From assembly GCA_965243025.1 (NCBI GenBank), contig CBDETY010000003.1, positions 4,096,001 through 4,160,000 of the forward strand: DNA of 64,000 nt. The letters are read 5' to 3'. Below, piece after piece: positions 1-64,000 of the stretch. How positions within the stretch are numbered: position 1 is the first letter of the stretch; each line of letters begins with the position of its first letter. The translations under genes were made by a program, and so were the position numbers. Origin of the DNA: Candidatus Latescibacterota bacterium. Lineage in GTDB: Bacteria; Latescibacterota; UBA2968; UBA8231. The notes beneath the pieces were generated by a model. That model saw nothing but the letters and a program-made list of their open reading frames with translations, ran no database searches and had not been told where the DNA came from.

Positions 1-752
1 CGCGTCACCAACCTCTCGGCGAGACAGACCGGGAACTTCGCTTCTCTCACCAGAGCCAGGTGCGCGTCAACATTGCGCGGCGAAAGCATCTCCTCAAGCC
101 AGAGGATGTTGTACGGCTCCAAAGCCTTCGCTACCCTGATAGCGTTGTGAAGACTCCAGAATCCGTGCCCGTCAATGGCAATGCTCATGCTGTTGCCAAC
201 AGCCTCGTGAATTCTGCGTACGGGTTCTATCATGGCCTCGATCTCTTCGTCAGAGACGTAGTACCCATCGCCTTCATGCGCATCGGGGAACGCGCCGAGC
301 TTCATGTGCTTGATCCCGCGATCGAGAAGGTCTGTCGCATGAGACACGGGATCTTCCCGAAAACCAGGACCCCCGCCAGTATTGTATACGCGGATTCTGT
401 CCCGGCAGGCACCCCCGAGCATTTCATATACAGGCCTGCCCGACGCTTGGCCCGCGATGTCCCAGAGCGCGATGTCTATCGCGGATATTGCCCGAGTCTC
501 CGCGCCGCCATATCCCCAGTGGTCGGCAAGGCGGAACATATTGTGCCAGTGGTTCTCGATATTCAAGGGGTTGCGTCCTATCAGCATTGGGGCGAACAAC
601 TCATGCACCGCCCCCTCCACTGCCATCGACCCGTACCAAGTCTCGCCAAGTCCAACATGACCTTCGTCTGTATAAATCTGGACCCAGATCCCGCAACCAT
701 ACCTCTCCCTTCGGTTTGCCACCCGGATCGTTTCTACCTCTGTTATCTTCAT
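1..752 (-). CDS. Mandelate racemase/muconate lactonizing enzyme family (enolase superfamily), runs off the window start
   Basis: Not in the ORF track. Manual translation from ATG at 752 gives MKITEVETIRV...VQIYTDEGHVGLGE...AISAIDIALWDIAGQASGRPVYEMLGG...WLEE, the classic MR/MLE motifs. Confidence 0.9.
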   Translation of the reverse strand, partial: MKITEVETIRVANRRERYGCGIWVQIYTDEGHVGLGETWYGSMAVEGAVHELFAPMLIGRNPLNIENHWHNMFRLADHWGYGGAETRAISAIDIALWDIAGQASGRPVYEMLGGACRDRIRVYNTGGGPGFREDPVSHATDLLDRGIKHMKLGAFPDAHEGDGYYVSDEEIEAMIEPVRRIHEAVGNSMSIAIDGHGFWSLHNAIRVAKALEPYNILWLEEMLSPRNVDAHLALVREAKFPVCLAERLVT

Positions 753-863
753 TTCTTTCCCTTATTCTTTCACGTGGAAAAAAGGCTCTGGAGAATATCC
801 TTGAATTTGCTGTCGCGAAAGGCGGCCCAGAGAAAACCGGTATTTCCGGGGAATGGCATCCGG

Positions 864-884
864 GAGCAACGTTTTCGCGGCGGC
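864..884. repeat. Possible left-arm relic of an attC-like site
   Basis: GAGCAAC-GTTTTCGC matches the array's left-arm pattern (compare GCCCAAC-GTTTTCGC at 6339). No right arm is visible. Confidence 0.35.
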
Positions 885-1142
885 TTAGGGCTTGCATCCA
901 AGGTCGGCAAGTTGCGAGTCAATATGAGCGACACCTTTCCATTCGACCTGAGCGTAGTGGTAAACATGGGTGAAGTGAAACCGCTCGATCAAATACGTCA
1001 CTCGATTGTTGGTTCTTCCATTCTCGCACCACGGCATCTCTTTCAAGCCCCCCAGGATTCCGCGGAGGCATCTCACGTGACTTTCGAGAAGAGTTACGTT
1101 GTCACCTCGATCAAGACCCTCCTCTACTTTGACATCATTCAC
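885..1142 (-). pseudogene. Probable 3' remnant of a cassette gene
   Basis: 85-aa ORF in cassette orientation that ends at the att relic. Its 5' part overlaps the plus-strand promoter. Confidence 0.25.
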
Positions 1143-1158
1143 CCGATAGGCTTAGACT
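1129..1158 (+). promoter_or_regulatory. Sigma70-type promoter
   Basis: TTGACA (1129-1134), 18-bp spacer, TAGACT (1153-1158), directly upstream of the structured leader and CDS 1288. Confidence 0.7.
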
Positions 1159-1162
1159 TCCC

Positions 1163-1287
1163 ATCAAGTGCCTCCAGGGAGGCCCTCGGTCCGCGGTAAG
1201 GGTCCCAGACCCACCCTCCTCTCTGAAATGCAGACCTTCTTTCTGCCTGGCTTCGCGGACAACAGGCGTTTCTGAAAGAGGGTTGTC
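1163..1287 (+). ncRNA. Putative structured cis-regulatory leader RNA with a pseudoknot and sequestered RBS
   Basis: Hairpins GCCTCC/GGAGGC, GGGTC/GACCC and GCCTG/CAGGC. Long stem 1213-1231 pairs with 1266-1283 and covers the RBS. GTCCGCGG (1189-1196) is complementary to loop TCGCGGAC (1253-1260). Confidence 0.6.
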
Positions 1288-1992
1288 ATGTCTCCAGTTC
1301 TACCTCGCAATCCGCATCTCCAACCCATCAGACGCCTCGCCAAGGGGTTGCTGGGTGCGCACCAGGAGCAGACCGAAGCTGCCGGCGAACGTATTGCCGA
1401 ACACCACCCTCGGTTTTCCGGAAAAACCTCGGGGCAAGCGCTTTCCGAAGAATTCTCGCTTCAGGACGCACAGCTGGTCGTGGCGAGAGAGCACGGCCGG
1501 GCCAACTGGTCTCAGCTGGTTGGCGTGGTCGAACTGATGCGCGGAGTCCATGGGGTCTTCGTAGAGGGAAGACACGTTCATCTGGTCGCCAAGGATGCCG
1601 TCCAAATGGACGCTTTTGCAGGACTTTTGATCCCGCACTATGGGCCGGATCAATTTGGGCTTTTGGGACACTATTCTCCAGGAGAAAAGACCGAGTCTGC
1701 TCTGGGACGGTCCATCCACCTTATCTCTGAAAGCAGAGTTCTCGTCTCTGAGTACCACACCCTTGGCCTCGCCCACTTGCTTGAACACCGCCGCCGGCCA
1801 GACGGGCCGTTTGAAGTTGACAGGCTTCTCGCGCGTACACAAGCAATCGTTCCGAAATCTCTGTCCAGCAGCAGGCCGGTGCTGCTGGGCGTAAAAGAGC
1901 AGGAGGCCCAATCAGGTTTTGATGAAGTGCGCGAGATAAAAATACAACAGCTCTGCAGCCTCTACGGTTCGGTCAGCGAGGTGAATCTTTAG
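1288..1992 (+). CDS. Hypothetical protein with a small N-terminal helical domain of the type seen at the N-terminus of many ankyrin-repeat proteins
   Basis: LPRNPHLQPIRRLAKGLL...FSLQDAQLVVAREHGRANWSQL motif, RBS GAGGG. Only plus-strand gene in the array. Confidence 0.75.
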   Translation: MSPVLPRNPHLQPIRRLAKGLLGAHQEQTEAAGERIAEHHPRFSGKTSGQALSEEFSLQDAQLVVAREHGRANWSQLVGVVELMRGVHGVFVEGRHVHLVAKDAVQMDAFAGLLIPHYGPDQFGLLGHYSPGEKTESALGRSIHLISESRVLVSEYHTLGLAHLLEHRRRPDGPFEVDRLLARTQAIVPKSLSSSRPVLLGVKEQEAQSGFDEVREIKIQQLCSLYGSVSEVNL

Positions 1993-2459
1993 AGGGCAGA
2001 CGTTGCCAAGCTGTCAGGCATCCTGCCGCGGATTTCATCGGCGACCTTTTCCAAAACGTCGACGGAAACCAGATTTCTCGGCGACGGGACACTGTAGTGA
2101 CCGGGAAAATCCGGATCCCCAAACTGACATCCCGCAAATTCCCGAGGCGCCGCGAATCGAGGAATCACGTGAAAATGGACATGCTTGTCCTGGTTCTGAA
2201 GGAAGGCGTAGTTGATATGAGAAGGCGCAAAGGCTTCTGTCAGTGCCTTTGTTGTCCGTTTCAATTCGCGATGCAAATCAAGCCACTCAGTTTCAGAAAG
2301 GTCAGGTACGGACTCCTCGTGGCGATTCAAGGTGAGAAAGCACTTCCCGAGGAGGTTCTGGTTAAGGTTGACAATCAGCTTCCAGCAAGCGCTCTCCATC
2401 ACAATTGGACCAAGTGACGGGGCGCACAGACCACATACAGCAGGGGTCTCTTCTCGCAT
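1989..2459 (-). CDS. HIT family protein (cassette gene)
   Basis: CxxC near the N-terminus and HVHFH histidine triad. Start moved to MREETP. Confidence 0.85.
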   Translation of the reverse strand: MREETPAVCGLCAPSLGPIVMESACWKLIVNLNQNLLGKCFLTLNRHEESVPDLSETEWLDLHRELKRTTKALTEAFAPSHINYAFLQNQDKHVHFHVIPRFAAPREFAGCQFGDPDFPGHYSVPSPRNLVSVDVLEKVADEIRGRMPDSLATSAL

Positions 2460-2460
2460 C

Positions 2461-3045
2461 TTATTTCCCCTCCAGAAATACCTGCCTCTTCCTGTTTGCC
2501 ATTCTCGACAGTGGCAAACGGAATTTTTCCAATGACCTACGGAACCGAATCTGACGTCCCTTGTCTCGAACGCCGCCATCGCGTTTCCACCCCATCGCCT
2601 CGTAGAAGCCGATCCCGAGTTCATAACCCTCAACGGTCCAGACTACGGCTTCGTCGTAACCGTCCGCAACGAGACGACGAAACGCGAGCGAGGCCAATGT
2701 TTGCCCGATCCCGAGGCGCCAGTACGAGGGGTCAACGGCAATGGTGTCGAGTTCCCCCAATCTGGCGTCAACGGGATCCCGGCTGGGACCGATGCCGACA
2801 AAACCGACAACCCTACCCGTATGCTCTGCGACCCACCACCGGTGCGGGGCGGACTTGGCAAGATCGCCACGCCAGCGCTCCACGAGCTCCGAGGTAACGA
2901 TCCGGTCGGACTGCTCGATGAGTTCTCCGAATCCTGCATTCCAGGAATCGATATATACGAGTGTCACGACCTCGGCGTCCTCAGGAGTGGCCGGTCGGAT
3001 CGTTGGTGAAAGTTTCTGCGAACGTTTGTATTCCAATTTGCCCAT
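2461..3045 (-). CDS. GNAT N-acetyltransferase (cassette gene)
   Basis: IRPATPEDA, IAVDPSYWRLGIGQTL, GFYEAMGW. The C-terminus runs up to the HIT start with no att site between them. Confidence 0.85.
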   Translation of the reverse strand: MGKLEYKRSQKLSPTIRPATPEDAEVVTLVYIDSWNAGFGELIEQSDRIVTSELVERWRGDLAKSAPHRWWVAEHTGRVVGFVGIGPSRDPVDARLGELDTIAVDPSYWRLGIGQTLASLAFRRLVADGYDEAVVWTVEGYELGIGFYEAMGWKRDGGVRDKGRQIRFRRSLEKFRLPLSRMANRKRQVFLEGK

Positions 3046-3061
3046 CGTCTCATCTTTTGTC

Positions 3062-3090
3062 ACAAAACGTTGCCTCCCCTTGCGAAGCCT
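3062..3090. repeat. Half attC-like site (left arm only)
   Basis: ACAAAAC-GTTGCC...GCGAAGC immediately upstream of the GNAT start, then unrelated sequence. Confidence 0.45.
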
Positions 3091-3217
3091 CCTCAGCGAA
3101 CTGGGCCGCTGTGGCCGTCGTGCTCGAGGATCCGGTGGAAGAGCGCCGGGTTCGTTTTCAGAAGTGGCTCGAGCCTCCTGGCGTCACCGGCTTCGACGGA
3201 AGCTCCGTGTTCGTACT

Positions 3218-3579
3218 CAGGTAGCCGAGGCCGGCTCGGCGACCCCGATGCCGGCGTGGTCGTTGCCGTCGTAGAACATGAGCGTCGGCCCCTCGTGGTG
3301 AATGAGTCGATCGACCCTTCAGGGGCGGAGATCGATCAGCGGATCGTCGCCGACCATCGTCCAGGTCATCGGATCGTCGAGGGACGCCTCCGCCAAGCCG
3401 ACGCGACGCAGCTTGTTTCTGTCGCTGAAGTACTGCTCGCCGTGGAAGTACATGAGGTACCGATCGTTGGTCCGGGTGATGCACGGCGCCGATGGGCGTT
3501 GGTCCCACGTGTCGGCGTCTTTGGCCGGAACGACGAGCCCCAGCTTGCGCCAGGTCTGTTCAGTCATCTCCGCCATCAC
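3218..3579 (-). pseudogene. Internally deleted and frameshifted beta-propeller glycoside hydrolase-like gene
   Basis: N-terminal part WRKLGLVV...WDQRPSAPCI...YLMYFHG...VGLAEA...PLIDL. A C-terminal part LMFYDGNDHAGIGVAE* lies in another frame, and the middle is missing. Confidence 0.6.
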
Positions 3580-3678
3580 GGTCCTTCACTTATTGGCAGC
3601 GCAGGCATCACCATTCCATCGGTGCTCCCGTCCGGTCTTGCTTCTGCTGTTACTTGAAACCTTCTCTATTGATTCAAT

Positions 3679-4206
3679 CTATTCGAAATCAATTTCGCTA
3701 GCCGCCTTGACCTGAATGATGCCGCTCAGCTCAGCGTTTACCTCTTCAATGATTTGTGCAGCGGTAGCTCCCTCCGTTCCAAAAGTGCTGTGGACATCCC
3801 CAACGAGGATCACGTCATATTTCAGATCGGAGGCACTCAGAGAATTCGCCTTTATGCAAACTTCTGTCTGCATTCCAATGACAAAAAGCCTCCCTATCTC
3901 CCTGCATTGAAGTTGCACGTGCAGATCGGTGTTTGCGAAGGCGCTTGGTTCAAACTTCTGAACAACGAGATCGCCGTCTTGGGGGCGAAGAGACGGATGT
4001 ATCTCCCAACCGAAAGTACCGGGCTCATCCGGCTCTCCCTTCTCCCCGTTATTCTGCAAGTAGACTACGAGAATGCCATAGTCTCGCGCCCTCCGAATCA
4101 GTTTCTCCAACTGTTTGAGAAGCCTCTCTCCCTTGTAAATTGGAAAGGACTCATCAAACATGTTGACCTGAGCATCGACAACAAGTAAGGCAGTATTCAA
4201 GCTCAT
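3679..4206 (-). CDS. Isochorismatase-like cysteine hydrolase (cassette gene)
   Basis: TALLVVDAQ, QKFEPSAFANTDL, GMQTEVCI catalytic motifs. Confidence 0.9.
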   Translation of the reverse strand: MSLNTALLVVDAQVNMFDESFPIYKGERLLKQLEKLIRRARDYGILVVYLQNNGEKGEPDEPGTFGWEIHPSLRPQDGDLVVQKFEPSAFANTDLHVQLQCREIGRLFVIGMQTEVCIKANSLSASDLKYDVILVGDVHSTFGTEGATAAQIIEEVNAELSGIIQVKAASEIDFE

Positions 4207-4326
4207 GGAGTCAGATTTCGTTTCCGATTCCGCCAAATCGGATTCCTGAAAGGCGAGGCCCCAAATACGCCGCAGGGTACCGCACGGCTAAATTGCCGTG
4301 GCGAACCTGCTGCAAGACACAATTGG

Positions 4327-4833
4327 CTAACCTTCCTCGGTGAAATCCGATGAGAGAGCTCCCAGGAATCCAATGCCTTTGTGCGGATCTCTGTATTGAG
4401 TCAATTCGTGATGTCCGATCATGAAGCCCTGAGACTCCCAGAACGTCAGGGCGCTGGGGTTGTCGCGGCGTACATTCAGGTCAATCCGATCAACACCCAA
4501 GCCGTCGGTGATTTCAGTTACCGCTCGTACCAGGAAGGACCCAATGCCCTTCCGGCGCTGCGTTGGGACAACGTAGAAGTCACTGATTTTCGCACTTGTT
4601 CCACAAATTGAAAATGAAACGAATCCAACGGGGGATCCTTCGCTGAGGCACCAGAAAACCCTTGGTTCCGGACTGGAAAGGGGAAACCGATCTGCGAAAT
4701 ACGCATCGCGACGATCCGACCACCGTACTGTATCTGCAGTTGGCATCGTCTCCGACCAGTAGGCATCAACTAGTGGCCAAAACCTGTCCTCATCGGAAGC
4801 AAGCACCTGCTCGAACCCAAGGCGAACAGTCAA
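4327..4833 (-). CDS. GNAT N-acetyltransferase (cassette gene)
   Basis: FYVVPTQRRKGIG, NPSALTFWESQGF. Confidence 0.85.
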   Translation of the reverse strand: MTVRLGFEQVLASDEDRFWPLVDAYWSETMPTADTVRWSDRRDAYFADRFPLSSPEPRVFWCLSEGSPVGFVSFSICGTSAKISDFYVVPTQRRKGIGSFLVRAVTEITDGLGVDRIDLNVRRDNPSALTFWESQGFMIGHHELTQYRDPHKGIGFLGALSSDFTEEG

Positions 4834-4865
4834 ACTGTGTTTCCTCTCACATGAGGCCCCATGCC

Positions 4866-4968
4866 AGCTAACGTTTTCTCGCCCTTGAATCGCGAAGCGG
4901 TCTGGCGAAGATCCGAATGGGGCAAGGTCATGGTGTTAATCATGTGTTGGAGCACTGGGCGGTCAGGT
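4866..4968. repeat. attC-like site with two stacked right arms
   Basis: AGCTAAC...CGCGAAGCG...GTTAATC (4935-4941), followed by a second end GTCAGGT (4962-4968) that matches the 5' end of the 4990-5412 cassette. Confidence 0.75.
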
Positions 4969-4989
4969 GGGAATCCTCGTCGCCGATCA

Positions 4990-5412
4990 TCAATCATTCC
5001 CCTGGCGCGTACTCCGATAGCCAGTTCCCGGGTAACGCCCAGCCAAATCGGCACTCTCCGTGTCTGAAAGCATTTCCGTGTCGGCCAGAGGAACTTCTTC
5101 AACAAGCTGCACCTTGAGTACTCTCATAGTCTTCCAGTGGGTGCGATCGGTACCCTGTCGTTCTTCGAGGTCCTGATCGTCGAGAGGTTCTGCGACAACG
5201 TAAAGAAATCCAGGGATCTTCCCATCGTGGCGAACCGCCGTGAAGTCGTCGTCAGAGACAGTTATGCGAGTTGGCCTGTGCGAAAAGGCTCTTGCGAGCT
5301 CCCTGAACGGAGTAACCCAGCTACCGGGCAGAAGAGTATCCAGTTCTTCGGGCGACCCGTGAAACCAGGGTCTATGTCTTGATGCGTCCCAAACGCTCAT
5401 GGGCTGGGTCAT
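4990..5412 (-). CDS. Putative ADP-ribosyltransferase-fold (Arr-like) protein (cassette gene)
   Basis: WFHGS...SWVTPFRELARAFS...GFLYVVAEP resembles the Arr FYHGT/YFT/IYIVEP motifs, and the size (140 aa) fits. Confidence 0.5.
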   Translation of the reverse strand: MTQPMSVWDASRHRPWFHGSPEELDTLLPGSWVTPFRELARAFSHRPTRITVSDDDFTAVRHDGKIPGFLYVVAEPLDDQDLEERQGTDRTHWKTMRVLKVQLVEEVPLADTEMLSDTESADLAGRYPGTGYRSTRQGND

Positions 5413-5435
5413 GACTCCTTCATCGCCCCAAATTC

Positions 5436-5524
5436 ACCTGACCTTCTACGAATTGCGGACCTGCGAAGCAGGTTGCCGAAGGACAAGGCGCCCCCTGGGC
5501 GATGCACAAGCCGATCAGTCATCG
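5436..5524. repeat. attC-like site, degenerate right end
   Basis: ACCTGAC left end, internal ACCTGCGAAGCAGGT and GGTTGCCGAAGG motifs shared with other sites. Confidence 0.7.
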
Positions 5525-5604
5525 GCTGAGGGCTTCTATCAAGACTCTTTACCCCACCCGAACAGGACACGGGCTTTTTTCGCCGCGTGGAGTCATTCTC
5601 ATAA

Positions 5605-6309
5605 TCATGTCAGGTGATAATCCACACCATACTGGATCAAGCCTAAGCGTCGAGCCAATCCCTGGGAAGCCAGATTTTCCCACGATGTACTGTAAAGCGG
5701 GACGAGGTCAAGTTCACGCACTGCAAGGGCCCACGCAGCGACAGCTGATACAGCGTAACCCCGCTGGCGGTAGATCTCCAGCGTATCAACTCCTGCCTCA
5801 TGCGCCCTCCATGATGAGCGGACACTTTGGCAAATCGACACGGCTTGGGAATCCTGGACAACCGCCAACCAGGGCCATCCACTATCCAATTCCGGCACCA
5901 TCTTGGCAAAGTTCCCCCTCAGAAGCCCTGCGTTTTCGACTGATAGCCGAACAACATTTGCTGGCGGATCGAGGCAATCCGGAAAGCGGTAAGCGGGCCC
6001 TCCCCACACCCGTTCAACCGGGGCATGGCCATGGAGGATGTCCTGGAATTGGCTGTGACCTCTTGGGAATTTCCGGGAATCCATAAGCACCGGCTCGGCG
6101 GCGGCAGCTTCCTTCAGGGAAGTAACCAAATTTTCAGGAAGGTCATTTCGGAATAGGCATATCGAACCTTCCCTGGTTCGCCCGAAGAAGAAACGGGGAG
6201 CTGGACCAGGATCCCCACCAGGATCGTTTATCCCTCGAAGACGCCCATTTCCTTCAGACGTGAACAGCGCCTCAACGTGTATTTCCATCAGTTCCCTATC
6301 TGACACCAT
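5605..6309 (-). CDS. GNAT family acetyltransferase (cassette gene)
   Basis: EAGVDTLEIYRQRGYA, YSTSWENLASQGLARRLG. Confidence 0.85.
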   Translation of the reverse strand: MVSDRELMEIHVEALFTSEGNGRLRGINDPGGDPGPAPRFFFGRTREGSICLFRNDLPENLVTSLKEAAAAEPVLMDSRKFPRGHSQFQDILHGHAPVERVWGGPAYRFPDCLDPPANVVRLSVENAGLLRGNFAKMVPELDSGWPWLAVVQDSQAVSICQSVRSSWRAHEAGVDTLEIYRQRGYAVSAVAAWALAVRELDLVPLYSTSWENLASQGLARRLGLIQYGVDYHLT

Positions 6310-6338
6310 GCTCCATTACCGATCCAGTCATCCATACC

Positions 6339-6423
6339 GCCCAACGTTTTCGCCGTGTCCGAACCGCCACAGCAGTTGCGCCAAGGTGCGACAGCCCTAA
6401 ACCCGGGCAGGACAGTGTTATGT
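6339..6423. repeat. attC-like site
   Basis: GCCCAAC...GTTATGT. The stop codon of the upstream hydrolase (6418-6420) lies inside the core site, as in integron cassettes. Confidence 0.85.
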
Positions 6424-7146
6424 GCTGTGGGCAAATCTCTTTGCAAACTCCCTCAAGATATCTTTGAGCAATTCTTCATTCCCAACCCAAATCTGATGAT
6501 CGGCGGTCTCAAGAAACTCCATCTGTGCGTTCGGCAACAGCTGAGCAATTTGCTCGACCGGCCAACTCGGCCTGATATCCTGTTTGCCATAAACGAAAAG
6601 TGCAGGTACGGTCAATGATGCCAGGTCCCGAAACAGCGTTGGGTGTTTGATATATTCTTTCCAAGACCTGCCGACCTGCGTGTTCATCTCCATATTTGGG
6701 GGATATGCCAGCTCTGGTGGTGCCTCAAGCCCCTGATCGCGCCGCTCGCTGTAAATTCGGTGCCAGTCCCGGTCGTTGTGTACCCGACCTCCTGAAAGAC
6801 AAATGAAGCCATGCACATGCTCGGAAAATCGCATCGAATAGGCCAACGACAAGTCCGCCCCAAATGAGTGACCAACCATGATCCACCGATCGACACCATA
6901 GTGATGTCGAATGGCGTGCAAGTCCTCAAGGCAGGTTTCAAGTGTATACGTCCTCATCTTGTCAGACCGGCCACATCCTCTGTGATCGAAGCGAATCACT
7001 TTGCACAGATCATCGAGCATTCCTGCGAGGGGTCCAAGATAGTCGCAGCAGCCAGAACCACCACTGCACAGCACCAACGGCACACCTCTCCCCTGCGCTA
7101 TTGTCCACAGGCGGAAATCTCCAACTTCAACGAACGACTCAGTCAT
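6418..7146 (-). CDS. Alpha/beta hydrolase, proline iminopeptidase-like (cassette gene)
   Basis: FDHRGCGRS, GHSFG nucleophile elbow, C-terminal His. Confidence 0.9.
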   Translation of the reverse strand: MTESFVEVGDFRLWTIAQGRGVPLVLCSGGSGCCDYLGPLAGMLDDLCKVIRFDHRGCGRSDKMRTYTLETCLEDLHAIRHHYGVDRWIMVGHSFGADLSLAYSMRFSEHVHGFICLSGGRVHNDRDWHRIYSERRDQGLEAPPELAYPPNMEMNTQVGRSWKEYIKHPTLFRDLASLTVPALFVYGKQDIRPSWPVEQIAQLLPNAQMEFLETADHQIWVGNEELLKDILREFAKRFAHST

Positions 7147-7173
7147 TTTGGGGAAACACCTAAATGTCCATTG

Positions 7174-7261
7174 CAAATACGTCTCTCGAATTCCCGAACC
7201 TCGCAGCGGTGGGCTTAAGCGCTCTTGTCGTCCTCCGAAGGCGGGACTTGCGGAATTAGCG
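7174..7261. repeat. attC-like site (degenerate)
   Basis: CAAATAC-GTC...ATTAGCG with internal GCA/GAA-loop hairpins. The stop of CDS 7256-7789 lies in the right end. Confidence 0.65.
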
Positions 7262-7789
7262 TATCCGACTCACAACGAGCGAATCCAACTTGGATGAACA
7301 CCCCGCACCACCCTCATCGTGCCACACGCGTACTACAAGGTTGTCCTTTAAATGTACCCTTGACTGTTCGCCAGATCTCCCTCGAAGGAGAGTTGCAGCG
7401 CGCTCGGCTGCCTGGGAATCGGAGAATCTGAGTCCAAATATCCCTGCTTCTCCCTCACCGTGGTAAACGGAAAACAGAAACTCCTCCAATTCCGCCAAGA
7501 GTTCTCTCATTGCACTGGACGTCGAACCCTCACCTTCATCCTCGGAGCCTTGATGGCGATGGTGTTGATGAGGGGCCAGCAGCATCCCACCGAAACACTT
7601 CAGATATTCCCGGTCAGAGGTTACAAAGGGATTGCCTGGCGCCCCGCATGGTAACTCCGCGTCAGACGGTACGGCAGCCAATTCACACTCCTGTAAATCG
7701 TCACTCCCAAAAGTCAGCTCGGCTAACTGCATGGGAGAAGAACAGCTTAGGGTTCCACTTGCTATGGCAACCAAGGCTGGAATCTTCAT
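7256..7789 (-). CDS. Hypothetical putative lipoprotein (cassette gene)
   Basis: Short hydrophobic N-terminus ending TLSC. Bounded by att-like sites. Confidence 0.6.
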   Translation of the reverse strand: MKIPALVAIASGTLSCSSPMQLAELTFGSDDLQECELAAVPSDAELPCGAPGNPFVTSDREYLKCFGGMLLAPHQHHRHQGSEDEGEGSTSSAMRELLAELEEFLFSVYHGEGEAGIFGLRFSDSQAAERAATLLRGRSGEQSRVHLKDNLVVRVWHDEGGAGCSSKLDSLVVSRIR

Positions 7790-7797
7790 GTCCTAGT

Positions 7798-7861
7798 CCG
7801 AACCGCGAATGCAGTGGTGCGAGGGGCGGCAGCGCCGGAGCCGGGTACGGAGGTGTTACCT
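7798..7861. repeat. attC-like site lacking its left arm
   Basis: CCGAACCGCGAATGCAGTGGTGCGAGG...GGTGTTACCT. The tail GTTACCTGCCCGTGGCAGT resembles CGTACCTGCCTGTGCCAGT at 12220. Confidence 0.6.
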
Positions 7862-8002
7862 GCCCGTGGCAGTCTTGATGCCGCGTCGCATTCTCGCGAC
7901 AAAAGCCCAGGGAATTTCCCTGAACTGCGACTTGCCCAGCTCACGTTCCTGCTGTGGCTCGAATACGGGCCCGGCAATACCATCCAGAACCAGACCGGAC
8001 TC

Positions 8003-8029
8003 GGCGCAGCGCAAAACCCCGAGTTGAGC
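8003..8029. repeat. Half attC-like site (right arm only)
   Basis: GGCGCAGCGCAAAAC...GTTGAGC, the same right-arm motif as the 23249-23347 site. Confidence 0.6.
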
Positions 8030-8035
8030 CGTGAC

Positions 8036-8479
8036 CTACGTCCCCAGCTCTTTGAACAGGAAAAGCTCCCCCAGGTCGTCCTCAAACGGAAAACCTGCCA
8101 GAAACCCGCACTCAGAAAACCCCATGTGTCTATGCCATGTCTGCGGCTGGAACTCATCTACAACACACGAACTCAACAGGAACCTGTGGCCTCGGCGCAA
8201 CAGATTATCTTCTACGAACGCCAACATAGCCTTCCCAACACCTTTTCGCTGGTGCTCACGCAATACGTTGATCAGGCTGACAAATGCGGTGCCGCCGCCA
8301 TGTCCTGGCCACAAAAAGCATAGGTGAAGCATTCCCACGAGTTCACCTTGCAACTCCGCGACGATCACTTCGTTTATGCCGGGGACCTGCTCCGCAAATC
8401 GATTCGAGTCAAATGTGGCAGTCTTTACACACCACTCGACATCCGCCTTGCTGGCAGGTCTCACCAGTATGTCTGCCAT
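8036..8479 (-). CDS. GNAT N-acetyltransferase (cassette gene)
   Basis: INVLREHQRKGVGKAML, WHRHMGF. Start moved to MADILV. Confidence 0.85.
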   Translation of the reverse strand: MADILVRPASKADVEWCVKTATFDSNRFAEQVPGINEVIVAELQGELVGMLHLCFLWPGHGGGTAFVSLINVLREHQRKGVGKAMLAFVEDNLLRRGHRFLLSSCVVDEFQPQTWHRHMGFSECGFLAGFPFEDDLGELFLFKELGT

Positions 8480-8514
8480 GGTTCCCCGTATTTCGCAGGA
8501 CAATCGAGGCTTTC

Positions 8515-8605
8515 GCTTAACGTCTGTCGATCCACGAATCTCCAAAGCAGGTTGCTCGCAGGACCAAGGCGCGCCCGCGCCGCAGGGAGTATCGAAATGT
8601 TTCCA
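8515..8605. repeat. attC-like site
   Basis: GCTTAAC...GTTTCCA with inner TCGAT/ATCGA inverted repeat. Confidence 0.7.
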
Positions 8606-8616
8606 GGAGTAATCCC

Positions 8617-9249
8617 CTAAGCATCAATTTCGAGAATCATATCCAATGACTCTTTCCCACTACTTGTACAGAACTGTCCAACCTGCCTGAACCCGCACTT
8701 TCGATAAAAGTGAATAGCACGAGCGTTGGAGCGGAATACGCCCCCGAGAAGAATGATCCTTCGTTTTCCAAATCTTCTTGCCAATTCTGCTAATCGTGGA
8801 AACACAGCGCTTCCGATTCCCCGGCTTTGGTACTCATCCGCAAGGCAAGGAGCAAATCGGCAATCGCTTTCACGATTCAGATGGAAGTCGTAGTTCCCAA
8901 ACCGAACAACATCTTCGGCGGTAATATCGAAACTGTATTCCAAGAGTCCAATTATGCAATTAAATTGAGCAAGCACAAACCTGAGTTTGTCGTAACAGCC
9001 GATTGCGGCGCACATATCGGCGGCGCTCTCATCATACCGACATACTTCCCACGTCTCGGGCTTCAAATTCGAAAAAAACGATGCGAGAGAATCCAGATCA
9101 GCGTGTACCAATGGTCGCAGAACGAACGACAGATCAAAGCCTAACCTGATCTCTTCTGAGAATTCCTCAGGATTTCGGGAAATGTCTGAAAGAGTGAGAC
9201 TAAAAACAGAATCCTCAGAGTGGACCCGTTGTTTGTCATACATGGGCAT
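8617..9249 (-). CDS. GNAT N-acetyltransferase (cassette gene)
   Basis: LADEYQSRGIGS, NARAIHFYRKCGF. Start placed just inside the att core. Confidence 0.85.
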   Translation of the reverse strand: MPMYDKQRVHSEDSVFSLTLSDISRNPEEFSEEIRLGFDLSFVLRPLVHADLDSLASFFSNLKPETWEVCRYDESAADMCAAIGCYDKLRFVLAQFNCIIGLLEYSFDITAEDVVRFGNYDFHLNRESDCRFAPCLADEYQSRGIGSAVFPRLAELARRFGKRRIILLGGVFRSNARAIHFYRKCGFRQVGQFCTSSGKESLDMILEIDA

Positions 9250-9252
9250 TTC

Positions 9253-9378
9253 TGATAACGTTTTATCGGTTTGGAAAGGCCTCTCCCCAAGCGGTGCCCA
9301 AGGCCAAGGCGCCATTGGCGCCGTAGCTGAAAATCGTGCTGTTATTCGATGTGCTGAAGCGGCAGCCGGGTGTTATGT
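9253..9378. repeat. attC-like site plus a second stacked right arm
   Basis: TGATAAC...GTTATTC (9341-9347), then GAAGCGGCAGCCGGGT-GTTATGT (9372-9378). Confidence 0.8.
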
Positions 9379-9410
9379 GACGTGGCCCCGAATGGACGAT
9401 TGGTTCCCGG

Positions 9411-10220
9411 TTATTTGTCAGCGCTCGTGTGTATTTCACAGGCCCTCATGAACCTCGGCACGTCAGCGCAGTTCGTTGACCGACAGTGCATCAGGAGTGG
9501 ATGGCCGATCATGGCGTCACCGGGCTTCCCGGTCAACTCAATGATGCGGACGGGAAATCCATTAACATCAGTCGTTTGATCCATCAACCGGCTGACGCGA
9601 GTAATGGGGTTCTCGCTTGCTTGGGTCAGTTCCATGAGCCATGGATGAGTGCTGAAGAACCTTTTCTTGATTTTCCTGCCGTTCCGGGAAAACAAGCTCT
9701 TCTCTTGCGTACGGTAGAAGTGCCTTATCAACCGATGACTCCCGTCGGCTATGTGCGTTCCACCGCCGTGAGATCGGACCTCGGTAATGAACGAGAAATT
9801 CAAAAGCCCATCAAGCTTTTCTACGTTGCGGAAGCCCGAGTTGTGCCAGTGCCAATTCCGGCTGGCGACATTCCACTGTTCATCGAGGGCTTCGGGAAAC
9901 GAGAACACAAGACTGCCCCAGTCTCGGGGTTTCTCCCAACAACCCTTTTCCAACAGCTGATCAATTGCTGATACGAATTTCGCTGATACTGCATCGCGAA
10001 ATACGCGGGTAGATCGAACCGTACGGCTCAGCCCACCTGTCTGATTACGCTCCCAGGTGGCGAGGTCGTTCCGCATGATACCATGCCGTTCCAACCAACG
10101 CCAGACAATGTCCTCCATCTGCCGGCAGTCCACTGGATCAAATGCACCGGGAAAAATGATGTAGCCATGTGTCTCGAAGTGGTCGAGGTCATCCTGTGAG
10201 AGAACTTTTTCTTCTGCCAT
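9411..10220 (-). CDS. Phytanoyl-CoA dioxygenase (PhyH) family protein (cassette gene)
   Basis: LDHFETHGYII, WHWH, GGGTHIADGSH, GKPGDAMIGHPLLMH. Confidence 0.85.
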   Translation of the reverse strand: MAEEKVLSQDDLDHFETHGYIIFPGAFDPVDCRQMEDIVWRWLERHGIMRNDLATWERNQTGGLSRTVRSTRVFRDAVSAKFVSAIDQLLEKGCWEKPRDWGSLVFSFPEALDEQWNVASRNWHWHNSGFRNVEKLDGLLNFSFITEVRSHGGGTHIADGSHRLIRHFYRTQEKSLFSRNGRKIKKRFFSTHPWLMELTQASENPITRVSRLMDQTTDVNGFPVRIIELTGKPGDAMIGHPLLMHCRSTNCADVPRFMRACEIHTSADK

Positions 10221-10269
10221 TATACTTGGTGGAGGCAAGATTACATCCAGCGGTAGTTATTCCATTTCA

Positions 10270-10356
10270 GGTAAACATTTCGCCGGTTTTCAAATCTGCG
10301 AATCGGGTTGCCGAAGACCATGGAGCGTACCTACGTAGCGCAATTCGCTGTTGGAC
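10270..10356. repeat. attC-like site
   Basis: GGTAAAC...GGTTGCCGAAG...GTTGGAC. The right end GTTGGACGAC matches the cassette start GTTAGGCGAC. Confidence 0.75.
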
Positions 10357-10382
10357 GACGTGGGGAAAAATTCGTGACAAGG

Positions 10383-10925
10383 CTAGTTCAAAAGTAGTGT
10401 GCCCGGGACTCGAAGAATCTCGCACTTTTTGAACGTACCTTTGTCGTATGTCAATCTTACCCCTTCGCAATAGTTACATGAAGGTCCCCAAGTTTCATGG
10501 TCCGCACCGGGCACGCAACGAACTGCACTGGCTTCGATAAAACCCCCATGAGAAACCAACAGTGCTCGGCCGCCTTCCTGGAGCGACCGGGCTACGTCGA
10601 GGTGGAACTCGGCCAGTTGGTCCGCCAGATTTGCCACAACGCTGCCTGGGTATTGACGGATATAAGAAGAAAAGTCCCCAAATCCTGCGTCGAAGAAAAC
10701 CTCCACATCTTGGGGCATGGAAGCGAGCAGTTCGACCTGTTGGTCGACCGCAAATCCCATGGCAATGCTGGTTTCAAATGCGCGAGGGGCGGTACTCGTG
10801 TAGACCATGTCGAATGCGGTCATCTCCTCTCCAACTCGCCTGGCAAGATTAACCCCGTCTTGAGAAAGATGCTGTCCCGGTTTCCCCCTCATTGAGTGTC
10901 GTCGATGTTCAATGAATCTCCCCAT
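10383..10925 (-). CDS. Histidine phosphatase family protein (cassette gene)
   Basis: RRHS (RHG-like), VYTSTAPRAFET, LLVSHGGFI. Confidence 0.8.
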   Translation of the reverse strand: MGRFIEHRRHSMRGKPGQHLSQDGVNLARRVGEEMTAFDMVYTSTAPRAFETSIAMGFAVDQQVELLASMPQDVEVFFDAGFGDFSSYIRQYPGSVVANLADQLAEFHLDVARSLQEGGRALLVSHGGFIEASAVRCVPGADHETWGPSCNYCEGVRLTYDKGTFKKCEILRVPGTLLLN

Positions 10926-10936
10926 TCAGAGTTACC

Positions 10937-11344
10937 TCAGTCGGTTAAATGGTTCTCGTCCATGTCGCCTAACGTCTCCCGGTCTGCGACCCGCGCAGCC
11001 GGTTGCCGAAGGCCAACCGTGACCTTGTCGGCCTTCGCCGCCTCTCCTTGCAAACCTGGCGTATGGAGGACAAAGTGGTAATGGTCCTCGGAACAGGACA
11101 AGAACGTGTGCACCTCCCGCGGTTCGATGATGACGCCCGATTTCTCGGCAAAGTATAACTCCTCACCTTCGACAAGCATTGTGGCGTCGCCCTGCGCAAA
11201 CAGATAGATCTCGGTGGTAGTTTTATGGGAATGGGGTTCATTTATGGCGATGTTCGCATAACCGATCGAAATGTTAAGGTCTGAGTCCCAAGGCCCTACA
11301 AACCAGCCCTTGTCCATGTTTGTATCCGGCTCAATGATTCTCAC
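10937..11344 (-). CDS. Cupin-domain protein, paralogue of 19390-19725, reading through a half att site
   Basis: HxH...E...H cupin motif. About 19 differences in ~109 aa against the 19.4 kb copy (hand count). Native stop lost. Confidence 0.8.
   Translation of the reverse strand: MRIIEPDTNMDKGWFVGPWDSDLNISIGYANIAINEPHSHKTTTEIYLFAQGDATMLVEGEELYFAEKSGVIIEPREVHTFLSCSEDHYHFVLHTPGLQGEAAKADKVTVGLRQPAARVADRETLGDMDENHLTD
10967..11016. repeat. Half attC-like site (left arm only)
   Basis: GCCTAAC-GTC...CCGCGCAGCCGGTTGCCGAAGGCCAA joined directly to cupin coding sequence. Confidence 0.8.
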
Positions 11345-11373
11345 TAATTTTGCCCTCCAGCTCGTTGCATTTC

Positions 11374-11455
11374 GAATAGGTTTCGCCATGCACCAAGCGG
11401 CGAACCAGTTGGTGAAAACGCGCCAGCGCAAAAGCCGGACACGGACGTGTTATAT
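11374..11455. repeat. attC-like site
   Basis: GAATAG-GTTTCGCC...GTTATAT. The left flank is nearly identical to the flank at 19741-19761. Confidence 0.75.
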
Positions 11456-11479
11456 GTCGTGCCTCCGTCGCACCGAGGA

Positions 11480-12082
11480 TCACTTGCTCTCCTTCAGTCG
11501 ATGCAAATGGGAGGCATTGTTGTATTGGACAAGGGTCCAGATTCCGTCGGCCAGAGACCATTCCGTAATGCCTGTATTCAAAGGATCCAGCCAGACCTTG
11601 GTCCCGGTTCCTGAAAAAAGCATTTTCGTTGAGCCGACGATGAATCCGCCATGAGTCACTGCTACTACTGTCTGTCCGTTGAATCGCTCCGAGTAGGACA
11701 ACAACGTCGATCGTGCTCTGTCAAACAGCTCCTGGAAGGTTTCGGCGCCCGGAGGCGGGGAATCTCCGTACTTTGCCTGGATCCCGGAGGTGGTGAGACC
11801 CTCGGCTTGTCCCAGTCGCAGCTCACAAAGATCTGGATCCTCGGTTACGCATTGGGCCGGCAGTACATCCAACAGGATCTTTGCGGTCTGACGCGCCCGT
11901 GCAATAGTGCTGCTGAGCAGTGTTTCACAATCGGAGAATTCACCTGATTCTCGGATATGTGTCGCAAGCGCATAAACTTGCTCCCTGCCCAAGTCCGTGA
12001 GGCCCGAGCACGTGCGCTCACCGGAGTTCGTCTCGGTAAGCTGGTCCTTGCTTTGTCCGTGCCTGACGAGTACCAGTCGCAT
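11480..12082 (-). CDS. Histidine phosphatase family protein (cassette gene)
   Basis: LVLVRHGQS, SSTIARARQTA, VTHGGFI. Confidence 0.9.
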   Translation of the reverse strand: MRLVLVRHGQSKDQLTETNSGERTCSGLTDLGREQVYALATHIRESGEFSDCETLLSSTIARARQTAKILLDVLPAQCVTEDPDLCELRLGQAEGLTTSGIQAKYGDSPPPGAETFQELFDRARSTLLSYSERFNGQTVVAVTHGGFIVGSTKMLFSGTGTKVWLDPLNTGITEWSLADGIWTLVQYNNASHLHRLKESK

Positions 12083-12120
12083 TGGATGCCAGTGTCCCCT
12101 CGCAGAGATAGAGATTCGAG

Positions 12121-12226
12121 AAAATCCGTTCCGTGAGTGGGCCCCATTCCGATTGAGAAGGCGGAAGGCGACCCTCTTAAGGATGTAGCCGACGCCGAAG
12201 GCCGCTTGGCCAAGAGTGCCGTACCT
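12121..12226. repeat. attC-like site (degenerate)
   Basis: Internal GCCGAAGGC. The right end CGTACCTGCC matches the cassette start ATTACCTGCC at 13396-13405. Confidence 0.55.
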
Positions 12227-12271
12227 GCCTGTGCCAGTTTGAGAATCGGCATAGAACAGCGACAGCCTCCC

Positions 12272-13369
12272 TCACGGCGTCTCCAGAATCTTGAGCGCGG
12301 CCTCGATCTGCGCCACGGCGTCACGGTCGGCCTTCAACGCCTGGGCGATGAGGGAGCGGATTTCGACGCGCTGCCGGGGGGTGAAAATCTGGGGCTCGTG
12401 CTTTGTGGCAGCAACGCACAAGTCGAAGATTGAGGTGATGGATTCGACCTCTCGGTCATAGTGAGCGGCTGCTGCTTCCAGCGGTTCGGCGGCGGCCGGA
12501 TAGACACCGGCAAGCTCCCGCAAGTAGGCGGCCGCGGCTTCCCTTCGCTGTTTCAGGGTTTCTGTGTGCAGGAACGTGGCATTCAGCTTTACGTCAGATT
12601 CGAACGCTTCCTGCCAGAGCTCGTAGGCGGCGAATCCGTAGGGTTTTTTCAGGCGGTCGTGGCGAGTTCCGTTCGCGAAGGCGACGGCATTGCGGAGCGA
12701 GGTGAGGTGAAGCGCGTTGTCGTCAAGGTCTTTCCGCTCGAAGATGCCGACGCGGAACCAATCGCTCGGGTCCCCGAACCCGATGGCGTCAAAGCGGACC
12801 GGGTAGTCGAGCTTCTCGGCCGGTTGGCGGATCAGATAGGTTTGACCTCCTGGGTTGTAGCCGACGATCAGTCCCCAGCATGCGAATCGGACCTTACCCC
12901 TCTGCTCCAGGCTCAGCGGAGCCCAGACGAGGCTGGGGAGTCCGTCCTCCAGGCTGGCGACGACTGCGTCTCGTGCTTCGGCCTTGAGCGCAGGGAGATC
13001 AACGTCCGAGTTCTTGTCCGCATCATAGACTTTCGCCTGACCAAAGATGTCGAGGACGTGCATGGCCAGGCCCCAATCGAGATCGTCGTCGAAGACCTTC
13101 CCGCCCCCTTCCTGCATCCGGAAGTAGAAGGCGTATCCCGTCAGCGCTTCCAGTCGAGGGATCGACCAGCCCTGTTGCCCGAGAGCCGGCAGCAGTGCGT
13201 ACATCGCGCAGACGAGGGTGGAACGGGAATCCTTGTTCATGACCGGCATCTCGACGTCTGGCAGGACGGTTCGGGACACGGCTCCCTCCGGGGGTTCTTC
13301 TCGTTCGTGGGCGAGGATGGGCGAGAGGAGGAGGATTGAGGCGCCTATGATGGATGTCAGGGTTTTCAT
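12272..13369 (-). CDS. Secreted hypothetical protein (cassette gene), possibly a papain/BtrH-like fold
   Basis: Signal-peptide-like N-terminus, SLEDGLPSLVW...WGLIVGY. GC content higher than its neighbours. Confidence 0.7.
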   Translation of the reverse strand: MKTLTSIIGASILLLSPILAHEREEPPEGAVSRTVLPDVEMPVMNKDSRSTLVCAMYALLPALGQQGWSIPRLEALTGYAFYFRMQEGGGKVFDDDLDWGLAMHVLDIFGQAKVYDADKNSDVDLPALKAEARDAVVASLEDGLPSLVWAPLSLEQRGKVRFACWGLIVGYNPGGQTYLIRQPAEKLDYPVRFDAIGFGDPSDWFRVGIFERKDLDDNALHLTSLRNAVAFANGTRHDRLKKPYGFAAYELWQEAFESDVKLNATFLHTETLKQRREAAAAYLRELAGVYPAAAEPLEAAAAHYDREVESITSIFDLCVAATKHEPQIFTPRQRVEIRSLIAQALKADRDAVAQIEAALKILETP

Positions 13370-13398
13370 GGGTCTCTCTTTGTGGGCACTGCCATGGC

Positions 13399-13478
13399 AG
13401 GTAATGTTTGTGCCCCCCGCACCGCGAAGTGGTTGGGCGAAGGGCCGAATGGTTCAAAGACGGGGCACGATGTCAACC
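13399..13478. repeat. attC-like site
   Basis: AGGTAAT...GTGCCCC/GGGGCAC...GTCAACC. Close paralogue of the 19755-19833 site. Confidence 0.85.
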
Positions 13479-13526
13479 GCTGCTTTGTCCTCGGGTAACG
13501 AACGGATCGCGATTCAACCGCGACAT
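13473..13526 (-). CDS. 17-aa micro-ORF in a minimal cassette (MSRLNRDPFVTRGQSSG)
   Basis: AAGGGGGA RBS about 10 nt upstream, stop TGA inside the att core, att sites on both sides with matching ends. Confidence 0.45.
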   Translation of the reverse strand: MSRLNRDPFVTRGQSSG

Positions 13527-13546
13527 TACTACGATTTCCCCCTTGT

Positions 13547-13631
13547 GGTTAACGTTCCCGCTGTGCACGAACTGTCGCAGGCAGTTGGGCGAAGGCCGAA
13601 TTGACCGAAACCGCACACGGGCTTGTTGTCG
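13547..13631. repeat. attC-like site
   Basis: GGTTAAC...CCCG-CTGTGC/GCACACGGG...GTTGTCG, internal GTTGGGCGAAGGCCGAA. Confidence 0.85.
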
Positions 13632-13722
13632 GCTGCCGCTTCGGGGTATTTCAGTCACGTTCGGTCCTTCAGATTACGGCGGCATCAGAGCGTACACCAT
13701 AGACCAAGTGTCTCTCCTGTTC

Positions 13723-14235
13723 TTACTCGTTCAATAGGCCGGCAGCAATGAGGGCACGATGGTGCAGCGGTAGAAAAACGTCAGATTCAAACTCCGAAAG
13801 AATTCGTTCAGGCTGAACCAGTTTGCGTGCCAGGGTTTCGTGTTCGGGAGCCCACTCATTGAGCTCGACTTTCGCCAGCCAGATGGAGCGAACCAGCACC
13901 AGCCCCTTTTCGTGTCCCCTGATGCATTCTCCGCGCGAGAACCCCAGTAGCTTTGCCTCTCTGACCTCGACGCATGCTTCCTCTCTCATCTCCCGCCGCA
14001 GGGTTTCTTCCCAAGACTCACTTCCTTCCGGTCTGCCTGCCGGGAATCCCCACGTTTCCCCATCTTGCGTAGCCAGCACAACTTCGCCGTTGCCTGTCAG
14101 GCAAATACCACCAGAACCGTGGCGTTGTCCTTCTGGCACATCGTGAGGAGGAAACCAAGTGACGCGAACATCCTGTCCACCCGTTTCTACCTGAAATGCT
14201 TCGTATTCGATAGCTGGTCTCGGTGCCTCAGACAT
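13723..14235 (-). CDS. NUDIX hydrolase (cassette gene)
   Basis: Nudix box AGRPEGSESWEETLRREMREEAC. Start moved to MSEAPR. Confidence 0.9.
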   Translation of the reverse strand: MSEAPRPAIEYEAFQVETGGQDVRVTWFPPHDVPEGQRHGSGGICLTGNGEVVLATQDGETWGFPAGRPEGSESWEETLRREMREEACVEVREAKLLGFSRGECIRGHEKGLVLVRSIWLAKVELNEWAPEHETLARKLVQPERILSEFESDVFLPLHHRALIAAGLLNE

Positions 14236-14388
14236 CCCGTGCCTTTCCTCAGAAAGTGGTACTCCTCGGTCCTGTATGAAAATAGCACGGATCAAACCAG
14301 GATGTGTGAGCGTATCAGCTGACCCTGACCCAAGCTGCCGAAGCCGGCGCGGTGACAACAGGTTGTCAAGCGACAAATGAATCCCTTA

Positions 14389-15693
14389 TTACCCACCAAC
14401 CATAGAGATCTCGGTTCGGAGCACGCGAAGGCCGGCTTCCAAGATGCGGTCTGTGTCGCCTCGGTTTTCGCCCCCAAGCGTCAGATCGACCACGACATCG
14501 GGCACATAACCCGTTCGAGAGATGGGTTGGAATGCGCCCTCCTTCAGCACGCCATTCTGAATCTTCTCTCCGGTAATTTGAAACCCCAAATTCGTACCCG
14601 GCATCTGCCGCCAAAACACGCCGCCTTCCAGACCTGCCATCTTGAGACCAACCGTTCGCGCCCTACCGAGTGCGCTCAGACTGATCGCCAGCCCCTCACC
14701 CGCGCTGCCTGTCCAGGGTCCGACCAGAACCACAAGAGGATTAAGATACTGGAACGCCCCCCGGGGCTCGACGTAACTGAAGCGATATCGGCCAGAGCGG
14801 TCTTGTGTCTTTTGGTAAGCGGCCTTTGAATCAAGAAAACGACCGGCAATACGTTCAAGAACCGCCGTGTTGCCGCCGCCAACTCGCCTGAGATCGATTA
14901 TGAGACCCCCGGCCGCGCCAAGTTCCTCAAGAGTCGAATCGAAAACTCCTACTACCGAGTCATCGCCCAGAGAATCGTTGAATCTGATGTAGCCGACGCC
15001 ACCTGGGAGCCATCTGCTATCGAGTTGGGTCGCATGCTGATGACTGTAGATACGGTCGAAAGTGCCAGATTTAACCGCAAAGACAAGCTCCTGAGCTTCT
15101 CGCTGGACCCTGACCTGCCTGTCGATGCCTCGGTATCCCGCGAGAACCCTGTTCAACGCCAAATTGCGCATTCCAGATGTTATTTCTACCGCTGCTACCG
15201 GTAGTCGAGAATCTACCAGCTCTTCGATTGGCGTGTTGCCGAGGTCAATCACGATGTCGCCTGGCCGCAGGCCACTCGTGTCTGCCGCAAATCCTGCCCG
15301 TACCGCCTTGATTACTGCCCGCCCCGCCTCCCAACGAGCATGCAAATCTGATCGAGCCGGTACGATTCGCGGGGAGGTCGATGTGTTGGCCGTGAGGTGG
15401 ACGTGGTTGTCGCACAGCTCCTCCAAGACCCGTTCGACAACCGCCATGAAGGAATCAAGCGTAGCGGCAGTTTCAACCTGACGGAAGTAGTGCCCCCTGA
15501 CCTTCTGCCAATCTACGGGTACGTCCTCGAAATAGGCATACTCGTTGCTGAAGGAATCCAAAAGGAACTCGAAATCCTCGACGAAGTCAGCTTTGGAGAA
15601 CTCCTGATTTCCTTCGCTCAATCTCGGCACAGCTACCAGAAGGCCTGCGATCAAACTCCCAAGTGTCCAAATTGTGCACGAAGTCGGTCCCAC
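14389..15693 (-). CDS. S41 (C-terminal processing) peptidase with PDZ domain (cassette gene)
   Basis: GLRPGDIV, VGYIRFN, LIIDLRRVGGG, TGSAGE, plus a signal peptide. Confidence 0.9.
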   Translation of the reverse strand: MGPTSCTIWTLGSLIAGLLVAVPRLSEGNQEFSKADFVEDFEFLLDSFSNEYAYFEDVPVDWQKVRGHYFRQVETAATLDSFMAVVERVLEELCDNHVHLTANTSTSPRIVPARSDLHARWEAGRAVIKAVRAGFAADTSGLRPGDIVIDLGNTPIEELVDSRLPVAAVEITSGMRNLALNRVLAGYRGIDRQVRVQREAQELVFAVKSGTFDRIYSHQHATQLDSRWLPGGVGYIRFNDSLGDDSVVGVFDSTLEELGAAGGLIIDLRRVGGGNTAVLERIAGRFLDSKAAYQKTQDRSGRYRFSYVEPRGAFQYLNPLVVLVGPWTGSAGEGLAISLSALGRARTVGLKMAGLEGGVFWRQMPGTNLGFQITGEKIQNGVLKEGAFQPISRTGYVPDVVVDLTLGGENRGDTDRILEAGLRVLRTEISMVGG

Positions 15694-15698
15694 TTTTT

Positions 15699-15792
15699 GC
15701 TTGATGTTTCGCCGGTTTGCGAACCTGCCGAAGCGGGCGCAGGTTGGGGCCGAGGCGCGAATGCGCCGGAGCCGCTGCCGGGCGTGTCAGGC
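15699..15792. repeat. attC-like site
   Basis: GCTTGAT-GTTTCGCCGGTTTGCGAAC...GTCAGGC. Left arm shared with the 23249 site. Confidence 0.75.
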
Positions 15793-15810
15793 GAAGCGGA
15801 ACTGATCGAA

Positions 15811-16563
15811 CTAGCGAAGTGCTGAAATGACGTCTGGCAGCTCTGCAAGCGAACTCACTGACAAATCAAAACGGCTTGGTTCACTATGCCCAACTTTGAC
15901 AGTCTTGAGACCGGCTTTGCGAGCTGAAGCAAGAGCAACTTCGCCATCGTCAACTACAATTACATTTGAGAGCTTCGCCCCCACGGCTTCAACAATCGCC
16001 GGATAGAACCGTTCATGGCCTTTCTGGAAGCCGATCAGATCTGACCCAAAAGGCTTTCCGATCAGGTTCCGCACTCCTAATCTGGGCAGGACGGTCTCAA
16101 TGATCCAAGCAGGATTCCCCGACGCCATGTGGATTTCAAAGTCATCGGAAAGCCTCTTTATAGCACCTGAGCTCCCCGGACAGATAGCTTCTGTATTCTC
16201 ATATAAATGTGTCAACGCCCGTTCTGCGACATCCACCCGCTCCTCAAAAGTTCGCGGTGCCTCGACCCCAACTATCCTGCAAAGCTCGACTATCCACTGG
16301 GCGTTGAGGCGGTCCCACCATCGAGCAAGATTTAAGCGACGCAGACCTCGGTCTTCTTTGTACTCCACAGATGCCTGCTTCCACACCTCTAACCAGACTT
16401 TTCGCTGATACAGAGCCCAGGCATGGCGATTGCCACCAAGCAGGGGAGTAAATGCGGACCCGGCCAATCGGGCAGACTCCGAGTCCCACTGTTCCTCATC
16501 CAGGATCACGCCGTCAAGGTCGAGGAGCAAGAAGTTGCGATTGGCCGGAGACATTGAGATCAT
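15811..16563 (-). CDS. HAD-family hydrolase (cassette gene)
   Basis: LLLDLDGVILD motif I, ASG motif II, VVDD motif IV. Confidence 0.85.
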   Translation of the reverse strand: MISMSPANRNFLLLDLDGVILDEEQWDSESARLAGSAFTPLLGGNRHAWALYQRKVWLEVWKQASVEYKEDRGLRRLNLARWWDRLNAQWIVELCRIVGVEAPRTFEERVDVAERALTHLYENTEAICPGSSGAIKRLSDDFEIHMASGNPAWIIETVLPRLGVRNLIGKPFGSDLIGFQKGHERFYPAIVEAVGAKLSNVIVVDDGEVALASARKAGLKTVKVGHSEPSRFDLSVSSLAELPDVISALR

Positions 16564-16617
16564 CAGGAGAGTTTGAATGGATGGCCGACCAGTTGGGCAA
16601 GAGTGCTCTCTGGCACG

Positions 16618-17439
16618 TCACTCTCCATCAGCGTTCGATGGCGACCGATGTTGGGCAAACAGCCAGCCCAGCAACCCTGGGGTATCGAACGCCAGGGGCC
16701 AGACCACATGGCCCGCTTCCGAAAATTCCGTGTATCTCGGGGCACTTCCCACTTCTTGCAGGGCCTTGATCATTGCGCGGGAGTTCGCGACGCGATAGCC
16801 GGTGTCCTTTGCGCCTTGGAAGGACCAGACCGGCACATGCGAAAGAGTAGCCGCCTGTTCGGGCAAGCCCTTCCCACACACTGGAATGGCCGCGGCAAAG
16901 GCGTTGGGCCGTGCAGCCATCAGCTCCCACGTACCTCCGCCCCCCATTGACTGACCCGTCACATAGACACGATCTGGATCGACCGGGAATTCGCTCAGCA
17001 CTTGATCAATGAGACCGAGTACGCGTCCACCCACCCCTTCTGACACGCGCCAGCTCGTCTCTGGGGGGCACTGGGGGACGAGAAGAAAACTGGGATAGGC
17101 CGTGCGGTTGGCCTCAGTGGCGAGAATCTGGGCCGCCCAGCAACCCCGGATCTGTTGCACATTGTCCATGCCCCGGCCTCCGGATCCCGACAGGCAGACA
17201 ACCAGAGGATATGATCTTTGGGGGACGTGATCCAGGGGCTTTAGGAGCCGGTAGAGCAGGGAATCACCCGAGGCAGTACGGTAAGTACGAGGTTCGAATT
17301 GTTGGGCTAATTCGGCAGCGTATTCGCCCCCGGCCTTGTGGCGTTCTTCAGCGGATGGTCCATCGGATGCCCTACCTGAGTGCACGTGCCCGAAGACCAG
17401 GGGCACCGCCAAGATCCCGAGGACATATTTGTTTGTCAT
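16618..17439 (-). CDS. Secreted alpha/beta hydrolase (esterase/predicted peptidase)
   Basis: YPLVVCL.G.GGRG.DN, VDPDRVYVTGQSMGGGGTW, plus a signal peptide. Confidence 0.9.
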   Translation of the reverse strand: MTNKYVLGILAVPLVFGHVHSGRASDGPSAEERHKAGGEYAAELAQQFEPRTYRTASGDSLLYRLLKPLDHVPQRSYPLVVCLSGSGGRGMDNVQQIRGCWAAQILATEANRTAYPSFLLVPQCPPETSWRVSEGVGGRVLGLIDQVLSEFPVDPDRVYVTGQSMGGGGTWELMAARPNAFAAAIPVCGKGLPEQAATLSHVPVWSFQGAKDTGYRVANSRAMIKALQEVGSAPRYTEFSEAGHVVWPLAFDTPGLLGWLFAQHRSPSNADGE

Positions 17440-17532
17440 AAGGGATTACAGGACAGTAGCGGGAACTGCAGTGTCTTAATCGTGAGCATTGCACAGTCAA
17501 TCTGAATAGACAGGCTCATTCTTTGCCATGTC

Positions 17533-17619
17533 TATATAGTTCTCGCCGTGCTCAAGCTGACGTAGCCAGTTACGGCGAAGGCGTCTCCGCGCCGTAGCCG
17601 GGCACCGTACGCGTTATAT
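17533..17619. repeat. attC-like site
   Basis: TATATAG...TACGGCGAAGG...GCCGTAG...GTTATAT. Confidence 0.7.
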
Positions 17620-17704
17620 GAAGGCGATGATTTACCCTCTATGTTTCAAGGGCGACCCTTAAGAGAATTCGACCTAACCTCCATCGAATTCTCTGAGATC
17701 GAGT

Positions 17705-18502
17705 CTATTGCTCCCCTTCCTCCCGCTTTAGCATATAGACTGTGAACTCTCCGATTAATCGAAACCCGATATGTGTGGCCAATCGTTCAGATACTGTGTT
17801 TCCTGGCCATGTATGCCAAGTTGGTTCCAATCTTGCGGCGAGACAACCCTCAATGTATGCGGCAGTTACTTGCGTGGCATATCCCTTGCGGCGGAATGGC
17901 TCGCCCGTCCTCAGTTGAGGATCCGCCCAACCTGCGCCGACGAGAGCTGTGAAGCAAAAACTGGCAAGGTTATCCCCCTCAAAGAGGCCGTAGCCCAGAC
18001 CCTCTCTACAGAAATGCTCTACTGAGTCGAAATACCAGAGAATCCCCGACTCCGAATCTTGATCAATTAAGTCGGCAAGTGACTCATTGATGCGCTCTAT
18101 CCTACAACCGGGCGCCAGTTTCGTCGGGGTAGACATCTTTTTGTATGAGTTTTCGTCGAACCGGTAGGATAACATCTGGTATGGCTCGGACGAATCTCTC
18201 ATGAATGTCCTCAGGCGATCCTGCCAATATCCAGCCGTCCCACATAGGTGAAGCACGTCATTGTCGATCTTATCAAACAGTTCTCGCTCCAATTCATCTG
18301 AGAAGGACTCATTTTCACCTCCCACATAGGAGTATCCTGTGGAATGACAGACGACCGTAGCGCGGGGTGCTATTGCGTCGTCAACGAAAATCCTACCGAT
18401 CTGCTTCTGCTCGATCACGCTGTGTGGTAGCGAAGGCCACATTTCGATTCCCTCAAACAGAGGAGCAACCCGCTGAAAATTAGCCGGGGTGAGTTCGATC
18501 AA
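17705..18502 (-). CDS. GNAT family acetyltransferase (cassette gene)
   Basis: TGEPFRRKGYA, NTVSERLATHIGF. Confidence 0.85.
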   Translation of the reverse strand: MIELTPANFQRVAPLFEGIEMWPSLPHSVIEQKQIGRIFVDDAIAPRATVVCHSTGYSYVGGENESFSDELERELFDKIDNDVLHLCGTAGYWQDRLRTFMRDSSEPYQMLSYRFDENSYKKMSTPTKLAPGCRIERINESLADLIDQDSESGILWYFDSVEHFCREGLGYGLFEGDNLASFCFTALVGAGWADPQLRTGEPFRRKGYATQVTAAYIEGCLAARLEPTWHTWPGNTVSERLATHIGFRLIGEFTVYMLKREEGEQ

Positions 18503-18531
18503 TTTTTTTGCCCGTTAGGGTCAAGGAGGGT

Positions 18532-18562
18532 AAACGCCGCAGCGGGAATGGACGTGTCAGCA
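18532..18562. repeat. Half attC-like site (right arm only)
   Basis: CGCCGCAGCGGGAAT...GTCAGCA. Resembles the right arm of the 22541 site and matches the cassette start GGCAGCAGAC. Confidence 0.55.
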
Positions 18563-18575
18563 AACCGTTTCAGAT

Positions 18576-19250
18576 TCACCCAATGATAAGCGAATTGGGG
18601 GAAGATGCCGGGAGACCTGCGTCGAACCGCCGATAACCAAACCTCTCAAAGGTCTCTGATTCGTACGCCCAGACAACCTTCTCCTCGTCTTCATTGAAAT
18701 GGTCAAAGAACGTCCCCGGCGGCCGGATTCCTCGCTCAAGTGCACGTGGGTACTCCGGCGCGTCGTCGCTGACGAATGGCAACTCTTTGAGGCACTGCGG
18801 AAGACGCTCGTATAATAGCACCTGTGTTACACCTGCGGCCTTGCAATAATACCACTGATTCATCACACTCTCTGGGCAATCGCCACCCCCAAGTTGTGTC
18901 CCGTCCTTCTCAAGCGTGTAGCCCCGAATCCGTTCCTCCAGGGACTCCGGGTGCTCCTTCGGAAGCTCGACTTGCTCTCTCAGACTTTCGTGTGGCTCAC
19001 GGTCTCCCAAGCTTTCGTATTTCCCTTTTCCCCCCCAAGGAATAGCGAACGCTCCACTCGTGTGCCGGTCATAGGGATTCCGAACGATGGTGAAGATCAG
19101 GTAACCTCTAGCCTCTTCCGGAACGACCATGTCGTGGTGCCCCCCCACGGTTTGCCCCTGGTAGTGAGTGCAGAGCCAACGAATCATCGACTTCGAACTG
19201 GTCCTGGGGATGCCGATGTAGGCATATCTGAGGAAATGAGAAAGGACCAT
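18576..19250 (-). CDS. Sulfotransferase-family (Sulfotransfer_2-like) protein (cassette gene)
   Basis: YIGIPRTSSKS and FTIVRNPYDR PAPS-binding motifs, GGAGG RBS. Confidence 0.75.
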   Translation of the reverse strand: MVLSHFLRYAYIGIPRTSSKSMIRWLCTHYQGQTVGGHHDMVVPEEARGYLIFTIVRNPYDRHTSGAFAIPWGGKGKYESLGDREPHESLREQVELPKEHPESLEERIRGYTLEKDGTQLGGGDCPESVMNQWYYCKAAGVTQVLLYERLPQCLKELPFVSDDAPEYPRALERGIRPPGTFFDHFNEDEEKVVWAYESETFERFGYRRFDAGLPASSPNSLIIG

Positions 19251-19281
19251 ATATCGCCTCCACTGCCAATGCTTGAATGTC

Positions 19282-19378
19282 TGCTGCCGTTTATCGGTTT
19301 GCGGACCCCGAGTTTGGCGAGGGGTTGCCGAAGGCCAAAGCCCCAAAAGCCCCGCAGAGCAGCACCGTGATGTTATTC
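19282..19378. repeat. attC-like site
   Basis: Internal GGTTGCCGAAGGCCAA. The right end GTTATTCGAT matches the cassette start GTTATTCGAA. Confidence 0.8.
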
Positions 19379-19389
19379 GATGTGATCAA

Positions 19390-19725
19390 TCACGCAACCC
19401 TGACTTTGTCGTTAACCGCTGCCTCTCCCTGCAAACCTGGCGTATGGATGACAAAGTGGTAATGGTCCTCGGAACAATACAAGAACGTGTGCACCTCTCC
19501 AGGTTCGATGATGACGCCAGATTTCTCGGCAAAGCTAAACTCCTCGCCATCGACAAGCATCGTGATGTGGCCGTGCGCAAACAAATAGATTTCGGTGGTA
19601 GACCTGTGATAATGGGGTTCGTTTATGGCGGTGTTTGCATATCCGATTGAAATGTTCAGATCTGAGTCCCAAGGTCCAACAAACCAGCCCTTTTCCATTT
19701 TATTATCCGGCTCAATGATTCTCAC
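19390..19725 (-). CDS. Cupin-domain protein (cassette gene)
   Basis: PHYH...EIY...IEPGEVHTF. Confidence 0.85.
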   Translation of the reverse strand: MRIIEPDNKMEKGWFVGPWDSDLNISIGYANTAINEPHYHRSTTEIYLFAHGHITMLVDGEEFSFAEKSGVIIEPGEVHTFLYCSEDHYHFVIHTPGLQGEAAVNDKVRVA

Positions 19726-19754
19726 TTGCTTTGGCCTCCAGCTCGTTGCATTTC

Positions 19755-19833
19755 GAATAACGTTTCAGTGCCCCGCATCGCGAAGCGGTTGGGCGAAGGG
19801 CCGAATGGCCCAAGCCGGGGCACCATGTTAGAG
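19755..19833. repeat. attC-like site (best preserved)
   Basis: GAATAAC...GTGCCCCG/CGGGGCAC...GTTAGAG. The upstream gene's stop lies within the core. Confidence 0.9.
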
Positions 19834-20406
19834 GACGTGGCTTCCCTCAACGCTCGCTGGAAATCGTCTATCGGACTCGTTCGCATGAGATGCAAGCCAG
19901 GCCTTCTTTGTCAGTAAGAACTGACGTGCTGCTTCCCCCTTGAACTTGGAACTATTGTAGACAAACCCTTCAGTCTCCTGAAAGCCGTTTTTTTCGAGGA
20001 CACGGGCTGATCCAGGATTTCGCCTTAAGCAGGCGGAGCGAACGGTTTCCATTCCGAGCTCGAGGAAGGCATACCGTAGTGCCAAAGAAACGGCCTTGGT
20101 TGTAATTCCCTTTCCCCAGTAGGCCGAGGCAATGGCGTAATCGCATTGGATGCTACCGCTCTCCAAATCACTTCCCCCTAATTCAACGACTCCTATCATC
20201 TCTCCGTCGGCAACGATGGCAAAGAAGAAACCCGCTCCGTTTCGGCGGGCATCAACGGCCTGTTCCACAAACCTTGCAGCGCCATCCTCTGGATAGGGCT
20301 CGGGAATCGTAGTGGTTCGTGCTACCCGCTCATCAGAGGCGTAACGTTGGACCGCCGGTTCGTCGCCAATCCGCAGTGGCCGGATTGTAACCTTTAGTTC
20401 TGTCAT
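19828..20406 (-). CDS. RimJ/RimL-type GNAT (cassette gene)
   Basis: YWGKGITT, NPGSARVLEKNGF. Confidence 0.9.
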   Translation of the reverse strand: MTELKVTIRPLRIGDEPAVQRYASDERVARTTTIPEPYPEDGAARFVEQAVDARRNGAGFFFAIVADGEMIGVVELGGSDLESGSIQCDYAIASAYWGKGITTKAVSLALRYAFLELGMETVRSACLRRNPGSARVLEKNGFQETEGFVYNSSKFKGEAARQFLLTKKAWLASHANESDRRFPASVEGSHVL

Positions 20407-21143
20407 CGTCTCCTTCCCATGTCCTCTAACTGATTGCCATTCACGAAGCCGCGTAGCGGCTGTCGAGGGATCTTACACTGGGCCTCAAGGTGGCGAAGAT
20501 CGTCCTGATCCAGACTGCAATCGTTGCTGTGGACGTACGAATCCAGATCCATTAGAATCAATCGATGAAAACGAGCATCCAGTGCTCTCAATCCCCACTC
20601 TCCGGCCTCTATCTTGGTGCAGAGACGGCGTTCCGCCAAGGTAAATGCAACGCGGCAAAACATCAGCGCAGGATTCTTGAAGTGGGTCCGTATCTGCGGA
20701 ACAACGTGCCGAATGCACTGCCGCAGTAAAGGCCACGGAACGCGTTTCAGAATCCTGTTGTGAGGTGTACCGAGAAGATCCCTCCCTGATTCAAAAATAT
20801 CTTGCCTCAACAAGAGAAAATCTTTGCTACCATCAGGCTTGAGGACAATTGTATTGTTCATCTTGAGAAGGAAATCAACAGGAGTGGGGAAAACGTCGGC
20901 GTTGATATGGTCTATCGTTGCTGCTGTTATGTCGTAAGACAGAGACTGTGATTTTACGTGTTCCAGGAGATGCACCCTTTTCTCCGACGGAGTGGGACGC
21001 TTCGTGACAAGAAGAAGGTCAACATCACTCGTCTCAGGATTGCCAGACTCCCGAGCGCGTGAGCCACCCATCCAAACCGATTCCAGTTCTCCTTCGTAAA
21101 TCTCACCGAGTCCCTCCACAAAGCCATCTATTGCACTTCTCAT
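20403..21143 (-). CDS. Nucleotidyltransferase, aminoglycoside adenylyltransferase (AadA/DUF4111)-like, with C-terminal read-through
   Basis: GS...SDVDLL NTase motif and CRVAFTL...TKIEAGEWGL C-terminal domain. The last ~20 aa are encoded by an att relic. Confidence 0.75.
   Translation of the reverse strand: MRSAIDGFVEGLGEIYEGELESVWMGGSRARESGNPETSDVDLLLVTKRPTPSEKRVHLLEHVKSQSLSYDITAATIDHINADVFPTPVDFLLKMNNTIVLKPDGSKDFLLLRQDIFESGRDLLGTPHNRILKRVPWPLLRQCIRHVVPQIRTHFKNPALMFCRVAFTLAERRLCTKIEAGEWGLRALDARFHRLILMDLDSYVHSNDCSLDQDDLRHLEAQCKIPRQPLRGFVNGNQLEDMGRRR
20424..20465. repeat. Half attC-like site inside the end of a CDS
   Basis: GTCCTCTAAC is the exact reverse complement of GTTAGAGGAC (19827-19836). 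It is followed by the AGCCGCGTAGCGGCT hairpin. Confidence 0.8.
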
Positions 21144-21257
21144 GGCAAGAATTACCGGGGAGAAATGAATCGGGCTCCTGTCCGACCTCTATCTAACATC
21201 GAGGAAGCATATCCTGGAGTGATGTCAATATGGCCAGCTTCACTTATATGCGATGAC

Positions 21258-21339
21258 ACCTAACGTTTCAGTGCCGCCGAACCGCGCAGCGGTTGGGCGA
21301 AGGGGCTCTTGTCCCGAAGCCGGGGGCACGGTGTTACAT
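21258..21339. repeat. attC-like site
   Basis: ACCTAAC...GTGCC/GGCAC...GTTACAT, internal GCGGTTGGGCGAAGGG. Confidence 0.9.
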
Positions 21340-21376
21340 GAAGTGCGCTGATACCCTGCGATATCGGATCCGATGC

Positions 21377-21958
21377 TTAACCGCTTCCTATGCCTGAAAC
21401 AACGACGCAAACAGCACTGGCAGTGTCGATATGGGTCAGATAGTAGTCTTCCGCTGCCCTCCATCTCCGAATCCATTCGTCTGTGTTTTCACCTCGCTTG
21501 ACCAGCCTATCCAAACATTCGGCCTTGGGAGTGTCGACGAAAATGGAGAAGCCATAGAAGTTCCTCAATTCCGGCCGATAAGAATAGACCCCATCGATCA
21601 GTATGATGCCCTCAGCCGGTTGGTCAATCCACTCCGCCAGCTGGTTGATCCCCCAATCATAGCGCTGGTAGCGAGTTCGATCTCCACCCGATAAAGGTTT
21701 AAGGAGTTCACTTCGCATCCTTACCCAATCAAAATACCTCATGTAACCATCTTCAGGCGTTAGAGCCCTTCTCTCAGACTCCCCCATTGGAGTATAGAAG
21801 TCATCCCCGTGAACGATTGAGATGAGATTACATGTCTCGCTTAGTTTCCTGGCGATGGTTGACTTTCCAGCTCCGCCGGGACCATCGAGTGCGACTACGA
21901 GAAGGCTATTCGAGCCCAATTCCGAGACAAGCCGCGATGAGAGAACATTAACGTCCAT
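21377..21958 (-). CDS. Uridine kinase-like P-loop kinase (cassette gene)
   Basis: VALDGPGGAGKST, HGDDFY, LIDGVYS. Confidence 0.85.
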   Translation of the reverse strand: MDVNVLSSRLVSELGSNSLLVVALDGPGGAGKSTIARKLSETCNLISIVHGDDFYTPMGESERRALTPEDGYMRYFDWVRMRSELLKPLSGGDRTRYQRYDWGINQLAEWIDQPAEGIILIDGVYSYRPELRNFYGFSIFVDTPKAECLDRLVKRGENTDEWIRRWRAAEDYYLTHIDTASAVCVVVSGIGSG

Positions 21959-21998
21959 GTCGTGTCAGCGTCTATTGCAGATGTCGATCAAGCATTTC

Positions 21999-22082
21999 AT
22001 ATATCGTTCCGGGCGGGCTGCGAACCCGCGCAGCGGGTTGGTGCGAAGGCCAATGGCCGGTCCGCAGCCCGGCGTAGTATGC
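21999..22082. repeat. attC-like site
   Basis: ATATATC...GGGCTGCG/CGCAGCCC...AGTATGC, internal AACCCGCGCAGCGGGTT. Confidence 0.8.
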
Positions 22083-22108
22083 GGCGTTTCTCACGCCCTT
22101 TTTACCCC

Positions 22109-22474
22109 TCAACGAATACTTGAGGCACAATCCAAAAAGGTCTCTGCATCCAAATCGAAACTGGGAGTATGGAGGAGGAGTAGAGTCGCGTCTTCATCGG
22201 ATGAATTCTCGTATGAAAAACTTTGACCTTGCTGGACGAGACAAAAGTCGGCGCCTTCGAGCCGATACTCCTTCCCCTCTATCGTGAAGAGGACTATTCC
22301 ATTCAAAACGTAGTAGTACTTGTCAGAGCGCTCCGACCTTGCCTTCCGATGACCTCTGCCAGGACCAACTTTTATTTTGGCAAGCGAGGAACTGATATTC
22401 ACACCTGAGGTGTAGTCGAATATCTGAAGGCCTTCGAATTCAATCGGAGCTACCGCCGAAGAGTTCACTACCAT
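22109..22474 (-). CDS. Cupin-domain protein (cassette gene)
   Basis: KYYYVLNG...IEGKEYRL...GQSFSYEN beta-barrel pattern. Confidence 0.8.
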   Translation of the reverse strand: MVVNSSAVAPIEFEGLQIFDYTSGVNISSSLAKIKVGPGRGHRKARSERSDKYYYVLNGIVLFTIEGKEYRLEGADFCLVQQGQSFSYENSSDEDATLLLLHTPSFDLDAETFLDCASSIR

Positions 22475-22540
22475 TTGTGGGTCCTTGATGGCACTGGGGT
22501 TGGAATTTCAGAAGTCCTTAGAGGACGTAAATTAAATGCC

Positions 22541-22630
22541 GTATAACGTCTCACAATTCACGGAGTCGCGAATGCGACTTGCCGCAGCCCCAGCGCCGAG
22601 AGGCGCGTAGCGGGAATTGCTGTGTTATAT
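22541..22630. repeat. attC-like site
   Basis: GTATAAC...CAATTC/GAATTG...GTTATAT with several internal mini-hairpins. Confidence 0.9.
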
Positions 22631-22643
22631 GAAGTGGAGGACA

Positions 22644-23219
22644 TCACTTGCGTTCAGCCATTCGATCGAAGGCATTCGGACGGCTTCGGGTGTTCCAAGC
22701 ATCGACTACAGCTGCTGCGATAGCTTCGCTCGGCTGCGTCGAGTCGACCTCCAGATCGTACTCGATGAAACTGTGAACTATGTGAAAGTCCGCTCTGGCT
22801 TCTCCAGGTCCCCGGTCTCCTCTGGTGCGCTCCCTTCGCTCTAGCTCTGAGAGCGGACAGTGCACCCCGACGACGAAAACATCAAAAGCGGAAAGAAGAT
22901 CTAACAAATCTGACAACCACTCCTCGGTCTCGACTATGTGGTCAACGATGAGATTGTTGCCTGCACCGGCCAAAACCGGAAGACAACGGTGAAACCCATC
23001 GAATACCGCTGGCCGCATGGCTGGCCAATCGAGTTCACGATTGAGTATTCGGGACCATGGCAGAGCGTTGGAATCACGCAGATGGTCAAACGAAAAATGC
23101 CAAAAAGGAACTTCCAAGGTTTGCTGGAGGAGACGTGCGAGCGTCGACTTTCCTGCACTTGATGCGCCGTTTATGAGAATGATCTTGCCCTGGTCTCGAT
23201 CGTTATCCAAGTGTATCAA
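22644..23219 (-). CDS. Chloramphenicol phosphotransferase (CPT)-like kinase (cassette gene)
   Basis: IILINGASSAGKST, GNNLIVD, VGVHCPL..LERRE..RGDR, YDLEVDST. Confidence 0.85.
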   Translation of the reverse strand: MIHLDNDRDQGKIILINGASSAGKSTLARLLQQTLEVPFWHFSFDHLRDSNALPWSRILNRELDWPAMRPAVFDGFHRCLPVLAGAGNNLIVDHIVETEEWLSDLLDLLSAFDVFVVGVHCPLSELERRERTRGDRGPGEARADFHIVHSFIEYDLEVDSTQPSEAIAAAVVDAWNTRSRPNAFDRMAERK

Positions 23220-23248
23220 GAATCCTGTTCAGCTTTTTAACTCATGTC

Positions 23249-23347
23249 ATATAACGTTACGCCGGTTTGCGAACGCCGAGTCAGTCGAGGCGTTGCCGAA
23301 GGCCAAGACGCCCGAAGGGCGGCGCAGCGCAAAACGTGCTGATATTT
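23249..23347. repeat. attC-like site with a GAT core
   Basis: ATATAAC...GCCGAAGGC, GCCCGAAGGGC, GCGCAGCGC...GATATTT. Confidence 0.85.
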
Positions 23348-23374
23348 GACGTGGGCAAGGTCTATAGATTGCTG

Positions 23375-24157
23375 TCAAAAAAGAATTTCGCCCCGCAGAT
23401 AGGTTACTGCCTGACCTCCGATCTCGACGCGATCTCCGCGGTCTTCACAATGCAAAACGCCACCACGCTCTGATACTTGCTTCGCCGTCATCCTATGTTT
23501 GTTTAGGCGAGTCGACCAATAAGGAATCAACGTGGTATGGGCTGAACCCGTCACTGGATCCTCGGGTATCCCCGATTGCGGAGCGAAAAATCGCGAAACG
23601 AAATCCACCTCATTCCCCGGGGCTGATACGATTATTCCGCGGGATTGAACTTGCTTGATGCGGGCAAAGTCAGGAGATAGGTTGCTAACTTCCCTCTCTG
23701 AATCGAGAATGGCGAGAAAATCAGCGCCACCTCGATAGAGTTCCAATGGTTCCCTGCCGAGCCCCTCGCAAAGATCACTTGGACAATTGTCTACCGCGGA
23801 AAACTGATCAGTTGGAAAGTCGAGCCAGATACGACCCTTTGACTGTCGCACGCGAAGGGGCCCAGACCGGGAATCGAATACAAGACTCTCTTGATTGTCC
23901 TGTTGTTCGAACAGGACATGGGCGGCGGCCAGGGTCGCGTGGCCACAAAGATCGACTTCAATCGTAGGCGTAAACCAACGAATGGAGATCGGGTCGGAGT
24001 TGCGGAATACGAAGGCAGTCTCGGCAAGGTTGTTCTCTGCGGCAATGTGCTGCATTGTGGTTTCTGGAAGTAAATCATCGCAAAGAACGATAGCAGCCGG
24101 ATTTCCTGAGAATGGCTGTTCGGAAAATGCATCGACTTGGTAAATTGGGAGTTGCAT
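23375..24157 (-). CDS. PhzF family isomerase/epimerase (first cassette)
   Basis: QVDAF...GNPAA, NLAETAF, EVDLCGHATLA, EDPVTGSAH. Confidence 0.95.
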   Translation of the reverse strand: MQLPIYQVDAFSEQPFSGNPAAIVLCDDLLPETTMQHIAAENNLAETAFVFRNSDPISIRWFTPTIEVDLCGHATLAAAHVLFEQQDNQESLVFDSRSGPLRVRQSKGRIWLDFPTDQFSAVDNCPSDLCEGLGREPLELYRGGADFLAILDSEREVSNLSPDFARIKQVQSRGIIVSAPGNEVDFVSRFFAPQSGIPEDPVTGSAHTTLIPYWSTRLNKHRMTAKQVSERGGVLHCEDRGDRVEIGGQAVTYLRGEILF

Positions 24158-24182
24158 CACCAATCCACTTCTCTTGCCCTAT

Positions 24183-24195
24183 GTCATATATCTGA
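24183..24195 (-). other. Putative attI-like junction (5' boundary of the first cassette)
   Basis: Minus-strand GATATATGAC matches the first cassette's 3' core GATATTTGAC, and no attC body lies upstream. Confidence 0.65.
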
Positions 24196-24223
24196 TTGCA
24201 TCCGAACAAATGGTTCGGATAAT
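24196..24223 (+). promoter_or_regulatory. Putative integrase promoter with an overlapping palindromic operator
   Basis: TTGCAT-16 bp-GATAAT. A perfect inverted repeat ATCCGAAC-N5-GTTCGGAT (24200-24220) fills the spacer. Confidence 0.55.
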
Positions 24224-24410
24224 GATCACTGGATGGTACTTACCTGAAACGATGGTACGTGTGGGTGTGAACATTCGCAACCATTTCTTCCGTTCGCTGG
24301 GGTCGGCCTAACTCGTTGCGACTGTGACACATAGCCCGATCTCCGATCCCTGGTGCGACTGGCACGGTTTTCTCTACGGCAGGGCTGACTTCCCACTTGG
24401 AGAAACCCGA

Positions 24411-24905
24411 ATGCGGCGCTATCGGAGACACCGCGACCTGTCCGGCGACGAAGTCGCCATCCTCAACCGGTTCGAGTCCGAGCTGAAGCTGAGGGGGTAC
24501 GCGAGGAAAACGCAGAAGTCCTACATGGGTTGCGGCCGGCGATTCCTTCAGTGGAAACGGGACTTCCGCGGCGAACGGCAGAACCAGGTGCGATCAAGCG
24601 TACAGGCCGTCGACGTGGCTGTTTCCCGGTGCCCGGGAAGGACGGCATCCACCGAACGATCGGTACAGAAAGTGTTCTCCAAGGCGGTCGCCGCCGCGGG
24701 AATCCGCAAGCGGGTGACCGTGCACACCCTGAAACACAGCTTTGCGACGCACCTGCTCGAAGGCGGGACAGATCTGCGCTTCACCCAGGAACTCCTCGGC
24801 CACAGGAGCTCGAAAACGACGGAGATCTACACCCACGTGCAGCGGAAGGACCTGGTGCGGATCGAGAGTCCGCTCGACACCCTGCTGGGCTCCGCCCGGT
24901 CCTGA
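24411..24905 (+). pseudogene. Tyrosine recombinase (integron-like integrase) pseudogene
   Basis: N-terminal [15 protein letters not shown] and C-terminal [36 protein letters not shown]...SPLD. The central region is deleted, [10 protein letters not shown]...RH (24601-24648) is out of frame, and the catalytic HxxR has become HxxK. Confidence 0.9.
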
Positions 24906-24909
24906 TCGG

Positions 24910-25788
24910 CTAACCGTCCTTCCGTTCGACGCGGACCGTGCCGTCCTCATCCACCCGCAGGTACACCTCGTCCCCCGGGGCGGAGCAGGGGCCGAACATC
25001 ACCGCCCGCTGCTCGTCGTTCATGCCGTCGACGACCTCCTCAGGCCAGTAGCGCTCGGGCCGAAAGCCCCCGCGCGAAACCCCTCTCCGGGTGGCGGTGC
25101 GGCCGGCGTACTTGAACAGGATGGAGCGCCGCTCGTGGTCGGCGTTCCACCGCAGGGTGCCGTGAGTCTGGGCCCCGTCCATGAAGAACAGCACGTCCCC
25201 CGCCCCGGCCTCCGGCTGCTCGACGACGCCCATGTCGTCGTCGCACGACCGCACTCCCGCCGGCATCGGCTCGCGCGACTTGTGACTGCCGGGAACGCAG
25301 GCGAAGCCGCCGTCCCCGGCGCTCGCGTCCGCCAGGAACCAGGAGACGGTCACCCCCTGGCAGCGGGACTCGCCGGCCTGGTGGTGGTAGCCGACGTACG
25401 GCCGGTGGGGTTCGCCGGCCCCGTGCATCACCAGACCCTCCGTTCCTTTGACGCCGCCGATGAAGTGGGGGCCGTGGTCGAACCGGAACCCGGGCCCGCA
25501 CATGGCGTTGAGCCGGGCAACGACCTGCGGGTGGGCGAGCATCTCACGGAACGGATCGCAGTGCGGCTTCTCCAGGGTCAGCAGGACCATGTCGGTCTCA
25601 ATCGCCAGCCGCTGCGAGCCGGCCAGGGCCCGCGACTGCCCGGCGGAATCCATCCCGGGATCGAGGGGGTGGTTCTGCAGGCAGAAGTCGACCGCTTCGT
25701 TGGCCCTTCGCAGCTCTTCCGGGCCGAGGACGCCCTTGACGATCAGGTACCCCGTCAGGTCCCAGAAATACCGCTCCCGATCATCCAT
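24910..25788 (-). CDS. Phytanoyl-CoA dioxygenase (PhyH) family protein
   Basis: YFWDLTGYL, FRFDHGP, GGFACVPGSHK, GDVLFF...THGT. Confidence 0.9.
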   Translation of the reverse strand: MDDRERYFWDLTGYLIVKGVLGPEELRRANEAVDFCLQNHPLDPGMDSAGQSRALAGSQRLAIETDMVLLTLEKPHCDPFREMLAHPQVVARLNAMCGPGFRFDHGPHFIGGVKGTEGLVMHGAGEPHRPYVGYHHQAGESRCQGVTVSWFLADASAGDGGFACVPGSHKSREPMPAGVRSCDDDMGVVEQPEAGAGDVLFFMDGAQTHGTLRWNADHERRSILFKYAGRTATRRGVSRGGFRPERYWPEEVVDGMNDEQRAVMFGPCSAPGDEVYLRVDEDGTVRVERKDG

Positions 25789-25964
25789 GCCGGCCTCCTG
25801 TGCGGAAACGGACCGCCCCAGCCGGGCCTGGGAGCAGGAATCGGGGGAAGAAACCGCCCCCCGATAAGGTCACCCGGATGGAAGCGCGATCGCCACCCGC
25901 GAATGAACCTGCCCGGGAAGCGTCTCCCTGGGGCGCCGGGATTGGTGCGAGCCGGGACACGGTC

Positions 25965-26846
25965 TCACCTGTGTCCGGAGACGGAAACCGTGCGCCCGTC
26001 CGACTGGAGGACCGGCAGCTTCCCGCCGGTGTGGACGCCGGGGCCGAACAGCACCGCCTGCTGCTCGGGGGTCAGCTCCTCCGTCCACTCGCCGTAGCGC
26101 TCCCGGGGCGTGAAGAAGGGCCCGACGCTGCGCGCCGCCCCCCGCGAGGCGTACTTGTAGAGGACGGACCGCCGCTCTCCGGGGCCGCGCCAGGGCAGGG
26201 TGCCGTGGGTGGCGGTCTCGGCGAAGAAGAGCACGTCCCCCGCCCGCATCTGCGGCTGCACGACCAGCCCCATGTCGTCCTCTGCCGAGCGCACCTCCGC
26301 GGGGGTTGGCTCCCGCGACTTGTGGCTTCCCGGGACGATGGCGAAACCGCCGGCGCCGGCTTCGACGTCGGTGAGCTGCCAAGCGACGGTGACGCCGCGG
26401 CAGTAGATGCGGCCGTTCTGGTGGTGATACCAGGTCGCCGCAGCGAACGGCTCTCCGGCCCCGTGGAGGGCGTGCCCCTCGGTGCCGGGGGCGGCGGCGA
26501 TCAGGGTGGGTCCGTGGTCGAGGCGGAAGCCGCGGCCGCTGATCTCGTTCAGCCGCGACACCACCACGGGGTGGACGAGCAGCCTGCGGAACGGCTCGCG
26601 CCAGGGCGCCGGCCACCCGAGCATTCCGGTGAGCTCGCGCCGGCCGCGGTTGCCCCGGAGCGCCTGCGAGCCGCGGGCGAGGCCGCCTCCCTCGACGGAG
26701 CGCTCCGTAATCTGCCCGGCGAAGCGGTCGATGGCGGCGTTGCACCCGGCTGTCTCCTCCGCGGTCAGGACATCCCGCACCACGAGGTACCCCCGCAGGT
26801 CGAAGTAGTACTTCTCCTCGGCGGTCATCCGGCAGCGGTCGCTCAT
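25965..26846 (-). CDS. Phytanoyl-CoA dioxygenase (PhyH) family protein, tandem paralogue
   Basis: YYFDLRGYL, FRLDHGP, GGFAIVPGSHK, GDVLFF...THGT. Confidence 0.9.
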   Translation of the reverse strand: MSDRCRMTAEEKYYFDLRGYLVVRDVLTAEETAGCNAAIDRFAGQITERSVEGGGLARGSQALRGNRGRRELTGMLGWPAPWREPFRRLLVHPVVVSRLNEISGRGFRLDHGPTLIAAAPGTEGHALHGAGEPFAAATWYHHQNGRIYCRGVTVAWQLTDVEAGAGGFAIVPGSHKSREPTPAEVRSAEDDMGLVVQPQMRAGDVLFFAETATHGTLPWRGPGERRSVLYKYASRGAARSVGPFFTPRERYGEWTEELTPEQQAVLFGPGVHTGGKLPVLQSDGRTVSVSGHR

Positions 26847-26889
26847 GCCGTCGCTTCCGCGGCGCCCCCCGCCATCGAGCTCAACCCGA

Positions 26890-28527
26890 TCACGGGAGCG
26901 ACCTCGGAATCTCCTCTTCTTCCTTCGTCATCACCTCGATCACCGCCGGCCGGCCCTCGCGGTTGGCGGCGATGCCGCGGCGCAGGGCGGCCCCGACCTC
27001 TTCCGGGTCGTCGACCCGTTCCGCGTACGCCCCGAGCGCCGCGCTGACCGCGGCGTAGTCTCCCCCCAGGCGGTTGCTGCCCCAGCGTTCCGTCGCCAGC
27101 GGCATGTGCTCGTGGTAGTGGGTCATCACGCCGTTGTTCAGCACCACCGTGAGGATCGGTATCCCGGCGCGGGCCGCGGTCTCGATGTCGAGGCCGGCCA
27201 TGCCGAAGGCGGCGTCCCCCATGACGTTGACGACCTGCTTGTCCGGGGCCGCGAGCTTGGCCCCGAGGGCGAGGCCGAGGCCGTACCCGAGCTGCGTCGA
27301 CTTGCCCCAGCCCATGTAGCTGCGCGGCGTCGTCGACTGCCAGAAGGGGGCGAGCTGATCGCGGGGAAACCCGGAGTCGTGGGTGATGATGGTATTGGCG
27401 ACGTCGACCGCCGAGGCGATCTCGGTGAAGACGCGGTAGGGGCTGACCGGCACCTCGTTCGAGGTCAGGCGCGGTTTCCACTCCGCCATGAAGCCCGCCT
27501 GAATGCGGGCGATCTCCCCGGCGACCCCGAAGGAATCCCGCCCCTGCTCGCCGAACTGCCGCTTCGCTTCCTCGATCGCCTGCAGCAGGACCAGCCGGGC
27601 GTCGCCCACGGCGCCGTAGCTGACGGCATGGTACTTGTTGACGTCCTCGAGGCAGTTGGTGATCTGCGCCAGCACCGGCCCTTCGGGTATCGCCGCGTTG
27701 AGATTGGCCGGGGTGAAGCTGGTGCCGACCCCGAGGATGAAGTCCGCGTTCGCGAGAAAACGGCCGGCCATGTCGGTTCCGGAGCTGCCGTAGTACCCCA
27801 GCGACAGGGGGTGGTCCTCGGGAAAGCCGCTCTTGCCGGCCAGCGTCATCATCACCGGCACCGCGGCCAGCTCGGCGAAACGGGCCAGCTCCTCGCTGGC
27901 CTCCGCCCAGAGCACGCCGTGGCCGGCGATGATCATCGGCCGCTCCGCCTTGCCCAGGGCGGCCACCAGGTCGCGCACGTCCTCGGAAGCCGCGGCGGAC
28001 CTGAGCCTGGCGACCGGGGTGTACTCCAGCTCGCCCGGGAACTCCTCGAGGCCGACGTCGCGCAGGATCTCGAGCAGCACCGGCGCGGGGCGGCCGTTCT
28101 TGAGCAGGGTGAAGGCGCGGCGCATCAGCTCGGGAACCCGGGTGACGAGGTTGATCTCGGCCGCCCACTTGGTGATCAGCCGGTAGTTCTCCACCGACTC
28201 GAAGTGGGGGTGCACCTGGGTCCGCTGCCGCGACTGCCCCCCCGGCAGCAGCAGGATCGGGATCGAGTCGGCGAAGGCCTGGGCGACGCCGCCGAGGGCG
28301 TTCTCCGCGCCCGGTCCCGTCTGCATGGTGAAGACGCCGAAACGGGACTGGTTCAAAGTGCGGCTGTACCCGTCCGCCATGTTGACGCCGGTGCGCTCGT
28401 GGCGGCAGATGATCGGCCGGATCTCTTCCTCGACGAGCGCATCGATCAGCGGCTGTTCCGGAAACGCCGCGGCCCAGTCGACTCCCTCGGCCCTGAGGAT
28501 TCTTGCGATTGCGCGGTTGCCGTTCAC
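26890..28527 (-). CDS. Thiamine diphosphate-dependent enzyme (acetolactate synthase-like family)
   Basis: GTG start at 28527, CRHERTGVNMADGY, GPGAEN, GDAAFGM...LNN ThDP motif. Confidence 0.9.
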   Translation of the reverse strand: MNGNRAIARILRAEGVDWAAAFPEQPLIDALVEEEIRPIICRHERTGVNMADGYSRTLNQSRFGVFTMQTGPGAENALGGVAQAFADSIPILLLPGGQSRQRTQVHPHFESVENYRLITKWAAEINLVTRVPELMRRAFTLLKNGRPAPVLLEILRDVGLEEFPGELEYTPVARLRSAAASEDVRDLVAALGKAERPMIIAGHGVLWAEASEELARFAELAAVPVMMTLAGKSGFPEDHPLSLGYYGSSGTDMAGRFLANADFILGVGTSFTPANLNAAIPEGPVLAQITNCLEDVNKYHAVSYGAVGDARLVLLQAIEEAKRQFGEQGRDSFGVAGEIARIQAGFMAEWKPRLTSNEVPVSPYRVFTEIASAVDVANTIITHDSGFPRDQLAPFWQSTTPRSYMGWGKSTQLGYGLGLALGAKLAAPDKQVVNVMGDAAFGMAGLDIETAARAGIPILTVVLNNGVMTHYHEHMPLATERWGSNRLGGDYAAVSAALGAYAERVDDPEEVGAALRRGIAANREGRPAVIEVMTKEEEEIPRSLP

Positions 28528-30422
28528 TGTCGTCCTCCCGTGCGGAAGTAGGTGTCGGTGATTGCGTCCGGTGGCGGAGGCGTCGCGCGGGCGACGAGCC
28601 AGGTGCCGGCGAAGGATACGGCGAGCCCGGCGAGGATCGGATCGAGGTTGAATATACGGACCGGCTGGAAGAAGCTGCCGTTGACGAAGATGCCGGCCGC
28701 GTACATCGCCAGGTGGGCGGCGAACCCGGCGGCCATGCCGGCGGCGCACCCCTGGACGTTGGCGCGCGGCCAGTAGAGGGCGAACACGGTCGGGCCGAGG
28801 AAACAGGCGGCCAGGCCGCTGCCGGTGTAGACGATGATATCCTGCAGGAACTGCGGCGGATCGACCGCCCCGGCCATCGCCGCGACCCCGACCAGCAGGG
28901 TGACGAGATAGCTGAGGGCCCGGATGCGGCCCTGCCCGACCCCGGGGTTGACGTTGCGCTGGTACACGTCCCGCACCAGGGCGGAGGAGATCATCAGCAG
29001 GAAGCTGTCGACCGTCGACATCACCGCGGCGAACGGGGCCGCTACCAGCAGTCCGCCGAGCCAGGCGACGCCGGCGTTCTCGGTCAGGTAGATGGCGACC
29101 GCCGGCATGATGCGGTCCGACTCGGTCTCCATCCCCGGCAGCAGGATGCGGGCGCAGCAGAAGATGATGACCAGGGGGAAGTAGATCATCGAGTAGTAGA
29201 AGGCGACGGTGACTATCGAGCGCATCAGCGTCCGCGAGCTGCGGAAGGCCATCAGCCGCACGTAGTGGGCGGGCTGCCCGGTGCCGGCGATCGCCCACAT
29301 GAAGAAGAAGGAGAACGCCAGGCTCAGCGGCAGGAAGCCGTCCGCCGAGCTGCGGCTGGGGCCGGGTCCGGAGACGTAGACTCCCGGCTGTCCGGCGCCG
29401 TGCGCGTAGGGCTCGAGGTCGAGGCCGGAGAGCAGGAGGTCGCTTTCCACGAGGCCGAGATCGGCGCTGAGGCGGGCGATCTCGCCGGGGGCGGTCACCT
29501 CGAGCAGGGAGACTTCGACCGGTTCTCCCGGGGCGGCGTCGACCGCCCGGGTGACGCGGAACAGCTCGGGTCCGCCCGAACCTTGCTCGCGGTAGATCCA
29601 GTGGCCGGAGGGGATGCGGGCGGCCTGCCGCGGCTCGGGCAGCTGCAGGGTGGCGGTGCCGATGCGCGGCGGCGTCATCTCCGCCAGCGACCGCGTCGCC
29701 TGCCGCAGGCCCCCGACCTCCCCGAGGGTCAGCGGCAGCATGATCATGACCCCTGCCACCATCGCCGCTCCCTGCAGCACGTCGGTCCAGACGACGGCGT
29801 GAAAGCCGCCGTACGTGGTGTAGAGGATGACGACGAGACCGAAGGCGGCCAGGCAGACCATGTACCCCGGATCGACGGAGCCGCCCCAGGCGCTGGCCGC
29901 CGGCGCCGCGCCGCGGGCGAGGTCCTGAAAGGCCGGCACGTCGGCGAGCAGAGTCTGGAGAATCAGGCTCCCCGCCTTGAACTGGGCGACGAGGTTGAAG
30001 GCCATGAAGAAGACGATGAGACCGGTCGCCAGCAGGCCGAAGCCGGGGCTGGCGAAGCGGTCGCGGAAGACGTCGGGGACGGTGATGGCCCCGGAGATGC
30101 GCGCCACCTGGTTCAGGCGCTTGCCGATCAGGCCCATCATGCAGATCGGCACCACCATGTAGCTGCCGATCCACAGCGCCAGGATCCAGCCGTGGGTGTA
30201 GATCTTGGAGGGGAACCCGGTGAAGCTGCCCCCCGAGGAGCTGGTCGCCGCGAAGGTCAGGGCGAAGGCCCAGACTCCGAGGCTGCGGCTGCCGAGGAAG
30301 TACTCGCCGAGGAAGCTGCGGTTCCTCAGCAGGCGGTTGGCCAGCGCCGCGAGGAAGAGGACGCCGCCGATGTAGACGAGGAACGTCCACAGGGCGGCGT
30401 TGGAACCGCCGGCGCCGGTCAA
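28524..30422 (-). CDS. Sodium:solute symporter (PanF-like)
   Basis: EYFLGSRSLG, YTTYGGFHAVVWTDVLQG, AAVMSTVDS. Confidence 0.9.
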   Translation of the reverse strand: MTGAGGSNAALWTFLVYIGGVLFLAALANRLLRNRSFLGEYFLGSRSLGVWAFALTFAATSSSGGSFTGFPSKIYTHGWILALWIGSYMVVPICMMGLIGKRLNQVARISGAITVPDVFRDRFASPGFGLLATGLIVFFMAFNLVAQFKAGSLILQTLLADVPAFQDLARGAAPAASAWGGSVDPGYMVCLAAFGLVVILYTTYGGFHAVVWTDVLQGAAMVAGVMIMLPLTLGEVGGLRQATRSLAEMTPPRIGTATLQLPEPRQAARIPSGHWIYREQGSGGPELFRVTRAVDAAPGEPVEVSLLEVTAPGEIARLSADLGLVESDLLLSGLDLEPYAHGAGQPGVYVSGPGPSRSSADGFLPLSLAFSFFFMWAIAGTGQPAHYVRLMAFRSSRTLMRSIVTVAFYYSMIYFPLVIIFCCARILLPGMETESDRIMPAVAIYLTENAGVAWLGGLLVAAPFAAVMSTVDSFLLMISSALVRDVYQRNVNPGVGQGRIRALSYLVTLLVGVAAMAGAVDPPQFLQDIIVYTGSGLAACFLGPTVFALYWPRANVQGCAAGMAAGFAAHLAMYAAGIFVNGSFFQPVRIFNLDPILAGLAVSFAGTWLVARATPPPPDAITDTYFRTGGRQ

Positions 30423-30721
30423 CTCCCCTGCTCCGGGCCGGCCGCGGACGCTTCGAGCGGGTCGTCCTCCATGAACCGGAAGCAGAACCAGACGGTGAAG
30501 GCGTTGGCGAGGATCCAGGGCGCGCCGATGCCCCAGAAGGCCCAGGAGGGAATGCCGAACATCGTGGCCGGCTCCCCGCCGGCGCCGTACCCGGTCAGGT
30601 AGCAGAAGGGAACGGCCCAGGCGAGCGCGGCGAGCCAGACCGCGAAGATCACCAGGGCCTCGCGGCGGGCGTGCAGGAAGACCGGGTCCCAGCCGCTGCG
30701 TTTGTCGGATTCGTCAGGCAT
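30419..30721 (-). CDS. DUF997/YhdT-like small membrane protein
   Basis: HARREALVI...GIPSWAFWG, two TM segments, coupled to the symporter. Confidence 0.8.
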   Translation of the reverse strand: MPDESDKRSGWDPVFLHARREALVIFAVWLAALAWAVPFCYLTGYGAGGEPATMFGIPSWAFWGIGAPWILANAFTVWFCFRFMEDDPLEASAAGPEQGS

Positions 30722-30952
30722 CACCGCGGGGCCTCCATCTATCGGGGATCCGCCGTAGGGCCGCGGGAAAATCGCCTTGATGGAAGGACCGGACAATCGG
30801 CGCCGGGATGGAGGCGGGCGCACAGCAGCGCCGCGGCCGTCTCCCCCCGGCAGGATGGAGCGGCGGTCCCGCCGGGCGGGATGCGCGCCGGGCGCCAGGG
30901 CTCCGGCATCCCGGAACGGGGGCCGTACCCGTGGGGGATGACGGCAGGGTAA

Positions 30953-33700
30953 TCAGCCCGTGGGGCCGCCTGCCCCGAGGCTCTCGACCAGGCGCTCGCG
31001 GATACTCTCCATCAGCTGGTAGCTGACGATCTTCTGGCCCTTGCCGTCGACGACGTAGAAGGCGTCCCTGGCGCGGTCGGCGACCGTTGTGATGATGGCG
31101 GTGTGGACGTCGAGATCGAACTCCGCCAGCAGGCTGGTGATGGCGTAGAGCACACCGACGCCGTTCTGGACGTCGGTGTCGACGACGGTGAACTCCTCGG
31201 AGACCTGGTTCTCGAAATCGATCACCGGGGTGCGCACCGGGAGGTTGCGGCGGCGGCGGAGCCAGTTCTCGCTGTACTGCCGGAACAGATCCTCGACGTC
31301 GCTGATGCCGGCGATCACCTCCTGCAGCTGCGCGGCCACCCGGTCCCGCTTCCAGTCCGGCAGCTCCGCGGTGCCGTCGACGTCGGTCACCTGGAAGACG
31401 TCGAGGGCGACGCCGTCGTCGCGGGTGTTCACCCCGGCCCGGAGGATGTCGATGTCGTGCACGGACAGCACCCCGCAGATCTTCGCCAGCAGGTGGGGCT
31501 GGTCGCGGGCGCAGACCAGCACCTCGGTGTGGCTGGGGTGGTCGACGAAGCCGGCGGCGATCCCCTGTTTGCCTTCTTCGGCGAGGAAGGCGTCGACCGC
31601 CTCGAGGTGGCGCTCGATCTCGCCGCGGCCGTACGCGGACAGGTAGCGGCCGGGGAGCGCTTCGACGTGCGCCTGGAAGGCCTTGACCTTCGAGGCGGGC
31701 CAGGAGCCGGCGATCTCCTTGAGATGGCGGTCGAGGGCCTGGCGGGCGTACTGCCGGTCCTCGAGGGTCTTCAGCCCCGACTCGAGCTGCTCCAGGGTCT
31801 TGCGGTAGAGCTCCCGGAGCAGGGCGCCGTGCCAGTCGTTCCAGGCGTCGCTGGCGACCGCGGACAGGTCGGCGTAGGAAAGCAGGTAGAGGGCGTTCAG
31901 CCAGTCGGGGTTGGCGAACCTGTCGGCGAACTCGGCGATCATGCGGTTGTCGTCGAGGTCGCGCCGCTGCGAGATCAGGACCATCTCCTGGTGGTTCTCG
32001 ACGAGGAAGAGGACGAAGCGGCGGTCCGCCTCGGGCAGCTGCAGGCGCTCGAGGAGCTCCGTCGTCATCTCGACGCCGCAGGAGATGTGCTCCTGCCGCC
32101 GCGACTTTCCGACGTCGTGCAGGAGGATGCCGAGCACCAGCAGGTCGCGCCGCTCCAGGGCGTCGTACACCCGTTTCAGGCTCGAATCCCCCTCCCGCTT
32201 CGACAGGGCCTCGAGGTTCTCCAGGGCGACCAGGGTGTGCTCGTCGACGGTGTAGAGGTGGAAGATGTCGTACTGGACGAGGCAGGTCAGCGAGCCGAAC
32301 TCCGGCAGGTAGGCGCCCAGCACTCCGAGCTCGTGCATCGACCTCATGGCCGCGGCGACCCGCTGCTTGCGGCGGATGACGGCCGAGAAGATCGCCCTCG
32401 CGTCGGGGCTGCGGCGGAAGCCGTCGTCGATCAGGTCGAGGGACTGCAGGATGCAGCGCTGCGCCTGCTCCCCCAGACGCATGCTCCTGCTCTGGGCGAG
32501 AGCGAATATCCGCAGCAGCCGCAGCGGTTCCTCGCGGAAGTAGGCCTCGCCGTCCGGCAGCGATATCTCGCCGTCTACCGCCACCACCCCTTCCTCGAGC
32601 AGCAGGCGGCGGCTGCGGCGCCGCGGCTTGTCGACGACGCGCTCGAAACCGAGCTCGACCAGGTGGAAGACGCCGCGGGCGTGCAGGTAGTAGTCGCGCA
32701 TGAAGTGTTCGGAGGCCAGCTCGAGCCCGCGGTCCTCACCGAGCCGGTCGGCGGCCCCGACCCGGTGCCGGGGGTCGCCGTTGCCGCCTTCCCGGGCGGA
32801 CCCTCCCGCCGGCTCCTCCCCGCCGACGGCGCGGTCGCCGTACCCCAGGGCCGCGGCGATCGCGGTCTTGTGCTCGAAATCGAGGACGTCGTGCTTGCGC
32901 CCCATCGCGAAGTGCAGCTGGTGGCGGACCCGCCACAGGAAGTCGCGCCCCGCGGCCAGGGTCTCGACGTCCTCGGCGTCGAGGAAGCGCGGCCACACCT
33001 TGGCGAGATCCGGTCCGCCGCGCGCCTTCAGGGCCCACTCGAGCAGGTGGATCTCGCGCAGGCCGCCGGCGCTCTCCTTGACGTTCGGCTCGAGCACCTG
33101 CACCCGGCCGGAGCTCTCCTTGCGGGAGCGCCGCAGCGCCGCGAGCCGGTTCACCGTCTTCTTCGGCAAGCCCGCGAACAGCCGCTTACGAAACTTTTCG
33201 AACAGCTCGCGGTCCCCGGCGAGGAAGCGCCCGTCCAGCATGGCGGTGCAGGACTCCATGTCGCCGCGGGTCATGCGCACCGACTCGGTGACCGTGCGGC
33301 TTCCGTGGCCGATGTCGAAACCGACGTCCCACAGGGGATGCAGCACTCCCGAGATCAGCCCGGCGCTCTTGTCCTTCTCCCTGTCGAACAGGAACAGCAG
33401 GTCGACGTCGGAACAGGGGGACATCTCCCGGCGGCCGTACCCCCCAAGGGCCACCAGGGCGTACGGCGGCGGATCGGCCGCATCCCCCGCCGCCTCCCGG
33501 TACGCGTCGAGGACGATGGCGTCGGTTGTGTCGGCGATGGCGCGGGCGATCGCAAGCCCCCCCTCCCCGCCCCGGTGGCGTTCCTCGATCTGCTCGATCC
33601 GGGCTGTGCGGAACTCCCGGCGCGCCTCCAGGGCATTGCCGCCGGCGCGGGCTTCCCGCAGCTCCCGTTCGAGTTCGGACAGTTCGGTCTCTTTCATCAT
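30953..33700 (-). CDS. glnD: [Protein-PII] uridylyltransferase
   Basis: ALGGYGRREMSPCSDVD, EPNVKESAGGLRE, FHLYTVDEH, LLHDVGK, two C-terminal ACT domains. Confidence 0.95.
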   Translation of the reverse strand: MMKETELSELERELREARAGGNALEARREFRTARIEQIEERHRGGEGGLAIARAIADTTDAIVLDAYREAAGDAADPPPYALVALGGYGRREMSPCSDVDLLFLFDREKDKSAGLISGVLHPLWDVGFDIGHGSRTVTESVRMTRGDMESCTAMLDGRFLAGDRELFEKFRKRLFAGLPKKTVNRLAALRRSRKESSGRVQVLEPNVKESAGGLREIHLLEWALKARGGPDLAKVWPRFLDAEDVETLAAGRDFLWRVRHQLHFAMGRKHDVLDFEHKTAIAAALGYGDRAVGGEEPAGGSAREGGNGDPRHRVGAADRLGEDRGLELASEHFMRDYYLHARGVFHLVELGFERVVDKPRRRSRRLLLEEGVVAVDGEISLPDGEAYFREEPLRLLRIFALAQSRSMRLGEQAQRCILQSLDLIDDGFRRSPDARAIFSAVIRRKQRVAAAMRSMHELGVLGAYLPEFGSLTCLVQYDIFHLYTVDEHTLVALENLEALSKREGDSSLKRVYDALERRDLLVLGILLHDVGKSRRQEHISCGVEMTTELLERLQLPEADRRFVLFLVENHQEMVLISQRRDLDDNRMIAEFADRFANPDWLNALYLLSYADLSAVASDAWNDWHGALLRELYRKTLEQLESGLKTLEDRQYARQALDRHLKEIAGSWPASKVKAFQAHVEALPGRYLSAYGRGEIERHLEAVDAFLAEEGKQGIAAGFVDHPSHTEVLVCARDQPHLLAKICGVLSVHDIDILRAGVNTRDDGVALDVFQVTDVDGTAELPDWKRDRVAAQLQEVIAGISDVEDLFRQYSENWLRRRRNLPVRTPVIDFENQVSEEFTVVDTDVQNGVGVLYAITSLLAEFDLDVHTAIITTVADRARDAFYVVDGKGQKIVSYQLMESIRERLVESLGAGGPTG

Positions 33701-33740
33701 AATCGCTCGATAATCGCTCGCTCGCGGGCAGCCGGTGGGG

Positions 33741-34604
33741 CTACTCCACCGGAATCTCGTCGTTGAAGACCTGGGTGCGCTTCATCAGGCGGCGCTGGTC
33801 CGGGGGAAAGGGGAGCCGCCGGTGCATGGTGGGGCGGTTGTCGAAGAGGACGACGTCCCCGACCTGCCACTCGTGGGTCCAGACGAAGCGGGGCTGCTCG
33901 AGGTGGGCGTAGAGCCCGGCGAGCAGGGCCTCGCTCTCCTGCCGGTCGAGGCCGACTACGTAGCGCGTCAGGTGGGGGCCGACGTAGAGGGAGCGCCGTC
34001 CGGTCTCGGGGTGGGTGCGCACGACCGGGTGGGCGACGTGCTCGGGAGGGTTCTGCGCCTCGACGTAGTGGCGGTGCACGGCCCTCATCCCTTTCAGGCG
34101 GGACTTCATGGCATCGGCGAGTTCCTCGTAGGCCGAGGTGCAGTTGCACCACTGGGTCTGGCCGCCGGTCGTGGGTACCTCCAGCGCGTAGAGCACGGAG
34201 AGGGTGCCGGGCCGCTCGAGGTAGGAAAGATCGGAGTGGAAGGGGATCAGCTCGTCACCCAGCTCCCCTATCGGCTCGCCGTTCTCCCTGATGTTGGATA
34301 TGAGGAAGATCTCCTTGACCCGCCGCGGGCGCTGCTTGCGGACATGGGGCACCGGCTTGCCGAAAAATGCGGTGAAGCGCACCAGGTCCTCGTCGCTGAG
34401 CCGCTGCCGGCGGAAGAAGACGACTCCGTGGTCGAGCAGGGCGCGGCGCACCCGGACGACCCCGGCCGGGGTCAGCGGCTCGGCCAGGTCGCATCCGGCG
34501 ATCTCGGCCCCGAGGGCGCCGCCGGTCGGCCGCACGCAAAGGCCGTCCCCGCGTTCCGCAGCCGCGAGCGCCGAAGTCGAGGGCTGTATCTCCTGATCTT
34601 CCAT
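33741..34604 (-). CDS. TauD/TfdA family 2-oxoglutarate dioxygenase
   Basis: GALGAEI.G.DL, FHSDLSY, HPVVRTHPETGR, FDNRPTMHR. Confidence 0.9.
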   Translation of the reverse strand: MEDQEIQPSTSALAAAERGDGLCVRPTGGALGAEIAGCDLAEPLTPAGVVRVRRALLDHGVVFFRRQRLSDEDLVRFTAFFGKPVPHVRKQRPRRVKEIFLISNIRENGEPIGELGDELIPFHSDLSYLERPGTLSVLYALEVPTTGGQTQWCNCTSAYEELADAMKSRLKGMRAVHRHYVEAQNPPEHVAHPVVRTHPETGRRSLYVGPHLTRYVVGLDRQESEALLAGLYAHLEQPRFVWTHEWQVGDVVLFDNRPTMHRRLPFPPDQRRLMKRTQVFNDEIPVE

Positions 34605-34614
34605 GGTTTGATCG

Positions 34615-34690
34615 AGGGTAGAGGCTGATTTTTCGAGTGTCAAGGCGGACCTGTTTGCGGTTGACTTGGTTGCAGTCGGCCTTCTACAAT
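34615..34690. promoter_or_regulatory. Back-to-back divergent sigma70 promoters
   Basis: Minus strand: TTGACA-17-TACCCT (34643-34615). Plus strand: TTGACT-18-TACAAT (34661-34690). Confidence 0.65.
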
Positions 34691-34717
34691 TCGGGCGGAA
34701 CCTTCGAAGGAGAAGCC

Positions 34718-36049
34718 CTGGAAGCGACATTCCGACAGCCGCAGGAATCCACCGGACATTCGCCCGAGTCCGCCCTCCTCGTCGGCCTCTCGCTACCCGA
34801 CACGCCGCGCGGGGAAACCGAGGATTCGATCGACGAGCTCTCGCGTCTGGTCACCACGGCGACGATCGAGGTGGCCGGCGTCGTCACCCAGGCGCGCCCG
34901 CGCATCGAGCCCCGCTATTACATAGGCAAGGGCAAAGCGGAAGAGCTCAAGTCCAGGGCCTCAGCGGCCGGTGCCGGGATGATCGTCTTCGACAGCGATC
35001 TCACCCCGGCGCAGATGCGCAACCTCGAAAAACTCACCGACCTGCGCATTCTCGACCGCAGCGCCATCATCCTCGACATCTTCTCCCAGCACGCGCGCAC
35101 CCGGACCTCGCAGGTCCAGGTCGAGCTCGCCCAGCTGAATTACCTGCTGCCGCGCCTGACCCGGCAGTGGACCCACCTCTCGCGACAGGCCGGCGGCGGC
35201 GCCATCCGCGGCATGGGAGCGGCCGGGGTGCGCGGTCCCGGCGAAACGCAGCTCGAGACCGACCGCCGCATGATCCGCCGCCGCATAGGGGCGCTGACCC
35301 GCGAGCTCGACCGCATCGACAGCCAGTTCGAGACCAGCCGCAAGGGGCGGAGGCAGGAGCTTCGGGTGGCCCTGGTCGGCTACACCAACGCCGGCAAGTC
35401 GACGTTGATGAGGGCCCTGTCCGGGGCCGACGTGCTCGTCGAGGACCAGCTCTTCGCCACCCTGGACTCGACGACGCGCTCCGTCGACCTGGAGGGCAAG
35501 CGGAAGATCCTGCTGACCGACACGGTCGGATTCATCAGGCGGCTGCCCCACCACCTCGTCGCCTCCTTTCGCGCCACCCTCGAGGAGGCGGCGCAGGCCG
35601 ACCTGCTGCTGCACGTCATCGACGCCAGCCACCCCCACTGGCGCGGGCACGCCGACACCGTCGCCGAAGTCCTGTCGGCGCTGGGCGCCGCGGACAATCC
35701 GGTGATCGAGGTGCACAACAAGCTCGACCGGATGGGAGAGGAGGGAGACCTCTACGCCCGCTCGCTGCTCTCGGAGCCCGGCAAGGTCGCGGTATCCGCG
35801 CTCAGCGGCGAGGGGCTCGACCTGCTGAAGGAGAAGATCCGCTTCTACTGCGAGGAGCGGGAGGTCACCCTCGACCTGCGCATCCCGCAGAGTGAGGGGC
35901 GGCTCCTGTCGCAGCTGTTCGACCAGGGGCAGGTCCTCGAACGCAGGTACGATTCTGAAGAAGTGCGGGTCAGGGTGAGGCTCGACGCGGTCCGGGCCGA
36001 GCGCTGGCAGCTGGATCGGTACGCCGCGGAAGCCGGCAAATCGGGTTAG
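34718..36049 (+). CDS. hflX: GTPase HflX (probable CTG start)
   Basis: YIGKGK, GPGETQLETDRR, GYTNAGKST, LFATLD, DTVGFI, NKLD. Confidence 0.93.
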   Translation: MEATFRQPQESTGHSPESALLVGLSLPDTPRGETEDSIDELSRLVTTATIEVAGVVTQARPRIEPRYYIGKGKAEELKSRASAAGAGMIVFDSDLTPAQMRNLEKLTDLRILDRSAIILDIFSQHARTRTSQVQVELAQLNYLLPRLTRQWTHLSRQAGGGAIRGMGAAGVRGPGETQLETDRRMIRRRIGALTRELDRIDSQFETSRKGRRQELRVALVGYTNAGKSTLMRALSGADVLVEDQLFATLDSTTRSVDLEGKRKILLTDTVGFIRRLPHHLVASFRATLEEAAQADLLLHVIDASHPHWRGHADTVAEVLSALGAADNPVIEVHNKLDRMGEEGDLYARSLLSEPGKVAVSALSGEGLDLLKEKIRFYCEEREVTLDLRIPQSEGRLLSQLFDQGQVLERRYDSEEVRVRVRLDAVRAERWQLDRYAAEAGKSG

Positions 36050-36211
36050 TCTGCGGGTCCATCCCGGGGCGGCTCGATGCCAGATCCCGCGCCAGTTCCG
36101 CGTTGATCGGGCCGCCCTGATATCCCGGCGCGCCTTTGGGTCGGGCGCTTTGGGGAAAACGATGAAGCTGTCTTCGCCCTCGTTACTCACGGGCACAGGC
36201 AGGGTCGGGAA

Positions 36212-36802
36212 TCAGTCCTCGAGCTTGCCCTCGGCCACCGCCCTGGCGATGAGCCGCTCGGCCGCCTTCCATAACGCCGGGGCGCCCTCGGCGATGTGGC
36301 GGTTGCGGGCAACCACCTCCGCCCGCTTCACCCCGTGGCGCCTCCAGGTCTCCCCGCCGGCGCAGTAGTTCAGCAGGATCGGCTGGAAGCGGTCCAGCGC
36401 CGCGGCGAACTTCGCCTCGGGGGTCTTCCTCTCCTCGAACTCCTCCCACAGCGAGCGGTACTCCTCGGCCTGGTCCGGCGGCAGCATGCCGAACAGGCGC
36501 GCGGCAGCGGCGCGCTCTCTCTCGATCCGGTCCTCGTTCCCGCGGGTGTCGTAGGCGAAGGTGTCGCCGGCGTCGATTTCGACCACGTCGTGAAACAGCA
36601 GCATCCTGACGGCGCGCAGCAGGTCGATCTCCGCGGCGGCGTGCCCGGCGAGCAGGCAGGCCATCAGCGCCAGGTGCCAGGAGTGCTCGGCGTCGTTCTC
36701 CTGGCGGCGGTCGGAAATCAGCAGGGTCTGGCGCAGGACCTGCTTGAGCTTGTCGACCTCGACGATGAACTCGATCTGCGCGGTCAGCGGGTCCGTTTCC
36801 AT
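36212..36802 (-). CDS. HD-domain phosphohydrolase (HD_3/YfbR-like)
   Basis: ENDAEHSWHL, HDVVEIDAGD, AAALDRFQP. Confidence 0.9.
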   Translation of the reverse strand: METDPLTAQIEFIVEVDKLKQVLRQTLLISDRRQENDAEHSWHLALMACLLAGHAAAEIDLLRAVRMLLFHDVVEIDAGDTFAYDTRGNEDRIERERAAAARLFGMLPPDQAEEYRSLWEEFEERKTPEAKFAAALDRFQPILLNYCAGGETWRRHGVKRAEVVARNRHIAEGAPALWKAAERLIARAVAEGKLED

Positions 36803-36936
36803 TTCTGGAGGGGTTCTGCCTGAGACGTTTTACGTTCAACAGCGCCTGAATTCCCGGAGACTTGGGGTTACGTCAGACCCGGCCCATTCCAAGTCTGGGA
36901 CGAATTCCCGAACCGCCCGACCTGCGGCCAGGCGCG

Positions 36937-37845
36937 CTACTCTTCGGTTTCCTGGAACTGGTCGATCAGCCCGGAGACCTGGGGATGGGCGGCCATCCCC
37001 CTGCCCGGGTGGATGATCAGGCGGTAGGAGAAGCTCTCCCTGCGGCCCGCCGGAATCGTCAGGCTCTCGTCGACGCTCTCGTCCCCCTTGAAGTCGTGCG
37101 CCCCGAAGGGATTGGCGGTGAACAGCCCGTAGCCGCGCACGTGCCAGTAGGTCGGGTGGCGAGGGTTGGTCCTGTGGTCGACGACGGTGTGCCCCCACTG
37201 CTCTCCGCTGGCCAGCGGTCCGGAGTAGTCGACCCAGGCGGCCCGCTTCCCCCAGGTGGTCTCCTCTCCTTCGCCGCTGTCGTACACGTCCCCTTCCGAG
37301 TTCTCGATGCGGCCCTTCTCCTTTGCGTCCATCGAGGTCGGCACGCGGATCGAGAACAGGCCCCCCTCCTTGGTGTCGCCGAAGGTGACGCCGCCGTGCA
37401 CGGCGCGGTACTCGCTGCGCAGATCGATGACGCGCAGTTCCCCCTTCGCGCAGATCCAGAGGCTGCGGCGCTCCTCGAGGAGCTTCTCCCCTTCCGGGCC
37501 GAACCAGTCGACGATGCCGTCGATGGTCGCCACGTCTCCGACGACGCCGACCACCGGCTCCCCCCGCTGCAGCATGGCCCCGTGGCCGACCCCCTCGTCC
37601 CAGACGTTGTGGCCGTTGACCAGCCCGTGGGCTACGTAGATGCTGCGGTGGTGGTAGTGGTCGTCGGTCTCCCCCCCGATCCGCTCCGTCGGAAAGCCGC
37701 GCGTCAGCCGCTGCCCGTCCGGCGTCAGGACCGGGTAGAGGTAGGGCCGGCAGAGGTAGTGGCCGTAGCGGTACTCGGTGAAAAGCGACCCGTCCATGGT
37801 GACGGCGGCCTTGCATTCTTCGGGAAGGAGCTGGATGTCGATCAT
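36937..37845 (-). CDS. DUF6807/PmoA-family protein
   Basis: RPYLYPV, DHYHHRS, FGDTKEG, WHVRGYGLFTANPFG. Confidence 0.8.
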   Translation of the reverse strand: MIDIQLLPEECKAAVTMDGSLFTEYRYGHYLCRPYLYPVLTPDGQRLTRGFPTERIGGETDDHYHHRSIYVAHGLVNGHNVWDEGVGHGAMLQRGEPVVGVVGDVATIDGIVDWFGPEGEKLLEERRSLWICAKGELRVIDLRSEYRAVHGGVTFGDTKEGGLFSIRVPTSMDAKEKGRIENSEGDVYDSGEGEETTWGKRAAWVDYSGPLASGEQWGHTVVDHRTNPRHPTYWHVRGYGLFTANPFGAHDFKGDESVDESLTIPAGRRESFSYRLIIHPGRGMAAHPQVSGLIDQFQETEE

Positions 37846-37902
37846 GCCACCTCGGTTCGATTGTTCTTTTTGGATTGAGGAAGAACGCGGCCTGCGGCGG
37901 TT

Positions 37903-39234
37903 TCAGGCGCCACAGCAGCGTTTGTGCTTGCGGCCGCTGCCGCACGGGCAGGGGTCGTTGCGGCCGGGGGGCCTCACGGAGGCGGCCGCCTTGCGCCGGT
38001 CGCGCTCGCGCGCCCACTCCATGACGTGGGCGGCGGGCCGGCCCCGCTGCAGTTCCCGCGCCATGAACTCCATGTACGGCGCCACGTGGGCGAAGTAGAT
38101 CTTGTACCCCTTGCACAGGTAGTTGAGGCCCTGCTCCCCGTCCGGCGTCCGCGTGAAGCGGTGCTTGGGGCAGCCGCCGTTGCAGGCGAAGCGGAAGTCG
38201 CATTCGCGGCAGTAGCGCGGCAGGGTGTCCCGCTTGTCGGTCCCGAACTTGCGCTGCTGGGCGCCGGCGACCATCTCGCGGATCGAGTGGTCGCGCACGT
38301 TGCCGAGGTTGTACTCGGGATACACGAAGTGGTCGCACGAGTAGAGGTCGCCGTTGTGCTCGATGATCAGGGCGTTGCCGCAGGTCTCGGCAAAGATGCA
38401 GAGACTGGCGTCCTGGCCGAGCCAGGATCCCAGCGAGACATCGAAGATCTGCACGAAGAACCGCCCGACGTCGGCGCGCACCCACTCGTCGAAGACCCCG
38501 CACAGGAACCTGCCGTACTGCGCCGAGCCGACCGACCATTTCGTCACCTGCGCGCGGCCCTCGAAGGCCGGGTCGATCAGGGTCAGCTCGTCTTCGGTTG
38601 CAGCCTCTGCGGCGCGCTCGACGATCGGGATGAACTGCATGAAGCCGCTGCCGATATCCTTGAGGAAGCGGTACACGGCCTGGGGATGTTCGGCGTTGTG
38701 GTTCTGCAGAACGGTGAGGGTGTTGTACTCGACCTTGTGTTTCTCGAGCACCTCGAGGCCGGCCATCACCCGGTCGAAGGTCGGCTTCTGCCCCTTGTCG
38801 ACCCGGTAGCGGTCGTGCAGCTCGCGCGGGCCGTCGATGGAGAGGCCGATCAGGAAGTCCTCCTGCGCGAGGAACTCCCCCCACTCGTCGTCCAGCAGGA
38901 TGCCGTTGGTCTGGAAGGCGTTGGTGACCGTCTTGCCGTCGGCGTAGCGCTTCTGCAGCTCGACGGCGCGGCGGTAGAAATCGACCCCGAGCAGGGTCGG
39001 CTCCCCGCCCTGCCAGGCGAAGTTCACCGCGGGCACGTCCTGGGCCTCGATGTACTGCCTGACGTAGAGCTCGAGCACCTCGTCGCTCATGCGCCAGTTC
39101 TTGCGCGCCTGGGGATACAGCTTCTCCTTCTCGAGATAGAAGCAGTAGGTGCAGTCGATGTTGCAGACCGAGCCGGACGGCTTGGCCATCACGTGGCTGG
39201 CGGCGGGTGCTTCTGCTGTGGGGGCTTGCGGCAT
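37903..39234 (-). CDS. Anaerobic sulfatase maturase (radical SAM/SPASM, C-terminal SEC-C)
   Basis: CNIDCTYCFY, WQGGEPTL, YSCDHFV, CNGGCPK, GRNDPCPCGSG. Confidence 0.93.
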   Translation of the reverse strand: MPQAPTAEAPAASHVMAKPSGSVCNIDCTYCFYLEKEKLYPQARKNWRMSDEVLELYVRQYIEAQDVPAVNFAWQGGEPTLLGVDFYRRAVELQKRYADGKTVTNAFQTNGILLDDEWGEFLAQEDFLIGLSIDGPRELHDRYRVDKGQKPTFDRVMAGLEVLEKHKVEYNTLTVLQNHNAEHPQAVYRFLKDIGSGFMQFIPIVERAAEAATEDELTLIDPAFEGRAQVTKWSVGSAQYGRFLCGVFDEWVRADVGRFFVQIFDVSLGSWLGQDASLCIFAETCGNALIIEHNGDLYSCDHFVYPEYNLGNVRDHSIREMVAGAQQRKFGTDKRDTLPRYCRECDFRFACNGGCPKHRFTRTPDGEQGLNYLCKGYKIYFAHVAPYMEFMARELQRGRPAAHVMEWARERDRRKAAASVRPPGRNDPCPCGSGRKHKRCCGA

Positions 39235-39609
39235 GCGCTGGAATCGATTTCGGGAAGGATGGCGGCGCGTACGATACGGCAGCCATACCCGGGCAGCAAC
39301 TGCGATTCAGCCCGAAGAGCCCCGGCCGGGTTGCTGCCTGCCATAACAAGTCGATCCCAGGGCGTGCGCCCCGGGCTGCGGCCGGCAGCGCCCGGGTGGT
39401 ATCTTCTGGATCTGCTTCTCCCGCATCCCGACCTGGTGCCTGGCGGGCAATCAAGCGTAATGACGAGGGTGCCGATGCGCCCGGCTCCCAAAGCGCCTGG
39501 GCGAGTCGTACCGAGGGTGTACGGCGAGAGAAGGCAACGGCGTGAGCCGGGATGTATCCCGGAACCCGTTACCGCCTCCCCGGGCATCCCAACCTGATAC
39601 CCATTCCTC

Positions 39610-40311
39610 ATGAGAACCGTATTCGTCGGCGACGTCCACGGATGCAGCGGCGAGCTGCGCCGCCTGCTGAGGGAGGTCGGCTTCGACACCGGGGCCGACC
39701 GCCTGCTGCTGACCGGCGACGCCTTCAGCCGCGGCCCCGACCCTGCCGGGGTGTGGCATGCCATCGCGGACACCGGGGCGGAGATGGTCCTCGGCAACCA
39801 CGACGACCGGGTGCTGCGCCAGCTCGGCCGGCTCGCCCGGGGAGAGGAGGTCGAGTTCCGCAAGCCGGATCACCGGACGACGGTGGAGCAGCTGCGGCCC
39901 GTCGCCGGCGAACTTCTCCCCTGGCTGCGGCAGGTTCCGCTCTGGATCGAGGGGGAGGAGTTCCTTCTCGTCCACGCCGGCATCGACCCGGAAGCCGGGC
40001 TCGCCGGCACCACGAGGGAGCAGTTCCTCCGCATCCGCCTGTGGCCCCCCGGGCGGGGGGTCGACGGACCGCGCTGGCACCAGCATGTCGAGCCCCCTGC
40101 AGGCACCATCGTCTTCGGACACGACGCCCCGGGCGGCCTGGTGCGCGTCTTTCGCGAAGGGGAATCGGAAGCCGCGGGAGATCCGCCCTGCCTGCTCGGG
40201 CTCGACACCGGCTGCGTGTACGGCGGGCGCCTCAGCGCCTGGCTGCTGGAGGAGCGCCGCCTCGTGCAGGTCGACAGCGAGCGGGCCTGGTTCGGGAGCG
40301 CGGATCGATGA
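39610..40311 (+). CDS. Metallophosphoesterase (ApaH/PPP-like)
   Basis: GDVHG, GDAFSRGP, GNHD, VHAG, FGH, LDTGCVYGG. Confidence 0.9.
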   Translation: MRTVFVGDVHGCSGELRRLLREVGFDTGADRLLLTGDAFSRGPDPAGVWHAIADTGAEMVLGNHDDRVLRQLGRLARGEEVEFRKPDHRTTVEQLRPVAGELLPWLRQVPLWIEGEEFLLVHAGIDPEAGLAGTTREQFLRIRLWPPGRGVDGPRWHQHVEPPAGTIVFGHDAPGGLVRVFREGESEAAGDPPCLLGLDTGCVYGGRLSAWLLEERRLVQVDSERAWFGSADR

Positions 40312-40438
40312 GTATGCCCTGCAGGGGAGGCCGGCATGCAGGCAAGGGCGCGCGACCGGGTCGAGCCGCAAGGTATTCGAGCGAAAGCGCAACGGGGCTG
40401 CGATCCCCGGGCAGGCGCCGGCCGGATGGACTTCCAGG

Positions 40439-40613
40439 GGCTGAAAGTCAGCCCCCGTCGCGGCTGACCGGGTTCGCCAGGCCACCCTCATCTACTCCGG
40501 GTGGAACGTCAGGCGCGGGCGCGGCTGGTCGGGCTGGCCGGCAGGTCCGCCAACCTGCCCTCAAACGGTCCGGCTGAAAGTCAGCCCCCGGCGCGGCTGA
40601 CCAGGTTCGCCAG
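40439..40613. repeat. 42-bp direct repeat (40439-40480 and 40572-40613)
   Basis: 40 of 42 bases identical. The second copy contains the stop codon of the C26 hydrolase. Confidence 0.85.
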
Positions 40614-40930
40614 CAGATTGTCGGCCAGGGGGCTCTCCATCCGCTCCGGGTGGAACTGGACCCCGATGACGCGGCCGTCGGCTGTCTCGATCGACTCGAT
40701 CAGCCCGTCCGGGCTTCGCGAGCTCACCCGCAGTCCCGCACCCACCTCGGCGAGCGCCTGAATGTGGAAGCTGTTCACCAGGGGGCTCTCGTCGCCGCCG
40801 CACAGCTCCCGCAGCCTGGTCCCCGGCTCAACCTCGATCCGGTGCTCGACCTGCTGCCCCCGGGTCCGTTTGGGCGAATGCGGCCGCGCCCGCAGCTCCT
40901 TCTCGGCGTCGCCGCAGATGGTGCCGCCTA

Positions 40931-42098
40931 GTGTCCTGTCGTGTAAGTAACTGTACAAACAATTGAAGGTGCCGTAGGTTTCTCTTGATCCTCTTTCTGA
41001 AAGGAGAGACCTATGGTGACGGGGCGTCCATTAACGCCGTTAGAGCTGAGTCCGTCGGACCGGGAACGATTGGAATCGATGGCCAAATCACGGAGCCTTT
41101 CCCACGGGTTGGTGCGGCGAGCCGAGATTATTCTGCTGGCCGCCGAAGGCTGGCCCAATGAAGCCGTCGCGGCCGCGGTGGGTGTGACGCGTGCTACGGT
41201 CGGCAAGTGGCGCCGGCGCTTTCTCGAAAACGGGCTCCAAGGCTTGTATGATGAGCTGCGCTCAGGGGCGCCGCGATCGATCACGGACGAGCAGGTAGCC
41301 GAGGTGGTATACAAGACCCTGAAGACCAAGCCCAAAGACCAAACCCAGTGGTCGCTGCGCTCCATGGGCGAGGAAACCGGCCTGACCAAGGATGCCGTTC
41401 ATCGCATTTGGCGCACGTATGGTTTGCAGCCCCACCGACACAAGCACTTCAAGCTTTCCACCGATCCTTTCTTTGTCGACAAAGTACGGGATATCGTCGG
41501 CTTATACCTGAATCCCCCCGAGCACGCCATGGTGCTGTGCGTGGACGAGAAGAGCCAGATCCAGGCGTTGGAACGAAGTCAGCCCATGCTGCCCCTGGGA
41601 CTGGGATACGTGGAAGGGGTAACGCACGACTACAAGCGGCATGGCACCACCACCCTGTTCGCCGCACTGGACATCGCCACCGGCGCCGTGATGACCCAGT
41701 GCAAGTCTCGTCATCGTCACCAGGAGTTCCTCCAGTTCCTGCGCCACATTGAGGCCAACGTCCCCGCTGACCTGGATATTCATCTTGTCGTCGACAACTA
41801 CGCCACGCATAAGCATGCCAAGGTCAAGCGATGGCTGGCACGGCGGCCTCGATTTCACGTTCACTACACCCCCACCTATGCTTCGTGGCTCAACCAAGTG
41901 GAGATTTGGTTCAGCATCATTACCCGCCAAGCTCTTCGCCGGGACTCGTTCCGTAAGGTGTCAGAGCTCATCGGGCGGATCGAACGCTACACGGCCAAAT
42001 GGAACGCCAACGCACACCCGTTCGTCTGGACGGCTACGGCCGATTCCATCCTTGCGAAAATCAAGAGACTTTGCGAACGAATCTCTGCGACACAACAC
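40931..42098 (+). mobile_element. IS630-family insertion sequence
   Basis: TA duplication (40929-40930 and 42099-42100) at a CTAG target, imperfect terminal repeats GTGT..TGTCG, lower GC than its surroundings. Confidence 0.95.
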
Positions 42099-42101
42099 TA
42101 G
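41013..42101 (+). CDS. IS630 transposase
   Basis: N-terminal [47 protein letters not shown] (DDE). The stop uses the duplicated target. Confidence 0.95.
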
Positions 42102-42453
42102 ATGGGCGTTTATCAACTGCATGCCGAAGCAGATGCCGAGCACCGGGCGCTCCGTCGTCAGGAACGCCTCCAGGGCCCGGCGATCCCGCCGGGTGCGCTC
42201 GGGGGATTCCTCGGGCAGGTCCTCCGGCAGCTTTCCGGTGAGCCCTTCCACGATCCCGTTCCCCCCGGTGATGACGAGGCCGTCGAGAGCGGCGACCGCC
42301 GGCTGCAGCGCCTCCTCCGGGACGGCCGGCAGCAGCACCGGGGCGCCCCCGGCCCAGACCACGGCATCGACGTAGCCCCGGTCGACCTGCTGGGCGGCGG
42401 ACTCGCGGTCGTAGGAGGCGGTGATGCCGATGAGGGGGCGTGCCACCGGGAGC

Positions 42454-43755
42454 TCAGGTGCCGGCGTGCAGGCGGGCGAAGACGATGGCGTCGTCGAGAA
42501 CCGACAGGGCGGCGAAGGTGCGGATGTCGGTGCGGCTTGGATCGAGGTTCGCGATCGCTTTCGCGAAGAACTTCTCCTGGCGCTCGTTGCCCGGCGAGTA
42601 CTCCGTCAGGCGCTCGTTGTGCGCGGCGATTTCCGCGTCGCCCAGGTCGAGACGGCTGCCGAGCCAGGCGGCGAACCCCTCGTCGGTGGGGTGCTCTTTC
42701 GCGGCGCCCACCACCTCTTCCTGGGTGAGGCCGAGAAGCTCCATCACCCAGCGGTCGAACCCGGAGTCGTCGCCGAAGTAGTACAGCCCGAGGTGGCCCC
42801 TGGCGAATGCCCGGGCCTTGTCGAGCATGCGCGTCACGCCCATGACCCCGCCGATGCCGCGGTCGTAGGGACTGCGCGGCGGCCGCCGGGTGAGGTCGAC
42901 GATGCCGAAACTCTGCTGGTCGTCGATGTCGATCAGGTCGAAGAAGGTCTCGACGTCGAGCCGGTCCGGGCAGATCTCCCCGCGGCGCCTGACGAACCGC
43001 TTGCCCAGCACCGGAGTGCGAATCCCCATGTCGCACAGCTCCCCGTTCAGCATGGAAACCGTCCCCTTCGACACCTCGCAGCGCGCCGCGATCCAGTCGC
43101 TGAGCTCGTCGTCGTTCGGGTTCCCGTACGCCCCTTCCGCGAACTCCTCCTCGGAGATGTCGAGGGTCTCGAGAATGCGGTGGTCGAGGGGGGAGACGTG
43201 GCCGTAGCGGTACTCGCCGGGCTTGCCCGACTTGACGGCACGGGCCTTGTCGGCCAGGCGCGCGGCCCCGGCGATGCCGGCGACGCTGCGCAGATAGGGG
43301 GTGCGCGGCGGCCCCGCGGTCAGGTCCATGTCGCGAAAGGCCCCCCAGTCGTCGAGCTCGATCGACTGGAACACCGTGGTGATGTCGGTGTTTCCCGGGG
43401 CGTACCTGGCGATCCTTTCGACCAGCAGGCGCTCGTGCAGCTCGTCCTGCGGCGTCTGCTCCAGGCGGAAGCGGTTGAACTCGTCGATCTCCCCGGCGCT
43501 GCGGCCGGCCTTCCGCAGAACCAGCTCTCCGAGGGCGGCGTCGTCGAGCTCGACGGCCCGCTCGATGAACTCCTCCGCCGCCATGCCGATGAACTCGAGG
43601 ACGTCCCGGTCGAGGCCGGAGTCGCTGCCGTACTTGTACTCGCCGAGCAGTTCCTCCCCGGCGGCGCGCGCCTTGTCCGTCATGCGCGCCGCGCCGACGA
43701 TGCCGGCCAAGCCGAGGTTGGAGGGCCGCCGCGGCGGCTGTCTGGTAAGGTTCAT
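42454..43755 (-). CDS. Protein with three tandem DUF5069-like repeats
   Basis: LTRQPPRRP/LTAGPPRTP/LTRRPPRSP, each followed by ARxxDKARA...Y.YG..S.LD. Confidence 0.8.
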   Translation of the reverse strand: MNLTRQPPRRPSNLGLAGIVGAARMTDKARAAGEELLGEYKYGSDSGLDRDVLEFIGMAAEEFIERAVELDDAALGELVLRKAGRSAGEIDEFNRFRLEQTPQDELHERLLVERIARYAPGNTDITTVFQSIELDDWGAFRDMDLTAGPPRTPYLRSVAGIAGAARLADKARAVKSGKPGEYRYGHVSPLDHRILETLDISEEEFAEGAYGNPNDDELSDWIAARCEVSKGTVSMLNGELCDMGIRTPVLGKRFVRRRGEICPDRLDVETFFDLIDIDDQQSFGIVDLTRRPPRSPYDRGIGGVMGVTRMLDKARAFARGHLGLYYFGDDSGFDRWVMELLGLTQEEVVGAAKEHPTDEGFAAWLGSRLDLGDAEIAAHNERLTEYSPGNERQEKFFAKAIANLDPSRTDIRTFAALSVLDDAIVFARLHAGT

Positions 43756-43943
43756 TCTGGTTCTCCTGTGTCGTTGTCTGAGTGGGGGAGGCTAAGAAAC
43801 GGGGGGCCGCGCGCAGCGACAAGGGAACGGCCGGCCCCCGGGTAGTTTGCCCGCCCGCGAGGGCGGGGCGTACCATTCGAACCTTCCGCCGCCGAGGCGG
43901 CAACCACCAAAGACAGTGCATTCATGGAGCACGGAGACGATCG

Positions 43944-44723
43944 ATGAGCCTGATGACGGAGTACCCCCCGGGAACCTTCAACTGGACCGAGCTGTCGACG
44001 ACGGACACCGACGGCGCCACCAGGTTCTACGCCGACCTGTTCGGCTGGAGCTTCGAGGAGATGCCTATGCCGGGGGAGGGCAACTCCTACCACGTGGCCA
44101 GCAGCGGCGAGCACCGGGTGGCCGGCGTATTCCACCGGGAAGACCTGCCGAAGATTCCGTTCTGGCACAGCTACGTCGCCGTCGCCAGCGCCGACGAGTG
44201 CGCGCAGAAGGCGGCCGGCCTCGGGGGCAGCGTGCTCGTCGAGCCGTTCGACGTCGGCGAAGCGGGCCGCATGGCGGTCGTCCAGGATCCCACCGGCGGC
44301 ATCTTCCAGCCCTGGCAGGCGGGACTGCAGACCGGCGCCGGGATCGCCAACGAGCCGGTCTCCCTGTGCTGGAACGAACTGCTGACCAGGGATCCGGAGG
44401 GGGCGGCGAAGTTCTACTGCGACCTGTTCGGCTGGACCGCCGAGATGACGCACAACGGCATCGTCCCCTACACCATGCTGCGCAACCAGGGCCGGGCGGC
44501 CGCCGGCATCTTCACCATCACCGGGGAGATGGAGAACGTTCCCCCGCACTGGGCGGTCTACTTTTTCGTTGCCGACGTCGACGCCACTGCTGGGAAGGCA
44601 ACGGAAACGGGCGGAGAGGTCCACCACGGACCTGCGGACATACCGGACGTCGGGCGCTTCGCCCTGCTCACCGATCCGCAGGGAGCCTTCTTCAACGTCA
44701 TCAGGATTCTCAACCCGGATTGA
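43944..44723 (+). CDS. VOC/glyoxalase family protein (two-domain, CFP32-like)
   Basis: PGTFNWTEL, FYADLFGW, GRMAVVQDPTG, repeated twice. Confidence 0.9.
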   Translation: MSLMTEYPPGTFNWTELSTTDTDGATRFYADLFGWSFEEMPMPGEGNSYHVASSGEHRVAGVFHREDLPKIPFWHSYVAVASADECAQKAAGLGGSVLVEPFDVGEAGRMAVVQDPTGGIFQPWQAGLQTGAGIANEPVSLCWNELLTRDPEGAAKFYCDLFGWTAEMTHNGIVPYTMLRNQGRAAAGIFTITGEMENVPPHWAVYFFVADVDATAGKATETGGEVHHGPADIPDVGRFALLTDPQGAFFNVIRILNPD

Positions 44724-44754
44724 GACGCCGGCGCGCCGCTGCCGCCTGGCCATC

Positions 44755-45564
44755 ATGCCTGAGCTGCCCGAAGTAGAGACCGTGCGCCGGGCCATGGAGG
44801 TCCACCTCGTCGGCCGCCGCATCGAGAGCGTCTGGTGCAGCGGAAAGCGGATGCGAGAGCCGCTGCCCCGCCGCCGCCTCGGGCGCCTGGTCGGCCGCCG
44901 CTTCGCCGCCGCGGAGCGCCGCGCCAAGTACCTGCTGCTCCCCCTCGACCGCGAAGCGACCCTCGTCATCCACCTCGGAATGACCGGCAACCTCCTCTTC
45001 CGCGGCGACCGGCAGCCCCACGACCACGTCGCCTTCGGGCTCGACCGCGGGCCGCCGCTGGTCTTCGCCGATCCCCGCCGTTTCGGCATGCTGCTCGCCC
45101 TCGGCCCGCGCGAGCTGGAACGCTGCCGCTACCTCGACGAGCTCGGCATCGAGCCGCTGGGGGGCGAGCTCGACGGGGAGTTCCTGTACGGGCACTGCCG
45201 GGGCCGGGCGCGCCCGGTCAAGTCGCTGCTTCTCGACAGCCGGGTAGTCGCCGGGATCGGCAACATCTACGCGAGCGAGGCTCTCTTCAGGGCGGGGATC
45301 CGGCCGTCGACCCGCTGCCACCGCCTCAGCCGCCGGCGCTGCGCCCTGCTGGCGGAGAAGATCGTCGAAGTGCTGAGCGAGGCGGTGGCCCAGGGGGGAA
45401 CGACGATCAGCGACTATCTCGGGTCGGGAGCGGGGGGCCGCTTCCAGCAGCGGCTCGCCGTGTACGGCCGCGCCGGTGACGACTGTCTCGTCTGCGAAGG
45501 CCCGGTCCGCAGCGTCACCCTGGCGGGGCGCAGCAGCTTCTACTGCCCTTCCTGCCAGAAATGA
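44755..45564 (+). CDS. mutM: Formamidopyrimidine-DNA glycosylase
   Basis: MPELPEVET, HLGMTG, GIGNIYASE, C-terminal zinc finger. Confidence 0.95.
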   Translation: MPELPEVETVRRAMEVHLVGRRIESVWCSGKRMREPLPRRRLGRLVGRRFAAAERRAKYLLLPLDREATLVIHLGMTGNLLFRGDRQPHDHVAFGLDRGPPLVFADPRRFGMLLALGPRELERCRYLDELGIEPLGGELDGEFLYGHCRGRARPVKSLLLDSRVVAGIGNIYASEALFRAGIRPSTRCHRLSRRRCALLAEKIVEVLSEAVAQGGTTISDYLGSGAGGRFQQRLAVYGRAGDDCLVCEGPVRSVTLAGRSSFYCPSCQK

Positions 45565-45594
45565 AAAACCGCCGGTCCTGCGAGGAACCGGCGG
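45564..45594 (-). terminator. Probable intrinsic terminator for clpP
   Basis: CCGCCGGT/ACCGGCGG stem with an A-tract on the plus side, between convergent genes. Confidence 0.6.
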
Positions 45595-45618
45595 CGGATT
45601 TCCGAATTCCGGAGAAGA

Positions 45619-46221
45619 TTACCTGCCGTTCGGAGCCGGAAGCGAGGTCGAGGAGACGATCTCGTCGACGAGGCCGTAGGCGACAGCCTCTTCGGCGGAC
45701 ATGAAGTAGTCGCGGTCGGTGTCGGCGGCGATCTTGTCGACGTCCTGCCCGGTGCGGTCCGCCAGCAGGCGGTTGAGCTCCGACCGCATGCGGATGATCT
45801 CCTTGGCGTGGATGTCGAGATCGGTGGCGCGCGCGGTAATCGTGCCCATGACGCTCGGCTGGTGGATCATGATGCGCGCGTGGGGCCAGGTGAAGCGCCG
45901 GCCCTTCTGGCCGCTGGCGAGCAGCACCGCCCCCATGCTCGCCGCCAGGCCGGTGCAGACGGTCGAAACCGGTGCGGTGATCGCCTGCATTGCGTCGTAG
46001 ATCGCCATGCCGTCGTGGACGGACCCGCCGGGGCTGTTGATGTAGAGGACGATCTCCTTTTCGGGATCCTCCGAGTCGAGGGACAGCAGGCGCGTCACCA
46101 CCCCCCTGGCGGAATCGTCGTCGACGCTCGACCACAGGAAGATGCGCCGCGCCTTGAGCAGGGAATGCTCAATGCTCCTCTCCTCGAGGTTCCTGATCAG
46201 CTCCGACTCCTGCTCGGCCAT
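45619..46221 (-). CDS. clpP: ATP-dependent Clp protease proteolytic subunit
   Basis: [29 protein letters not shown]. Start MAEQES. Confidence 0.93.
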
Positions 46222-46298
46222 CCCCTTCTCCTTGCCTTGTTCCGGAATGCTGGTTGCCGCCGTGGATTCGTCGAATCTAGCCGGGGGCCGTACCATCG

Positions 46299-49200
46299 TC
46301 AATTCGGTCCGGCCCTGTCCGGCCCGGAGTCGCCCCCCTTCCCCGCTTCGGGGGTGCCCGCCGAAAAGGCCACGGCCCGGAGCAGCCGCCGCAGGTCGTC
46401 GAAGAAGGTGTAGCACAGCGGCACGATCAGCAGGGTCAGCACCATCGACGCCAGCAGTCCCCCCATCATCGTCCTGCCGAGGGGCGCGTACGGCATGCCG
46501 ATTATCTCGGCGTTGCCTACCGCCATCGGAATCAGTCCGAACACGGTAGTGAAGGTCGTCATCAGGATCGGCCGGTAGCGGTGCCTTCCCGCCTCGACGA
46601 GGGCCTCGAAGCGATCCCTGCCCTCCGCCCGCAGGCGGTTGGCGAGATCGATCAGGACGATGGCGTTGTTGACCACCACGCCCACGAGAATCACGACGCC
46701 GATGCCGCACAGCACGTCGAACGCCGTGTCCGTGAGATAGAGGGTCCAGTAGACCCCGAGGAATGAGAACGGAATGGCGACGATCACCGACAGCGGCAGG
46801 ATGAACGACTCGAACAGCACCCCCATCAGCAGGAACACGAAGGTGACCGACAGCAACAGGGCGAACTGCCGCGAGGCGTCGGTCTCCTCGATGCGCTCGT
46901 AGCGGGCCCCCTTGTCCCAGCGGTAACCGCGCGGCATCTCGAACCCCTGCATGGCCTCGTCGATCTGCCCGAACAGCTCCCCGGATTCCTTCTTTGTCGC
47001 CGTCGCGGTCACGGTCAGCACGGTCTGCCTGTTCTCGCGCCGGATGCTTCCCAGCACCCTGTTGACCGACAGGGAGGCGAGCGACTCCAGCGGGATTTCC
47101 GCCCCCTCGTCCGAGTAGAAGGTGGTGTTGCGCAGCTGGTGCATCCCCTGACGGTCGACCTCCTCCAGCTGGAAGTGGACGTCGACTTCGCGGCCGTCCT
47201 CGGTGCGGAACCTCGTCAGGTCGTGGCCCCTCAGTGAGTAGGAGATGACCCCGGGGATCTGGCGCGGCTCGATTCCGTAGCGCTGCACCTGGCCCCGGTC
47301 GAGCCGCACTTCCAGCTCGGTGCTGCCGCGGTCGATGTCCGTCTGCACCGACAGCAGGCCGGGGATGCGCCGCAGCCGGCGCTCGACCTCTCCTGAAAGA
47401 CCGAGCAGGACCTCGGTGTCCTCGCCGTAGAGGTTGATGGCGACCGCCGCCTCGCCGCTGCCGCCGCGGCGCCAGTTGATCCGCATCCGCACCCCGGCCG
47501 GCAGGACGACCCGCTTCTTGATGTCCTCCACCATCTCCTCGTACTCGAGGTAAGGCGACTCCCGCCACCCGAGGGACTTCAGAAGGTTGTCCCAGGCGAC
47601 CTCGTACCAGGCGTTGTTCTCCTTCTCGTGAAGGATCATGTGGATGCGGCCCCGCGAGTTGCGCGACCAGGTCTCCAGGGCGCGGAAGTTGTACTTCGCC
47701 TTGTGGTTCATCAGGGTGTCCTCGACACTGGCGATGAACTTGTCCGCCTGTTTCAGGGTCTGCCCCTCCGGCATGTCGAACCCCAGCCACAGGTCGCTCC
47801 TGTGCTCGCTCGAGCGGTCGGTCCGCTTCATCCCCTCCATCGGGATCTGGATGGTCGCCAGCGCCGCCAGCACGAGGATGGTGCTCTCGATCCGGTGGCC
47901 GAGCACCCATCGCAGGCAGCGCACGTAGGCGTCGCGGCTGCGGGCGATCAGCCGCGAATCGCGGCGTTTCCCCCCGGTGGAGATGCGCAGCGCCGCCAGG
48001 GGAATGATGGCCAGGGCGATGAACAGGGAGGCCAGCAGCCCGACGATAACCGGCATTCCCAGCCGCAGCATGAAGAACGAGAACTCGATGCTGTCGCTCA
48101 TCAGGATCAGGGGCAGGAAGACCACCACGGTCGTCAGCGTCGCCATGGTCACCGCCAGGCCGACCTCTCCGGCCCCGGTGATGGATGCCTCCCGCGGCTC
48201 GACCCCCTCTTCCCGTTTGCGCTGGATGTTCTCGACGATGACGATGGCGTTGTCGACGACGAGGCCGAGGCTGAGCATCAGCCCCATCATCGTGATCAGG
48301 TTCAGGGTCCACCCGAGGAAGTAGATGGCGGTAATCGAGATCATCAGGGCCAGGGGAATCGCCAGGGTGATGATCAGGGTCATGCGCACGGCGCGCAGGA
48401 AAAGGAACAGCACCCCGGCCGCGAACAGCCCCCCCCAGAGCCCGGTGTTGCGCAGGTTCTCGACCGACTCGGTTATCTGCCGGCCCATGTCCCAGAAGAT
48501 CTCGTAGTCGAAGCCGCCCAGCCGGGGTCTGGCCTTGAGCTCCTCGAGCCTGGCGCGCACCGCCTCGGCGACCTCGACGGTGTTGGCCTCGGCTGCCTGC
48601 AGGACCTCGCAGCCGAGGGACTCGACGCCGTTGATGCGGTTGAACCAGGTCTTGGGACGCGGCACCAGGCCGACCGCGGCGATGTCCTGCAGCCGCAGTC
48701 CGTGCTCGGGATCGACGACGTGTTTGCGTATCTCCTCGACGCTCTCGAAGCGGGCAAGGGAGCGGACCAGCAGCTTTCTGCCCCCCTCGTGCACGTACCC
48801 GGCGGGCAGGGTGAAGTTGTGGGAGGCCAGCTGGGTGCCGACCCGGTAGAGGTCGACCCGGTGGCTCCTCACCTTCTCCTGGTCGGTGTAGATGAACACC
48901 TCCTTGCCCGGCCCCCCCCAGAGATCGACCTGCCCGACGCCGTCGATGCGCTGCAGCTCCGTGCGCAGATGTTTCTCCAGGAGCTCCTGCGGATCCCCGT
49001 AGTCCCCGTCGAGATAGATCCCCATCCACAGGATCGGCCAGTCGTCCGGATCCCAGTTCCGCAACCGGATATGGTCGACCTCGTCCGGCAGCTCGAGCAG
49101 CAGGCGGTCGGCGCGGTCGCGCAGCTGATTGTAGGCCTCCCGCATGTCGGTCCCCTGGCGGAAGCCGACGCTCGTCCAGCACCCGTTGCGCTCGCTCGAG

Positions 49201-49463
49201 GTGCGGATCCTCTGTATCCGCGGCACCGTCGCCAGGGCCTCCTCGACCTTGCGGGCGATCTTCTGCTCCACCTCGATCGGCCCGGCGTTCGGATAGTCGA
49301 TCCACATCCCCAGCCAGCGCTCCTCCAGACCCTGGGGGGCAAGGCTCAGGGGGGTGCGCACGTAGGCGATCGAGCCGACCACCAGCAGCGCCAGGAGGAT
49401 CATCGCCACCGTCACCGGCCGGGTGACGCTGAGCCGCGGGATCAGGTGCCGCGTCTCTTTCAT
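46299..49463 (-). CDS. RND efflux permease (AcrB/AcrD/AcrF family)
   Basis: [31 protein letters not shown]. Confidence 0.93.
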
Positions 49464-52400
49464 CTGCCCCTGTCGACGGCCGCGTAGACCGTCGGAATGA
49501 CCACGAGGGTGAGGAACGTCGAGCTCATCAGCCCGGCGATCACGGTGATCGCCATCGGGGTGCGGATCTCGGCGCCGTCGCCGAACCCCAGCGCCATCGG
49601 CGCCAGGCCGAGAACGGTGGTCAGGGTCGTCATCAGAATCGGGCGCAGGCGCACCGACCCGGCGCGCACGATGGCCTCGCCCTTCTCCATGCCGCCGCGC
49701 CGCAGGGTGTTGATGTAGTCGACCAGCACGATGGCGTTGTTGACGACGATTCCGGCCAGCATGATCATGCCGATGAAGACGACGACGCTCAGGGGGATCT
49801 GCTGCCAGACCAGGACTGCGACCACCCCGATCAGGGCCAGCGGCACCGTGAACATGATCACCAGCGGGTGCAGCAGCGATTCGAACTGGCTCGCCATGAC
49901 GACGTACACGAGGAAGAGGGCGAGGGCGAGGGCGAACAGCAGGCTGTCGAGGGAGGTCTCCATCTCCTGGTTCTGACCGCTGATCAGGAAGCCGAACCCG
50001 TCCGGAAAGGGATGGCTGCGCAGCGCCTGCTCGATGCTCCGGGAGGCCGAGCCCAGGTCGATCCCCTTCGTGTTGGCGGTGACCAGGGCGGCCCGCTGCT
50101 GATCGATGCGGCGGATTTCGCTCGGCCCCTCGGCGATCTCGATCGAGGCCACCGAGGCCAGCGCGATCGGCACCTCCCCTCCGGGATTGACCACCAGCCG
50201 CCTCAGCTCCTCGACGCTGAGACGGTCAGCTTCCCGCAGGCGCACCAGCACGTCGATGTTGCGCTCCCGCTCGCGGAAATCGGTCGCCACCCGGCCTCTC
50301 ACCTTGTTGCGCACCAGCTCGGCGACCTGGCGCAGGTCGAGTCCGTATTCGGCGAGGCGCTCGCGGTCGTACCTGATCTGCAGCTCCGGGTGCCCGGACT
50401 GCAGGGTCGACCTGACGTCGGCGAGGCCGGCCAGGCCGGCCATCAGGGTCTCCGTCTCCCGGCTCACCTGCCGCAGCTGCTGCAGGTCGTCGCCGTGAAC
50501 CTCGACCTCGACCGGGGTCTTGAAGCTGAACAGCGTCGGGAACGCGACCTCGATCTCCACCTCGGGGAGATCGGCCAGCTCGCGGCGCAGGCTGGCGATC
50601 AGCTCCTCCTCCTCAACCGGGGTCGCGCCCGGCACCATCTTCACGGTCAGCCTGGCGGTGTGCTCCCCCTCGTCCGCCCTCGACGACGCCGACCTGTCGG
50701 TGCCCACCGCGGTCGCCACCCGCTCGACCCCAGGCTGCTTGAGGGCGGCATCCTCGATCTCACGCACCACCTCCGCGGTCCGCCACAGGGGGGTGCCGAC
50801 CGGCAGCGCCACCTCGAGGTTGAACTCCCCCTGGTGGACCTGCGGAATCAGCTCGGTCCCCAGCCGCGGGACGAGCCCCGACCAGCAGAGCCAGAAGCAG
50901 GCCGCCGCCGCCGCGATCACGAGGTAGCGTTGGCGCAGCGCCGACTCCAGAAGCACCGGGTAAACCCGCAGCGCCAGGCCGATCGCCCGCCGGCACAGGA
51001 ACAGGATCGGCGCGAAGACCGGGGCGAGCAGAACGCCGGCGGCGGTCGCCGCGGCGAGAACGGCCAGCACGGCGAGCAGCAGCGCCACCTGCAGGAGGAT
51101 GCCGGCGGTGCGCAGCAGCGTGTGGAAGAGGAAGCGGACCAGCAGGAACAGGAAGGCCGCCGCCCCGGGGAGGGCGCGGGCAAAGCGCCGGAGAACGCGG
51201 CGGCCGGCGCTGCCCTCCGCCGTCCACATCCATCCCGACAGGCGGGCGGCGTCGGCGGCCAGGGCTCCCGGAGAATCGTACCCCAGCAGGTTCGGCCAGA
51301 TGCGCTCGAACGGCTGCCAGGGGCCGATGCGGCTCTCCCGGGCCCAGTCAGCGAACGATGCCTGCAGGGTGCGCTGCGGCCGGATCCGGAAAATCTCCGC
51401 CGGCTTCAGCAGGATCCAGAGCGCCTCGAAGAGCAGAACGGCCGCTCCCTTCAGGACCGCGGCAGCCAGGGCCCCGACAGCCAGCGGAATCCGCAGCGCC
51501 AGGTCGAGCAGCAGCTGCGGCAGGACCAGGGCCGCCTGCACCGCCCTCTCGCGCGGCGGGCCGCTCGCCGCCGCCGCGCGCGCCCGGGCGAACGCCGCCA
51601 GCCTCAGGAAGTCGCCGCCGGCGAGCGGGGAACCGTCTGCGCCCCCCTGCTGCAGGCGGCGCGACGCCAGCATCGGTATGAAGTAGAGGGCGGCCAGCAG
51701 CGAGGCGAGCAGGGAAAAGACCACGGTGAGCGCCATGTCGCCGAACACCTGCCCGGCGACCCCCTCGACGAAGACGATTGGGAAGAAGACGGCGATCGTC
51801 GTCAGGGTGGATGCGAAGACCGCGGCCCCGACCTCACCGGTGCCGCGGATCGTTGCCCGCACCAGGTCGTCCCCCTCCTCGCGGCAGCGGAAGATGCTCT
51901 CGAGGACGACGATCGAGTTGTCGACGAGCATCCCGATGCCGAGGGCCAGGCCCCCGAGGGACATGATGTTCATCGACACGTCGAACAGGTACATCGGCGC
52001 GAAGGTCGCCGCGATAGAGACCGGAATGGTGACGCCGACGATCAGCGTGTGCAGGACGTTCCTCAGAAACGCCAGCAGCACGAAGATCGCCAGGGCGCCG
52101 CCGATGAGGGCGCTCTTCCGCACCTCGTCGATGGCGTCGACGATGAACACCGACTGGTCCGACAGCACCTCGATCTCCATCTCCTCCGGCAGCAGGTGGC
52201 TGATGAAGTCCGTCATGCGCAGGTGCTCGAGGGTCTTCACCGCTTCGGCGCGCTTCTGCTCCCCGAGGTCCTCCTCCTTGTCCTGACCTCCCTCCCCGGT
52301 CCCTTTCGCTTCTTCCTCCTCCGCGGCGGCTGCTCCGCTTTCGACAGCGCTGGTGTCCGCCGCCGCCTCCCGGGCTCTCTCCTCCTCCTCCCGCAGGCGG

Positions 52401-53362
52401 GCGACGTACTGCTGCTGCTCCGGCAGCCCGTGGATGCGGTTGACCACCCTTTGCGCGACCGCGACGATGTTGGCGTCGGCCTCCTTGTAGATCTCGATCT
52501 CGACGCTCTCGCTGCCGTCGACCCGGGTGAGGACCTCGCGGTCCTTGGACGACCGGTGCACGGCGGCGACGTCGCCGAGGCGGATCTCGGCTCCCTCCCT
52601 TTCCGCCACGATCAGGCGGCGGATCTCGTCGACCGTCTGGAACTCGTTGATCGTGCGCACGAGGTACCAGGTCAGCCCCTCGCGCATCTGCCCGCCCGGC
52701 AGGTTGACGTTGGCCTGGTCGAGGGCCCGGTTGATCGCCGAGACGTCCAGCCCCATCAGGCTGATCCGCTGCTCGTTGAGGTCGACGTGGATCTGCTCTT
52801 CGAGGCCGCCCTTCACCTTGACGGCGGCGACCCCCGGGATCGCCTCCAGCTCGCGCTTGATCTCGCGGTCGGCGAGGCGGCGCAGCTCGAACATCGTCTG
52901 CGGCCCGTGCAGCCCCAGGCGGATGATCGGGTCGAGGGAGGGGTCGTACCTCAGCAGCAGCGGCTTTTCCGCATCTTCGGGCAGCCGCAGGCGGTCCGAT
53001 TTTTCGCGGATGCTCTGCGAGGCGGCGTCCATGTCGGTGTCCCACTCGAACTCGAGGACGACGTCGGACTGCCCCGCCTTGCTGATCGAGCTGATGCGGA
53101 CGAGCTGGCGGACGATGCCGAGCTCCTGCTCCAGCGGGCGCGACACCAGCGATTCCACCTCCTCGGGGGCGGTGCCGGGGTACTCGGTGCGCACCGTGAT
53201 CGCCGGGTAGGCTATGTCCGGCATCAGGTCGAGGGACAGGCGCTGGTAGGAGACCCAGCCGAACACGCAGACCGCGGTGACGATCATCAGGATCGCGACG
53301 GGCCGCTGCGTCGTGACCGCGAAGCGGGTGCTGAAGCTGCGAGTGGGCCCGGGGCCGGCCAT
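49460..53362 (-). CDS. RND efflux permease with large insertions
   Basis: [23 protein letters not shown], 1300 aa. Confidence 0.93.
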
Positions 53363-53367
53363 GGTCC

Positions 53368-54603
53368 TTATCCCTGGCCGCTGGCGGCTCGAGGTTCGGG
53401 ATCCGCCCGGTGTTCGCTGACCACCTTTACGCGGGCCTTGTCCTTCAGGCCGGCCTGACCGATGACGATGACGGGGGCGCCTGCGGCGATGCCGGACAGG
53501 GCCTCGATGAAGCGGCTGTCCTCGTACCCGGCGTCGAGGCTGACCCGGGACGCGGTGCTGTCCTCGACGACGAAGACGTAGCGCTCGCCGCCGTCGTAGA
53601 CGACCGCCTGCTTGGGCAGCAGGACGGCGTCGGTGTGGGTGTCGGTGACGACGCGGACGTTGACGAAGACCCCCGGCCGCAGGTGCTCCCAGCGGTCCCG
53701 CAGCCCGACGGTGACCTTGAAGGTGCCGCTCTTGGGGTCGACGACCGGGCTGATGCGCTTGACGTACCCCTCGAACTCCATGTCCTGGAGAAAGTCGGAG
53801 ACCACCACCGCCCTCTGTCCGACCTCCACCCGGGTCAGGTACCGCCCCGGTACGTACACCCGGGCGATCATGTCGTCGATCTTTACGAGGTCGAACAGCT
53901 TGTCCCCGGGGGCGACGCGGGCCCCCACCTGCACCTGCCGGGTCGTGATGACGCCGGCGAACGGGGCCCGGATCACCGTATTTTCGAGGGCGAGGCGGGC
54001 CTTCTCGACTTTCAGCCGGGCTTCATCGAGGTGAAAGAGCCTGTCCTCGTGGTCCTGGGGGGCGATCAGGCCGCGGCGGAACATCTCCTCGGTGCGTTTG
54101 TACCCCATCTCGAGGTGGCGCAGCTCCATGGCGCTTTCGCGGTCGTCGAGGCGGGCCTGGTCGGCGTCGAGCTTCACCAGGGTGTCGCCGGCGGCGACAT
54201 GGTCCCCTTCCTCGACGGCGACGACCTCCACCAGGCCGCTGACCTCCGGGTGAATCTCCACCGCCGCCTCGGTCTCCACGGTCGAGCTGAACAGCAGGAA
54301 GGAGGAGATGTCGCCGATGGTCGACAGGGCGGTCTCCACCGGCACCGCGTCGATCCGGGCGGTATCTGCCCGGCTGGTGTCCGCCGCCGCGGTCGAGTCG
54401 GCGGCCGTCGAGTCGGCTGCGGTCGAGTCGGTCCTGGCGCTGCCGTCCGCTTCGGAATCCCCGCCGAGGAACTGGCAGCCCCCTGCCCAGAAGGCCGCGG
54501 CGAGGATTCCCGGAAACGCCCGCGCCAGCAGCGGCGCCAGCCTCCGCGGAAATTGTCTATGTTGCTGGAAATAATACATTACTGGAAAGTATAAGAAGGT
54601 CAT
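53368..54603 (-). CDS. RND periplasmic adaptor (MFP); start uncertain
   Basis: IRAPFAGVI, ISPVVDPKSGTFKV, lipobox-like AGGC. Confidence 0.9.
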   Translation of the reverse strand: MTFLYFPVMYYFQQHRQFPRRLAPLLARAFPGILAAAFWAGGCQFLGGDSEADGSARTDSTAADSTAADSTAAADTSRADTARIDAVPVETALSTIGDISSFLLFSSTVETEAAVEIHPEVSGLVEVVAVEEGDHVAAGDTLVKLDADQARLDDRESAMELRHLEMGYKRTEEMFRRGLIAPQDHEDRLFHLDEARLKVEKARLALENTVIRAPFAGVITTRQVQVGARVAPGDKLFDLVKIDDMIARVYVPGRYLTRVEVGQRAVVVSDFLQDMEFEGYVKRISPVVDPKSGTFKVTVGLRDRWEHLRPGVFVNVRVVTDTHTDAVLLPKQAVVYDGGERYVFVVEDSTASRVSLDAGYEDSRFIEALSGIAAGAPVIVIGQAGLKDKARVKVVSEHRADPEPRAASGQG

Positions 54604-54767
54604 TGAATGGCCTGTGGTGCACCCTGTCAAGCCGCATCCTCCGCCCCTGGCAGGCCTGTTCCGGCTCTCCACCGGGATGCAGGCGAACTGGAAACCCCGG
54701 CAGGGTGCGCGGACTGCGCGCAAGGTGGTTCTCACCCGGGCGAAATTGCCGGCAGGAGGTTCAGCCG

Positions 54768-55202
54768 ATGAGCTACAAGGAGATCAACTCCGCGGAGGCC
54801 CTGGAGCTGATGCGGGAGCAGGGATACCGGTACGTCGACGTGCGCTCCGAGCCGGAGTTCCTCAGCGGGCACCCCTCGGGAGCCCTCAACATCCCGATCA
54901 TGCACCGCGAGGCGTTCGGCATGGTGCCCAACCCCGACTTCCTCGGGGTGGTCGAGGCGAATTTCGAACGCGGCGACAAGCTGCTTCTGGGCTGCCAGTC
55001 GGGAGCGCGTTCGGCGCGCGCCGCCGAGATCCTTTCGGCTTCCGGGTTCACCGACGTGTCCAACGTCCGCGGCGGCTTCGGCGGAGCCCACGCCGACAGC
55101 GGCGAGGTGATCGAGAAGGGCTGGCTCGAAAGCGGCCTCCCAGTCGACCGGGGGGAGCAGGAGGGCCGCAACTACTCCGACCTCCAGGGTGGGCGGGGAT
55201 GA
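54768..55202 (+). CDS. Rhodanese-like domain protein
   Basis: VDVRSEPEF..GHP.GALNIP, GCQSGARS, NVRGGF, GGAGG RBS. Confidence 0.9.
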   Translation: MSYKEINSAEALELMREQGYRYVDVRSEPEFLSGHPSGALNIPIMHREAFGMVPNPDFLGVVEANFERGDKLLLGCQSGARSARAAEILSASGFTDVSNVRGGFGGAHADSGEVIEKGWLESGLPVDRGEQEGRNYSDLQGGRG

Positions 55203-55295
55203 CGCCGGAGCGCGCGAATTCCTCCCGCGCCCTCGTTCTCAGGCTCACCCCCGCGCGCAGGCGCTGAGCCTCCCGAGCGCAGGGGAGCGTCCAGA

Positions 55296-55964
55296 ATGCT
55301 GAATCCCTGTTTCCAGGCCGGCATCGACGTCATGGGGAGCCGCTGCCTGGTGATCGGCGGCGGGGCCGAGGCGGCCGACAAGGCGGAGAGGCTGCTCGCC
55401 GCCGGGGCGCGGCTCGCCGTCGTCAGCCCGCGTCTCAACGAAGACCTCCGGGAATGGAAGGCCGCGGGGCGATTCGAGCACCGCGAGCGCCGCTTCGATG
55501 CCGCGGATCTCGACGGGGTGTTTCTCGTCATCAACACGGTCCCCGACGACCCGGAGCTGGCCCGCCAGGTCTACGAGCTCGCCTGCCGCCAGGGGTCCCT
55601 GATCAACACCTGGGACCGGCCGGCGCAGTCCAACATCGCCATGGCCGCCCTCGTCTCCTCGGGGCACCTGAGAGTGAGCATCAGCACCAGCAACGCCAGC
55701 CCGTCCCTTGCCCGCCGCCTGCGCGAGGACCTCGAGCGGATCTTCGACGACAGCGAGTTCGTCGACTATCTCGACGGCCTTGGCCGCCTGCGGGCCCGGC
55801 TCAGGGAGACGCTCCCCGACAGCCGCCGCCGGTCGGAGATCCTCCGGTCCCTGGCCGCCGACTTCAGGCTCGACGCGAATCTCGGAATCCCCCCCGACTG
55901 GCGGCAGCGGATCGCCGCCCTGATGGAAAGCTCCCCCGGGGACGGAGCAGGCGAAAAGCAATAA
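55296..55964 (+). CDS. Precorrin-2 dehydrogenase/sirohydrochlorin ferrochelatase (CysG N-terminal/SirC-like)
   Basis: CLVIGGG..A..K...LL.AGA, ISTSNASPSLARRLRE. Confidence 0.85.
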   Translation: MLNPCFQAGIDVMGSRCLVIGGGAEAADKAERLLAAGARLAVVSPRLNEDLREWKAAGRFEHRERRFDAADLDGVFLVINTVPDDPELARQVYELACRQGSLINTWDRPAQSNIAMAALVSSGHLRVSISTSNASPSLARRLREDLERIFDDSEFVDYLDGLGRLRARLRETLPDSRRRSEILRSLAADFRLDANLGIPPDWRQRIAALMESSPGDGAGEKQ

Positions 55965-55995
55965 AAAACCCCCGTACGGCAATTCCGTACCGGGG
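55963..55995 (-). terminator. Probable intrinsic terminator for the HU/IHF gene
   Basis: A-tract plus GTACGG/CCGTAC and CCCC/GGGG stem between convergent genes. Confidence 0.6.
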
Positions 55996-56021
55996 CCCGA
56001 ACCCTTTCCCGACGGCGCTGC

Positions 56022-56408
56022 TCAGATCTCGTCGTCGTCTTCGTCGTCGTCGAATTCCTCGATCGGGATAGCGAGGTTTCCCTCCCGCGTCTGGTGCAGC
56101 GCCTCCTTGAGGAGCCTGCCCGGCTTGAAGTGCGTCTTGCGGCGGGCGGGCACGTAGATGATCTCCCCGGTCCGGGGGTTGCGGGCCGCGGGCTTCGGGC
56201 GGGTATCCTTGACCTGGAAAACGCCGAAACCCCTAATTTCGATGCGGTTCCCCTGGATCAGGCTGTCCCTCATGGCGACGAAGAGACTGTCGACCATTTT
56301 GGCCGCCAGATTCTTCTTGCAGCCGGTGCTCTGGCTGACGAGAAGGGCGAGATCCTTCTTCGTAATCGTCGACAACAGCCGACCCCCTGATGGAGGTTGG
56401 TTTTCCAT
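56022..56408 (-). CDS. HU/IHF family DNA-binding protein
   Basis: TKKDL, RIEIRGFGVF, ARNPRTGE, FKPG. Confidence 0.93.
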   Translation of the reverse strand: MENQPPSGGRLLSTITKKDLALLVSQSTGCKKNLAAKMVDSLFVAMRDSLIQGNRIEIRGFGVFQVKDTRPKPAARNPRTGEIIYVPARRKTHFKPGRLLKEALHQTREGNLAIPIEEFDDDEDDDEI

Positions 56409-56672
56409 GCCGGATCAGCCCGAAAAAATTGACATTAGTTGTTGGATTTAAAGACTTTCCGTCAAAGTACTCCCCTGATTTTTGACTGTCAAGAAAAATC
56501 TGCACGAACCATTTATTTTTCTGGCAGTTACAAGAAATTCGCCCCCTTTTCGGACACCCCGTAAAAACCTCCCGCCGGGGGTCAGAAAAACCGCCTTTCC
56601 GACCCTTTTCGCACCGCGGTTCTCCATTCCTCAGCCACCCTGTTTCCCAAGCTGTACCGGCCAGCCCAGGCG

Positions 56673-57497
56673 ATGCCCATGACGGCGGAACTGCAGCTCC
56701 TCAGGCCCCTGAACTGTTGTATCACCGCCGCGTCCGTGCTCATCGGGGCGGTCGCGGGAGGGGCCGTTCCGCCTCCGCCCCCGGTCTGGTTCGCGGTGCT
56801 GGCCGCGGCTCTGGTCACCGGCGCCGGGAACGCCTTCAACGACCTCCGGGACCTCGAGATCGACCGCATCAACCGGCCTCGCAGGCCGCTGCCCTCGGGC
56901 AGGCTGACGCCGCGTCGGGCCGCCCTGGCCGCCGCCGCGAGCGCCGCGGCCGGGCTGGGGTTTGCGGTCGGGGCCGGTCCTGTTCCGGGACTGATCGCCG
57001 CCGGCACGCTCGCGGGACTATGGCTGTACAGCGCCCGCCTCAAGAGCACGGTGCTCTGGGGCAACCTCCTGGTCGCATTCCTCGCGGCGCTGGCTTTTCC
57101 CTTCGGAGCACTCGCCGGCGGGGCCCTGGGACGGTCCTGGGTCCCCGCCGGCTTCGCCCTGCTCTTCCACCTGGGCCGCGAGATCGTCAAGGACGTCGAG
57201 GACCTCGATGGGGACCGCGCCCGCGGGGTGCGCACCCTTGCCCTGGCGGTCGGCGCCCCGAGGGCCCGGTGGGCCGCGGCCGGCGTTTACTCACTGCTGA
57301 TCGCCGGGACCGTCCTGCCTGGCTACCTCGGACTGTACGGCTGGGCATATGGCGCGGTTGTAATGCTGATGGACGCCCTCCTCCTGATCGTCATGGTTCG
57401 TTTCGTTCGCGGCGCCGGGGCCCAGAGCCGGGCGCTGAGGGCTCTCATGCCGCTGGGACTGCTCGCCATCCTGGCCGGCGAGCTGTACCGGGGTTGA
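56673..57497 (+). CDS. UbiA-family prenyltransferase, DGGGP synthase-like
   Basis: LLRPLNC, NDLRDLEIDRINRPRRPLPSG, REIVKDVEDLDGD. Confidence 0.85.
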   Translation: MPMTAELQLLRPLNCCITAASVLIGAVAGGAVPPPPPVWFAVLAAALVTGAGNAFNDLRDLEIDRINRPRRPLPSGRLTPRRAALAAAASAAAGLGFAVGAGPVPGLIAAGTLAGLWLYSARLKSTVLWGNLLVAFLAALAFPFGALAGGALGRSWVPAGFALLFHLGREIVKDVEDLDGDRARGVRTLALAVGAPRARWAAAGVYSLLIAGTVLPGYLGLYGWAYGAVVMLMDALLLIVMVRFVRGAGAQSRALRALMPLGLLAILAGELYRG

Positions 57498-57536
57498 CGG
57501 AGACGCCTGCGCCGGCCGCGCATTACCTTAAGGACC

Positions 57537-58823
57537 ATGAATCTCTCGCCGCCGCGCGGTACCCGGGACTTCTATCCCGACGACTTCCGGCTCCGCGACT
57601 GGCTGTTCACCCATTTCCGCGAGGCCTCGCGGGCCTTTGCCTTCGAAGAGTACGACGCCCCGGTCGTCGAGTCGGAGGAGCTCTACGTCCGCAAGGCCGG
57701 CGAGCAGATCGTCGACGAGCTGTACGGGTTCGAGGACAAGGGGGGGCGGCGCCTCGCCCTGAGACCGGAGATGACCCCTTCCATTGCCCGCCTCGTGCTG
57801 GCCAGGGCGGGGTCGCTGGCGCTGCCGCTGAAGTGGTTCAGCATTCCGCAGTGCTGGCGCTACGAGCGCATCCAGCGCGGCCGCAGGCGCGAGCACTTCC
57901 AGTGGAACGTCGACATCTTCGGCATCTCCGACGTCGCCGCCGAGGCCGAGCTCCTCTGCCTCCTGACGACCCTGTTCTCGCGCCTCGGCCTGACCGCGGA
58001 AGATGTCGAGATCAGGCTCTCGAGCCGCAAGATCATCGAGGCGGTGCTCGACGCCGCCAACGTCCCCGAAGGGCGCTTCTCCGAGGTCTGCGTGCTCGTC
58101 GACAAGCTCGACAAGCTGCCTGCGGCGGCGGTGCGGGAAGATCTCGAGGGTATCGGACTGGACGCCTCCGTCGTCGATACCCTCCTCGAGCTGACTTCGG
58201 TGGGCTCCCTCGAGGACGCCGCCGCCCTGATCGGGGAAGAGAGCGGCGGCATCGGCGACCTGCGCCGGCTGCTCGCTCTGGCCGCCGGGTACGGAATCGC
58301 CGACTGGGTGCGTTTCGACGCCGGCCTGGTGCGCGGCCTCGCCTACTACACCGGGGTGGTCTTCGAGGCTTTCGACCGCGCCTCCGAGCTCAGGGCGATC
58401 TGCGGGGGAGGACGCTACGACCGCCTGCTGTCGACCTTCGGCGGCAGGGACCTCCCCGCCTGCGGCTTCGGCTTCGGGGACGCCGTGATCGTCGAGCTGC
58501 TGTCGGAAAAGGGCCTCCTGCCGGAGCTGCCGCGGCGCTTCGACGACGTCGTCTTCCCCTTCAGCGCCGAGCTGCGGCCCGCGGCCATGGAGGTCGCTTC
58601 CCGCCTGCGCCGGGCCGGCCGCTCGGTCGATCTCGTCCTCGAGGAGCGCAGGATGAAGTGGGCCTTCCGGCACGCCGACAGCTGCGGCGCCTCGCGGCTG
58701 GTCCTCGTCGCCCCGGACGAGTGGGAGCGCGGCCTGGTCAAGGTGCGCGACCTGGAGACAGGGGAAGAGCGGGAGGTCCCCGCCGGCGAGGTCGCCGGCC
58801 TGCACGCGGGGTCCGGGCCGTGA
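57537..58823 (+). CDS. hisS: Histidine--tRNA ligase
   Basis: PRGTRDFYP, LRPEMT, WRYERIQRGRRREHFQ, VRGLAYYTG, GGGRYD. Confidence 0.95.
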   Translation: MNLSPPRGTRDFYPDDFRLRDWLFTHFREASRAFAFEEYDAPVVESEELYVRKAGEQIVDELYGFEDKGGRRLALRPEMTPSIARLVLARAGSLALPLKWFSIPQCWRYERIQRGRRREHFQWNVDIFGISDVAAEAELLCLLTTLFSRLGLTAEDVEIRLSSRKIIEAVLDAANVPEGRFSEVCVLVDKLDKLPAAAVREDLEGIGLDASVVDTLLELTSVGSLEDAAALIGEESGGIGDLRRLLALAAGYGIADWVRFDAGLVRGLAYYTGVVFEAFDRASELRAICGGGRYDRLLSTFGGRDLPACGFGFGDAVIVELLSEKGLLPELPRRFDDVVFPFSAELRPAAMEVASRLRRAGRSVDLVLEERRMKWAFRHADSCGASRLVLVAPDEWERGLVKVRDLETGEEREVPAGEVAGLHAGSGP

Positions 58824-59833
58824 AGATCGGCCTGTGCGCCTGGAGCTTCACGGGCGCTCACAGGGAAGCCGGCTGCCAGATCGATCCCCACGAACCGGAG
58901 GGGCTCGCGGGAATGGCCGCGGCGAGCGGGCTGGCGAGCATCGAAACCGCCGCCGACCTGCTCTCGCGGCGACCCCCCGACGAGCGCGCCAGGTTTCGCG
59001 AGCTGCTGGAGGAATACGGGCTCGACCTGTTTCTCGACACCGGCAGCGAGGATCTCGCCGGGGACCAGGGGCCGCTGCTGGCCGCCATCGACACCGCGGC
59101 CGAGCTCGGGGCCAGGGCCGTGCGCACCACGATCAGCCCGGTCCTGGAAGGAGACCGGCGGCGCTACGGGGCCGCGGGCTGGCGCCGCCACCTGTCCTCC
59201 CTGGTCGAGCCGCTGCGGGGGGCGATGGGGGCCGCCGAGGAGGCGGGGATTCCTGTCGGGATCGAAAACCACCAGGACCTCTGCTCACAGGAGCTGGTCT
59301 GGCTCTGCGAGCAGGTGGGAAGTCCGATGCTGGGGGTCACGATGGACTGCGCCAACGCCCTGGCGGTCGGCGAGACTCCGGAGCAGTTCGCCGGCGCCGT
59401 GCTGCCCCACCTCAAGCACGTCCATCTGAAGGACTACCGCATCCACCCGACGGCGTCCGGTTTCCGCTTCGTCCGCTGCGCCCTCGGGTCCGGGGTCGTC
59501 GACTGGACGCGGCTGCTGCGGCTGTTCGGGGAGGGGCCCGGCGAGCTGCAGGGCTGCATCGAGCTGGGGGCCTCGACGGCGCGCCACATCCGCATCCTCG
59601 AGCCGGAGTTCTGGGAGACCTTCCGCCTGGGGGAGCCGTTTCCCGAGCGCCCTTTCGACTCCGTCCTCGATGCCCTCCGCAGGCTGCACGGAGCGGCGCG
59701 GCCCGCGGACGAGGAGTGGCGCACCCCCCACGAACGGGGGGAACCGGCCGCGGCCTGCTCCGCATACGAGCTGCAGCAGTTCGCCGCCTCGGTTATCCAC
59801 CTCAAGGAGACAGGGGCGCTGGCGGCGCCCTGA
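58820..59833 (+). CDS. Sugar phosphate isomerase/epimerase (xylose isomerase-like TIM barrel)
   Basis: GTG start overlapping the hisS stop, IENHQD, DCAN, HVHLKDY. Confidence 0.85.
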   Translation: MKIGLCAWSFTGAHREAGCQIDPHEPEGLAGMAAASGLASIETAADLLSRRPPDERARFRELLEEYGLDLFLDTGSEDLAGDQGPLLAAIDTAAELGARAVRTTISPVLEGDRRRYGAAGWRRHLSSLVEPLRGAMGAAEEAGIPVGIENHQDLCSQELVWLCEQVGSPMLGVTMDCANALAVGETPEQFAGAVLPHLKHVHLKDYRIHPTASGFRFVRCALGSGVVDWTRLLRLFGEGPGELQGCIELGASTARHIRILEPEFWETFRLGEPFPERPFDSVLDALRRLHGAARPADEEWRTPHERGEPAAACSAYELQQFAASVIHLKETGALAAP

Positions 59834-60027
59834 CTTCAACCCCGCCTGTCATCCGGCCGCAAAGGCTACGGGGCTGCTGCCGGCCCTGCGGTCGCACGGC
59901 ATTGCGGTCCTTCCGGCACTTCCGACTCGACCCGGCGCGCACCTCGTCTACCCCGGAAATTCCGCCGCGCCGGCAGCGCGGCTTGTCTTTGCCCCGGCAA
60001 CTCCGCCCCGCCGGCGCAGCGACTGTA

Positions 60028-61053
60028 TCAACCGATTTTGAGACCCTCGAGCTGACCGGTTTCCGGCAGGTCGGCGATCGCGTTCTCCAGGGTGCCGATC
60101 CCGGCGAAGGTCATGCGCACCAGGTCCCCGGCGACCAGGCCGCCGGGAAGGTCCGCCTCGGCGAACACGATCGGGGTGCCCCAGTACAGGACCTGGAGCT
60201 GCCGGGGATGCAGCGGCAGGCGGCTGAACAGCGACCGCTCCATGTGAAACAGCCCTTCCGGCATGTTGAGATTCCCCTGGCCGGTCGGCCCTTCCTTGAA
60301 GCCGGCCCGGCGGCCGCCGCGGAGGATCTCGCAGCTGACCGCCACGTCGCCGTCGTCGAACTCCGAAGCGGTGACGAGGACCGGCCCGAAGCTGGCGCAG
60401 CCGCCGGCCCAGTTCTTGGCCTGGGGCAGGTTCAGCGGGTTGGCCGCCTCGATGCCGTTGTCGGTGGCGTCGTTGCCCCCGGTGTAACCCAGGCGCTCGA
60501 GCCGGCCGCCCTCGTCGAGGCCGTACAGAGTCACCAGCTCGGTCTCGGGAACCAGCCGCTGCGTGTCCCGGGGGCGGGTGAGCGTCTGTCCGTGGCCGAC
60601 GACGCTGTCCGGGTCCCCCTTGGCGAACAGCTCGGGGCGGCCGCCCGCGGCGCATTCGCGGTACTTCTGCTCGTACACGTTGACCTGGTCGCCGGTGGCC
60701 TGCTTCGACTCGATCTCGCGGAGCCGGGCGCTGTCCTCGTGCGTCACTCCCGCCAGCCAGATGCGCAGGGCGTGGGGATCGCCGGCCGGGCCGCTGGCCG
60801 GCTTGAGCGGGAACGGTCCCCCGTCCCCCTCGCGGCCGGCGAGGAGCTCTGACAGCCGCAGTGAAGGGGCTGGGGCCCTGTCCAGAAGCCTGGAAAGGGC
60901 GACCTCGAAACCTTCGGCCGCTCCGCCGCAATCGTAGTAGATGCCGTGGACGGTCGCCGGCCCGTCTTCCCCGGTCAGGTCGATCACCCTGTCCCCGTCG
61001 ACGGCCCCGACGCGATCGCTGCCGTCCGCATCCCGGTACTGAATCAATCTCAT
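60028..61053 (-). CDS. Fumarylacetoacetate hydrolase family protein
   Basis: WLAGVT, RPELFAK, VPETEL, GYTGGND, NPLNLPQAK. Confidence 0.85.
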   Translation of the reverse strand: MRLIQYRDADGSDRVGAVDGDRVIDLTGEDGPATVHGIYYDCGGAAEGFEVALSRLLDRAPAPSLRLSELLAGREGDGGPFPLKPASGPAGDPHALRIWLAGVTHEDSARLREIESKQATGDQVNVYEQKYRECAAGGRPELFAKGDPDSVVGHGQTLTRPRDTQRLVPETELVTLYGLDEGGRLERLGYTGGNDATDNGIEAANPLNLPQAKNWAGGCASFGPVLVTASEFDDGDVAVSCEILRGGRRAGFKEGPTGQGNLNMPEGLFHMERSLFSRLPLHPRQLQVLYWGTPIVFAEADLPGGLVAGDLVRMTFAGIGTLENAIADLPETGQLEGLKIG

Positions 61054-61308
61054 TTCCTGTCTCCTTTGCTGTCCCGACCATACATCCGGTTCGATTTCTG
61101 CACAGGGCCCGATTCCTGCGTAGAGCGCCGGCTCCCGGGTCTGCCGCCCCTGTCCGGATTCAAGAAGCGCCCGGGACCTCGGCGGCAATCGACCCGGAGG
61201 TCTTGCCGGGAATCCGTTGCCGTCCGTGAAAGCTGCGAGGAAGGCGAGCCCTGCAGTCCGTCCCCGTGCACCTCACGCCCCCGGACCCCGGACGGAGCCT
61301 TCCGCAAC

Positions 61309-62142
61309 TCAGGCGAACAAGGGCTGGTCCCCTGCCGCAACGACGCCGGCCTGCCCCGCCCGGCGCATCAGCTCCTCGATCGCCGCGGTCCCTTCGCTTC
61401 CGTAGTCGAGGGTGAAGTCGTTGACGTAGAGGGCGATGTGGGACTCGACGACGGCGCGCTCCATCTCCTGCGCGTGCGCGGCGACGTACTCCCGCGTCTC
61501 CTCCGGATGGGCGTGGGCGTACTCGACGCTCCGGCGCAGGGCCCTGTCTATGGCGGCGACCGCTTCGGCTCCCAGGTTGCGGCGCGCCGCGATGCCGCCC
61601 AGCGGAATCGGGCGGCCGGTCTCCCGCTCCCACCACTCCCCGAGGTCGACGACCTGCCTCAACCCGTAGTCCGGGTAGGTGAAGCGGCTCTCGTGGATGA
61701 TGACGCCGGCGTCGACGCGGCCGTCCCTCACCGCCGGCATGATCTCGTGAAACGGCAGGATTGCCGGCGCTGGCGAATCCGGGGCGAACAGGCGCAGCAG
61801 CAGCGCCGCGGTCGTCAGCGCTCCCGGGACCGCCACTCTCAGGCCGCCGAGCTCCCCCGGGGAGAGCGCCTCCCTCGCCACCACCAGGGGGCCGCAGCCG
61901 CGGCCGAGGGCCCCGCCCGAACGCAGCAGGCAGTACTCCTCCCTCAGGTGGGCGAGGGCGTGGAAGGACACCTTGACGACGTCGAGCTCGCCGCGCCCCG
62001 CCATCCCGTTAAGGGTCTCGATATCCTCGAGGATCTCGCGGAACCCCGGCGCCCCCGGCAGCCTGCCCCGCACGAGGGCGTAGAAGATGAAGGTGTCGTT
62101 GGGGCAGGGGGAATACCCCAGGGAATAGACCGGGGCGCTCAC
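61309..62142 (-). CDS. mqnD: 1,4-dihydroxy-6-naphthoate synthase
   Basis: SPCPNDTFIF, GGALGRGCGP, IIHESRFTY, HIALYVN. Confidence 0.95.
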   Translation of the reverse strand: MSAPVYSLGYSPCPNDTFIFYALVRGRLPGAPGFREILEDIETLNGMAGRGELDVVKVSFHALAHLREEYCLLRSGGALGRGCGPLVVAREALSPGELGGLRVAVPGALTTAALLLRLFAPDSPAPAILPFHEIMPAVRDGRVDAGVIIHESRFTYPDYGLRQVVDLGEWWERETGRPIPLGGIAARRNLGAEAVAAIDRALRRSVEYAHAHPEETREYVAAHAQEMERAVVESHIALYVNDFTLDYGSEGTAAIEELMRRAGQAGVVAAGDQPLFA

Positions 62143-62861
62143 GGCTCGAGTTTCTCCAGGGCCGCCAGGGCCGCGGACTGGGCGGCCCTGGCGGCCAGGG
62201 GGATCTCCCAGGTGTCGATGTCGCGGTCATCGACCCGGTTGCTGATTCCGCGTATCTCGAGGAAGGGGACGCCGTAAATCCTGCTGACGTGGGCGGCGGC
62301 CGCCCCCTCCATGTTCTCGCACAGGGCTTCGAAGCGCAGCCCCCGCTCCCTGCCGAGGCCGGCGCTGCCGCTGCATTCCTGGACCGTGACGAAGGCGCCG
62401 ACAGCCGGCTCGCCCCCCGCCGCAGCGACGGCGGTTCGGGCCTTCTCGACCAGCTCCCGGTCGAGCGGGAAGCGGTTGAAGATCTCGCTTTCTCCGTCGC
62501 GCCAGACCGGGATGCCGATCAGCTCGCCCGGCTGCCAGCCGGCACCGGTGCGCACCCCGATATCGCCGTACACCTCCTCGCTGGCGAGCGCGACGTCCCC
62601 GACGCGCAGGGAGGTGTGCGGATATCCCCCGCCGACCCCGACCTGCAGGACGAGGCCCGGAAGGTCGGCCTGCAGCGCGCAGGTCAGGGCCTGGGCGGTA
62701 TTGACCGCCCCCAGGCCCCCCTCTATCAGGTGGACGTCCCGGCCCCGCAGGCGGCCGCTGCGCCACGGGCGCCCCCCCACTCGATGGCGGACGCCGTCGA
62801 TCTCACCGGCGAGCAGCCTCTGCTCGGCGGCGGTCGCCGTCAACAGGATGGCGTGGTTCAC
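62139..62861 (-). CDS. mqnB: Futalosine hydrolase
   Basis: PNP-like fold, ENMEGAAAAH, EIRGISN.V.DRD...W, adjacent to mqnD. Confidence 0.9.
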   Translation of the reverse strand: MNHAILLTATAAEQRLLAGEIDGVRHRVGGRPWRSGRLRGRDVHLIEGGLGAVNTAQALTCALQADLPGLVLQVGVGGGYPHTSLRVGDVALASEEVYGDIGVRTGAGWQPGELIGIPVWRDGESEIFNRFPLDRELVEKARTAVAAAGGEPAVGAFVTVQECSGSAGLGRERGLRFEALCENMEGAAAAHVSRIYGVPFLEIRGISNRVDDRDIDTWEIPLAARAAQSAALAALEKLEP

Positions 62862-63156
62862 TTTCTTTTTCCGACCGGGATCATGAGTAAGGGCGAGGGG
62901 TGAAGGAACCCCGGGAAACCGGTGAGTTCTCCGGCGCGCGGCAACGCCGCGGCGGAGAGGCAATAAGCCGGGCGCCGGCGCGGTTCGTCAAGCCTGGGAA
63001 GCCCCTTCTGAACCGACCGATCCCGGCTTTCGGAGGCTGCCGGCGCGGGTTCCGGGACTCCTTCCGAACGCTGTCCGGGATGCTTGTGCAGCCAGTTGCC
63101 GCCGCCCTATCTTCGGCCCCCGATCCCACAGCACACATACCCAGGAGCGGTTGCGG

Positions 63157-64000
63157 ATGCCCGGACTGTACGGACGCAGCTACACGAAACAGCAGATTCT
63201 CGACCTCGTCGGCGACATGAGCCAGGTGGCCGGCCTGCGGCGGGCCGAGCTCGTCGAAGGAAACGAACGCGGCGCCGACCTGATCGAAATTTCGAACGCC
63301 TCGGGGCTCAGCTTCACCCTGCTTCCCGGGCGCGCCCTCGATATCGCCTCGGCGTCGTACAAGGGGATGTCGCTCTGTTTCCGCTCGAAGACCGGGGACG
63401 TCGGCCCGGCGTTCTACGAGCCGGATGGCTTCAACTGGATGCGCGGTTCCTACCTCGGGCTGTTGACGACCTGCGGGTTGACCTTCGTGGGCCACCCGGA
63501 AACCGACCCTGAAGCCGAGAACGAGGAGCTCGGCCTGCACGGCCGCCTTTCCTACATCCCGGCCAAGCAGGTGGTGGCCGGCGGTTCGTGGGAGGGTGAG
63601 GACTACGTCGTTCGCGCCGGCGGCAGGATGCGCGAGACCATCATGTTCGGGCACTGCCTGGAAATGTCCCGGGAGGTGTCGACCGTGCTCGGAGAGAAGT
63701 CGATCCGCATACACGACCGCGTCGAGAACCTGGGAGTGGACCCGGCCCCCCTGATGGTCGTCTACCACACCAATCCAGGCTGGCCGCTGCTCGACGCCGG
63801 CACGCGCCTGGTCCTGCATTCCCGCCTGAGCACCGAGTGGTTGAACGACCAGGAGGTCGCGCCTGAGGATTACTCCCTGGCCACGGAGCCGAAGGCGGAG
63901 ATGCACGACGACGTGTACGTTCACCGGCCGCTTGCGGACAGCGGCGGCGACGTCCATGTCGGCCTGATCAACGAGGGCCTGGAGCTGGGGTTGTACTGGA
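63157..64000 (+). CDS. DUF4432/aldose 1-epimerase family protein, runs off the window end
   Basis: Manual translation gives MPGLYG...VGDMSQVAG...GRALDI...GLLTTCG...GLHGR...YHTNPGWPLLD. Confidence 0.85.
   Translation, partial: MPGLYGRSYTKQQILDLVGDMSQVAGLRRAELVEGNERGADLIEISNASGLSFTLLPGRALDIASASYKGMSLCFRSKTGDVGPAFYEPDGFNWMRGSYLGLLTTCGLTFVGHPETDPEAENEELGLHGRLSYIPAKQVVAGGSWEGEDYVVRAGGRMRETIMFGHCLEMSREVSTVLGEKSIRIHDRVENLGVDPAPLMVVYHTNPGWPLLDAGTRLVLHSRLSTEWLNDQEVAPEDYSLATEPKAEMHDDVYVHRPLADSGGDVHVGLINEGLELGLYW

Follow-up and report, generated by a model that had tools for sequence, protein, structure and literature searches.

Sedentary chromosomal integrons include the Vibrio cholerae superintegron and Xanthomonas arrays with decayed intI, and integrons whose intI is co-oriented with the array ("inverted"), such as Treponema's, have a canonical IntI with its additional insertion. 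Co-oriented intI integrons are mentioned in Cury 2016 (PMC4889954), and the insertion is held necessary for integron recombination in passages of that paper and of Ghaly 2022 (PMC9668308), and is called essential for integron function in Smyshlyaev 2021 (PMC8138268). The last source also describes an "integron-like" subgroup of simple tyrosine recombinases, so that insertion-less IntI relatives are already known as sequences. In Bacteroidales, a "XerD-like" recombinase heads the GC-skewed, co-oriented array of rAID-1 (Ross et al., 10.1101/471110), whose intergenic repeats are likened to those of integrons; passages of this report and its follow-up (10.1101/2025.05.03.651265) treat the way in which the array forms as unknown. 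As given there, the criteria for rAID-1 are a co-oriented 5′ recombinase, at least two downstream low-GC genes and at least 44% identity to the B. fragilis reference.

The locus studied here lies in a window of 64 kb, by which we mean the whole stretch of DNA that was analysed. We read it, with a probability of about 0.7, as an integron-type platform run by an integrase from a clade without the I2 insertion (clade X) and fossilised in this genome. Judged from its sequence, the platform appears sedentary and chromosomal, with the classical layout of integrase gene, divergent attI and cassette array; what is observed here is its anatomy, the lack of the insertion, the distinctness of the clade, its recurring link with attI and arrays and the turnover of cassettes. 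Like sedentary chromosomal integrons, it combines a divergent order of integrase, attI and array with ~23 promoterless cassettes (GNATs, cupins, small kinases), folded attC-type sites of 66-161 nt with ..TAAC/GTTA.. cores, an attI crossover at G/TT, homogeneous lineage-specific attCs and integrase decay in some strains. Unlike them, it has an integrase without the insertion, under the IntI cut-off and in a clade of its own, and its attC family was not found beside the same-phylum canonical IntIs searched. With rAID-1 it shares a non-IntI tyrosine recombinase at the head of a GC-skewed run of short genes in one orientation, but the rAID-1 recombinase as described is co-oriented and upstream and its cargo consists of immunity genes, whereas here the recombinase is divergent, with a defined attI, canonical core sequences and a cargo of metabolic or modification enzymes. 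Assignment to rAID-1 was rejected on the divergent layout. Clade X fits the description of the "integron-like" subgroup in PMC8138268, where the passages on insertion-less members draw no link to attC arrays. Other I2-less relatives resemble the inverted-intI integrons in that their arrays lie downstream and co-oriented, unlike the divergent layout of the window's clade X. We found no published description of such an array paired with an I2-less integrase. Since an extra helix thought indispensable is missing in a whole clade, these loci provide a natural test of integron function and origin.

The recombinase gene of the window is decayed (Table 1). The mechanical ORF spans 24324-24905, but the gene probably starts with the ATG at 24411, which aligns with the starts of six orthologues. 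The remnant matches Phage_integrase in Pfam (E 9.5e-19) and retains a Phage_int_SAM_4 N-terminus, and among NCBIfam families it scores best with TIGR02249, integron integrase (103.7 bits over positions 238-315). An earlier note on this DNA, made from the sequence alone, had proposed to repair the frame and to look for intact orthologues, and an intact same-genus gene of 293 aa was found. Compared with this gene, the 386-nt deletion has removed ~129 codons including the catalytic Arg I and Lys (the invariant family residues R144 and K169 map within the lost stretch) and shifted the frame; because of both deletions, the ORF carries 24596-24649, equal to 17 residues in the true frame, in the wrong frame. 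The frameshifted 17-residue segment and the gene end ...IESPLD given in the earlier note were both recovered, the former in the +1 frame and the latter at the ORF terminus. Arg II, replaced by Lys here, corresponds to R237, which is invariant in 44/44 aligned family members. With two deletions and a substituted catalytic Arg, the integrase is evidently dead in this genome, which makes the array a frozen record. As the internal deletion spans the region, this copy gives no verdict on the I2 insertion.

In the intact same-genus orthologue, TIGR02249 matches only at 1-179 and 238-315, below the cut-off. All nine full-length proteins among the 10 closest give the same two-stretch match, the first stretch covering 1 to ~179 as in P0001 and ~180-237 being skipped, and 10/10 score 181-247 bits, under the cut-off of 265, compared with 274-488 bits for canonical IntIs of the phylum. 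When aligned to the solved VchIntIA, query residues 188-206 (19 residues) lie opposite chain residues 179-239 (61 residues); the I2 insertion is thus absent. In an AlphaFold model (pLDDT 83), the stretch between residues 193 and 211 forms no helix, and among solved structures 2A3V is still the nearest. All 44/44 aligned clade and family members have the catalytic R, K, H, R, H and Y without exception. Clade X appears to comprise tyrosine recombinases that are closest to IntI at both protein ends and lack the ~42-residue IntI-specific insertion (I2 helix region), and from their sub-threshold scores we would expect standard integron tools to miss such systems. The suspicion that the recombinase is not IntI proper is borne out by these scores and by its separate clade (see below). 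Its "XerD-like" label is apt for the lack of the IntI insertion, but the protein is not XerD proper, and its best family and structure remain integron integrase. A XerC/XerD dimer resolvase was considered and rejected: against equivalog cut-offs of 335 and 330 bits, the nine full-length proteins reach 171-183 and the truncated P0010 132-134, and all XerC/XerD scores of the 10 nearest proteins are under their own TIGR02249 scores. A different gene of the window genome is the better XerD-like one (C3:6500035-6500871, 283.9 bits).

The seven clade-X loci are conserved from the integrase ATG to a sharp border, beyond which no homology was seen. Their comparison shows that the suspected attI-like junction is real and places it between 24192 and 24191, with a conserved G at 24192 and the first cassette from 24191. 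In five other loci the core reads GTTAnnn, with the homology border at ..CAG/TTAnnn; the six bases after the G are TTATGC, TTATGG, TTAGAG, TTAGAT or TTACCT, and ATATAT in two loci. The same border rules out GTTAGGC at 24305-24311 as the junction. The palindrome within attI is a candidate recombinase-binding core.

In 7/7 clade-X loci, a conserved attI is followed by a first cassette that varies among them and by an attC array; the loci, which are relatives and so do not represent seven independent events, come from five genera and no fewer than four chromosomal contexts. The tie between orthologues and cassette arrays thus holds in every locus. In the six others, 54/54 matches to R2, a covariance model of the attC family built in this analysis, sit upstream of the integrase, on the strand opposite to it (5, 6, 5, 21, 4 and 13 per locus). 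The flank on the integrase side (PhyH side), looked for in six loci, is conserved in two, both of the same genus. Outside the genus a different gene lies past the integrase, so that the trio of integrase, attI and array is kept whole in differing surroundings. The first cassette varies from genus to genus, two of the three congeners also have unlike ones, and the window genome and a congener have only two cassettes in common (90-92% identity), which lie deep in the array in both, adjacent in the congener and three cassettes apart here. Other I2-less relatives also head arrays (G040, G012:C1, G010, G030, and Desulfitobacterium and Flavobacteriaceae loci), downstream of and co-oriented with the integrase.

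In the mechanism that we favour, the clade-X enzyme, and not another, would be the catalyst, and the attC-type sites may react as folded single strands. The promoterless cassettes each end in such a site. Where a relative has kept the gene intact, the integrase would insert cassettes at attI G/TT and excise or shuffle them between attC sites, as IntI does, and its recognition of its own attC family would have to do without the I2 helix. A canonical IntI, since lost or plasmid-borne and acting in trans, could instead have built the arrays, with clade X serving another role, for example resolving or inverting at the attI-region palindrome. We regard this as unlikely. Canonical IntI is present in 17/168 genomes of the phylum, including the same bacterial family, and the attC family also forms clusters far from any recombinase (e.g. 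G000 C3:3028989-3072730), for which reason another enzyme may act in trans; moreover, passages in PMC4889954 and PMC8138268 treat the I2 region as essential. However, a scan at E <= 1e-40, which could miss decayed intI fragments, found no canonical IntI in any of the seven clade-X genomes (91-96% complete), and R2-type attC sites were absent beside the 24 canonical-IntI loci searched and within 20 kb of the canonical IntI of G010. A separate builder is also hard to reconcile with a conserved region that ends exactly at the cassette junction core next to lineage-specific first cassettes, and with linkage of integrase, attI and array in at least four chromosomal contexts.

In a tree of 71 rows, IntI (15 rows, 100/100) and X (13 rows, 100/97) form separate clades, so that the orthologues fall outside IntI. 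The backbone is poorly resolved, and X plus IntI as one clade was not rejected (AU p 0.69). Since IntI is monophyletic at 100/100 without X, clade X does not appear to be nested in IntI and is at most its sister group. This bears on a further explanation, in which clade X descends from IntI and has secondarily lost both the insertion and cassette mobility, all arrays being fossils. We consider it improbable. The one-clade tree does as well as the best unconstrained one, clade X and the canonical IntIs of related genomes share a C-terminal ..SPLD tail, and the window copy is decayed; but, besides the monophyly of IntI, several genera retain open frames of 293-327 codons in which every catalytic residue is present, and the differing first cassettes and the small overlap between the two congeners compared speak against lost mobility.

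Turning to the array itself, the window at 860-24192 has 52-58% GC and holds 27-30 short genes, all co-oriented, in a genome of 70% GC. Minus-strand ORFs of 111-434 aa number 27 between 4327 and 24163, or 30 if those down to 1300 are included, close to the ~30 expected from the earlier note, and 21/30 submitted ORFs have Pfam matches of cassette-cargo type. The GC step at ~24.4 kb is likewise seen in 1-kb bins, whose values are 0.52-0.62 as far as 24 kb, 0.586 in the next bin (24-25 kb) and 0.70 beyond it. Left of 4864 there are weak or partial sites only, and the left border set at 860 is matched by a partial attC 3′ end at 863-879.

Table 1. Features of the locus, in window coordinates (R2, covariance model of the attC family).
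Feature	Position	Strand	Basis and remarks
PhyH-family gene, high GC	24910..25788	-	Pfam PF05721; chromosomal border, integrase side
Decayed tyrosine-recombinase gene, clade X	24411..24905	+	Pfam, NCBIfam, alignment with orthologues
Catalytic Arg II codon to Lys (HTLRH to HTLKH)	24732..24734	+	AAA here vs AGA in orthologue
1-nt deletion, restores original frame	24649..24650	+	nucleotide alignment with intact same-genus gene
386-nt internal deletion junction	24595..24596	+	nucleotide alignment with intact same-genus gene
attI region	24193..24410		alignment of seven clade-X loci, five genera
Perfect palindrome CCGAAC-N5-GTTCGG in attI	24202..24218		arms kept in 7/7 loci
attI crossover core, GATATAT here	24186..24192	-	homology border across loci
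Cassette array	860..24191	-	ORFs, Pfam, intergenic sequences; strong attC support only 4864-23348
PhzF ORF	23375-24163	-	Pfam
CPT-like kinase ORF	22644-23219	-	Pfam
Cupin ORF	22109-22474	-	Pfam
AAA/uridine-kinase-like ORF	21377-21958	-	Pfam
AadA-like nucleotidyltransferase ORF	20403-21143	-	Pfam; overlaps next ORF, one two-gene cassette
GNAT ORF	19828-20406	-	Pfam; second gene of that cassette
Cupin ORF	19390-19725	-	Pfam
ORF, no family	18576-19346	-	
GNAT ORF	17705-18502	-	Pfam
Hydrolase ORF	16618-17439	-	Pfam
HAD ORF	15811-16563	-	Pfam
Peptidase S41 ORF	14389-15693	-	Pfam; no attC between it and NUDIX
NUDIX ORF	13723-14376	-	Pfam
ORF, no family	12272-13369	-	
His phosphatase ORF	11480-12082	-	Pfam
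Cupin paralogue ORF	10937-11431	-	Pfam
His phosphatase ORF	10383-10925	-	Pfam
ORF, no family	9411-10238	-	
GNAT ORF	8617-9315	-	Pfam
GNAT ORF	8036-8545	-	Pfam
ORF, no family	7256-7789	-	
Alpha/beta hydrolase ORF	6418-7176	-	Pfam
GNAT-like ORF	5605-6309	-	Pfam
ORF, no family	4990-5412	-	
GNAT ORF	4327-4833	-	Pfam
Isochorismatase ORF	3679-4236	-	Pfam
GNAT ORF	2461-3063	-	Pfam
ORF, no family	1989-2633	-	
ORF, no family	1300-1911	-	
attC 1	23247..23348	-	R2, 29.9 bits, E 2.1e-5
attC 2 (ATATAAC ... GTTATAC)	22539..22631	-	R2, 42.3 bits, E 8.9e-9
attC 3	21997..22083	-	R2, 55.4 bits, E 2.5e-12
attC 4 (ATGTAAC ... GTTAGGT)	21256..21340	-	R2, 84.7 bits, E 2.6e-20
attC 5	19753..19834	-	R2, 84.5 bits, E 3e-20; R'' core holds GNAT-gene TAA stop
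attC	15697..15793	-	R2, 53.5 bits, E 8.2e-12
attC	13545..13632	-	R2, 57.4 bits, E 6.8e-13
attC	13397..13479	-	R2, 66.7 bits, E 2.1e-15; ~70 nt after preceding attC, no ORF of at least 50 aa wholly between
attC	11372..11456	-	R2, 46.3 bits, E 7.2e-10
attC	10965..11034	-	R2, 47.6 bits, E 3.2e-10
attC	9251..9348	-	R2, 40.6 bits, E 2.6e-8
attC	7776..7862	-	R2, 56.1 bits, E 1.6e-12
attC	6337..6424	-	R2, 67.5 bits, E 1.3e-15; R'' core holds hydrolase-gene TAA stop
attC	5434..5525	-	R2, 37.9 bits, E 1.4e-7
attC, leftmost strong site	4864..4942	-	R2, 63.8 bits, E 1.3e-14
attC 3′ part	10280..10326	-	nhmmer, E 3e-6; absent from R2 list
Probable degenerate attC	19280..19365	-	R2 E 0.48; nhmmer E 0.13; weak
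Possible degenerate attC	18495..18563	-	R2 E 1.3; alone not significant
Probable degenerate attC (ATATAAC ... CTATATA)	17532..17620	-	R2 E 0.19 (weak); seen by eye
Probable degenerate attC	8513..8606	-	R2 E 0.26; nhmmer E 0.029
Probable degenerate attC	7173..7262	-	R2 E 0.35; nhmmer E 6.2e-5; upstream ORF's TAA stop at its 5′ end
Possible attC remnant	4211..4255	-	R2 E 1.9; alone not significant
Partial attC 3′ end (..GGCAAC GTTTTGT)	3059..3077	-	by eye, no model support
Partial attC 3′ end (..CGAAAAC GTTGCTC), likely last remnant	863..879	-	by eye, no model support

R2 was run with filters off on both strands of the 64 kb; being trained on this attC family, it says nothing of the fit to the general attC model of IntegronFinder. 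This de novo covariance modelling, suggested in the earlier note, returned 15 strong sites (E <= 2.1e-5), all on the minus, cassette strand between 4864 and 23348, and no match as strong on either strand outside the array. Seven weak matches (E 0.19-1.9) lie within the array on the same strand and were not counted singly, because eight equally weak ones fall outside it. Altogether ~24 whole or partial att elements were found, ~16 of them firm, in keeping with the more than 20 reported from the first reading. The DNA fold of attC 2 has a z of -3.24, and 0/200 shuffles fold as well. Across 62 family sites from eight sources, in an alignment that was fitted to the model and is thus biased towards pairing, 88% of cells are paired, compared with 22-50% when partners are slid, and compensatory change occurs in 18/23 pairs, with 0/500 shuffles reaching the observed values. 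The family consensus has TAAC...GTTA cores, paired arms, a three-way junction, a conserved unpaired GT and asymmetric spacers (3-nt vs 6-nt). That there is no cassette system, only a low-GC island with REP-like palindromes beside a dead recombinase gene, would suit the low-GC DNA that runs ~17 kb further left of the window without attC-type sites, but is most improbable given sites confined to one strand between co-oriented ORFs, their ..TAAC/GTTA.. cores and covariation, their presence in six further genomes, again together with this recombinase and junction, and repeats that are not genome-wide in both orientations. Stop codons within core sites, also described earlier, were confirmed by eye in three cases, where a TAA lies inside the R'' core (..TAAC) at 19828-19830, 7256-7258 and 6418-6420.

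The region that the earlier note had read as an integron-like platform of about 30 cassettes (860..24905), served by a recombinase unlike IntI, is a fossil integron-type array whose integrase belongs to a clade without the defining IntI insertion. Our analysis confirms that observation and supports the interpretation attached to it, namely a cassette system run by an insertion-less recombinase clade. The window lies at G000:C3:4096001-4160000, in a genome of 6.8 Mb on 3 contigs. Between 4327 and 24163 it holds 27 ORFs of 111-434 aa, all on the minus strand (30 if ORFs down to 1300 are included) and densely spaced, with intergenic gaps of 11-615 nt. The GC content is 52-62% over the first 24 kb and ~70% from 25 kb onward, so that the co-oriented short genes and the GC step described earlier are both borne out. 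Pfam matches typical of integron cassettes were obtained for 21 of the 30 array ORFs scanned, among them eight GNAT acetyltransferases, cupins, small kinases, an AadA-like nucleotidyltransferase, hydrolases and a NUDIX protein; no tRNA or Rfam family was found in the window. Two cupin cassettes (10937-11431 and 19390-19725) are paralogues with 85% identity across 300 nt, representing a cassette that was duplicated or acquired twice. Low-GC DNA (55-64%) also runs for ~17 kb to the left of the array (G000:C3:4079000-4096000 and window 1-860) where minus-strand genes overlap one another, one of them of the mandelate-racemase family; this DNA may be an island of its own that borders on the array. 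An extension of the array into this stretch was rejected, although the low GC reaches ~C3:4079000, since there are no attC matches there (E > 0.6) and the genes look operon-like.

The intergenic elements, read on the minus strand, start with ..(C)ATATAAC and end with ..AAAC GTTAnnn, and their arms are complementary. Seven of them served for a manually drawn structure comprising a 4-bp R box, an 8-bp L stem and two inner hairpins, with 76.9% of cells paired compared to 28-45% when the partners are slid. From this alignment we built a covariance model of attC-type sites (R1), and from its 14 matches a second one (R2). Run without filters on both strands of the 64 kb, R2 gave 15 matches at E <= 2.1e-5, every one on the minus strand within 4864-23348. 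Another 15 matches were weaker (E 0.19-4.9); since seven of these lie within the array on the same strand and eight outside, they are not evidence singly. nhmmer added a site at 10280-10326, and two attC 3′ ends were recognised by eye at 3059-3077 and 863-879, the latter of which explains the left border at 860. By our reading, three TAA stops fall in the R'' core, as had been reported for stop codons within core sites. Only ~70 nt separates two strong sites in 13397-13632, and none of the listed ORFs of at least 50 aa falls wholly between them, indicating an empty or ORF-less cassette. In an alignment of 62 sites from the window and seven related loci, fitted to the model and thereby favouring pairing, 88% of cells are paired versus 22-50% with partners slid; compensatory changes were seen at 18 of 23 pairs, and none of 500 shuffles reached the observed values. 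The family is 66-161 nt long (median 91) with consensus cores TAAC and GTTA, a spacer of 3 nt on the 5′ side versus 6 nt on the 3′ side and a conserved unpaired GT. Folds of single sites as DNA were only partly convincing (z from -3.2 to +1.5), and RNAalifold found no structure when nine sites were simply aligned with MAFFT. Generic attC scanners (AAC...GTT cores plus arm pairing) were discarded because they caught 1-9 of ~20 true sites, about as many as they reported in shuffled sequence. An nhmmer match outside the array (53316-53365, E 3.3e-5) was also dismissed, as R2 did not confirm it.

The ORF at 24324-24905 matches Phage_integrase and the SAM_4 N-terminal domain; its best family is the integron-integrase profile TIGR02249, matched only at model positions 238-315. 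Comparison with the intact gene of a same-genus genome revealed three lesions (see table), and the segment described earlier as frameshifted is indeed read in the +1 frame. With the larger deletion the gene lost the first catalytic Arg as well as the Lys, both invariant in the family. The window gene is dead, so what makes the finding valuable is the clade, not this strain. An IS91-associated integrase was considered and rejected: no transposase adjoins the gene, whose neighbour is a PhyH gene. Two PhyH-family dioxygenase genes in tandem (24910-25788 and 25965-26846) flank the integrase on the high-GC side.

Lesions of the recombinase gene in the window
Feature	Position	Strand	Basis
Deletion, 386 nt	between 24595 and 24596	+	alignment with same-genus intact gene
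Deletion, 1 nt, frame restored	between 24649 and 24650	+	alignment with same-genus intact gene
AGA to AAA, catalytic HTLRH to HTLKH	24732-24734	+	alignment with same-genus intact gene

Intact natural orthologues answered the question of the insertion, so that frame repair of the window copy was unneeded. The ten nearest proteins (271-314 aa; 73-94% identity to the C-terminal stretch of the remnant in local BLASTP alignments over 38-45% of the query) reach 181-247 bits against TIGR02249 and so all stay below its cut-off of 265; the nine full-length ones match the profile in two stretches, the first spanning model positions 1 to ~179. In an alignment to the solved VchIntIA (2A3V), query residues 22-187 correspond to chain positions 10-178 and residues 207-285 to 240-318, which leaves 19 residues in place of 61 in IntI. 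The AlphaFold model of the same-genus orthologue (293 aa; mean pLDDT 83) has a helix at 180-193, a short strand region and a helix at 211-225 with no extra helix between; the top Foldseek match in the PDB is still 2A3V (E 2.6e-17), followed by archaeal XerA. Canonical IntIs of related genomes contain the LP.AL.RKYP...W.WQ.(V/L)FP stretch and end in ..SP(L/V/M)D, and of these two features clade X, the clade of the window recombinase, has the tail only. Profile, VchIntIA alignment and model all agree with the earlier proposal of a recombinase without the IntI insertion.

A tree was computed from 71 rows: 15 canonical IntIs, 13 clade-X members, 41 other insertion-less relatives (every sixth entry of two hit lists) and, as outgroup, two Xer-like genes of this genome. 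In the careful tree, IntI (support 100/100) and X (100/97) form separate clades within a poorly resolved radiation of insertion-less proteins. With X and IntI constrained to group together, the tree improved on the quick one by 10.3 log units and roughly equalled the careful one (AU p 0.69). Clade X is therefore not nested in IntI but may be its sister; neither among the ten nearest proteins nor in this tree did orthologues carry the insertion or group within IntI. An exhaustive representative search returned 4237 clusters at E <= 1e-30, of which the nearest outside X reach at most 57% identity and mostly match in one stretch. Canonical IntI scores above the cut-off in 17 of 168 genomes of the phylum; at E <= 1e-40 none was found in the seven clade-X genomes, this one included.

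The association of orthologues with cassette arrays, on which the earlier reading also depended, holds in six other genomes. With 20 kb taken on the upstream side, their clade-X loci carry 4-21 R2 sites each (G002 5, G001 4, G020 6, G004 21, G016 5, G012 13), and each of the 54 sits upstream of the integrase gene, on the strand opposite to it. Conservation in all seven clade-X loci covers the 218 nt from the integrase ATG to the array (24193..24410 in the window), a stretch with a perfect palindrome, CCGAAC-N5-GTTCGG. On the cassette strand this conservation ends abruptly at ..CAG|TTAnnn; the six bases past the border and the first cassettes vary between genera and between two of three same-genus genomes. 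A sharp border with varying first cassettes is the mark of an attI into whose G|TT cassettes have been inserted repeatedly. A GTTAGGC at 24305-24311 was rejected as attI for its lack of conservation and because homology ends at 24192. The gene beyond the integrase matches PhyH in two of the six loci and is common only within the genus, so that integrase, attI and array are linked in at least four chromosomal contexts. This genome has only two cassettes in common with its congener (90-92% identity), where they sit side by side at ~2.7 kb from attI; here three cassettes lie between them and the distance to attI is ~11 kb. An active integron leaves just such a pattern, with new cassettes close to attI and shared ones farther in.

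Here, then, a natural clade without the extra domain goes together with a conserved attI, an exact G|TT junction and large arrays whose content turns over. On this comparative genomic evidence, clade X is probably (at roughly 70%) the enzyme that built and ran these arrays. However, clusters of the same attC family also occur without a recombinase nearby, with 22 genome-wide R2 matches in this genome and 13-73 in relatives. A second low-GC cluster lies at G000:C3:3028989-3072730 and a solitary site at C3:5716704-5716790, and no tyrosine recombinase was found near either; one cassette of the second cluster is 76% identical to window 22078-22475. R2-type sites were detected at other insertion-less relatives in related genomes, downstream of and co-oriented with the integrase (five at G040 with E < 1e-4, two at G012:C1, one each at G010 and G030). 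Among canonical IntIs, the 20-kb flanks contained none in G010 and one in G079, and 24 short loci had none. G079 also has, immediately after a canonical IntI and in the same orientation, an insertion-less relative of 314 aa with the C-terminus ..GIVSPLD (G079:C1:2492064-2496008; locus positions ~2738-3680 + and 1501-2445).

Integron integrases have been defined and searched for via the extra domain (Cury 2016, PMC4889954; Ghaly 2022, PMC9668308; Néron 2022), which these papers and Smyshlyaev 2021 (PMC8138268) describe as defining and necessary, a view that counts against clade X as the enzyme of these arrays. Its acquisition is presented as the step enabling single-stranded attC recombination (Escudero et al. 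2016, 2020). Insertion-less IntI-like sequences are already known, as Smyshlyaev 2021 notes the insertion to be 'not fully conserved' in an integron-like subgroup, and Cury 2016 reports four intermediate recombinases near attC sites, with fewer than 3 attC sites each (Supplementary Figure S1). A link of such relatives to attC arrays was found in the main texts searched only in the description of the rAID-1 clusters of Bacteroidales, an integron-like array with an XerD-like recombinase whose mechanism is still called unknown there (10.1101/471110; 10.1101/2025.05.03.651265). Somewhat short of even odds, I2-less relatives of IntI could themselves be working integron integrases that capture and reshuffle cassettes at folded attC-type sites with no need of the I2 helix, and they would do so in several phyla, some of them groups described as lacking integrons. 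In that case canonical IntI would represent one specialised offshoot of an older, wider cassette-array family, and the I2 helix a later refinement instead of the founding innovation. If the clade is active, many arrays filed as CALINs (clusters without an integrase) may have an integrase next door, surveys of integron distribution under-count, and a single cloned gene with the sites that belong to it suffices to test directly how integrons arose.

A scan of one genome per species yielded 80 loci from many phyla (41-60% identity). In the three inspected closely, the downstream genes are short, co-oriented and functionally unrelated, with repeats between them. On a Desulfitobacterium sp. chromosome (L068:10981-20819), whose phylum was reported to be without complete integrons in Cury 2016 (PMC4889954), such genes follow a 368-aa insertion-less relative and are separated by at least seven attC-like repeats, which have complementary arms and the cores ATAAC and GTTAT (..ATAAC..ATTCCCGAC...GTCGGGAAT..AACGTTAT). 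In two Flavobacteriaceae loci (L135 and L136, 10800-20789), the 375-aa relatives are followed downstream by arrays of short genes unrelated to one another. The cargo includes an ApaLI-type restriction enzyme, its methylase and genes of unknown function, and the recurring elements are ..CAACACCGT... and ..ACCGTTGGCA. L135 also contains an exact duplication of at least 300 nt, its copies 2665 nt apart. A repeat test covered 61 of the 80 loci, the 19 others, mostly short contigs, having been left out by eye. Of the 54 loci whose upstream flank was long enough, 2 had short repeats in at least three copies on that side; downstream such repeats occurred in 17 of 32, at two or more positions in 9 of the 32. 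The contig runs on for less than 3 kb past the recombinase gene in 29 of the 61 loci (among L065-L144), and many contigs end within ~300 nt of that gene; breaks just past the recombinase fit repeat-rich or strain-variable arrays that break assemblies.

Follow-up and report, generated by a model that had tools for sequence, protein, structure and literature searches.

A 125-nt leader RNA that precedes a gene for a 234-aa protein is shown, by comparison with related leaders across genomes, to be a member of a large, phylogenetically broad and uncatalogued family of structured RNAs. We tentatively favor the view that this leader is a new cis-acting translational operator, and it may well be closed by the N-terminal domain of the protein that it precedes, a binding that we infer. 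The features on which this proposal is based are listed below, with coordinates in the window, i.e., the whole stretch of 64,000 nucleotides that was analyzed.

1129-1158, forward strand: sigma-70-like promoter (-35 TTGACA at 1129-1134, 18-nt spacer, -10 TAGACT at 1153-1158)
1166-1290, forward strand: leader RNA, complete family member (125 nt, with the start codon at its end)
1170-1183, forward strand: P1 hairpin (GCCUC 1170-1174 with GAGGC 1179-1183)
1176-1217, forward strand: PK2 pseudoknot (P1 loop AGGG 1176-1179 with CCCU 1214-1217, immediately 3' of P2)
1189-1260, forward strand: PK1 pseudoknot (GUCCGC 1189-1194 with GCGGAC 1255-1260 in the P4 loop)
1200-1212, forward strand: P2 hairpin (GGGUC with GACCC)
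1234-1283, forward strand: P3 helix (ACCUUCUUUC 1234-1243 with GAAAGAGGGU 1274-1283), which encloses P4 and contains the SD sequence at about 1277-1282
1245-1267, forward strand: P4 hairpin (GCCUG 1245-1249 with CAGGC 1263-1267), whose loop holds the 3' strand of PK1
1288-1992, forward strand: gene (234 aa)
1288-1545, forward strand: N-terminal helical domain (residues 1-86; five helices predicted by AlphaFold2, pLDDT 91)
1546-1992, forward strand: C-terminal alpha/beta domain, rare (residues 87-234), and stop codon

Architecture and covariation of the leader RNA

The promoter agrees with the consensus at 10 of 12 positions and is the sole site of its kind within 700-2300, where shuffled sequences hold 0.6 on average, which bears out the good sigma70 promoter reported in the initial annotation. 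Transcription is predicted to start at about 1165-1166, where the element begins; its other end is the start codon. None of the 4 runs found was listed as an RNA run containing this locus. For 41 of 99 leaders, versus 8 of 495 control windows, there was a site that agreed with the consensus at 9 or more of the 12 positions and had a -10 hexamer ending 2-9 nt ahead of the start of the RNA model, and the position of the promoter relative to the leader is conserved across the family.

The covariance model was built from 23 leaders. The leader at 1166-1290 scored 106.2 bits (E = 1.6e-26) with this model (R1) and was the only match to it found in the 6.8-Mb genome, 150 of 2860 candidates having been scored in a first look. 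The minimum-energy fold of this copy contains P3. The folding energy of the single sequence is not special, with a z score of -0.05 on the sense strand, where 100 of 200 shuffles were equally good, and of +0.64 on the antisense strand. Single-sequence thermodynamics are uninformative here, and the case beyond chance rests on cross-genome comparison. Among the aligned leaders, pairing was seen in 94.6% of 3207 cells, compared to 37 to 53% when the partners were slid, and 23 of the 33 pairs showed changes on both sides; none of 500 shuffles reached the observed pairing and covariation values. In 42 distinct sequences that were not chosen by DNA pattern, 91.9% of cells paired, compared to 42 to 54% for slid partners. 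These alignments indicate that P1 to P4 and two pseudoknots covary, so that the covarying structure upstream of homologues that the initial annotation had named as a check of its proposal was found, in the form of four helices and two pseudoknots.

Three short hairpins had been drawn previously at 1170-1183, 1200-1212, and 1245-1267, and they correspond to the conserved P1, P2, and P4, with compensatory changes in each. Both sides changed in all four modelled pairs of P1 (93 to 96% of cells paired) and of P2 (98 to 99%), and in four to five of the eight pairs of P3 (95 to 97%). For P4, 98% of cells paired, and one pair was U-A in 49 and C-G in 37 of 99 sequences. The PK1 core, GUCCGC with GCGGAC, was paired in 97.6 to 99.5% of cells, the lower value being that of the set not chosen by pattern, in which U-A had changed to C-G in three sequences and G-C to A-U in one. 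This pseudoknot was originally described as 8 bp, joining GUCCGCGG (1189-1196) to UCGCGGAC (1253-1260). All eight pairs are present in this copy, where GG 1195-1196 extends the helix with UC 1253-1254, but these two extra pairs are not conserved across the family and only the 6-bp core is. PK2, which was absent from the initial annotation, overlaps the last P1 pair in this copy. Its four inner pairs covary among the 42 distinct sequences, e.g., A-U in 28 and G-C in 9 at one pair, and G-C in 13, A-U in 8, and C-G in 6 at another; two outer pairs were also tried and were not supported. Conserved blocks comprise GUCCGC, AAGG, CCACC, CUUCUUUC, GCGGAC, and the SD sequence GAAAGAGG, while the CATCAA and CTCGGT blocks that the initial annotation gave for similar leaders are not conserved.

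As initially described, the module is oriented against the surrounding array: the leader gene, with its own promoter, opposes about 28 small low-GC genes that all lie on one strand and whose intergenic regions contain repeated attC-like sequences. Beside the array, at 24324-24905, lies a 193-aa ORF whose match to TIGR02249 covers only positions 238-315 (103.7 bits versus a cut-off of 265) and which, because of this partial sub-cut-off match, would be an integron-integrase remnant. Judging from this remnant and the attC-like repeats, the setting is probably a low-GC chromosomal integron cassette array, and the leader-domain module of this genome may have arrived on such a cassette, bringing its own promoter. 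Given this location, the element could act as DNA, either as an attC-related recombination site or as the operator of a DNA-binding protein. Such a role is already disfavored, and we consider it highly improbable, since over 100 further copies occur outside such arrays, with a constant spacing between a promoter-like site and the start codon. Moreover, frequent G-U pairing is restricted to the sense strand (e.g., U-A in 63 and U-G in 31 sequences at one P3 pair), and pairs kept through G-U wobbles are A-C mismatches on the other strand. Covariation of the crossing pseudoknot pairings and a 3' helix built around the SD sequence likewise argue against a DNA element.

P3 pairs the SD sequence with the conserved CUUCUUUC strand. 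The ensemble probability of the SD sequence being paired is 0.97 for this copy, with a median of 0.96 over 42 leaders, and 0.68 in a control in which the upstream part was shuffled. Burial of the RBS, as initially proposed, therefore holds true, but the conserved partner strand is that of P3 and not the long stem pairing 1213-1231 with 1266-1283. The latter can be drawn here and was rejected as a family feature because its 5' strand falls in a length-variable linker; it also clashes with P4 and with PK2. A conserved leader peptide was not found, since an upstream ATG is missing from 21 of 42 leaders. No conserved alternative (open) pairing that would account for opening of the closed hairpin was found, a point against the operator proposal. 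Open pairing of CUUCUUUC with purine-rich segments of the P1 loop or P2 is possible in the raw pair matrix, and no claim is made for it; by eye, these candidate pairings fail to track the SD and anti-SD variants.

The P3/P4 hairpin by itself is very stable (median energy of -20.4 kcal/mol) and keeps the SD sequence paired by default, which, together with the lack of a conserved open-state pairing, is what would be expected of a standing translational brake or of the target of a general factor. In such a scheme, the genes would be nearly silent until the hairpin is opened or cut, whether by temperature, by an RNA helicase or RNase, by a small RNA, or by another general RNA-binding protein, without involvement of the N-terminal domain, and the RNA is indeed kept before two genes that lack this domain. 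However, a simple thermometer or brake needs the hairpin only, yet P1, P2, and the two pseudoknots upstream of it are conserved and covarying. A general factor should also act on several gene families unrelated to one another, and this is not seen; moreover, the carrier phyla are not known to share more than a few RNA-binding regulators. We thus regard this explanation as rather improbable.

Distribution of the family and association with an N-terminal domain

With the covariance model, the element was recovered from 99 of 100 retrieved loci; 27 of 61 related genomes also carry it, in up to 16 copies each. It was also present in named records from Burkholderia, Variovorax, Methylosinus, Ancylobacter, Nonomuraea, and Gemmatirosa, and the phyla carrying it include Acidobacteriota, Gemmatimonadota, Actinomycetota, Planctomycetota, Armatimonadota, Chloroflexota, Pseudomonadota, and Eremiobacterota. 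A cmscan search with Rfam 15 (4227 models, permissive filters) returned no match inside 1129-1290 at an E value of ≤10, and none at an E value of ≤1 when the leaders from another 14 loci were scanned, in agreement with the earlier statement that the leader could not be assigned to a named RNA family. A plasmid collection returned nothing by blastn with the leader or by tblastn with the short-form domain, and a viral contig collection gave a single pattern match, so that the element is not phage-specific. In the literature, no paper was found that links a leader RNA with ankyrin genes, and the main texts of PMC11109978, PMC5737381, PMC2864571, PMC6429828, PMC8632094, and bioRxiv 10.64898/2026.10.21.760802 do not contain the word "ankyrin"; their supplementary motif lists could name the motif otherwise.

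A basic helical N-terminal domain of about 85 aa is encoded after 108 of 113 leaders found by pattern, which verifies the statement in the initial annotation that similar leaders precede genes with a shared N-terminal module and varied C termini. The same domain follows 24 of the 29 leaders found by the model in relatives, 3 more preceding decayed genes that still start with its first residues. It also follows 13 of 14 leaders in five genomes to which named loci had led, and 6 of 6 in named records found through the protein. The leader accompanies the domain whatever the C-terminal fusion, which is ankyrin in 58 of 65 downstream proteins, with LRR, HEAT, an acyltransferase, or no such part in the rest. 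As exceptions, two intact leaders (L084 and L170) precede ankyrin proteins without the domain. Many domain genes, in turn, lack a leader, i.e., 5 of 18 in the five genomes and 5 of the 29 loci found through the protein in relatives; the two other copies of the domain in the genome studied here have none either. Shared descent of a 5' module could keep the RNA and the domain together without physical contact.

A profile of the domain retrieved 10,370 cluster representatives (50% identity) at an E value of ≤0.001, nearly all of them N-terminal among the matches listed. The domain is basic (median pI of 9.75 and net charge of +4, n = 44), with conserved Arg/Lys columns, whereas the remainder of the proteins that bear it is acidic (median pI of 5.6, n = 32). 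A basic domain within acidic proteins and an RNA that tracks this domain are consistent with, and not proof of, the idea of the initial annotation that the domain binds its own leader. No known RNA-binding fold was found for the domain with Foldseek or VIA: Foldseek on the PDB gave nothing at an E value of ≤0.001 (best E of 2.8), and the best Z score in a wide VIA fold search was 3.8. A sequence profile search of the PDB yielded only a weak match, 9s82 "JUBO2" (E of 0.0023).

The 234-aa protein encoded in the window matched no Pfam family at an E value of ≤0.1 and, having no Ank match, is not an ankyrin-repeat protein. Its C-terminal domain (residues 87-234) belongs to no Pfam or NCBIfam family, and only 7 full-length relatives were found among 5.8 billion proteins. 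One of five predicted structures of the whole protein was confident. Whole-protein searches gave weak Foldseek matches to SF2-helicase or SecA motor lobes (E of 0.017 to 0.1) and an Atlas match to ResIII (0.77), likenesses that we treat as leads only.

Proposed autogenous operator and possible riboswitch

In the operator that we tentatively favor, the closed P3 fold would keep translation low, and the basic N-terminal domain would bind the knotted 5' part and lock P3 shut, perhaps while it is still being synthesized from the same mRNA. Each family member would thereby limit its own synthesis through an intrinsic negative feedback. A more specific version, which is possible but doubtful, is that of a portable RNA-protein feedback cassette in which the nascent domain binds the double pseudoknot in cis and cotranslationally to shut the RBS. 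If true, any fused protein (ankyrin, LRR, HEAT, or enzyme) would inherit dosage control, and a new RNA-binding domain, together with the RNA that it recognizes, would be at work in thousands of genes from eight or more bacterial phyla.

The double-pseudoknot 5' part could instead be the aptamer of a riboswitch for a small molecule or ion, the ligand of which would fix or release P3, with the N-terminal domain linked to the RNA only via a ligand-related function or joint descent. The four helices and two pseudoknots that covary form a conserved structured 5' leader, as an aptamer would, and this compact multihelix fold has strongly conserved junctions (GCC.CC, GG.AAGG, and CCACC); conserved unpaired nucleotides across many phyla are more typical of metabolite aptamers. 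The spread over eight phyla, from Acidobacteriota to Eremiobacterota, a copy number per genome like that of second-messenger riboswitches, and the two leaders that precede genes without the domain also fit a riboswitch. As for an expression platform, the conserved structure includes the SD sequence, which P3 sequesters, and a pseudoknot ties the P4 loop to the 5' part, but the conserved alternative pairing typical of such platforms was not seen. In addition, a single protein family lies downstream, with no transporter and no biosynthetic or degradative enzyme pointing to a metabolite, no Rfam aptamer class matches, and no ligand can be proposed from the gene context. A riboswitch is thus unlikely in our view, while being a serious contender.

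The RNA and the domain are both orphans, and their near-obligate pairing, mostly at the head of bacterial ankyrin-repeat proteins, allows a concrete hypothesis to be framed for the two together. What lies behind this pairing would be a novel RNA-binding domain and the operator that it acts on, or else a novel class of riboswitch revealing what these proteins respond to, and the family provides an example of a regulatory RNA traveling with a domain through many gene fusions. Since its carriers include the cultured and tractable Variovorax paradoxus, Methylosinus, Ancylobacter, Amycolatopsis, and Nonomuraea, the proposal is directly testable.

Relation to known systems

Reverse-oriented integron cassettes with a promoter of their own are known, e.g., the toxin-antitoxin cassettes of chromosomal integrons. 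The leader gene likewise opposes its array and has its own promoter, whereas the leader family as a whole is not integron-borne.

At the protein level, 22 of 44 N-terminal domains weakly match the first ~60 to 85 positions of PF20066 (Glyoxalase_8; best E of 0.0026), and one member from Amycolatopsis matches positions 9-58 of NCBIfam PRK05973 (DNA helicase; E of 6e-7). A helix with the motif AQ..IAR..GF..W is common to the domains and to the N-terminal parts of both families. All of these matches fall under the curated cut-offs, the domain of the gene studied here has none, and the glyoxalase and helicase bodies are missing from the leader-linked proteins. Assignment of the domains to PF20066 was rejected, as the gathering cut-off of 23.7 bits was not reached and only the N-terminal part aligned.

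Among riboswitches, SAM-II (RF00521), preQ1-II, guanidine-III, and ZTP hide the SD sequence by means of a pseudoknot. The leader resembles them in its compact pseudoknotted fold, its conserved unpaired nucleotides, the SD sequence within, and its wide phylogeny. In contrast to these riboswitches, it is about twice the size, has two pseudoknots, lacks an Rfam match even at an E value of ≤10, and is tied to one protein family and not to one metabolic pathway.

Autogenous pseudoknot operators are represented by the E. coli rpsO (S15) leader, by ribosomal-protein leaders such as that of L20, and by the phage T4 gene 32 leader. Unlike in those systems, the presumed partner of the leader described here, the binding of which we infer, is an uncharacterized 85-aa domain without a known RNA-binding fold, and the leader has no rRNA or other natural target RNA that it could mimic. 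The domain also differs in its many C-terminal fusions and in having up to 16 paralogues per genome, and the family spans many phyla. What the leader shares with the rpsO, L20, and gene 32 leaders is a structured and pseudoknotted 5' leader that includes or abuts the RBS and is placed directly before the gene of its presumed effector.

Leader fold and covariation

A sigma-70-like promoter, the only such site within window positions 700-2300, precedes the small gene whose 125-nt leader (1166-1290, + strand) had been described in the initial annotation as pseudoknotted. Folded alone, this leader reached -44 kcal/mol, with a z score of -0.05 against shuffled versions and of +0.64 for the antisense strand, so that the single sequence proves nothing about its structure. 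The initial annotation could not assign it to a named RNA family, and indeed none of the Rfam 15 models matched it at E<=10 with permissive filters. A search with the protein against its source genome and 60 related ones returned three full-length homologues (54, 50, and 28% identity) and dozens of proteins matching residues 1 to ~85 only, hereafter the N-terminal domain, with other C termini attached. The ~125 nt upstream of genes for this domain resembled one another more than did the proteins themselves. A covariance model of the leader (R1) was built from 23 leaders and contains 128 positions and 22 nested pairs, pseudoknots not being modeled. The family structure comprises four helices (P1 to P4) and two pseudoknots (PK1 and PK2), with the Shine-Dalgarno (SD) sequence held in P3.

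Features of the leader and its gene (window coordinates)
1129-1158, +, sigma-70-like promoter (TTGACA, 18 nt, TAGACT; 10/12 matches)
1170-1174 with 1179-1183, +, helix P1
1176-1179 (P1 loop) with 1214-1217, +, pseudoknot PK2
1189-1194 with 1255-1260 (in the P4 loop), +, pseudoknot PK1
1200-1204 with 1208-1212, +, helix P2
1218-1233, +, linker of variable length
1234-1243 with 1274-1283, +, helix P3, holding the SD
1245-1249 with 1263-1267, +, helix P4
1288, +, start codon
1288 (ATG) to 1992, +, reading frame of 234 aa downstream of the promoter

Across 99 sequences, standard pairs occupied 94.6% of 3207 cells compared to 37-53% when the 3′ partners were slid by 1-3 columns, both-side changes occurred in 23 of 33 pairs (9-13 when slid), and the covariation score was 0.259 versus at most 0.107; for the nested helices, these counts lean towards the structure, since the model had fitted the alignments to them. 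The observed pairing and covariation values were attained by 0 of 500 shuffles, a count that is not a probability because the relatives are kin. Given that 74 of the 99 sequences had been selected by a DNA pattern in which PK1 and part of P3 are fixed, the count was repeated with 42 distinct leader sequences of relatives that had come from the protein or model searches. In this set, 91.9% of cells were paired (42-54% when slid), 23 of 34 pairs showed both-side changes, and the score was 0.314 versus at most 0.147. The pseudoknots provide more independent evidence, as they had been left out of R1: PK1 was paired in 97.6% of cells, with both-side changes at two positions, and the inner four pairs of PK2 covaried strongly. 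Two outer PK2 pairs were also tried in these 42 sequences and were unsupported. The pseudoknot of the initial annotation is thus borne out by compensatory changes among homologue leaders (e.g., GUCCAC/GUGGAC at one locus versus GUCCGC/GCGGAC elsewhere), except that two of its eight base pairs are extra pairs of the window copy and not conserved in the family.

A promoter-like site (at least 9 of 12 positions matching) had its -10 end 2-9 nt before the R1 start in 41 of 99 leaders compared to 8 of 495 control windows. The element therefore spans the predicted transcript start to the start codon. A role for it at the DNA level seems very improbable. The median ensemble probability of SD pairing was 0.96 (window copy, 0.97) compared to 0.68 with the upstream part shuffled, and the P3/P4 hairpin by itself had a median energy of -20.4 kcal/mol. 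An upstream ATG was absent from 21 of 42 leaders; accordingly, a leader peptide is not a conserved feature. Conserved open-state pairing was looked for in the leader family and was not found.

Distribution and genomic setting

Among 29 loci of relatives fetched via the protein, 24 had a full-length R1 match ending at the start codon, one (L027) had its match ~1 kb upstream, in front of another frame, one (L007) retained the 3′ half of the leader only, and three (L014, L016, and L023) had no R1 match. R1 found the RNA in 27 of 61 related genomes, with up to 16 copies per genome. At first look, the window copy was the only R1 match in its own genome among the best 150 of 2860 candidates, and the two other genes for the N-terminal domain there (L002 and L003) had no leader, even with filters off. 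A degenerate DNA pattern made from three conserved blocks gave at least 113 matching stretches in contigs drawn from one genome per species, and the record titles of these contigs name Acidobacteriota (several classes), Gemmatimonadota, Actinomycetota (Amycolatopsis, Actinopolymorpha), Planctomycetota, Armatimonadota (Chthonomonadales), Chloroflexota, Pseudomonadota (Nevskia, Steroidobacteraceae, Parvularculaceae), and Eremiobacterota. R1 matched 99 of the 100 sources supplied; the sole miss (L067), upstream of a tRNA methyltransferase, was rejected as a chance pattern match. In each of the six named records found via the protein, the leader lies immediately upstream of the gene: Gemmatirosa kalamazoonensis (NZ_CP007129.1), Methylosinus sp. 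C49 (NZ_AP022334.1), Variovorax paradoxus (CP063167.1), Nonomuraea gerenzanensis (NZ_LT559118.1), Ancylobacter polymorphus (NZ_CP083240.1), and Burkholderia cenocepacia (NZ_CP091013.1). The viral contig collection gave one pattern match, at the end of a 9.5-kb viral-classed contig (IMGVR_UViG_3300036904_000151; L176, 579-710, +; 78 bits), followed by a gene for the N-terminal domain; this copy may stem from host DNA or from the edge of a prophage.

The first ~24 kb of the window has a G+C content of 52-60% and the remainder one of 65-72%, the jump falling at ~24000-26000, at the inner end of an array of ~28 small same-strand genes (1992-24163, -); the array is therefore probably foreign to the host chromosome. 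Its genes encode several GNATs, an isochorismatase, an alpha/beta hydrolase, HAD, NUDIX, S41 peptidase, cupin, and PhzF proteins, histidine phosphatases, a CPT-like kinase, and an AadA_C-like protein, among others, and are separated by repeated intergenic sequences resembling attC sites. The array end adjoins a 193-aa integron integrase remnant (24324-24905, +) whose match to TIGR02249 is confined to the last 78 positions of that model. This stretch of low G+C content appears to be an integron-like array of cassettes in the chromosome, which would account for the single low-GC leader copy in a high-GC genome. As initially annotated, the leader gene is oriented against the array, lying near its far end in the opposite direction with its own promoter. 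Two cassettes (20403-21143 and 22644-23219, -) have predicted products that resemble antibiotic-modifying enzymes, one being an AadA_C-like nucleotidyltransferase C-domain (E 4e-7) and the other a chloramphenicol-phosphotransferase-like protein (E 2e-46). A 300-nt direct repeat of 85% identity (11014-11313 and 19395-19694) lies inside the ORFs 10937-11431 and 19390-19725, which look like one cassette of unassigned family that was duplicated or has a paralogue.

The N-terminal domain and the proposed action of the leader

The AlphaFold2 model of the N-terminal domain has five helices and is confident (pLDDT 91, pTM 0.80); no solved structure convincingly resembled it, and the domain is weakly related to the N-terminal parts of PF20066 and PRK05973. 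Its profile matched 10,370 cluster representatives (50% identity) at E<=0.001, with 5,517 of them reaching E<=1e-10. Among the 150 matches listed, the domain was almost always at the very N terminus and often matched in two or three stretches, indicating that the AQ..IAR..GF.SW unit is often tandemly repeated after the N-terminal copy; L055 and G061:C10:35929-36312 are, like many family members, of this kind. In 44 domains, the median pI was 9.75 and the net charge +4, a basic character accompanied by conserved Arg/Lys columns, whereas the rest of the protein was acidic in complete family members (n=32; median pI 5.6). Ankyrin repeats occurred in 58 of 65 downstream proteins, the others having LRR (2), HEAT (1), acyltransferase (1), or no (2) domains, besides the chance locus. 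The 234-aa window protein, which matched no Pfam or NCBIfam family, is unusual in that its C-terminal 150 residues are a rare alpha/beta domain, with seven full-length relatives among 5.8 billion proteins. This domain (1546-1989, +) has a predicted beta-alpha-beta fold, confident in only one of five models, lacks a P-loop motif, and gives mutually consistent hints of weak likeness to an SF2-helicase, ResIII, or SecA motor lobe (E 0.017-0.1 with Foldseek; 0.77 in the Atlas).

For 108 of the 113 pattern-found leaders listed, the domain profile (alignment A4) located the N-terminal domain no further than 500 nt downstream. The other five comprise the chance match L067, a leader whose contig ends 22 nt past it (L101), two with decayed-looking genes (L041 and L064), and an intact leader followed by an ankyrin protein without the domain (L084, 1472-1603, -). 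Of 29 leaders in relatives found by the RNA model alone, 24 precede the domain, three precede decayed frames still starting with its first residues, one is degenerate, and one is intact before a 75-aa ankyrin-only protein without the domain (L170, 1501-1636, +). Five genomes reached via named loci contain 14 leaders, of which 13 precede a gene for the domain, and 18 such genes, of which 13 have a leader, adjacency being read from two tables.

These comparisons show the leader to be a compact double pseudoknot at the predicted 5′ end of the mRNA, with the SD in its 3′ helix, coupled to one protein domain. The closed fold would limit translation initiation, and the basic N-terminal domain, as the one constant partner, may bind the leader RNA and stabilize the closed state, and the resulting autogenous feedback might operate in cis, on the nascent chain; we tentatively favor this reading, at somewhat short of even chances. 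Its main rival, a small-molecule or ion riboswitch, would suit the aptamer-like conservation of the leader and the two carriers without the domain, but the downstream genes belong to a single family, and we consider it rather unlikely. L084 and L170 are informative exceptions between the two models. Less probable still is a standing translational brake opened by a general factor.

In the literature searched, including the main texts of motif-discovery papers and preprints, nothing linked ankyrin genes to a leader RNA. The unusual property of this RNA is that it travels with one protein domain across many fusions, and we class the element as a new RNA family within a general type already known, the structured translational leader.

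Follow-up and report, generated by a model that had tools for sequence, protein, structure and literature searches.

C-GNA-G Units on the Bottom Strand of Branched attC Sites in a Sedentary Chromosomal Integron: A Possible Folding Device

Results

A Cassette Array beside an Integrase Remnant

The window analyzed here is a stretch of 64,000 nucleotides from a Candidatus Latescibacterota bacterium (contig CBDETY010000003.1), and positions 4866–23348 of it form the cassette array of a chromosomal integron of the sedentary type. Our model of the attC family (R1) gives 20 matches, all on the plus strand and all between 4866 and 23348, while the ORFs of the array are on the minus strand. The cassette contents are typical (GNAT, NUDIX, hydrolases, cupin), and the G+C content of the array is 52–62% versus about 70% for the host. 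An intI remnant with an internal deletion (24324–24905, plus strand; 193 amino acids) lies next to the array. It scores 103.7 bits against TIGR02249 (cut-off 265) and covers only positions 238–315 of 315. Its residues 113–187 match IntI residues 239–313 of two relatives with 55% and 53% identity, its residues 46–78 are weakly alignable to IntI residues 1–33, and the gene is short of about 200 internal codons. The 6.8-Mb assembly lacks an intact intI, and 6–7 of 21 attC sites are partial by the R1 model. The local integron is inactive, in effect dead, so that selection on its sites, if any, was past or acts elsewhere.

The assignment of the plus strand as the bottom strand of the sites, made in the first-pass annotation, is supported by the minus-strand ORFs, by the intI remnant, which starts at 24324 and runs divergently from the array, by the position of the R' box (..TAAC), which every site has at its low-coordinate end, and by two copies of the cupin cassette, whose homology stops at this R' end. 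GC skew along the contig places the origin at about 4.89 Mb, with the terminus at about 1.69 Mb; with the array at 4.10–4.12 Mb, the bottom strand is the leading-strand template.

The attC Sites of the Array

For all counts we use 21 hand-curated attC intervals on the plus strand (S01–S20 and S16b; 1801 nt in total, with G 592, C 499, A 363, T 347). The first site of the array, S20 (23250–23348; R1 46.5 bits), is of the four-way junction type and carries GCC-GAA-GGC (23298), CGCCC-GAA-GGGCG (23314), and GC-GCA-GC (23324). The clearest three-way junction is S17 (21258–21340; 49.9 bits), whose predicted minimum free energy fold contains the R box, the L stem, the hairpin AACCGC-GCA-GCGGTT (loop at 21286), and an arm interrupted by a GAA/GAA internal loop. 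GNA loops close hairpins in S19 (22541–22631; 38.9 bits; CGC-GTA-GCG, loop at 22607), in the partial site S18 (22002–22085; 18.3 bits, model positions 5–56; AACCCGC-GCA-GCGGGTT, 22030), and in S15 (19755–19834; 48.2 bits; ATCGC-GAA-GCGGT, 19782), whose R'' box holds the stop codon of ORF 19828–20406. The same is found in S14 (19285–19379; 36.9 bits; GCC-GAA-GGC, 19330), S12 (13547–13631; 50.1 bits; AACTGTC-GCA-GGCAGTT with one T.G pair, 13577), and S11 (13400–13479; 39.5 bits; ACCGC-GAA-GTGGT with one G.T pair, 13426). S09 (10967–11020; 27.7 bits, model positions 2–53), truncated on its R'' side and adjoining a duplicated cassette (11014–11313), has GCC-GAA-GGC (loop at 11008) together with GGTC-TGC-GACC, one of two TNC hairpins in the set. 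Partial site S02 (5440–5520; 25.8 bits, model positions 14–67) has GACCTGC-GAA-GCAGGTT (5465) and CC-GAA-GG (5478), but two CTNCG as well. The last site, S01 (4866–4941; 44.6 bits), has ATCGC-GAA-GCGGT (4894) and a further, stemless C-GAA-G at 4907.

Other sites hold the motif in different settings. There are three stemless CGNAG in S13 (15699–15793; 41.4 bits), two stemless C-GGA-G in S05 (7791–7862, 3' part only; 22.5 bits, model positions 22–88), and C-GCA-G at 8558 and 8582 in S06 (8514–8605; 42.3 bits). S08 (10271–10357; 41.1 bits) has two CGNAG and two CTNCG; the divergent S16 (17535–17620; 14.7 bits, E 0.0014) has three and one. The degenerate S04 (7165–7262), with C-GCA-G at 7203 and CC-GAA-GG at 7237, was called by hand because its R1 match, at 7187–7220, scores no more than 8.5 bits (E 0.12). 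S16b (18505–18565), a possible fragment called by hand from its 3' end motif, is a weak call because its R1 score is only 3.4 bits. S07, with a short extra 3' fragment (9254–9385; 31.4 bits for 9254–9348), forms the non-GNA hairpins GCC-CAA-GGC and GGCGCC-ATT-GGCGCC. The two sites without any CGNAG are S10 (11373–11456; 40.9 bits) and S03 (6339–6424; 56 bits), in which the first inner hairpin has the loop CACA.

In addition, a weak R1 match at 20436–20527 (plus strand; 14.6 bits, E 0.0015), in the 3' end of ORF 20403–21143, may be an attC relic. It holds AGCCGC-GTA-GCGGCT (loop at 20453) and lies beyond the Pfam domain of the ORF, whose last residue is 215 of 246. The first-pass annotation had cited nine hairpins as lying inside att sites. 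All nine exist (e.g., loops at 4894, 5465, 19782, 23314) and most are indeed within sites, but the one at 20453 is in this ORF and not in an intergenic att site.

Strand Bias of the GNA Motif

Are GNA loops overrepresented on the bottom strand? We counted hairpins with a perfect Watson-Crick stem of at least 3 bp and a 3-nt loop, read on the plus strand. The attC intervals contain 12 GNA, 2 TNC, and 27 other triloops, versus 16, 24, and 231 in the rest of the array and 50, 46, and 781 in host DNA. The bias is beyond chance (GNA:TNC, attC versus rest of array, Fisher p 0.0046). Ten of the 12 GNA hairpins have the closing pair 5'-C...G-3'. Most of the perfect triloop hairpins in the sites (27 of 41) have a loop other than GNA. 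The enrichment is confined to the plus strand: CGNAG occurs 43 times in the sites and CTNCG 8 times (rest of array, 65 and 84; host DNA, 301 and 265), counts that are not independent events, because all sites are homologs within a single family, and that are inflated by this common descent. CGNAG is more frequent than CTNCG in 17 of 21 sites, less frequent in none, and tied in 4. With a greedy ORF map, blind to the attC calls, the ratio CGNAG:CTNCG is 35:9 between ORFs and 80:87 within them, and it is 23:4 in 10 more sites of the same genome from outside the model-building set. A different attC type, found beside intact intI genes of relatives, has no excess (5 versus 3 in six candidate sites).

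The GNA feature is real and non-random. Bottom strands of attC sites are reported to be enriched in purines, with an advantage of 2.12 kcal/mol (Nivina 2016, PMC5027507), and in the window sites G exceeds C and A slightly exceeds T. It is nevertheless very unlikely that the bias is a by-product of the general purine or G.T skew known from mobile-integron bottom strands rather than GNA-specific. When the same strand is shuffled 1000 times with dinucleotides preserved, CGNAG occurs 12.2 ± 3.3 times with a maximum of 23, and no shuffle reaches 43 (CTNCG, 6.2 ± 2.3). The G/C and A/T ratios (1.19 and 1.05) are modest compared to the motif ratio of 5.4. The bias is not a general skew, as judged from the composition of the sites and from the wobble positions of the stems (G.T 36 versus A.C 30). 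These positions are not biased toward the bottom strand, which also counts against the role in strand choice discussed below.

The 43 motifs comprise GAA (20), GCA (13), GTA (6), and GGA (4). A Watson-Crick stem of at least 2 bp encloses 16 of them, and allowing G.T pairs adds 2. The earlier description of GNA as a hairpin cap thus holds for about 16–18 of the 43; many of the others are in a GNA/GNA internal loop or at a junction.

Folding, Branching, and Conservation in Relatives

The DNA folding parameters that we used do not favor GNA. In the folded window sites, the plus strand has 5 GNA, 6 GNNA, and 6 GNAB loops, versus 0 TNC, 1 TNNC, and 0 VTNC (the complement of GNAB); in folded background pieces of the array the corresponding numbers are 26 versus 15. 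Folded sites from relatives (n = 54) have 35 GNA, 0 TNC, and 15 other triloops. With these standard parameters the plus strand is the lower in energy in 16 of 21 sites (e.g., S15, −18.4 versus −17.6; S17, −17.5 versus −15.3; S20, −23.1 versus −21.6), but the mean gain is only 0.61 kcal/mol. Because the parameters are blind to the GNA effect, these energies neither test nor support our central claim.

The branched form proposed for the sites finds support in covariation among homologous sites from relatives (40 and 23 sites), which argues for three-way and four-way junctions. In the three-way type, 93.2% of cells are paired (33–39% when the partners are slid), and compensatory changes are seen at 14 of 28 pairs; in the four-way type the values are 87.2% versus 32–42%, and 17 of 29 pairs. 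The three-way layout has a main R/L stem, hairpin A, and arm B, and the four-way layout has a main stem and hairpins A, B, and C. Hairpin A has a GNA loop in 26 of 40 sites when read from the alignment columns and in 27 when extracted automatically, and these loops sit on 14 different stems. In the internal loop of arm B, 32 of 40 sites have GNA on the 5' side and 30 have it on the 3' side (GAA 17, GGA 7, GTA 6). Judged from their sequences, the window attC sites form one family common to a bacterial class: it occurs in four families of this class, in 47 of 101 genomes, the sites from relatives having been retrieved with a model that contains the motif.

The GNA units could simply be the inherited sequence of one repeat family with young or homogenized copies, with no selection on the G and A or on single-stranded folding. 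One consensus fits all sites, the stem AACCGC/GCGGTT recurs in 23 of 40 copies, and the three positions of the 5' internal loop of arm B are nearly equally conserved (about 5, 7, and 3 of 40 are non-consensus). We consider this unlikely, though it carries some weight. The taxonomic range given above and the covarying stems around the loops speak against it, as does the change of N with G and A kept, both in the window motifs and in the 3' loop of arm B. Moreover, loops altered in length mostly become GNNA or GAAB, which also form mini-hairpins.

A Possible Role in Folding and Strand Choice

The exceptional stability that the first-pass annotation ascribed to GNA mini-hairpins is consistent with published chemistry. 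As reported in PMC13037366, the melting temperature is 76.5 °C for GCGAAGC and 33 °C for GCTTTTGC; of the 64 GCNNNGC heptamers, those with GNA alone form a mini-hairpin; GAAB loops melt at 67–70 °C; and SSB binds poorly to a mini-hairpin fragment. The orientation of the closing C-G pair also matters (PMC3201870). For attC sites, a bottom-strand 5'-GAA-3' terminal loop is described as conserved in most mobile-integron sites and as a feature that “must contribute to strand selectivity” (Nivina 2016, PMC5027507). Folding nucleation by a GC-rich apical mini-hairpin that resists SSB has been proposed as well (Grieb 2017; summary in PMC11641012).

We lean, by a modest degree, to the view that the bottom-strand C-GNA-G units are a folding and strand-bias device in branched attC sites of a sedentary chromosomal integron. 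The unpaired branch positions of the bottom (plus) strand are built of G-N-A units between C and G. Hairpin A carries a GNA triloop, as do hairpins B and C of the four-way type; GNNA and GAAB tetraloops are related forms; arm B has a conserved 3×3 GNA/GNA internal loop; and the junction strand has C-GCA-G. With the bottom strand in single-stranded or extruded form, these units would fold into mini-hairpins closed by a sheared G.A pair, predicted to be very stable and poorly bound by SSB, unlike their top-strand TNC complements; the bottom-strand terminal structure would therefore fold first and stay folded. Early terminal folding would join the two halves of a long site and bias folding, hence recombination, to the bottom strand, and the effect would add to that of the extrahelical bases and unpaired spacer read by IntI. 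Our data show the identity of the sites, their strand, and their branching, along with the enrichment, strand bias, and conservation of the motif. We infer the extra stability, the exclusion of SSB, and the effect on recombination from the published chemistry and from studies of other attC sites. The closest published test is the swap of the terminal structure of a Vibrio cholerae repeat (VCR), whose effect is small: GAA gave a 1.6-fold gain and TTC a 2.4-fold loss, and the authors attribute to the terminal structure no role in strand selectivity in that VCR-derivative assay (Bouvier 2009).

Alternatively, C-GNA-G might serve as a protein recognition element, read by the cognate integrase, by an accessory factor, or by a primase-like enzyme, and not as a stability device. 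A change of GAA to TTC reduced IntI1 binding to the aadA1 attC in vitro (as cited in Bouvier 2009), and a primase recognizes a region near a CCGAAGG hairpin (PMC13037366). This seems distinctly improbable to us, since loops, internal loops, and junctions all carry the motif, and such a spread over three structural contexts fits a physical property better than a single binding site.

In active integrons an upstream promoter transcribes the cassettes through the attC sites, and the motifs might act in RNA, e.g., in hairpins that stabilize or terminate cassette transcripts. However, the sense transcript corresponds to the top strand, where the loops are UNC (C-TTC-G 22, C-ATTC-G 13), and UNC loops are not known to be stable in RNA. 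No Rfam family matches positions 1–26000 at E up to 0.1. There is very little to recommend such a role.

Comparison with Known Systems

The attC family itself is new; its GNA motif on the recombining strand extends a feature already known from simpler integron sites. The claim that the sites are unlike the simple attC hairpin does not stand as worded, since bottom-strand GAA loops, branched terminal structures, and a proposed role in strand choice are already in print (Nivina 2016; Bouvier 2009; Grieb 2017). Like the short attC sites of mobile integrons (aadA7, aadA1, ereA2), which end in a 3-nt loop, the window sites have a bottom-strand GC-rich stem closed by C-GAA-G. The aadA7 oligos as printed contain GCGAAGC, on the strand that begins with the R' ..TAAC box (PMC2811028), and in the short sites of Grieb (2017) a GC-rich apical hairpin of 6 bp survives SSB and is recognized by IntI. 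In contrast to these single hairpins with one loop, a window site forms two or three branches and carries between two and four GNA units. Some units lie in an internal loop or at a junction, and their N is often C, T, or G instead of A.

The sites also resemble VCR and other chromosomal-integron attC sites with a large, variable terminal structure, whose complex branched structures are described by Nivina (2016, PMC5027507): they are long (about 75–100 nt here), have a branched terminal structure, and are homogeneous within the lineage. As in chromosomal integrons, the bottom strand is on the leading-strand template (Loot 2017). They differ from the VCR type in a one-sided pyrimidine bulge of 3–5 nt beside R' and in the number of extrahelical bases, which is two or three there and no more than one here. 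In the attC literature compared here, GAA is mentioned for short sites only.

Outside integrons, the closest likeness is to the d(GCGNAGC)/d(GCGNNAGC) mini-hairpins of single-stranded phage and plasmid origins (G4, ssiA). They share the loop rule (GNA, GNNA, GAAB), the 5'-C...G-3' closing pair with G/C neighbors, and a single-stranded setting in which the fold must persist with SSB present. The G4 and ssiA elements are priming or promoter signals, whereas the window elements are recombination sites whose hairpin stability is predicted.

The attC Sites and Their Bottom Strand

The GNA feature is real and non-random, and it belongs to the attC sites of a new class-wide family. We detect these sites with a sequence-only covariance model built from an alignment of 14 clear intergenic repeats. 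It contains no base pairs, since the variable middle of the sites could not be aligned with MAFFT, and it therefore detects only this site family; it replaced two ad hoc scans for attC that combined box motifs with arm pairing and proved either overly strict or noisy. Run on the entire window, the model returns 20 matches at E ≤ 0.0015, all on the plus strand and all within 4866-23348, and a single weak match in host DNA, at 53316 (E = 0.0022). Model and hand inspection together yield a set of 21 intervals (1801 nt), 6-7 of which are partial or degenerate. No Rfam family matches window 1-26000.

On the plus strand, each site starts at its 5' end with TAAC directly followed by GTT and finishes at its 3' end with TGTTAnnnG. 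The 5' TAAC and the 3' TGTTA are near-invariant and contain the conserved AAC and GTT of the two attC core boxes (consensus R'' RYYYAAC, R' GTTRRRY), which pair in the folded strand. Pairing in the R helix amounts to 96.8% in 40 sites of a three-way architecture and 92.3% in 23 sites of a four-way architecture, and an L stem is present above the R box, with compensatory change in 10 of 11 main-helix pairs (three-way) and 7 of 10 (four-way). The context is that of a cassette array: the sites lie on one strand between ORFs of the minus strand, and a divergent remnant of an integrase gene adjoins them. The ORF upstream of a site, at higher coordinates, often has its stop codon in the high-coordinate box, e.g., the TAA of ORF 19828-20406, and the homology between two copies of a cupin cassette ends at the low-coordinate AAC of the adjoining site. 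R' therefore lies at the end with the lower coordinate, which makes the plus strand the bottom strand, in agreement with the first-pass annotation.

Strand Bias of the GNA Motif

The short GNA-loop hairpins that had been listed from the sequence are present in the window, every one of them; the one at 20448 lies inside ORF 20403-21143. The loops had also been described as reading GNA on the plus strand, and a strand bias relative to background is borne out. Among perfect triloop hairpins with a stem of at least 3 bp on that strand, GNA, TNC and other loops number 12, 2 and 27 in the attC sites, 16, 24 and 231 in the rest of the array, and 50, 46 and 781 in host DNA. GNA thus accounts for 12 of the 41 hairpins in the sites. 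Ten of these 12 have a closing 5'-C...G-3' pair with a G/C pair behind it; the exceptions are ATT-GCA-AAT and CGG-GCA-CCG.

Compared with the triloop hairpins, the pentamer C-GNA-G gives the stronger signal. CGNAG and its complement CTNCG occur 43 and 8 times on the plus strand of the attC sites, as against 65 and 84 times in the rest of the array and 301 and 265 times in host DNA. CGNAG exceeds CTNCG in 17 of the 21 sites and falls below it in none; two sites, S03 and S10, have no CGNAG at all. Dinucleotide-preserving shuffles of the sites lead one to expect 12.2 ± 3.3 copies, and 43 was reached in 0 of 1000 shuffles. A split that is independent of the site calls gives CGNAG:CTNCG ratios of 35:9 in intergenic DNA versus 80:87 in ORFs, and ten family members from other parts of the genome, outside the training set of the model, give 23:4. 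The base composition of the 21 sites is G 592, C 499, A 363 and T 347; the GNA bias is not a plain composition effect.

Branched Structures and the Position of GNA

We sorted 60 sites from 33 loci in related genomes into two architectures. The three-way type (40 sites; the site at 21258-21340 is an example) consists of the R box, an 11-bp main stem, hairpin A and an arm B, which is itself composed of an outer stem of 2-3 bp, a 3x3 internal loop, an inner stem of 5 bp and a tetraloop. The four-way type (23 sites; e.g., 23250-23348) combines a main stem with three hairpins, A, B and C. In the three-way type, 93.2% of cells are paired, compared with 33%-39% when the partners are slid, and compensatory changes occur in 14 of 28 pairs; the values for the four-way type are 87.2%, 32%-42%, and 17 of 29 pairs. 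Pairing and compensatory change in both types establish that the sites are branched, as had been claimed. Since Watson-Crick covariation is blind to strand and the stems contain 36 G.T versus 30 A.C cells, the strand asymmetry must lie in the unpaired parts.

These unpaired parts are rich in GNA. In the three-way type, hairpin A has a GNA loop in 26 of 40 sites when loops are read from the alignment column and in 27 of 40 when they are extracted automatically; the remaining loops are mostly GAAT or GNNA, and the stems are of 14 different sequences. The internal loop of arm B is a symmetric GNA/GNA: of the 40 sites, 32 have GNA on the 5' side and 30 have it on the 3' side. A GNA/GNA "zipper" internal-loop motif was reportedly described by Chou and colleagues. 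The tetraloop of arm B is GAAT in 11 sites, GTAT in 6, GNNA in 8 and another sequence in 15. In the four-way type, hairpin B reads GCC-GNA-GGC, with two GGC...GCC compensatory variants, the tip of hairpin C is GNA, GNNA or GAAB in most rows, and a C-GCA-G stretch forms the link between hairpin C and the main stem. What is observed, then, is the motif itself, the strand that carries it, the structural contexts in which it occurs, and its conservation alongside covarying stems. At the base of hairpin A, all sites also have a near-invariant AAC...GTT triplet pair that abuts the main stem (CG-AAC...GTT-G, hyphens marking the boundaries; e.g., 21279-21296) and resembles the AAC/GTT of the R box.

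The description of the sites as capped by GNA triloops is only partly right. It holds for hairpin A and for some other branches; it understates where the motif is found and overstates how uniform it is. A Watson-Crick stem of at least 2 bp surrounds 16 of the 43 CGNAG copies in the window sites, and two more if G.T pairs are allowed. The 27 copies with a single C-G pair only are therefore not hairpin caps; they are copies in internal loops and junctions.

In predicted minimum-energy folds of the window sites, plus-strand tri- and tetraloops of the classes GNA, GNNA and GNAB number 5, 6 and 6, and those of the complementary classes TNC, TNNC and VTNC (VTNC being the complement of GNAB) number 0, 1 and 0. 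The corresponding class totals are 26 versus 15 for 186 array pieces of 85 nt and 53 versus 62 for 458 host pieces. In 54 sites of relatives, the 50 triloops comprise 35 GNA, no TNC and 15 others. The energies themselves cannot decide the strand effect, because GNA and TNC triloops receive the same energy under either DNA parameter set of ViennaRNA, and we added no GNA bonus. Mean strand energies are -14.67 (plus) and -14.06 kcal/mol, with plus the lower in 16 of 21 sites, and three sites folded singly differ between strands by 0.8-2.2 kcal/mol, values that all leave the sheared G.A effect out of account.

The Array, Its Integrase Remnant and Its Relatives

The G+C content is 52%-62% over window bases 1-24000 and about 70% from about 25000 on, where a few 1-kb windows are lower (minimum 60%). 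Nearly all long ORFs of 4866-24163 are on the minus strand. Their products are small unrelated enzymes of the kind typical of integron cassettes: a PhzF-like protein, a chloramphenicol-phosphotransferase-like kinase, a nucleotidyltransferase and a GNAT, several further GNATs, a NUDIX protein, HAD and alpha/beta hydrolases, histidine phosphatases, a cupin and an S41 peptidase. The cupin-domain cassette is present in two copies (11014-11313 and 19395-19694; 85% identical), and the copy at 11 kb has its own attC (S09, 10967-11020), which lacks the R'' half. ORF 20403-21143 (nucleotidyltransferase) and ORF 19828-20406 (GNAT) overlap by ATGA at 20403-20406 and share one common cassette. A weak attC-like model match in the 3' end of ORF 20403-21143, past its Pfam domain, suggests that two cassettes fused and that a relic of an attC was absorbed in the process. 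The G+C content of window 1-4865 is also low (53%-57%); this segment has an isochorismatase-family gene, a GNAT and several ORFs on both strands without a Pfam match, and no site of the attC family. It may be an older, eroded part of the array or a separate island.

The integron integrase (intI) remnant, at 24324-24905 on the plus strand (193 amino acids), is divergent from the cassette ORFs. It scores 103.7 bits against TIGR02249 (cut-off 265), covering only model positions 238-315 of 315. Its residues 113-187 correspond to residues 239-313 of the intact IntI of two relatives (55% and 53% identity), and residues 46-78 align weakly to residues 1-33 of the relatives' IntI. Model coverage and these alignments show that about 200 internal residues are gone; the deletion is in-frame, of about 200 codons, and leaves an N-terminal piece and the final approximately 78 residues. 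The 6.8-Mb assembly contains no integrase above the TIGR02249 family cut-off, and the local integron is unable to recombine by itself. A locus search with the remnant identified no close relative; its matches were confined to the conserved C-termini of recombinases from many phyla.

Of 101 related genomes, 47 contain the attC family; they belong to four families of a single class. This spread and the duplicated cupin cassette are indirect signs that the sites are mobile. Ten further sites lie on the same contig, at 3029003-3086794, 5716343-5716790 and 6351905-6351997; these three chromosomal places are far from any integrase and are CALINs (integrase-less attC clusters). Intact IntI is found in only 11 of the 101 genomes. 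At E ≤ 1e-40 the integrase model matches 12, namely these 11 and G026, in which the gene is split and below the cut-off. Three of the 12 (G010, G023 and G026) have the attC family.

Beside the relatives' intact intI genes, the family is absent within 1.5 kb at six loci and within 14-19 kb on the expected side at four loci; in the four loci examined, these genes adjoin a different attC type. That type has no CGNAG excess (5 versus 3 in six long candidate sites), and its two 56-nt copies have GCGAAGC at the tip, on the predicted bottom strand. The mismatch between site family and integrase may be an assembly effect, because many of the integrase-positive assemblies are fragmented.

The cumulative GC skew of the contig has its minimum at about 4.89 Mb and its maximum at about 1.69 Mb, so that the arrays at 3.03-3.09 and 4.10-4.12 Mb have their bottom strands on the leading-strand template, as is reported for large chromosomal integrons. 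The pair of sites at 5.716 Mb is oriented the other way.

What the GNA Motif May Do

Several published observations bear on this motif. According to the integron literature, the attC sites of chromosomal integrons "can form complex branched structures" (Nivina 2016, PMC5027507), and IntI recognises an apical GC-rich hairpin that persists in the presence of SSB (Grieb 2017, PMC5737091); this hairpin is called a mini-hairpin-like structure in a 2024 paper (PMC11641012), which ascribes a "yet unknown function" to the variable terminal structure of attC. Swapping the 65-nt terminal structure of VCR changed recombination 1.6-fold up with GAA and 2.4-fold down with TTC (Bouvier 2009, PMC2727003), and the change of GAA to TTC in the attC of aadA1 led to a loss of IntI1 binding in vitro, as cited in the same source. 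The attC oligos of aadA7 include GCGAAGC (PMC2811028). According to a mini-hairpin review, only GNA among 64 triloops forms a mini-hairpin, GCGAAGC melts at 76.5 °C, GCGAATGC at 70 °C and GCTTTTGC at 33 °C, and SSB reportedly binds the mini-hairpin poorly (PMC13037366).

In the literature searched, which includes few subscription journals, we found no explicit link between attC and sheared-G.A/GNA mini-hairpins and no report of GNA units in branched attC sites; where integron papers contain GCGAAGC, it is confined to tables of oligos. GNA loops in branched sites may nevertheless be on display already in the lists of attC sites and the structure figures that accompany Nivina 2016, Loot 2017 and Bouvier 2009. 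Interpreting the motif in terms of folding is reasonable and in substance builds on ideas already in print; new are the presence of more than one GNA unit in a branched site, the internal loop with GNA on both sides and the explicit connection to mini-hairpins.

In the most likely reading, the bottom strand of these long sites would be studded with C-GNA-G devices, which would make the terminal structure fold early, remain folded and shed SSB, while the top strand would be without them. Early folding could then bring the two halves of the site together and bias recombination to the bottom strand. Stability, SSB exclusion and an effect on recombination are properties that we infer for the GNA units. 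A large effect is counted against because the published effect of the VCR swap is small, because some sites (S03, S10) do without the motif, and because a different attC type, the long copies of which show no excess, adjoins the relatives' intact integrases.

The family is a clean natural test set, with two related architectures and hundreds of copies in many genomes, in which a simple rule (C-GNA-G, on one strand) is linked to a physical property already known for single-stranded DNA. Should the motif turn out to control folding or SSB exclusion, it would aid the prediction of cassette mobility, allow attC sites to be detected and assigned to a strand more reliably, and inform the engineering of synthetic, structure-specific recombination sites. 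Should it play no such part, its strong strand-specific conservation still demands an explanation.

Marks of Strand Asymmetry Compared with Studied attC Sites

The 40-site three-way alignment has one unpaired column in the 3' arm, filled in 37 sites (A 16, G 11, T 8, C 2), and no second extrahelical base was found in it. In 12 sites the pair beside this column is gapped, and the base then faces an unpaired 5' base. The spacer of the 5' (R'-L') arm is 3-5 nt long, with G first and then mostly T or C (GTTT, GTTTT, GTTCC, etc.), and is faced by just one T, which is invariant, in the 3' arm, so that the unpaired region is strongly one-sided. This one-sided spacer is seen in all full-length sites, e.g., at 21262-21275 and 21325-21336.

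There is a small chance, in our judgment, that the class-wide family, with such reduced marks of asymmetry (no more than a single extrahelical base, and stems free of wobble bias), achieves strand choice and folding mainly through sheared-G.A devices on the bottom strand, i.e., the GNA triloop, the GNA/GNA internal loop and the GNNA/GAAB tetraloops. The variable terminal structure would then be an active, sequence-encoded module for single-strand folding and SSB exclusion rather than a passive spacer. The attC sites studied so far have two to three extrahelical bases on the R''-L'' arm of the bottom strand, a conserved G among them, and roughly equal spacers of about 5-6 nt per arm, whereas the sites described here have a one-sided spacer and not more than one extrahelical base, which varies in identity.
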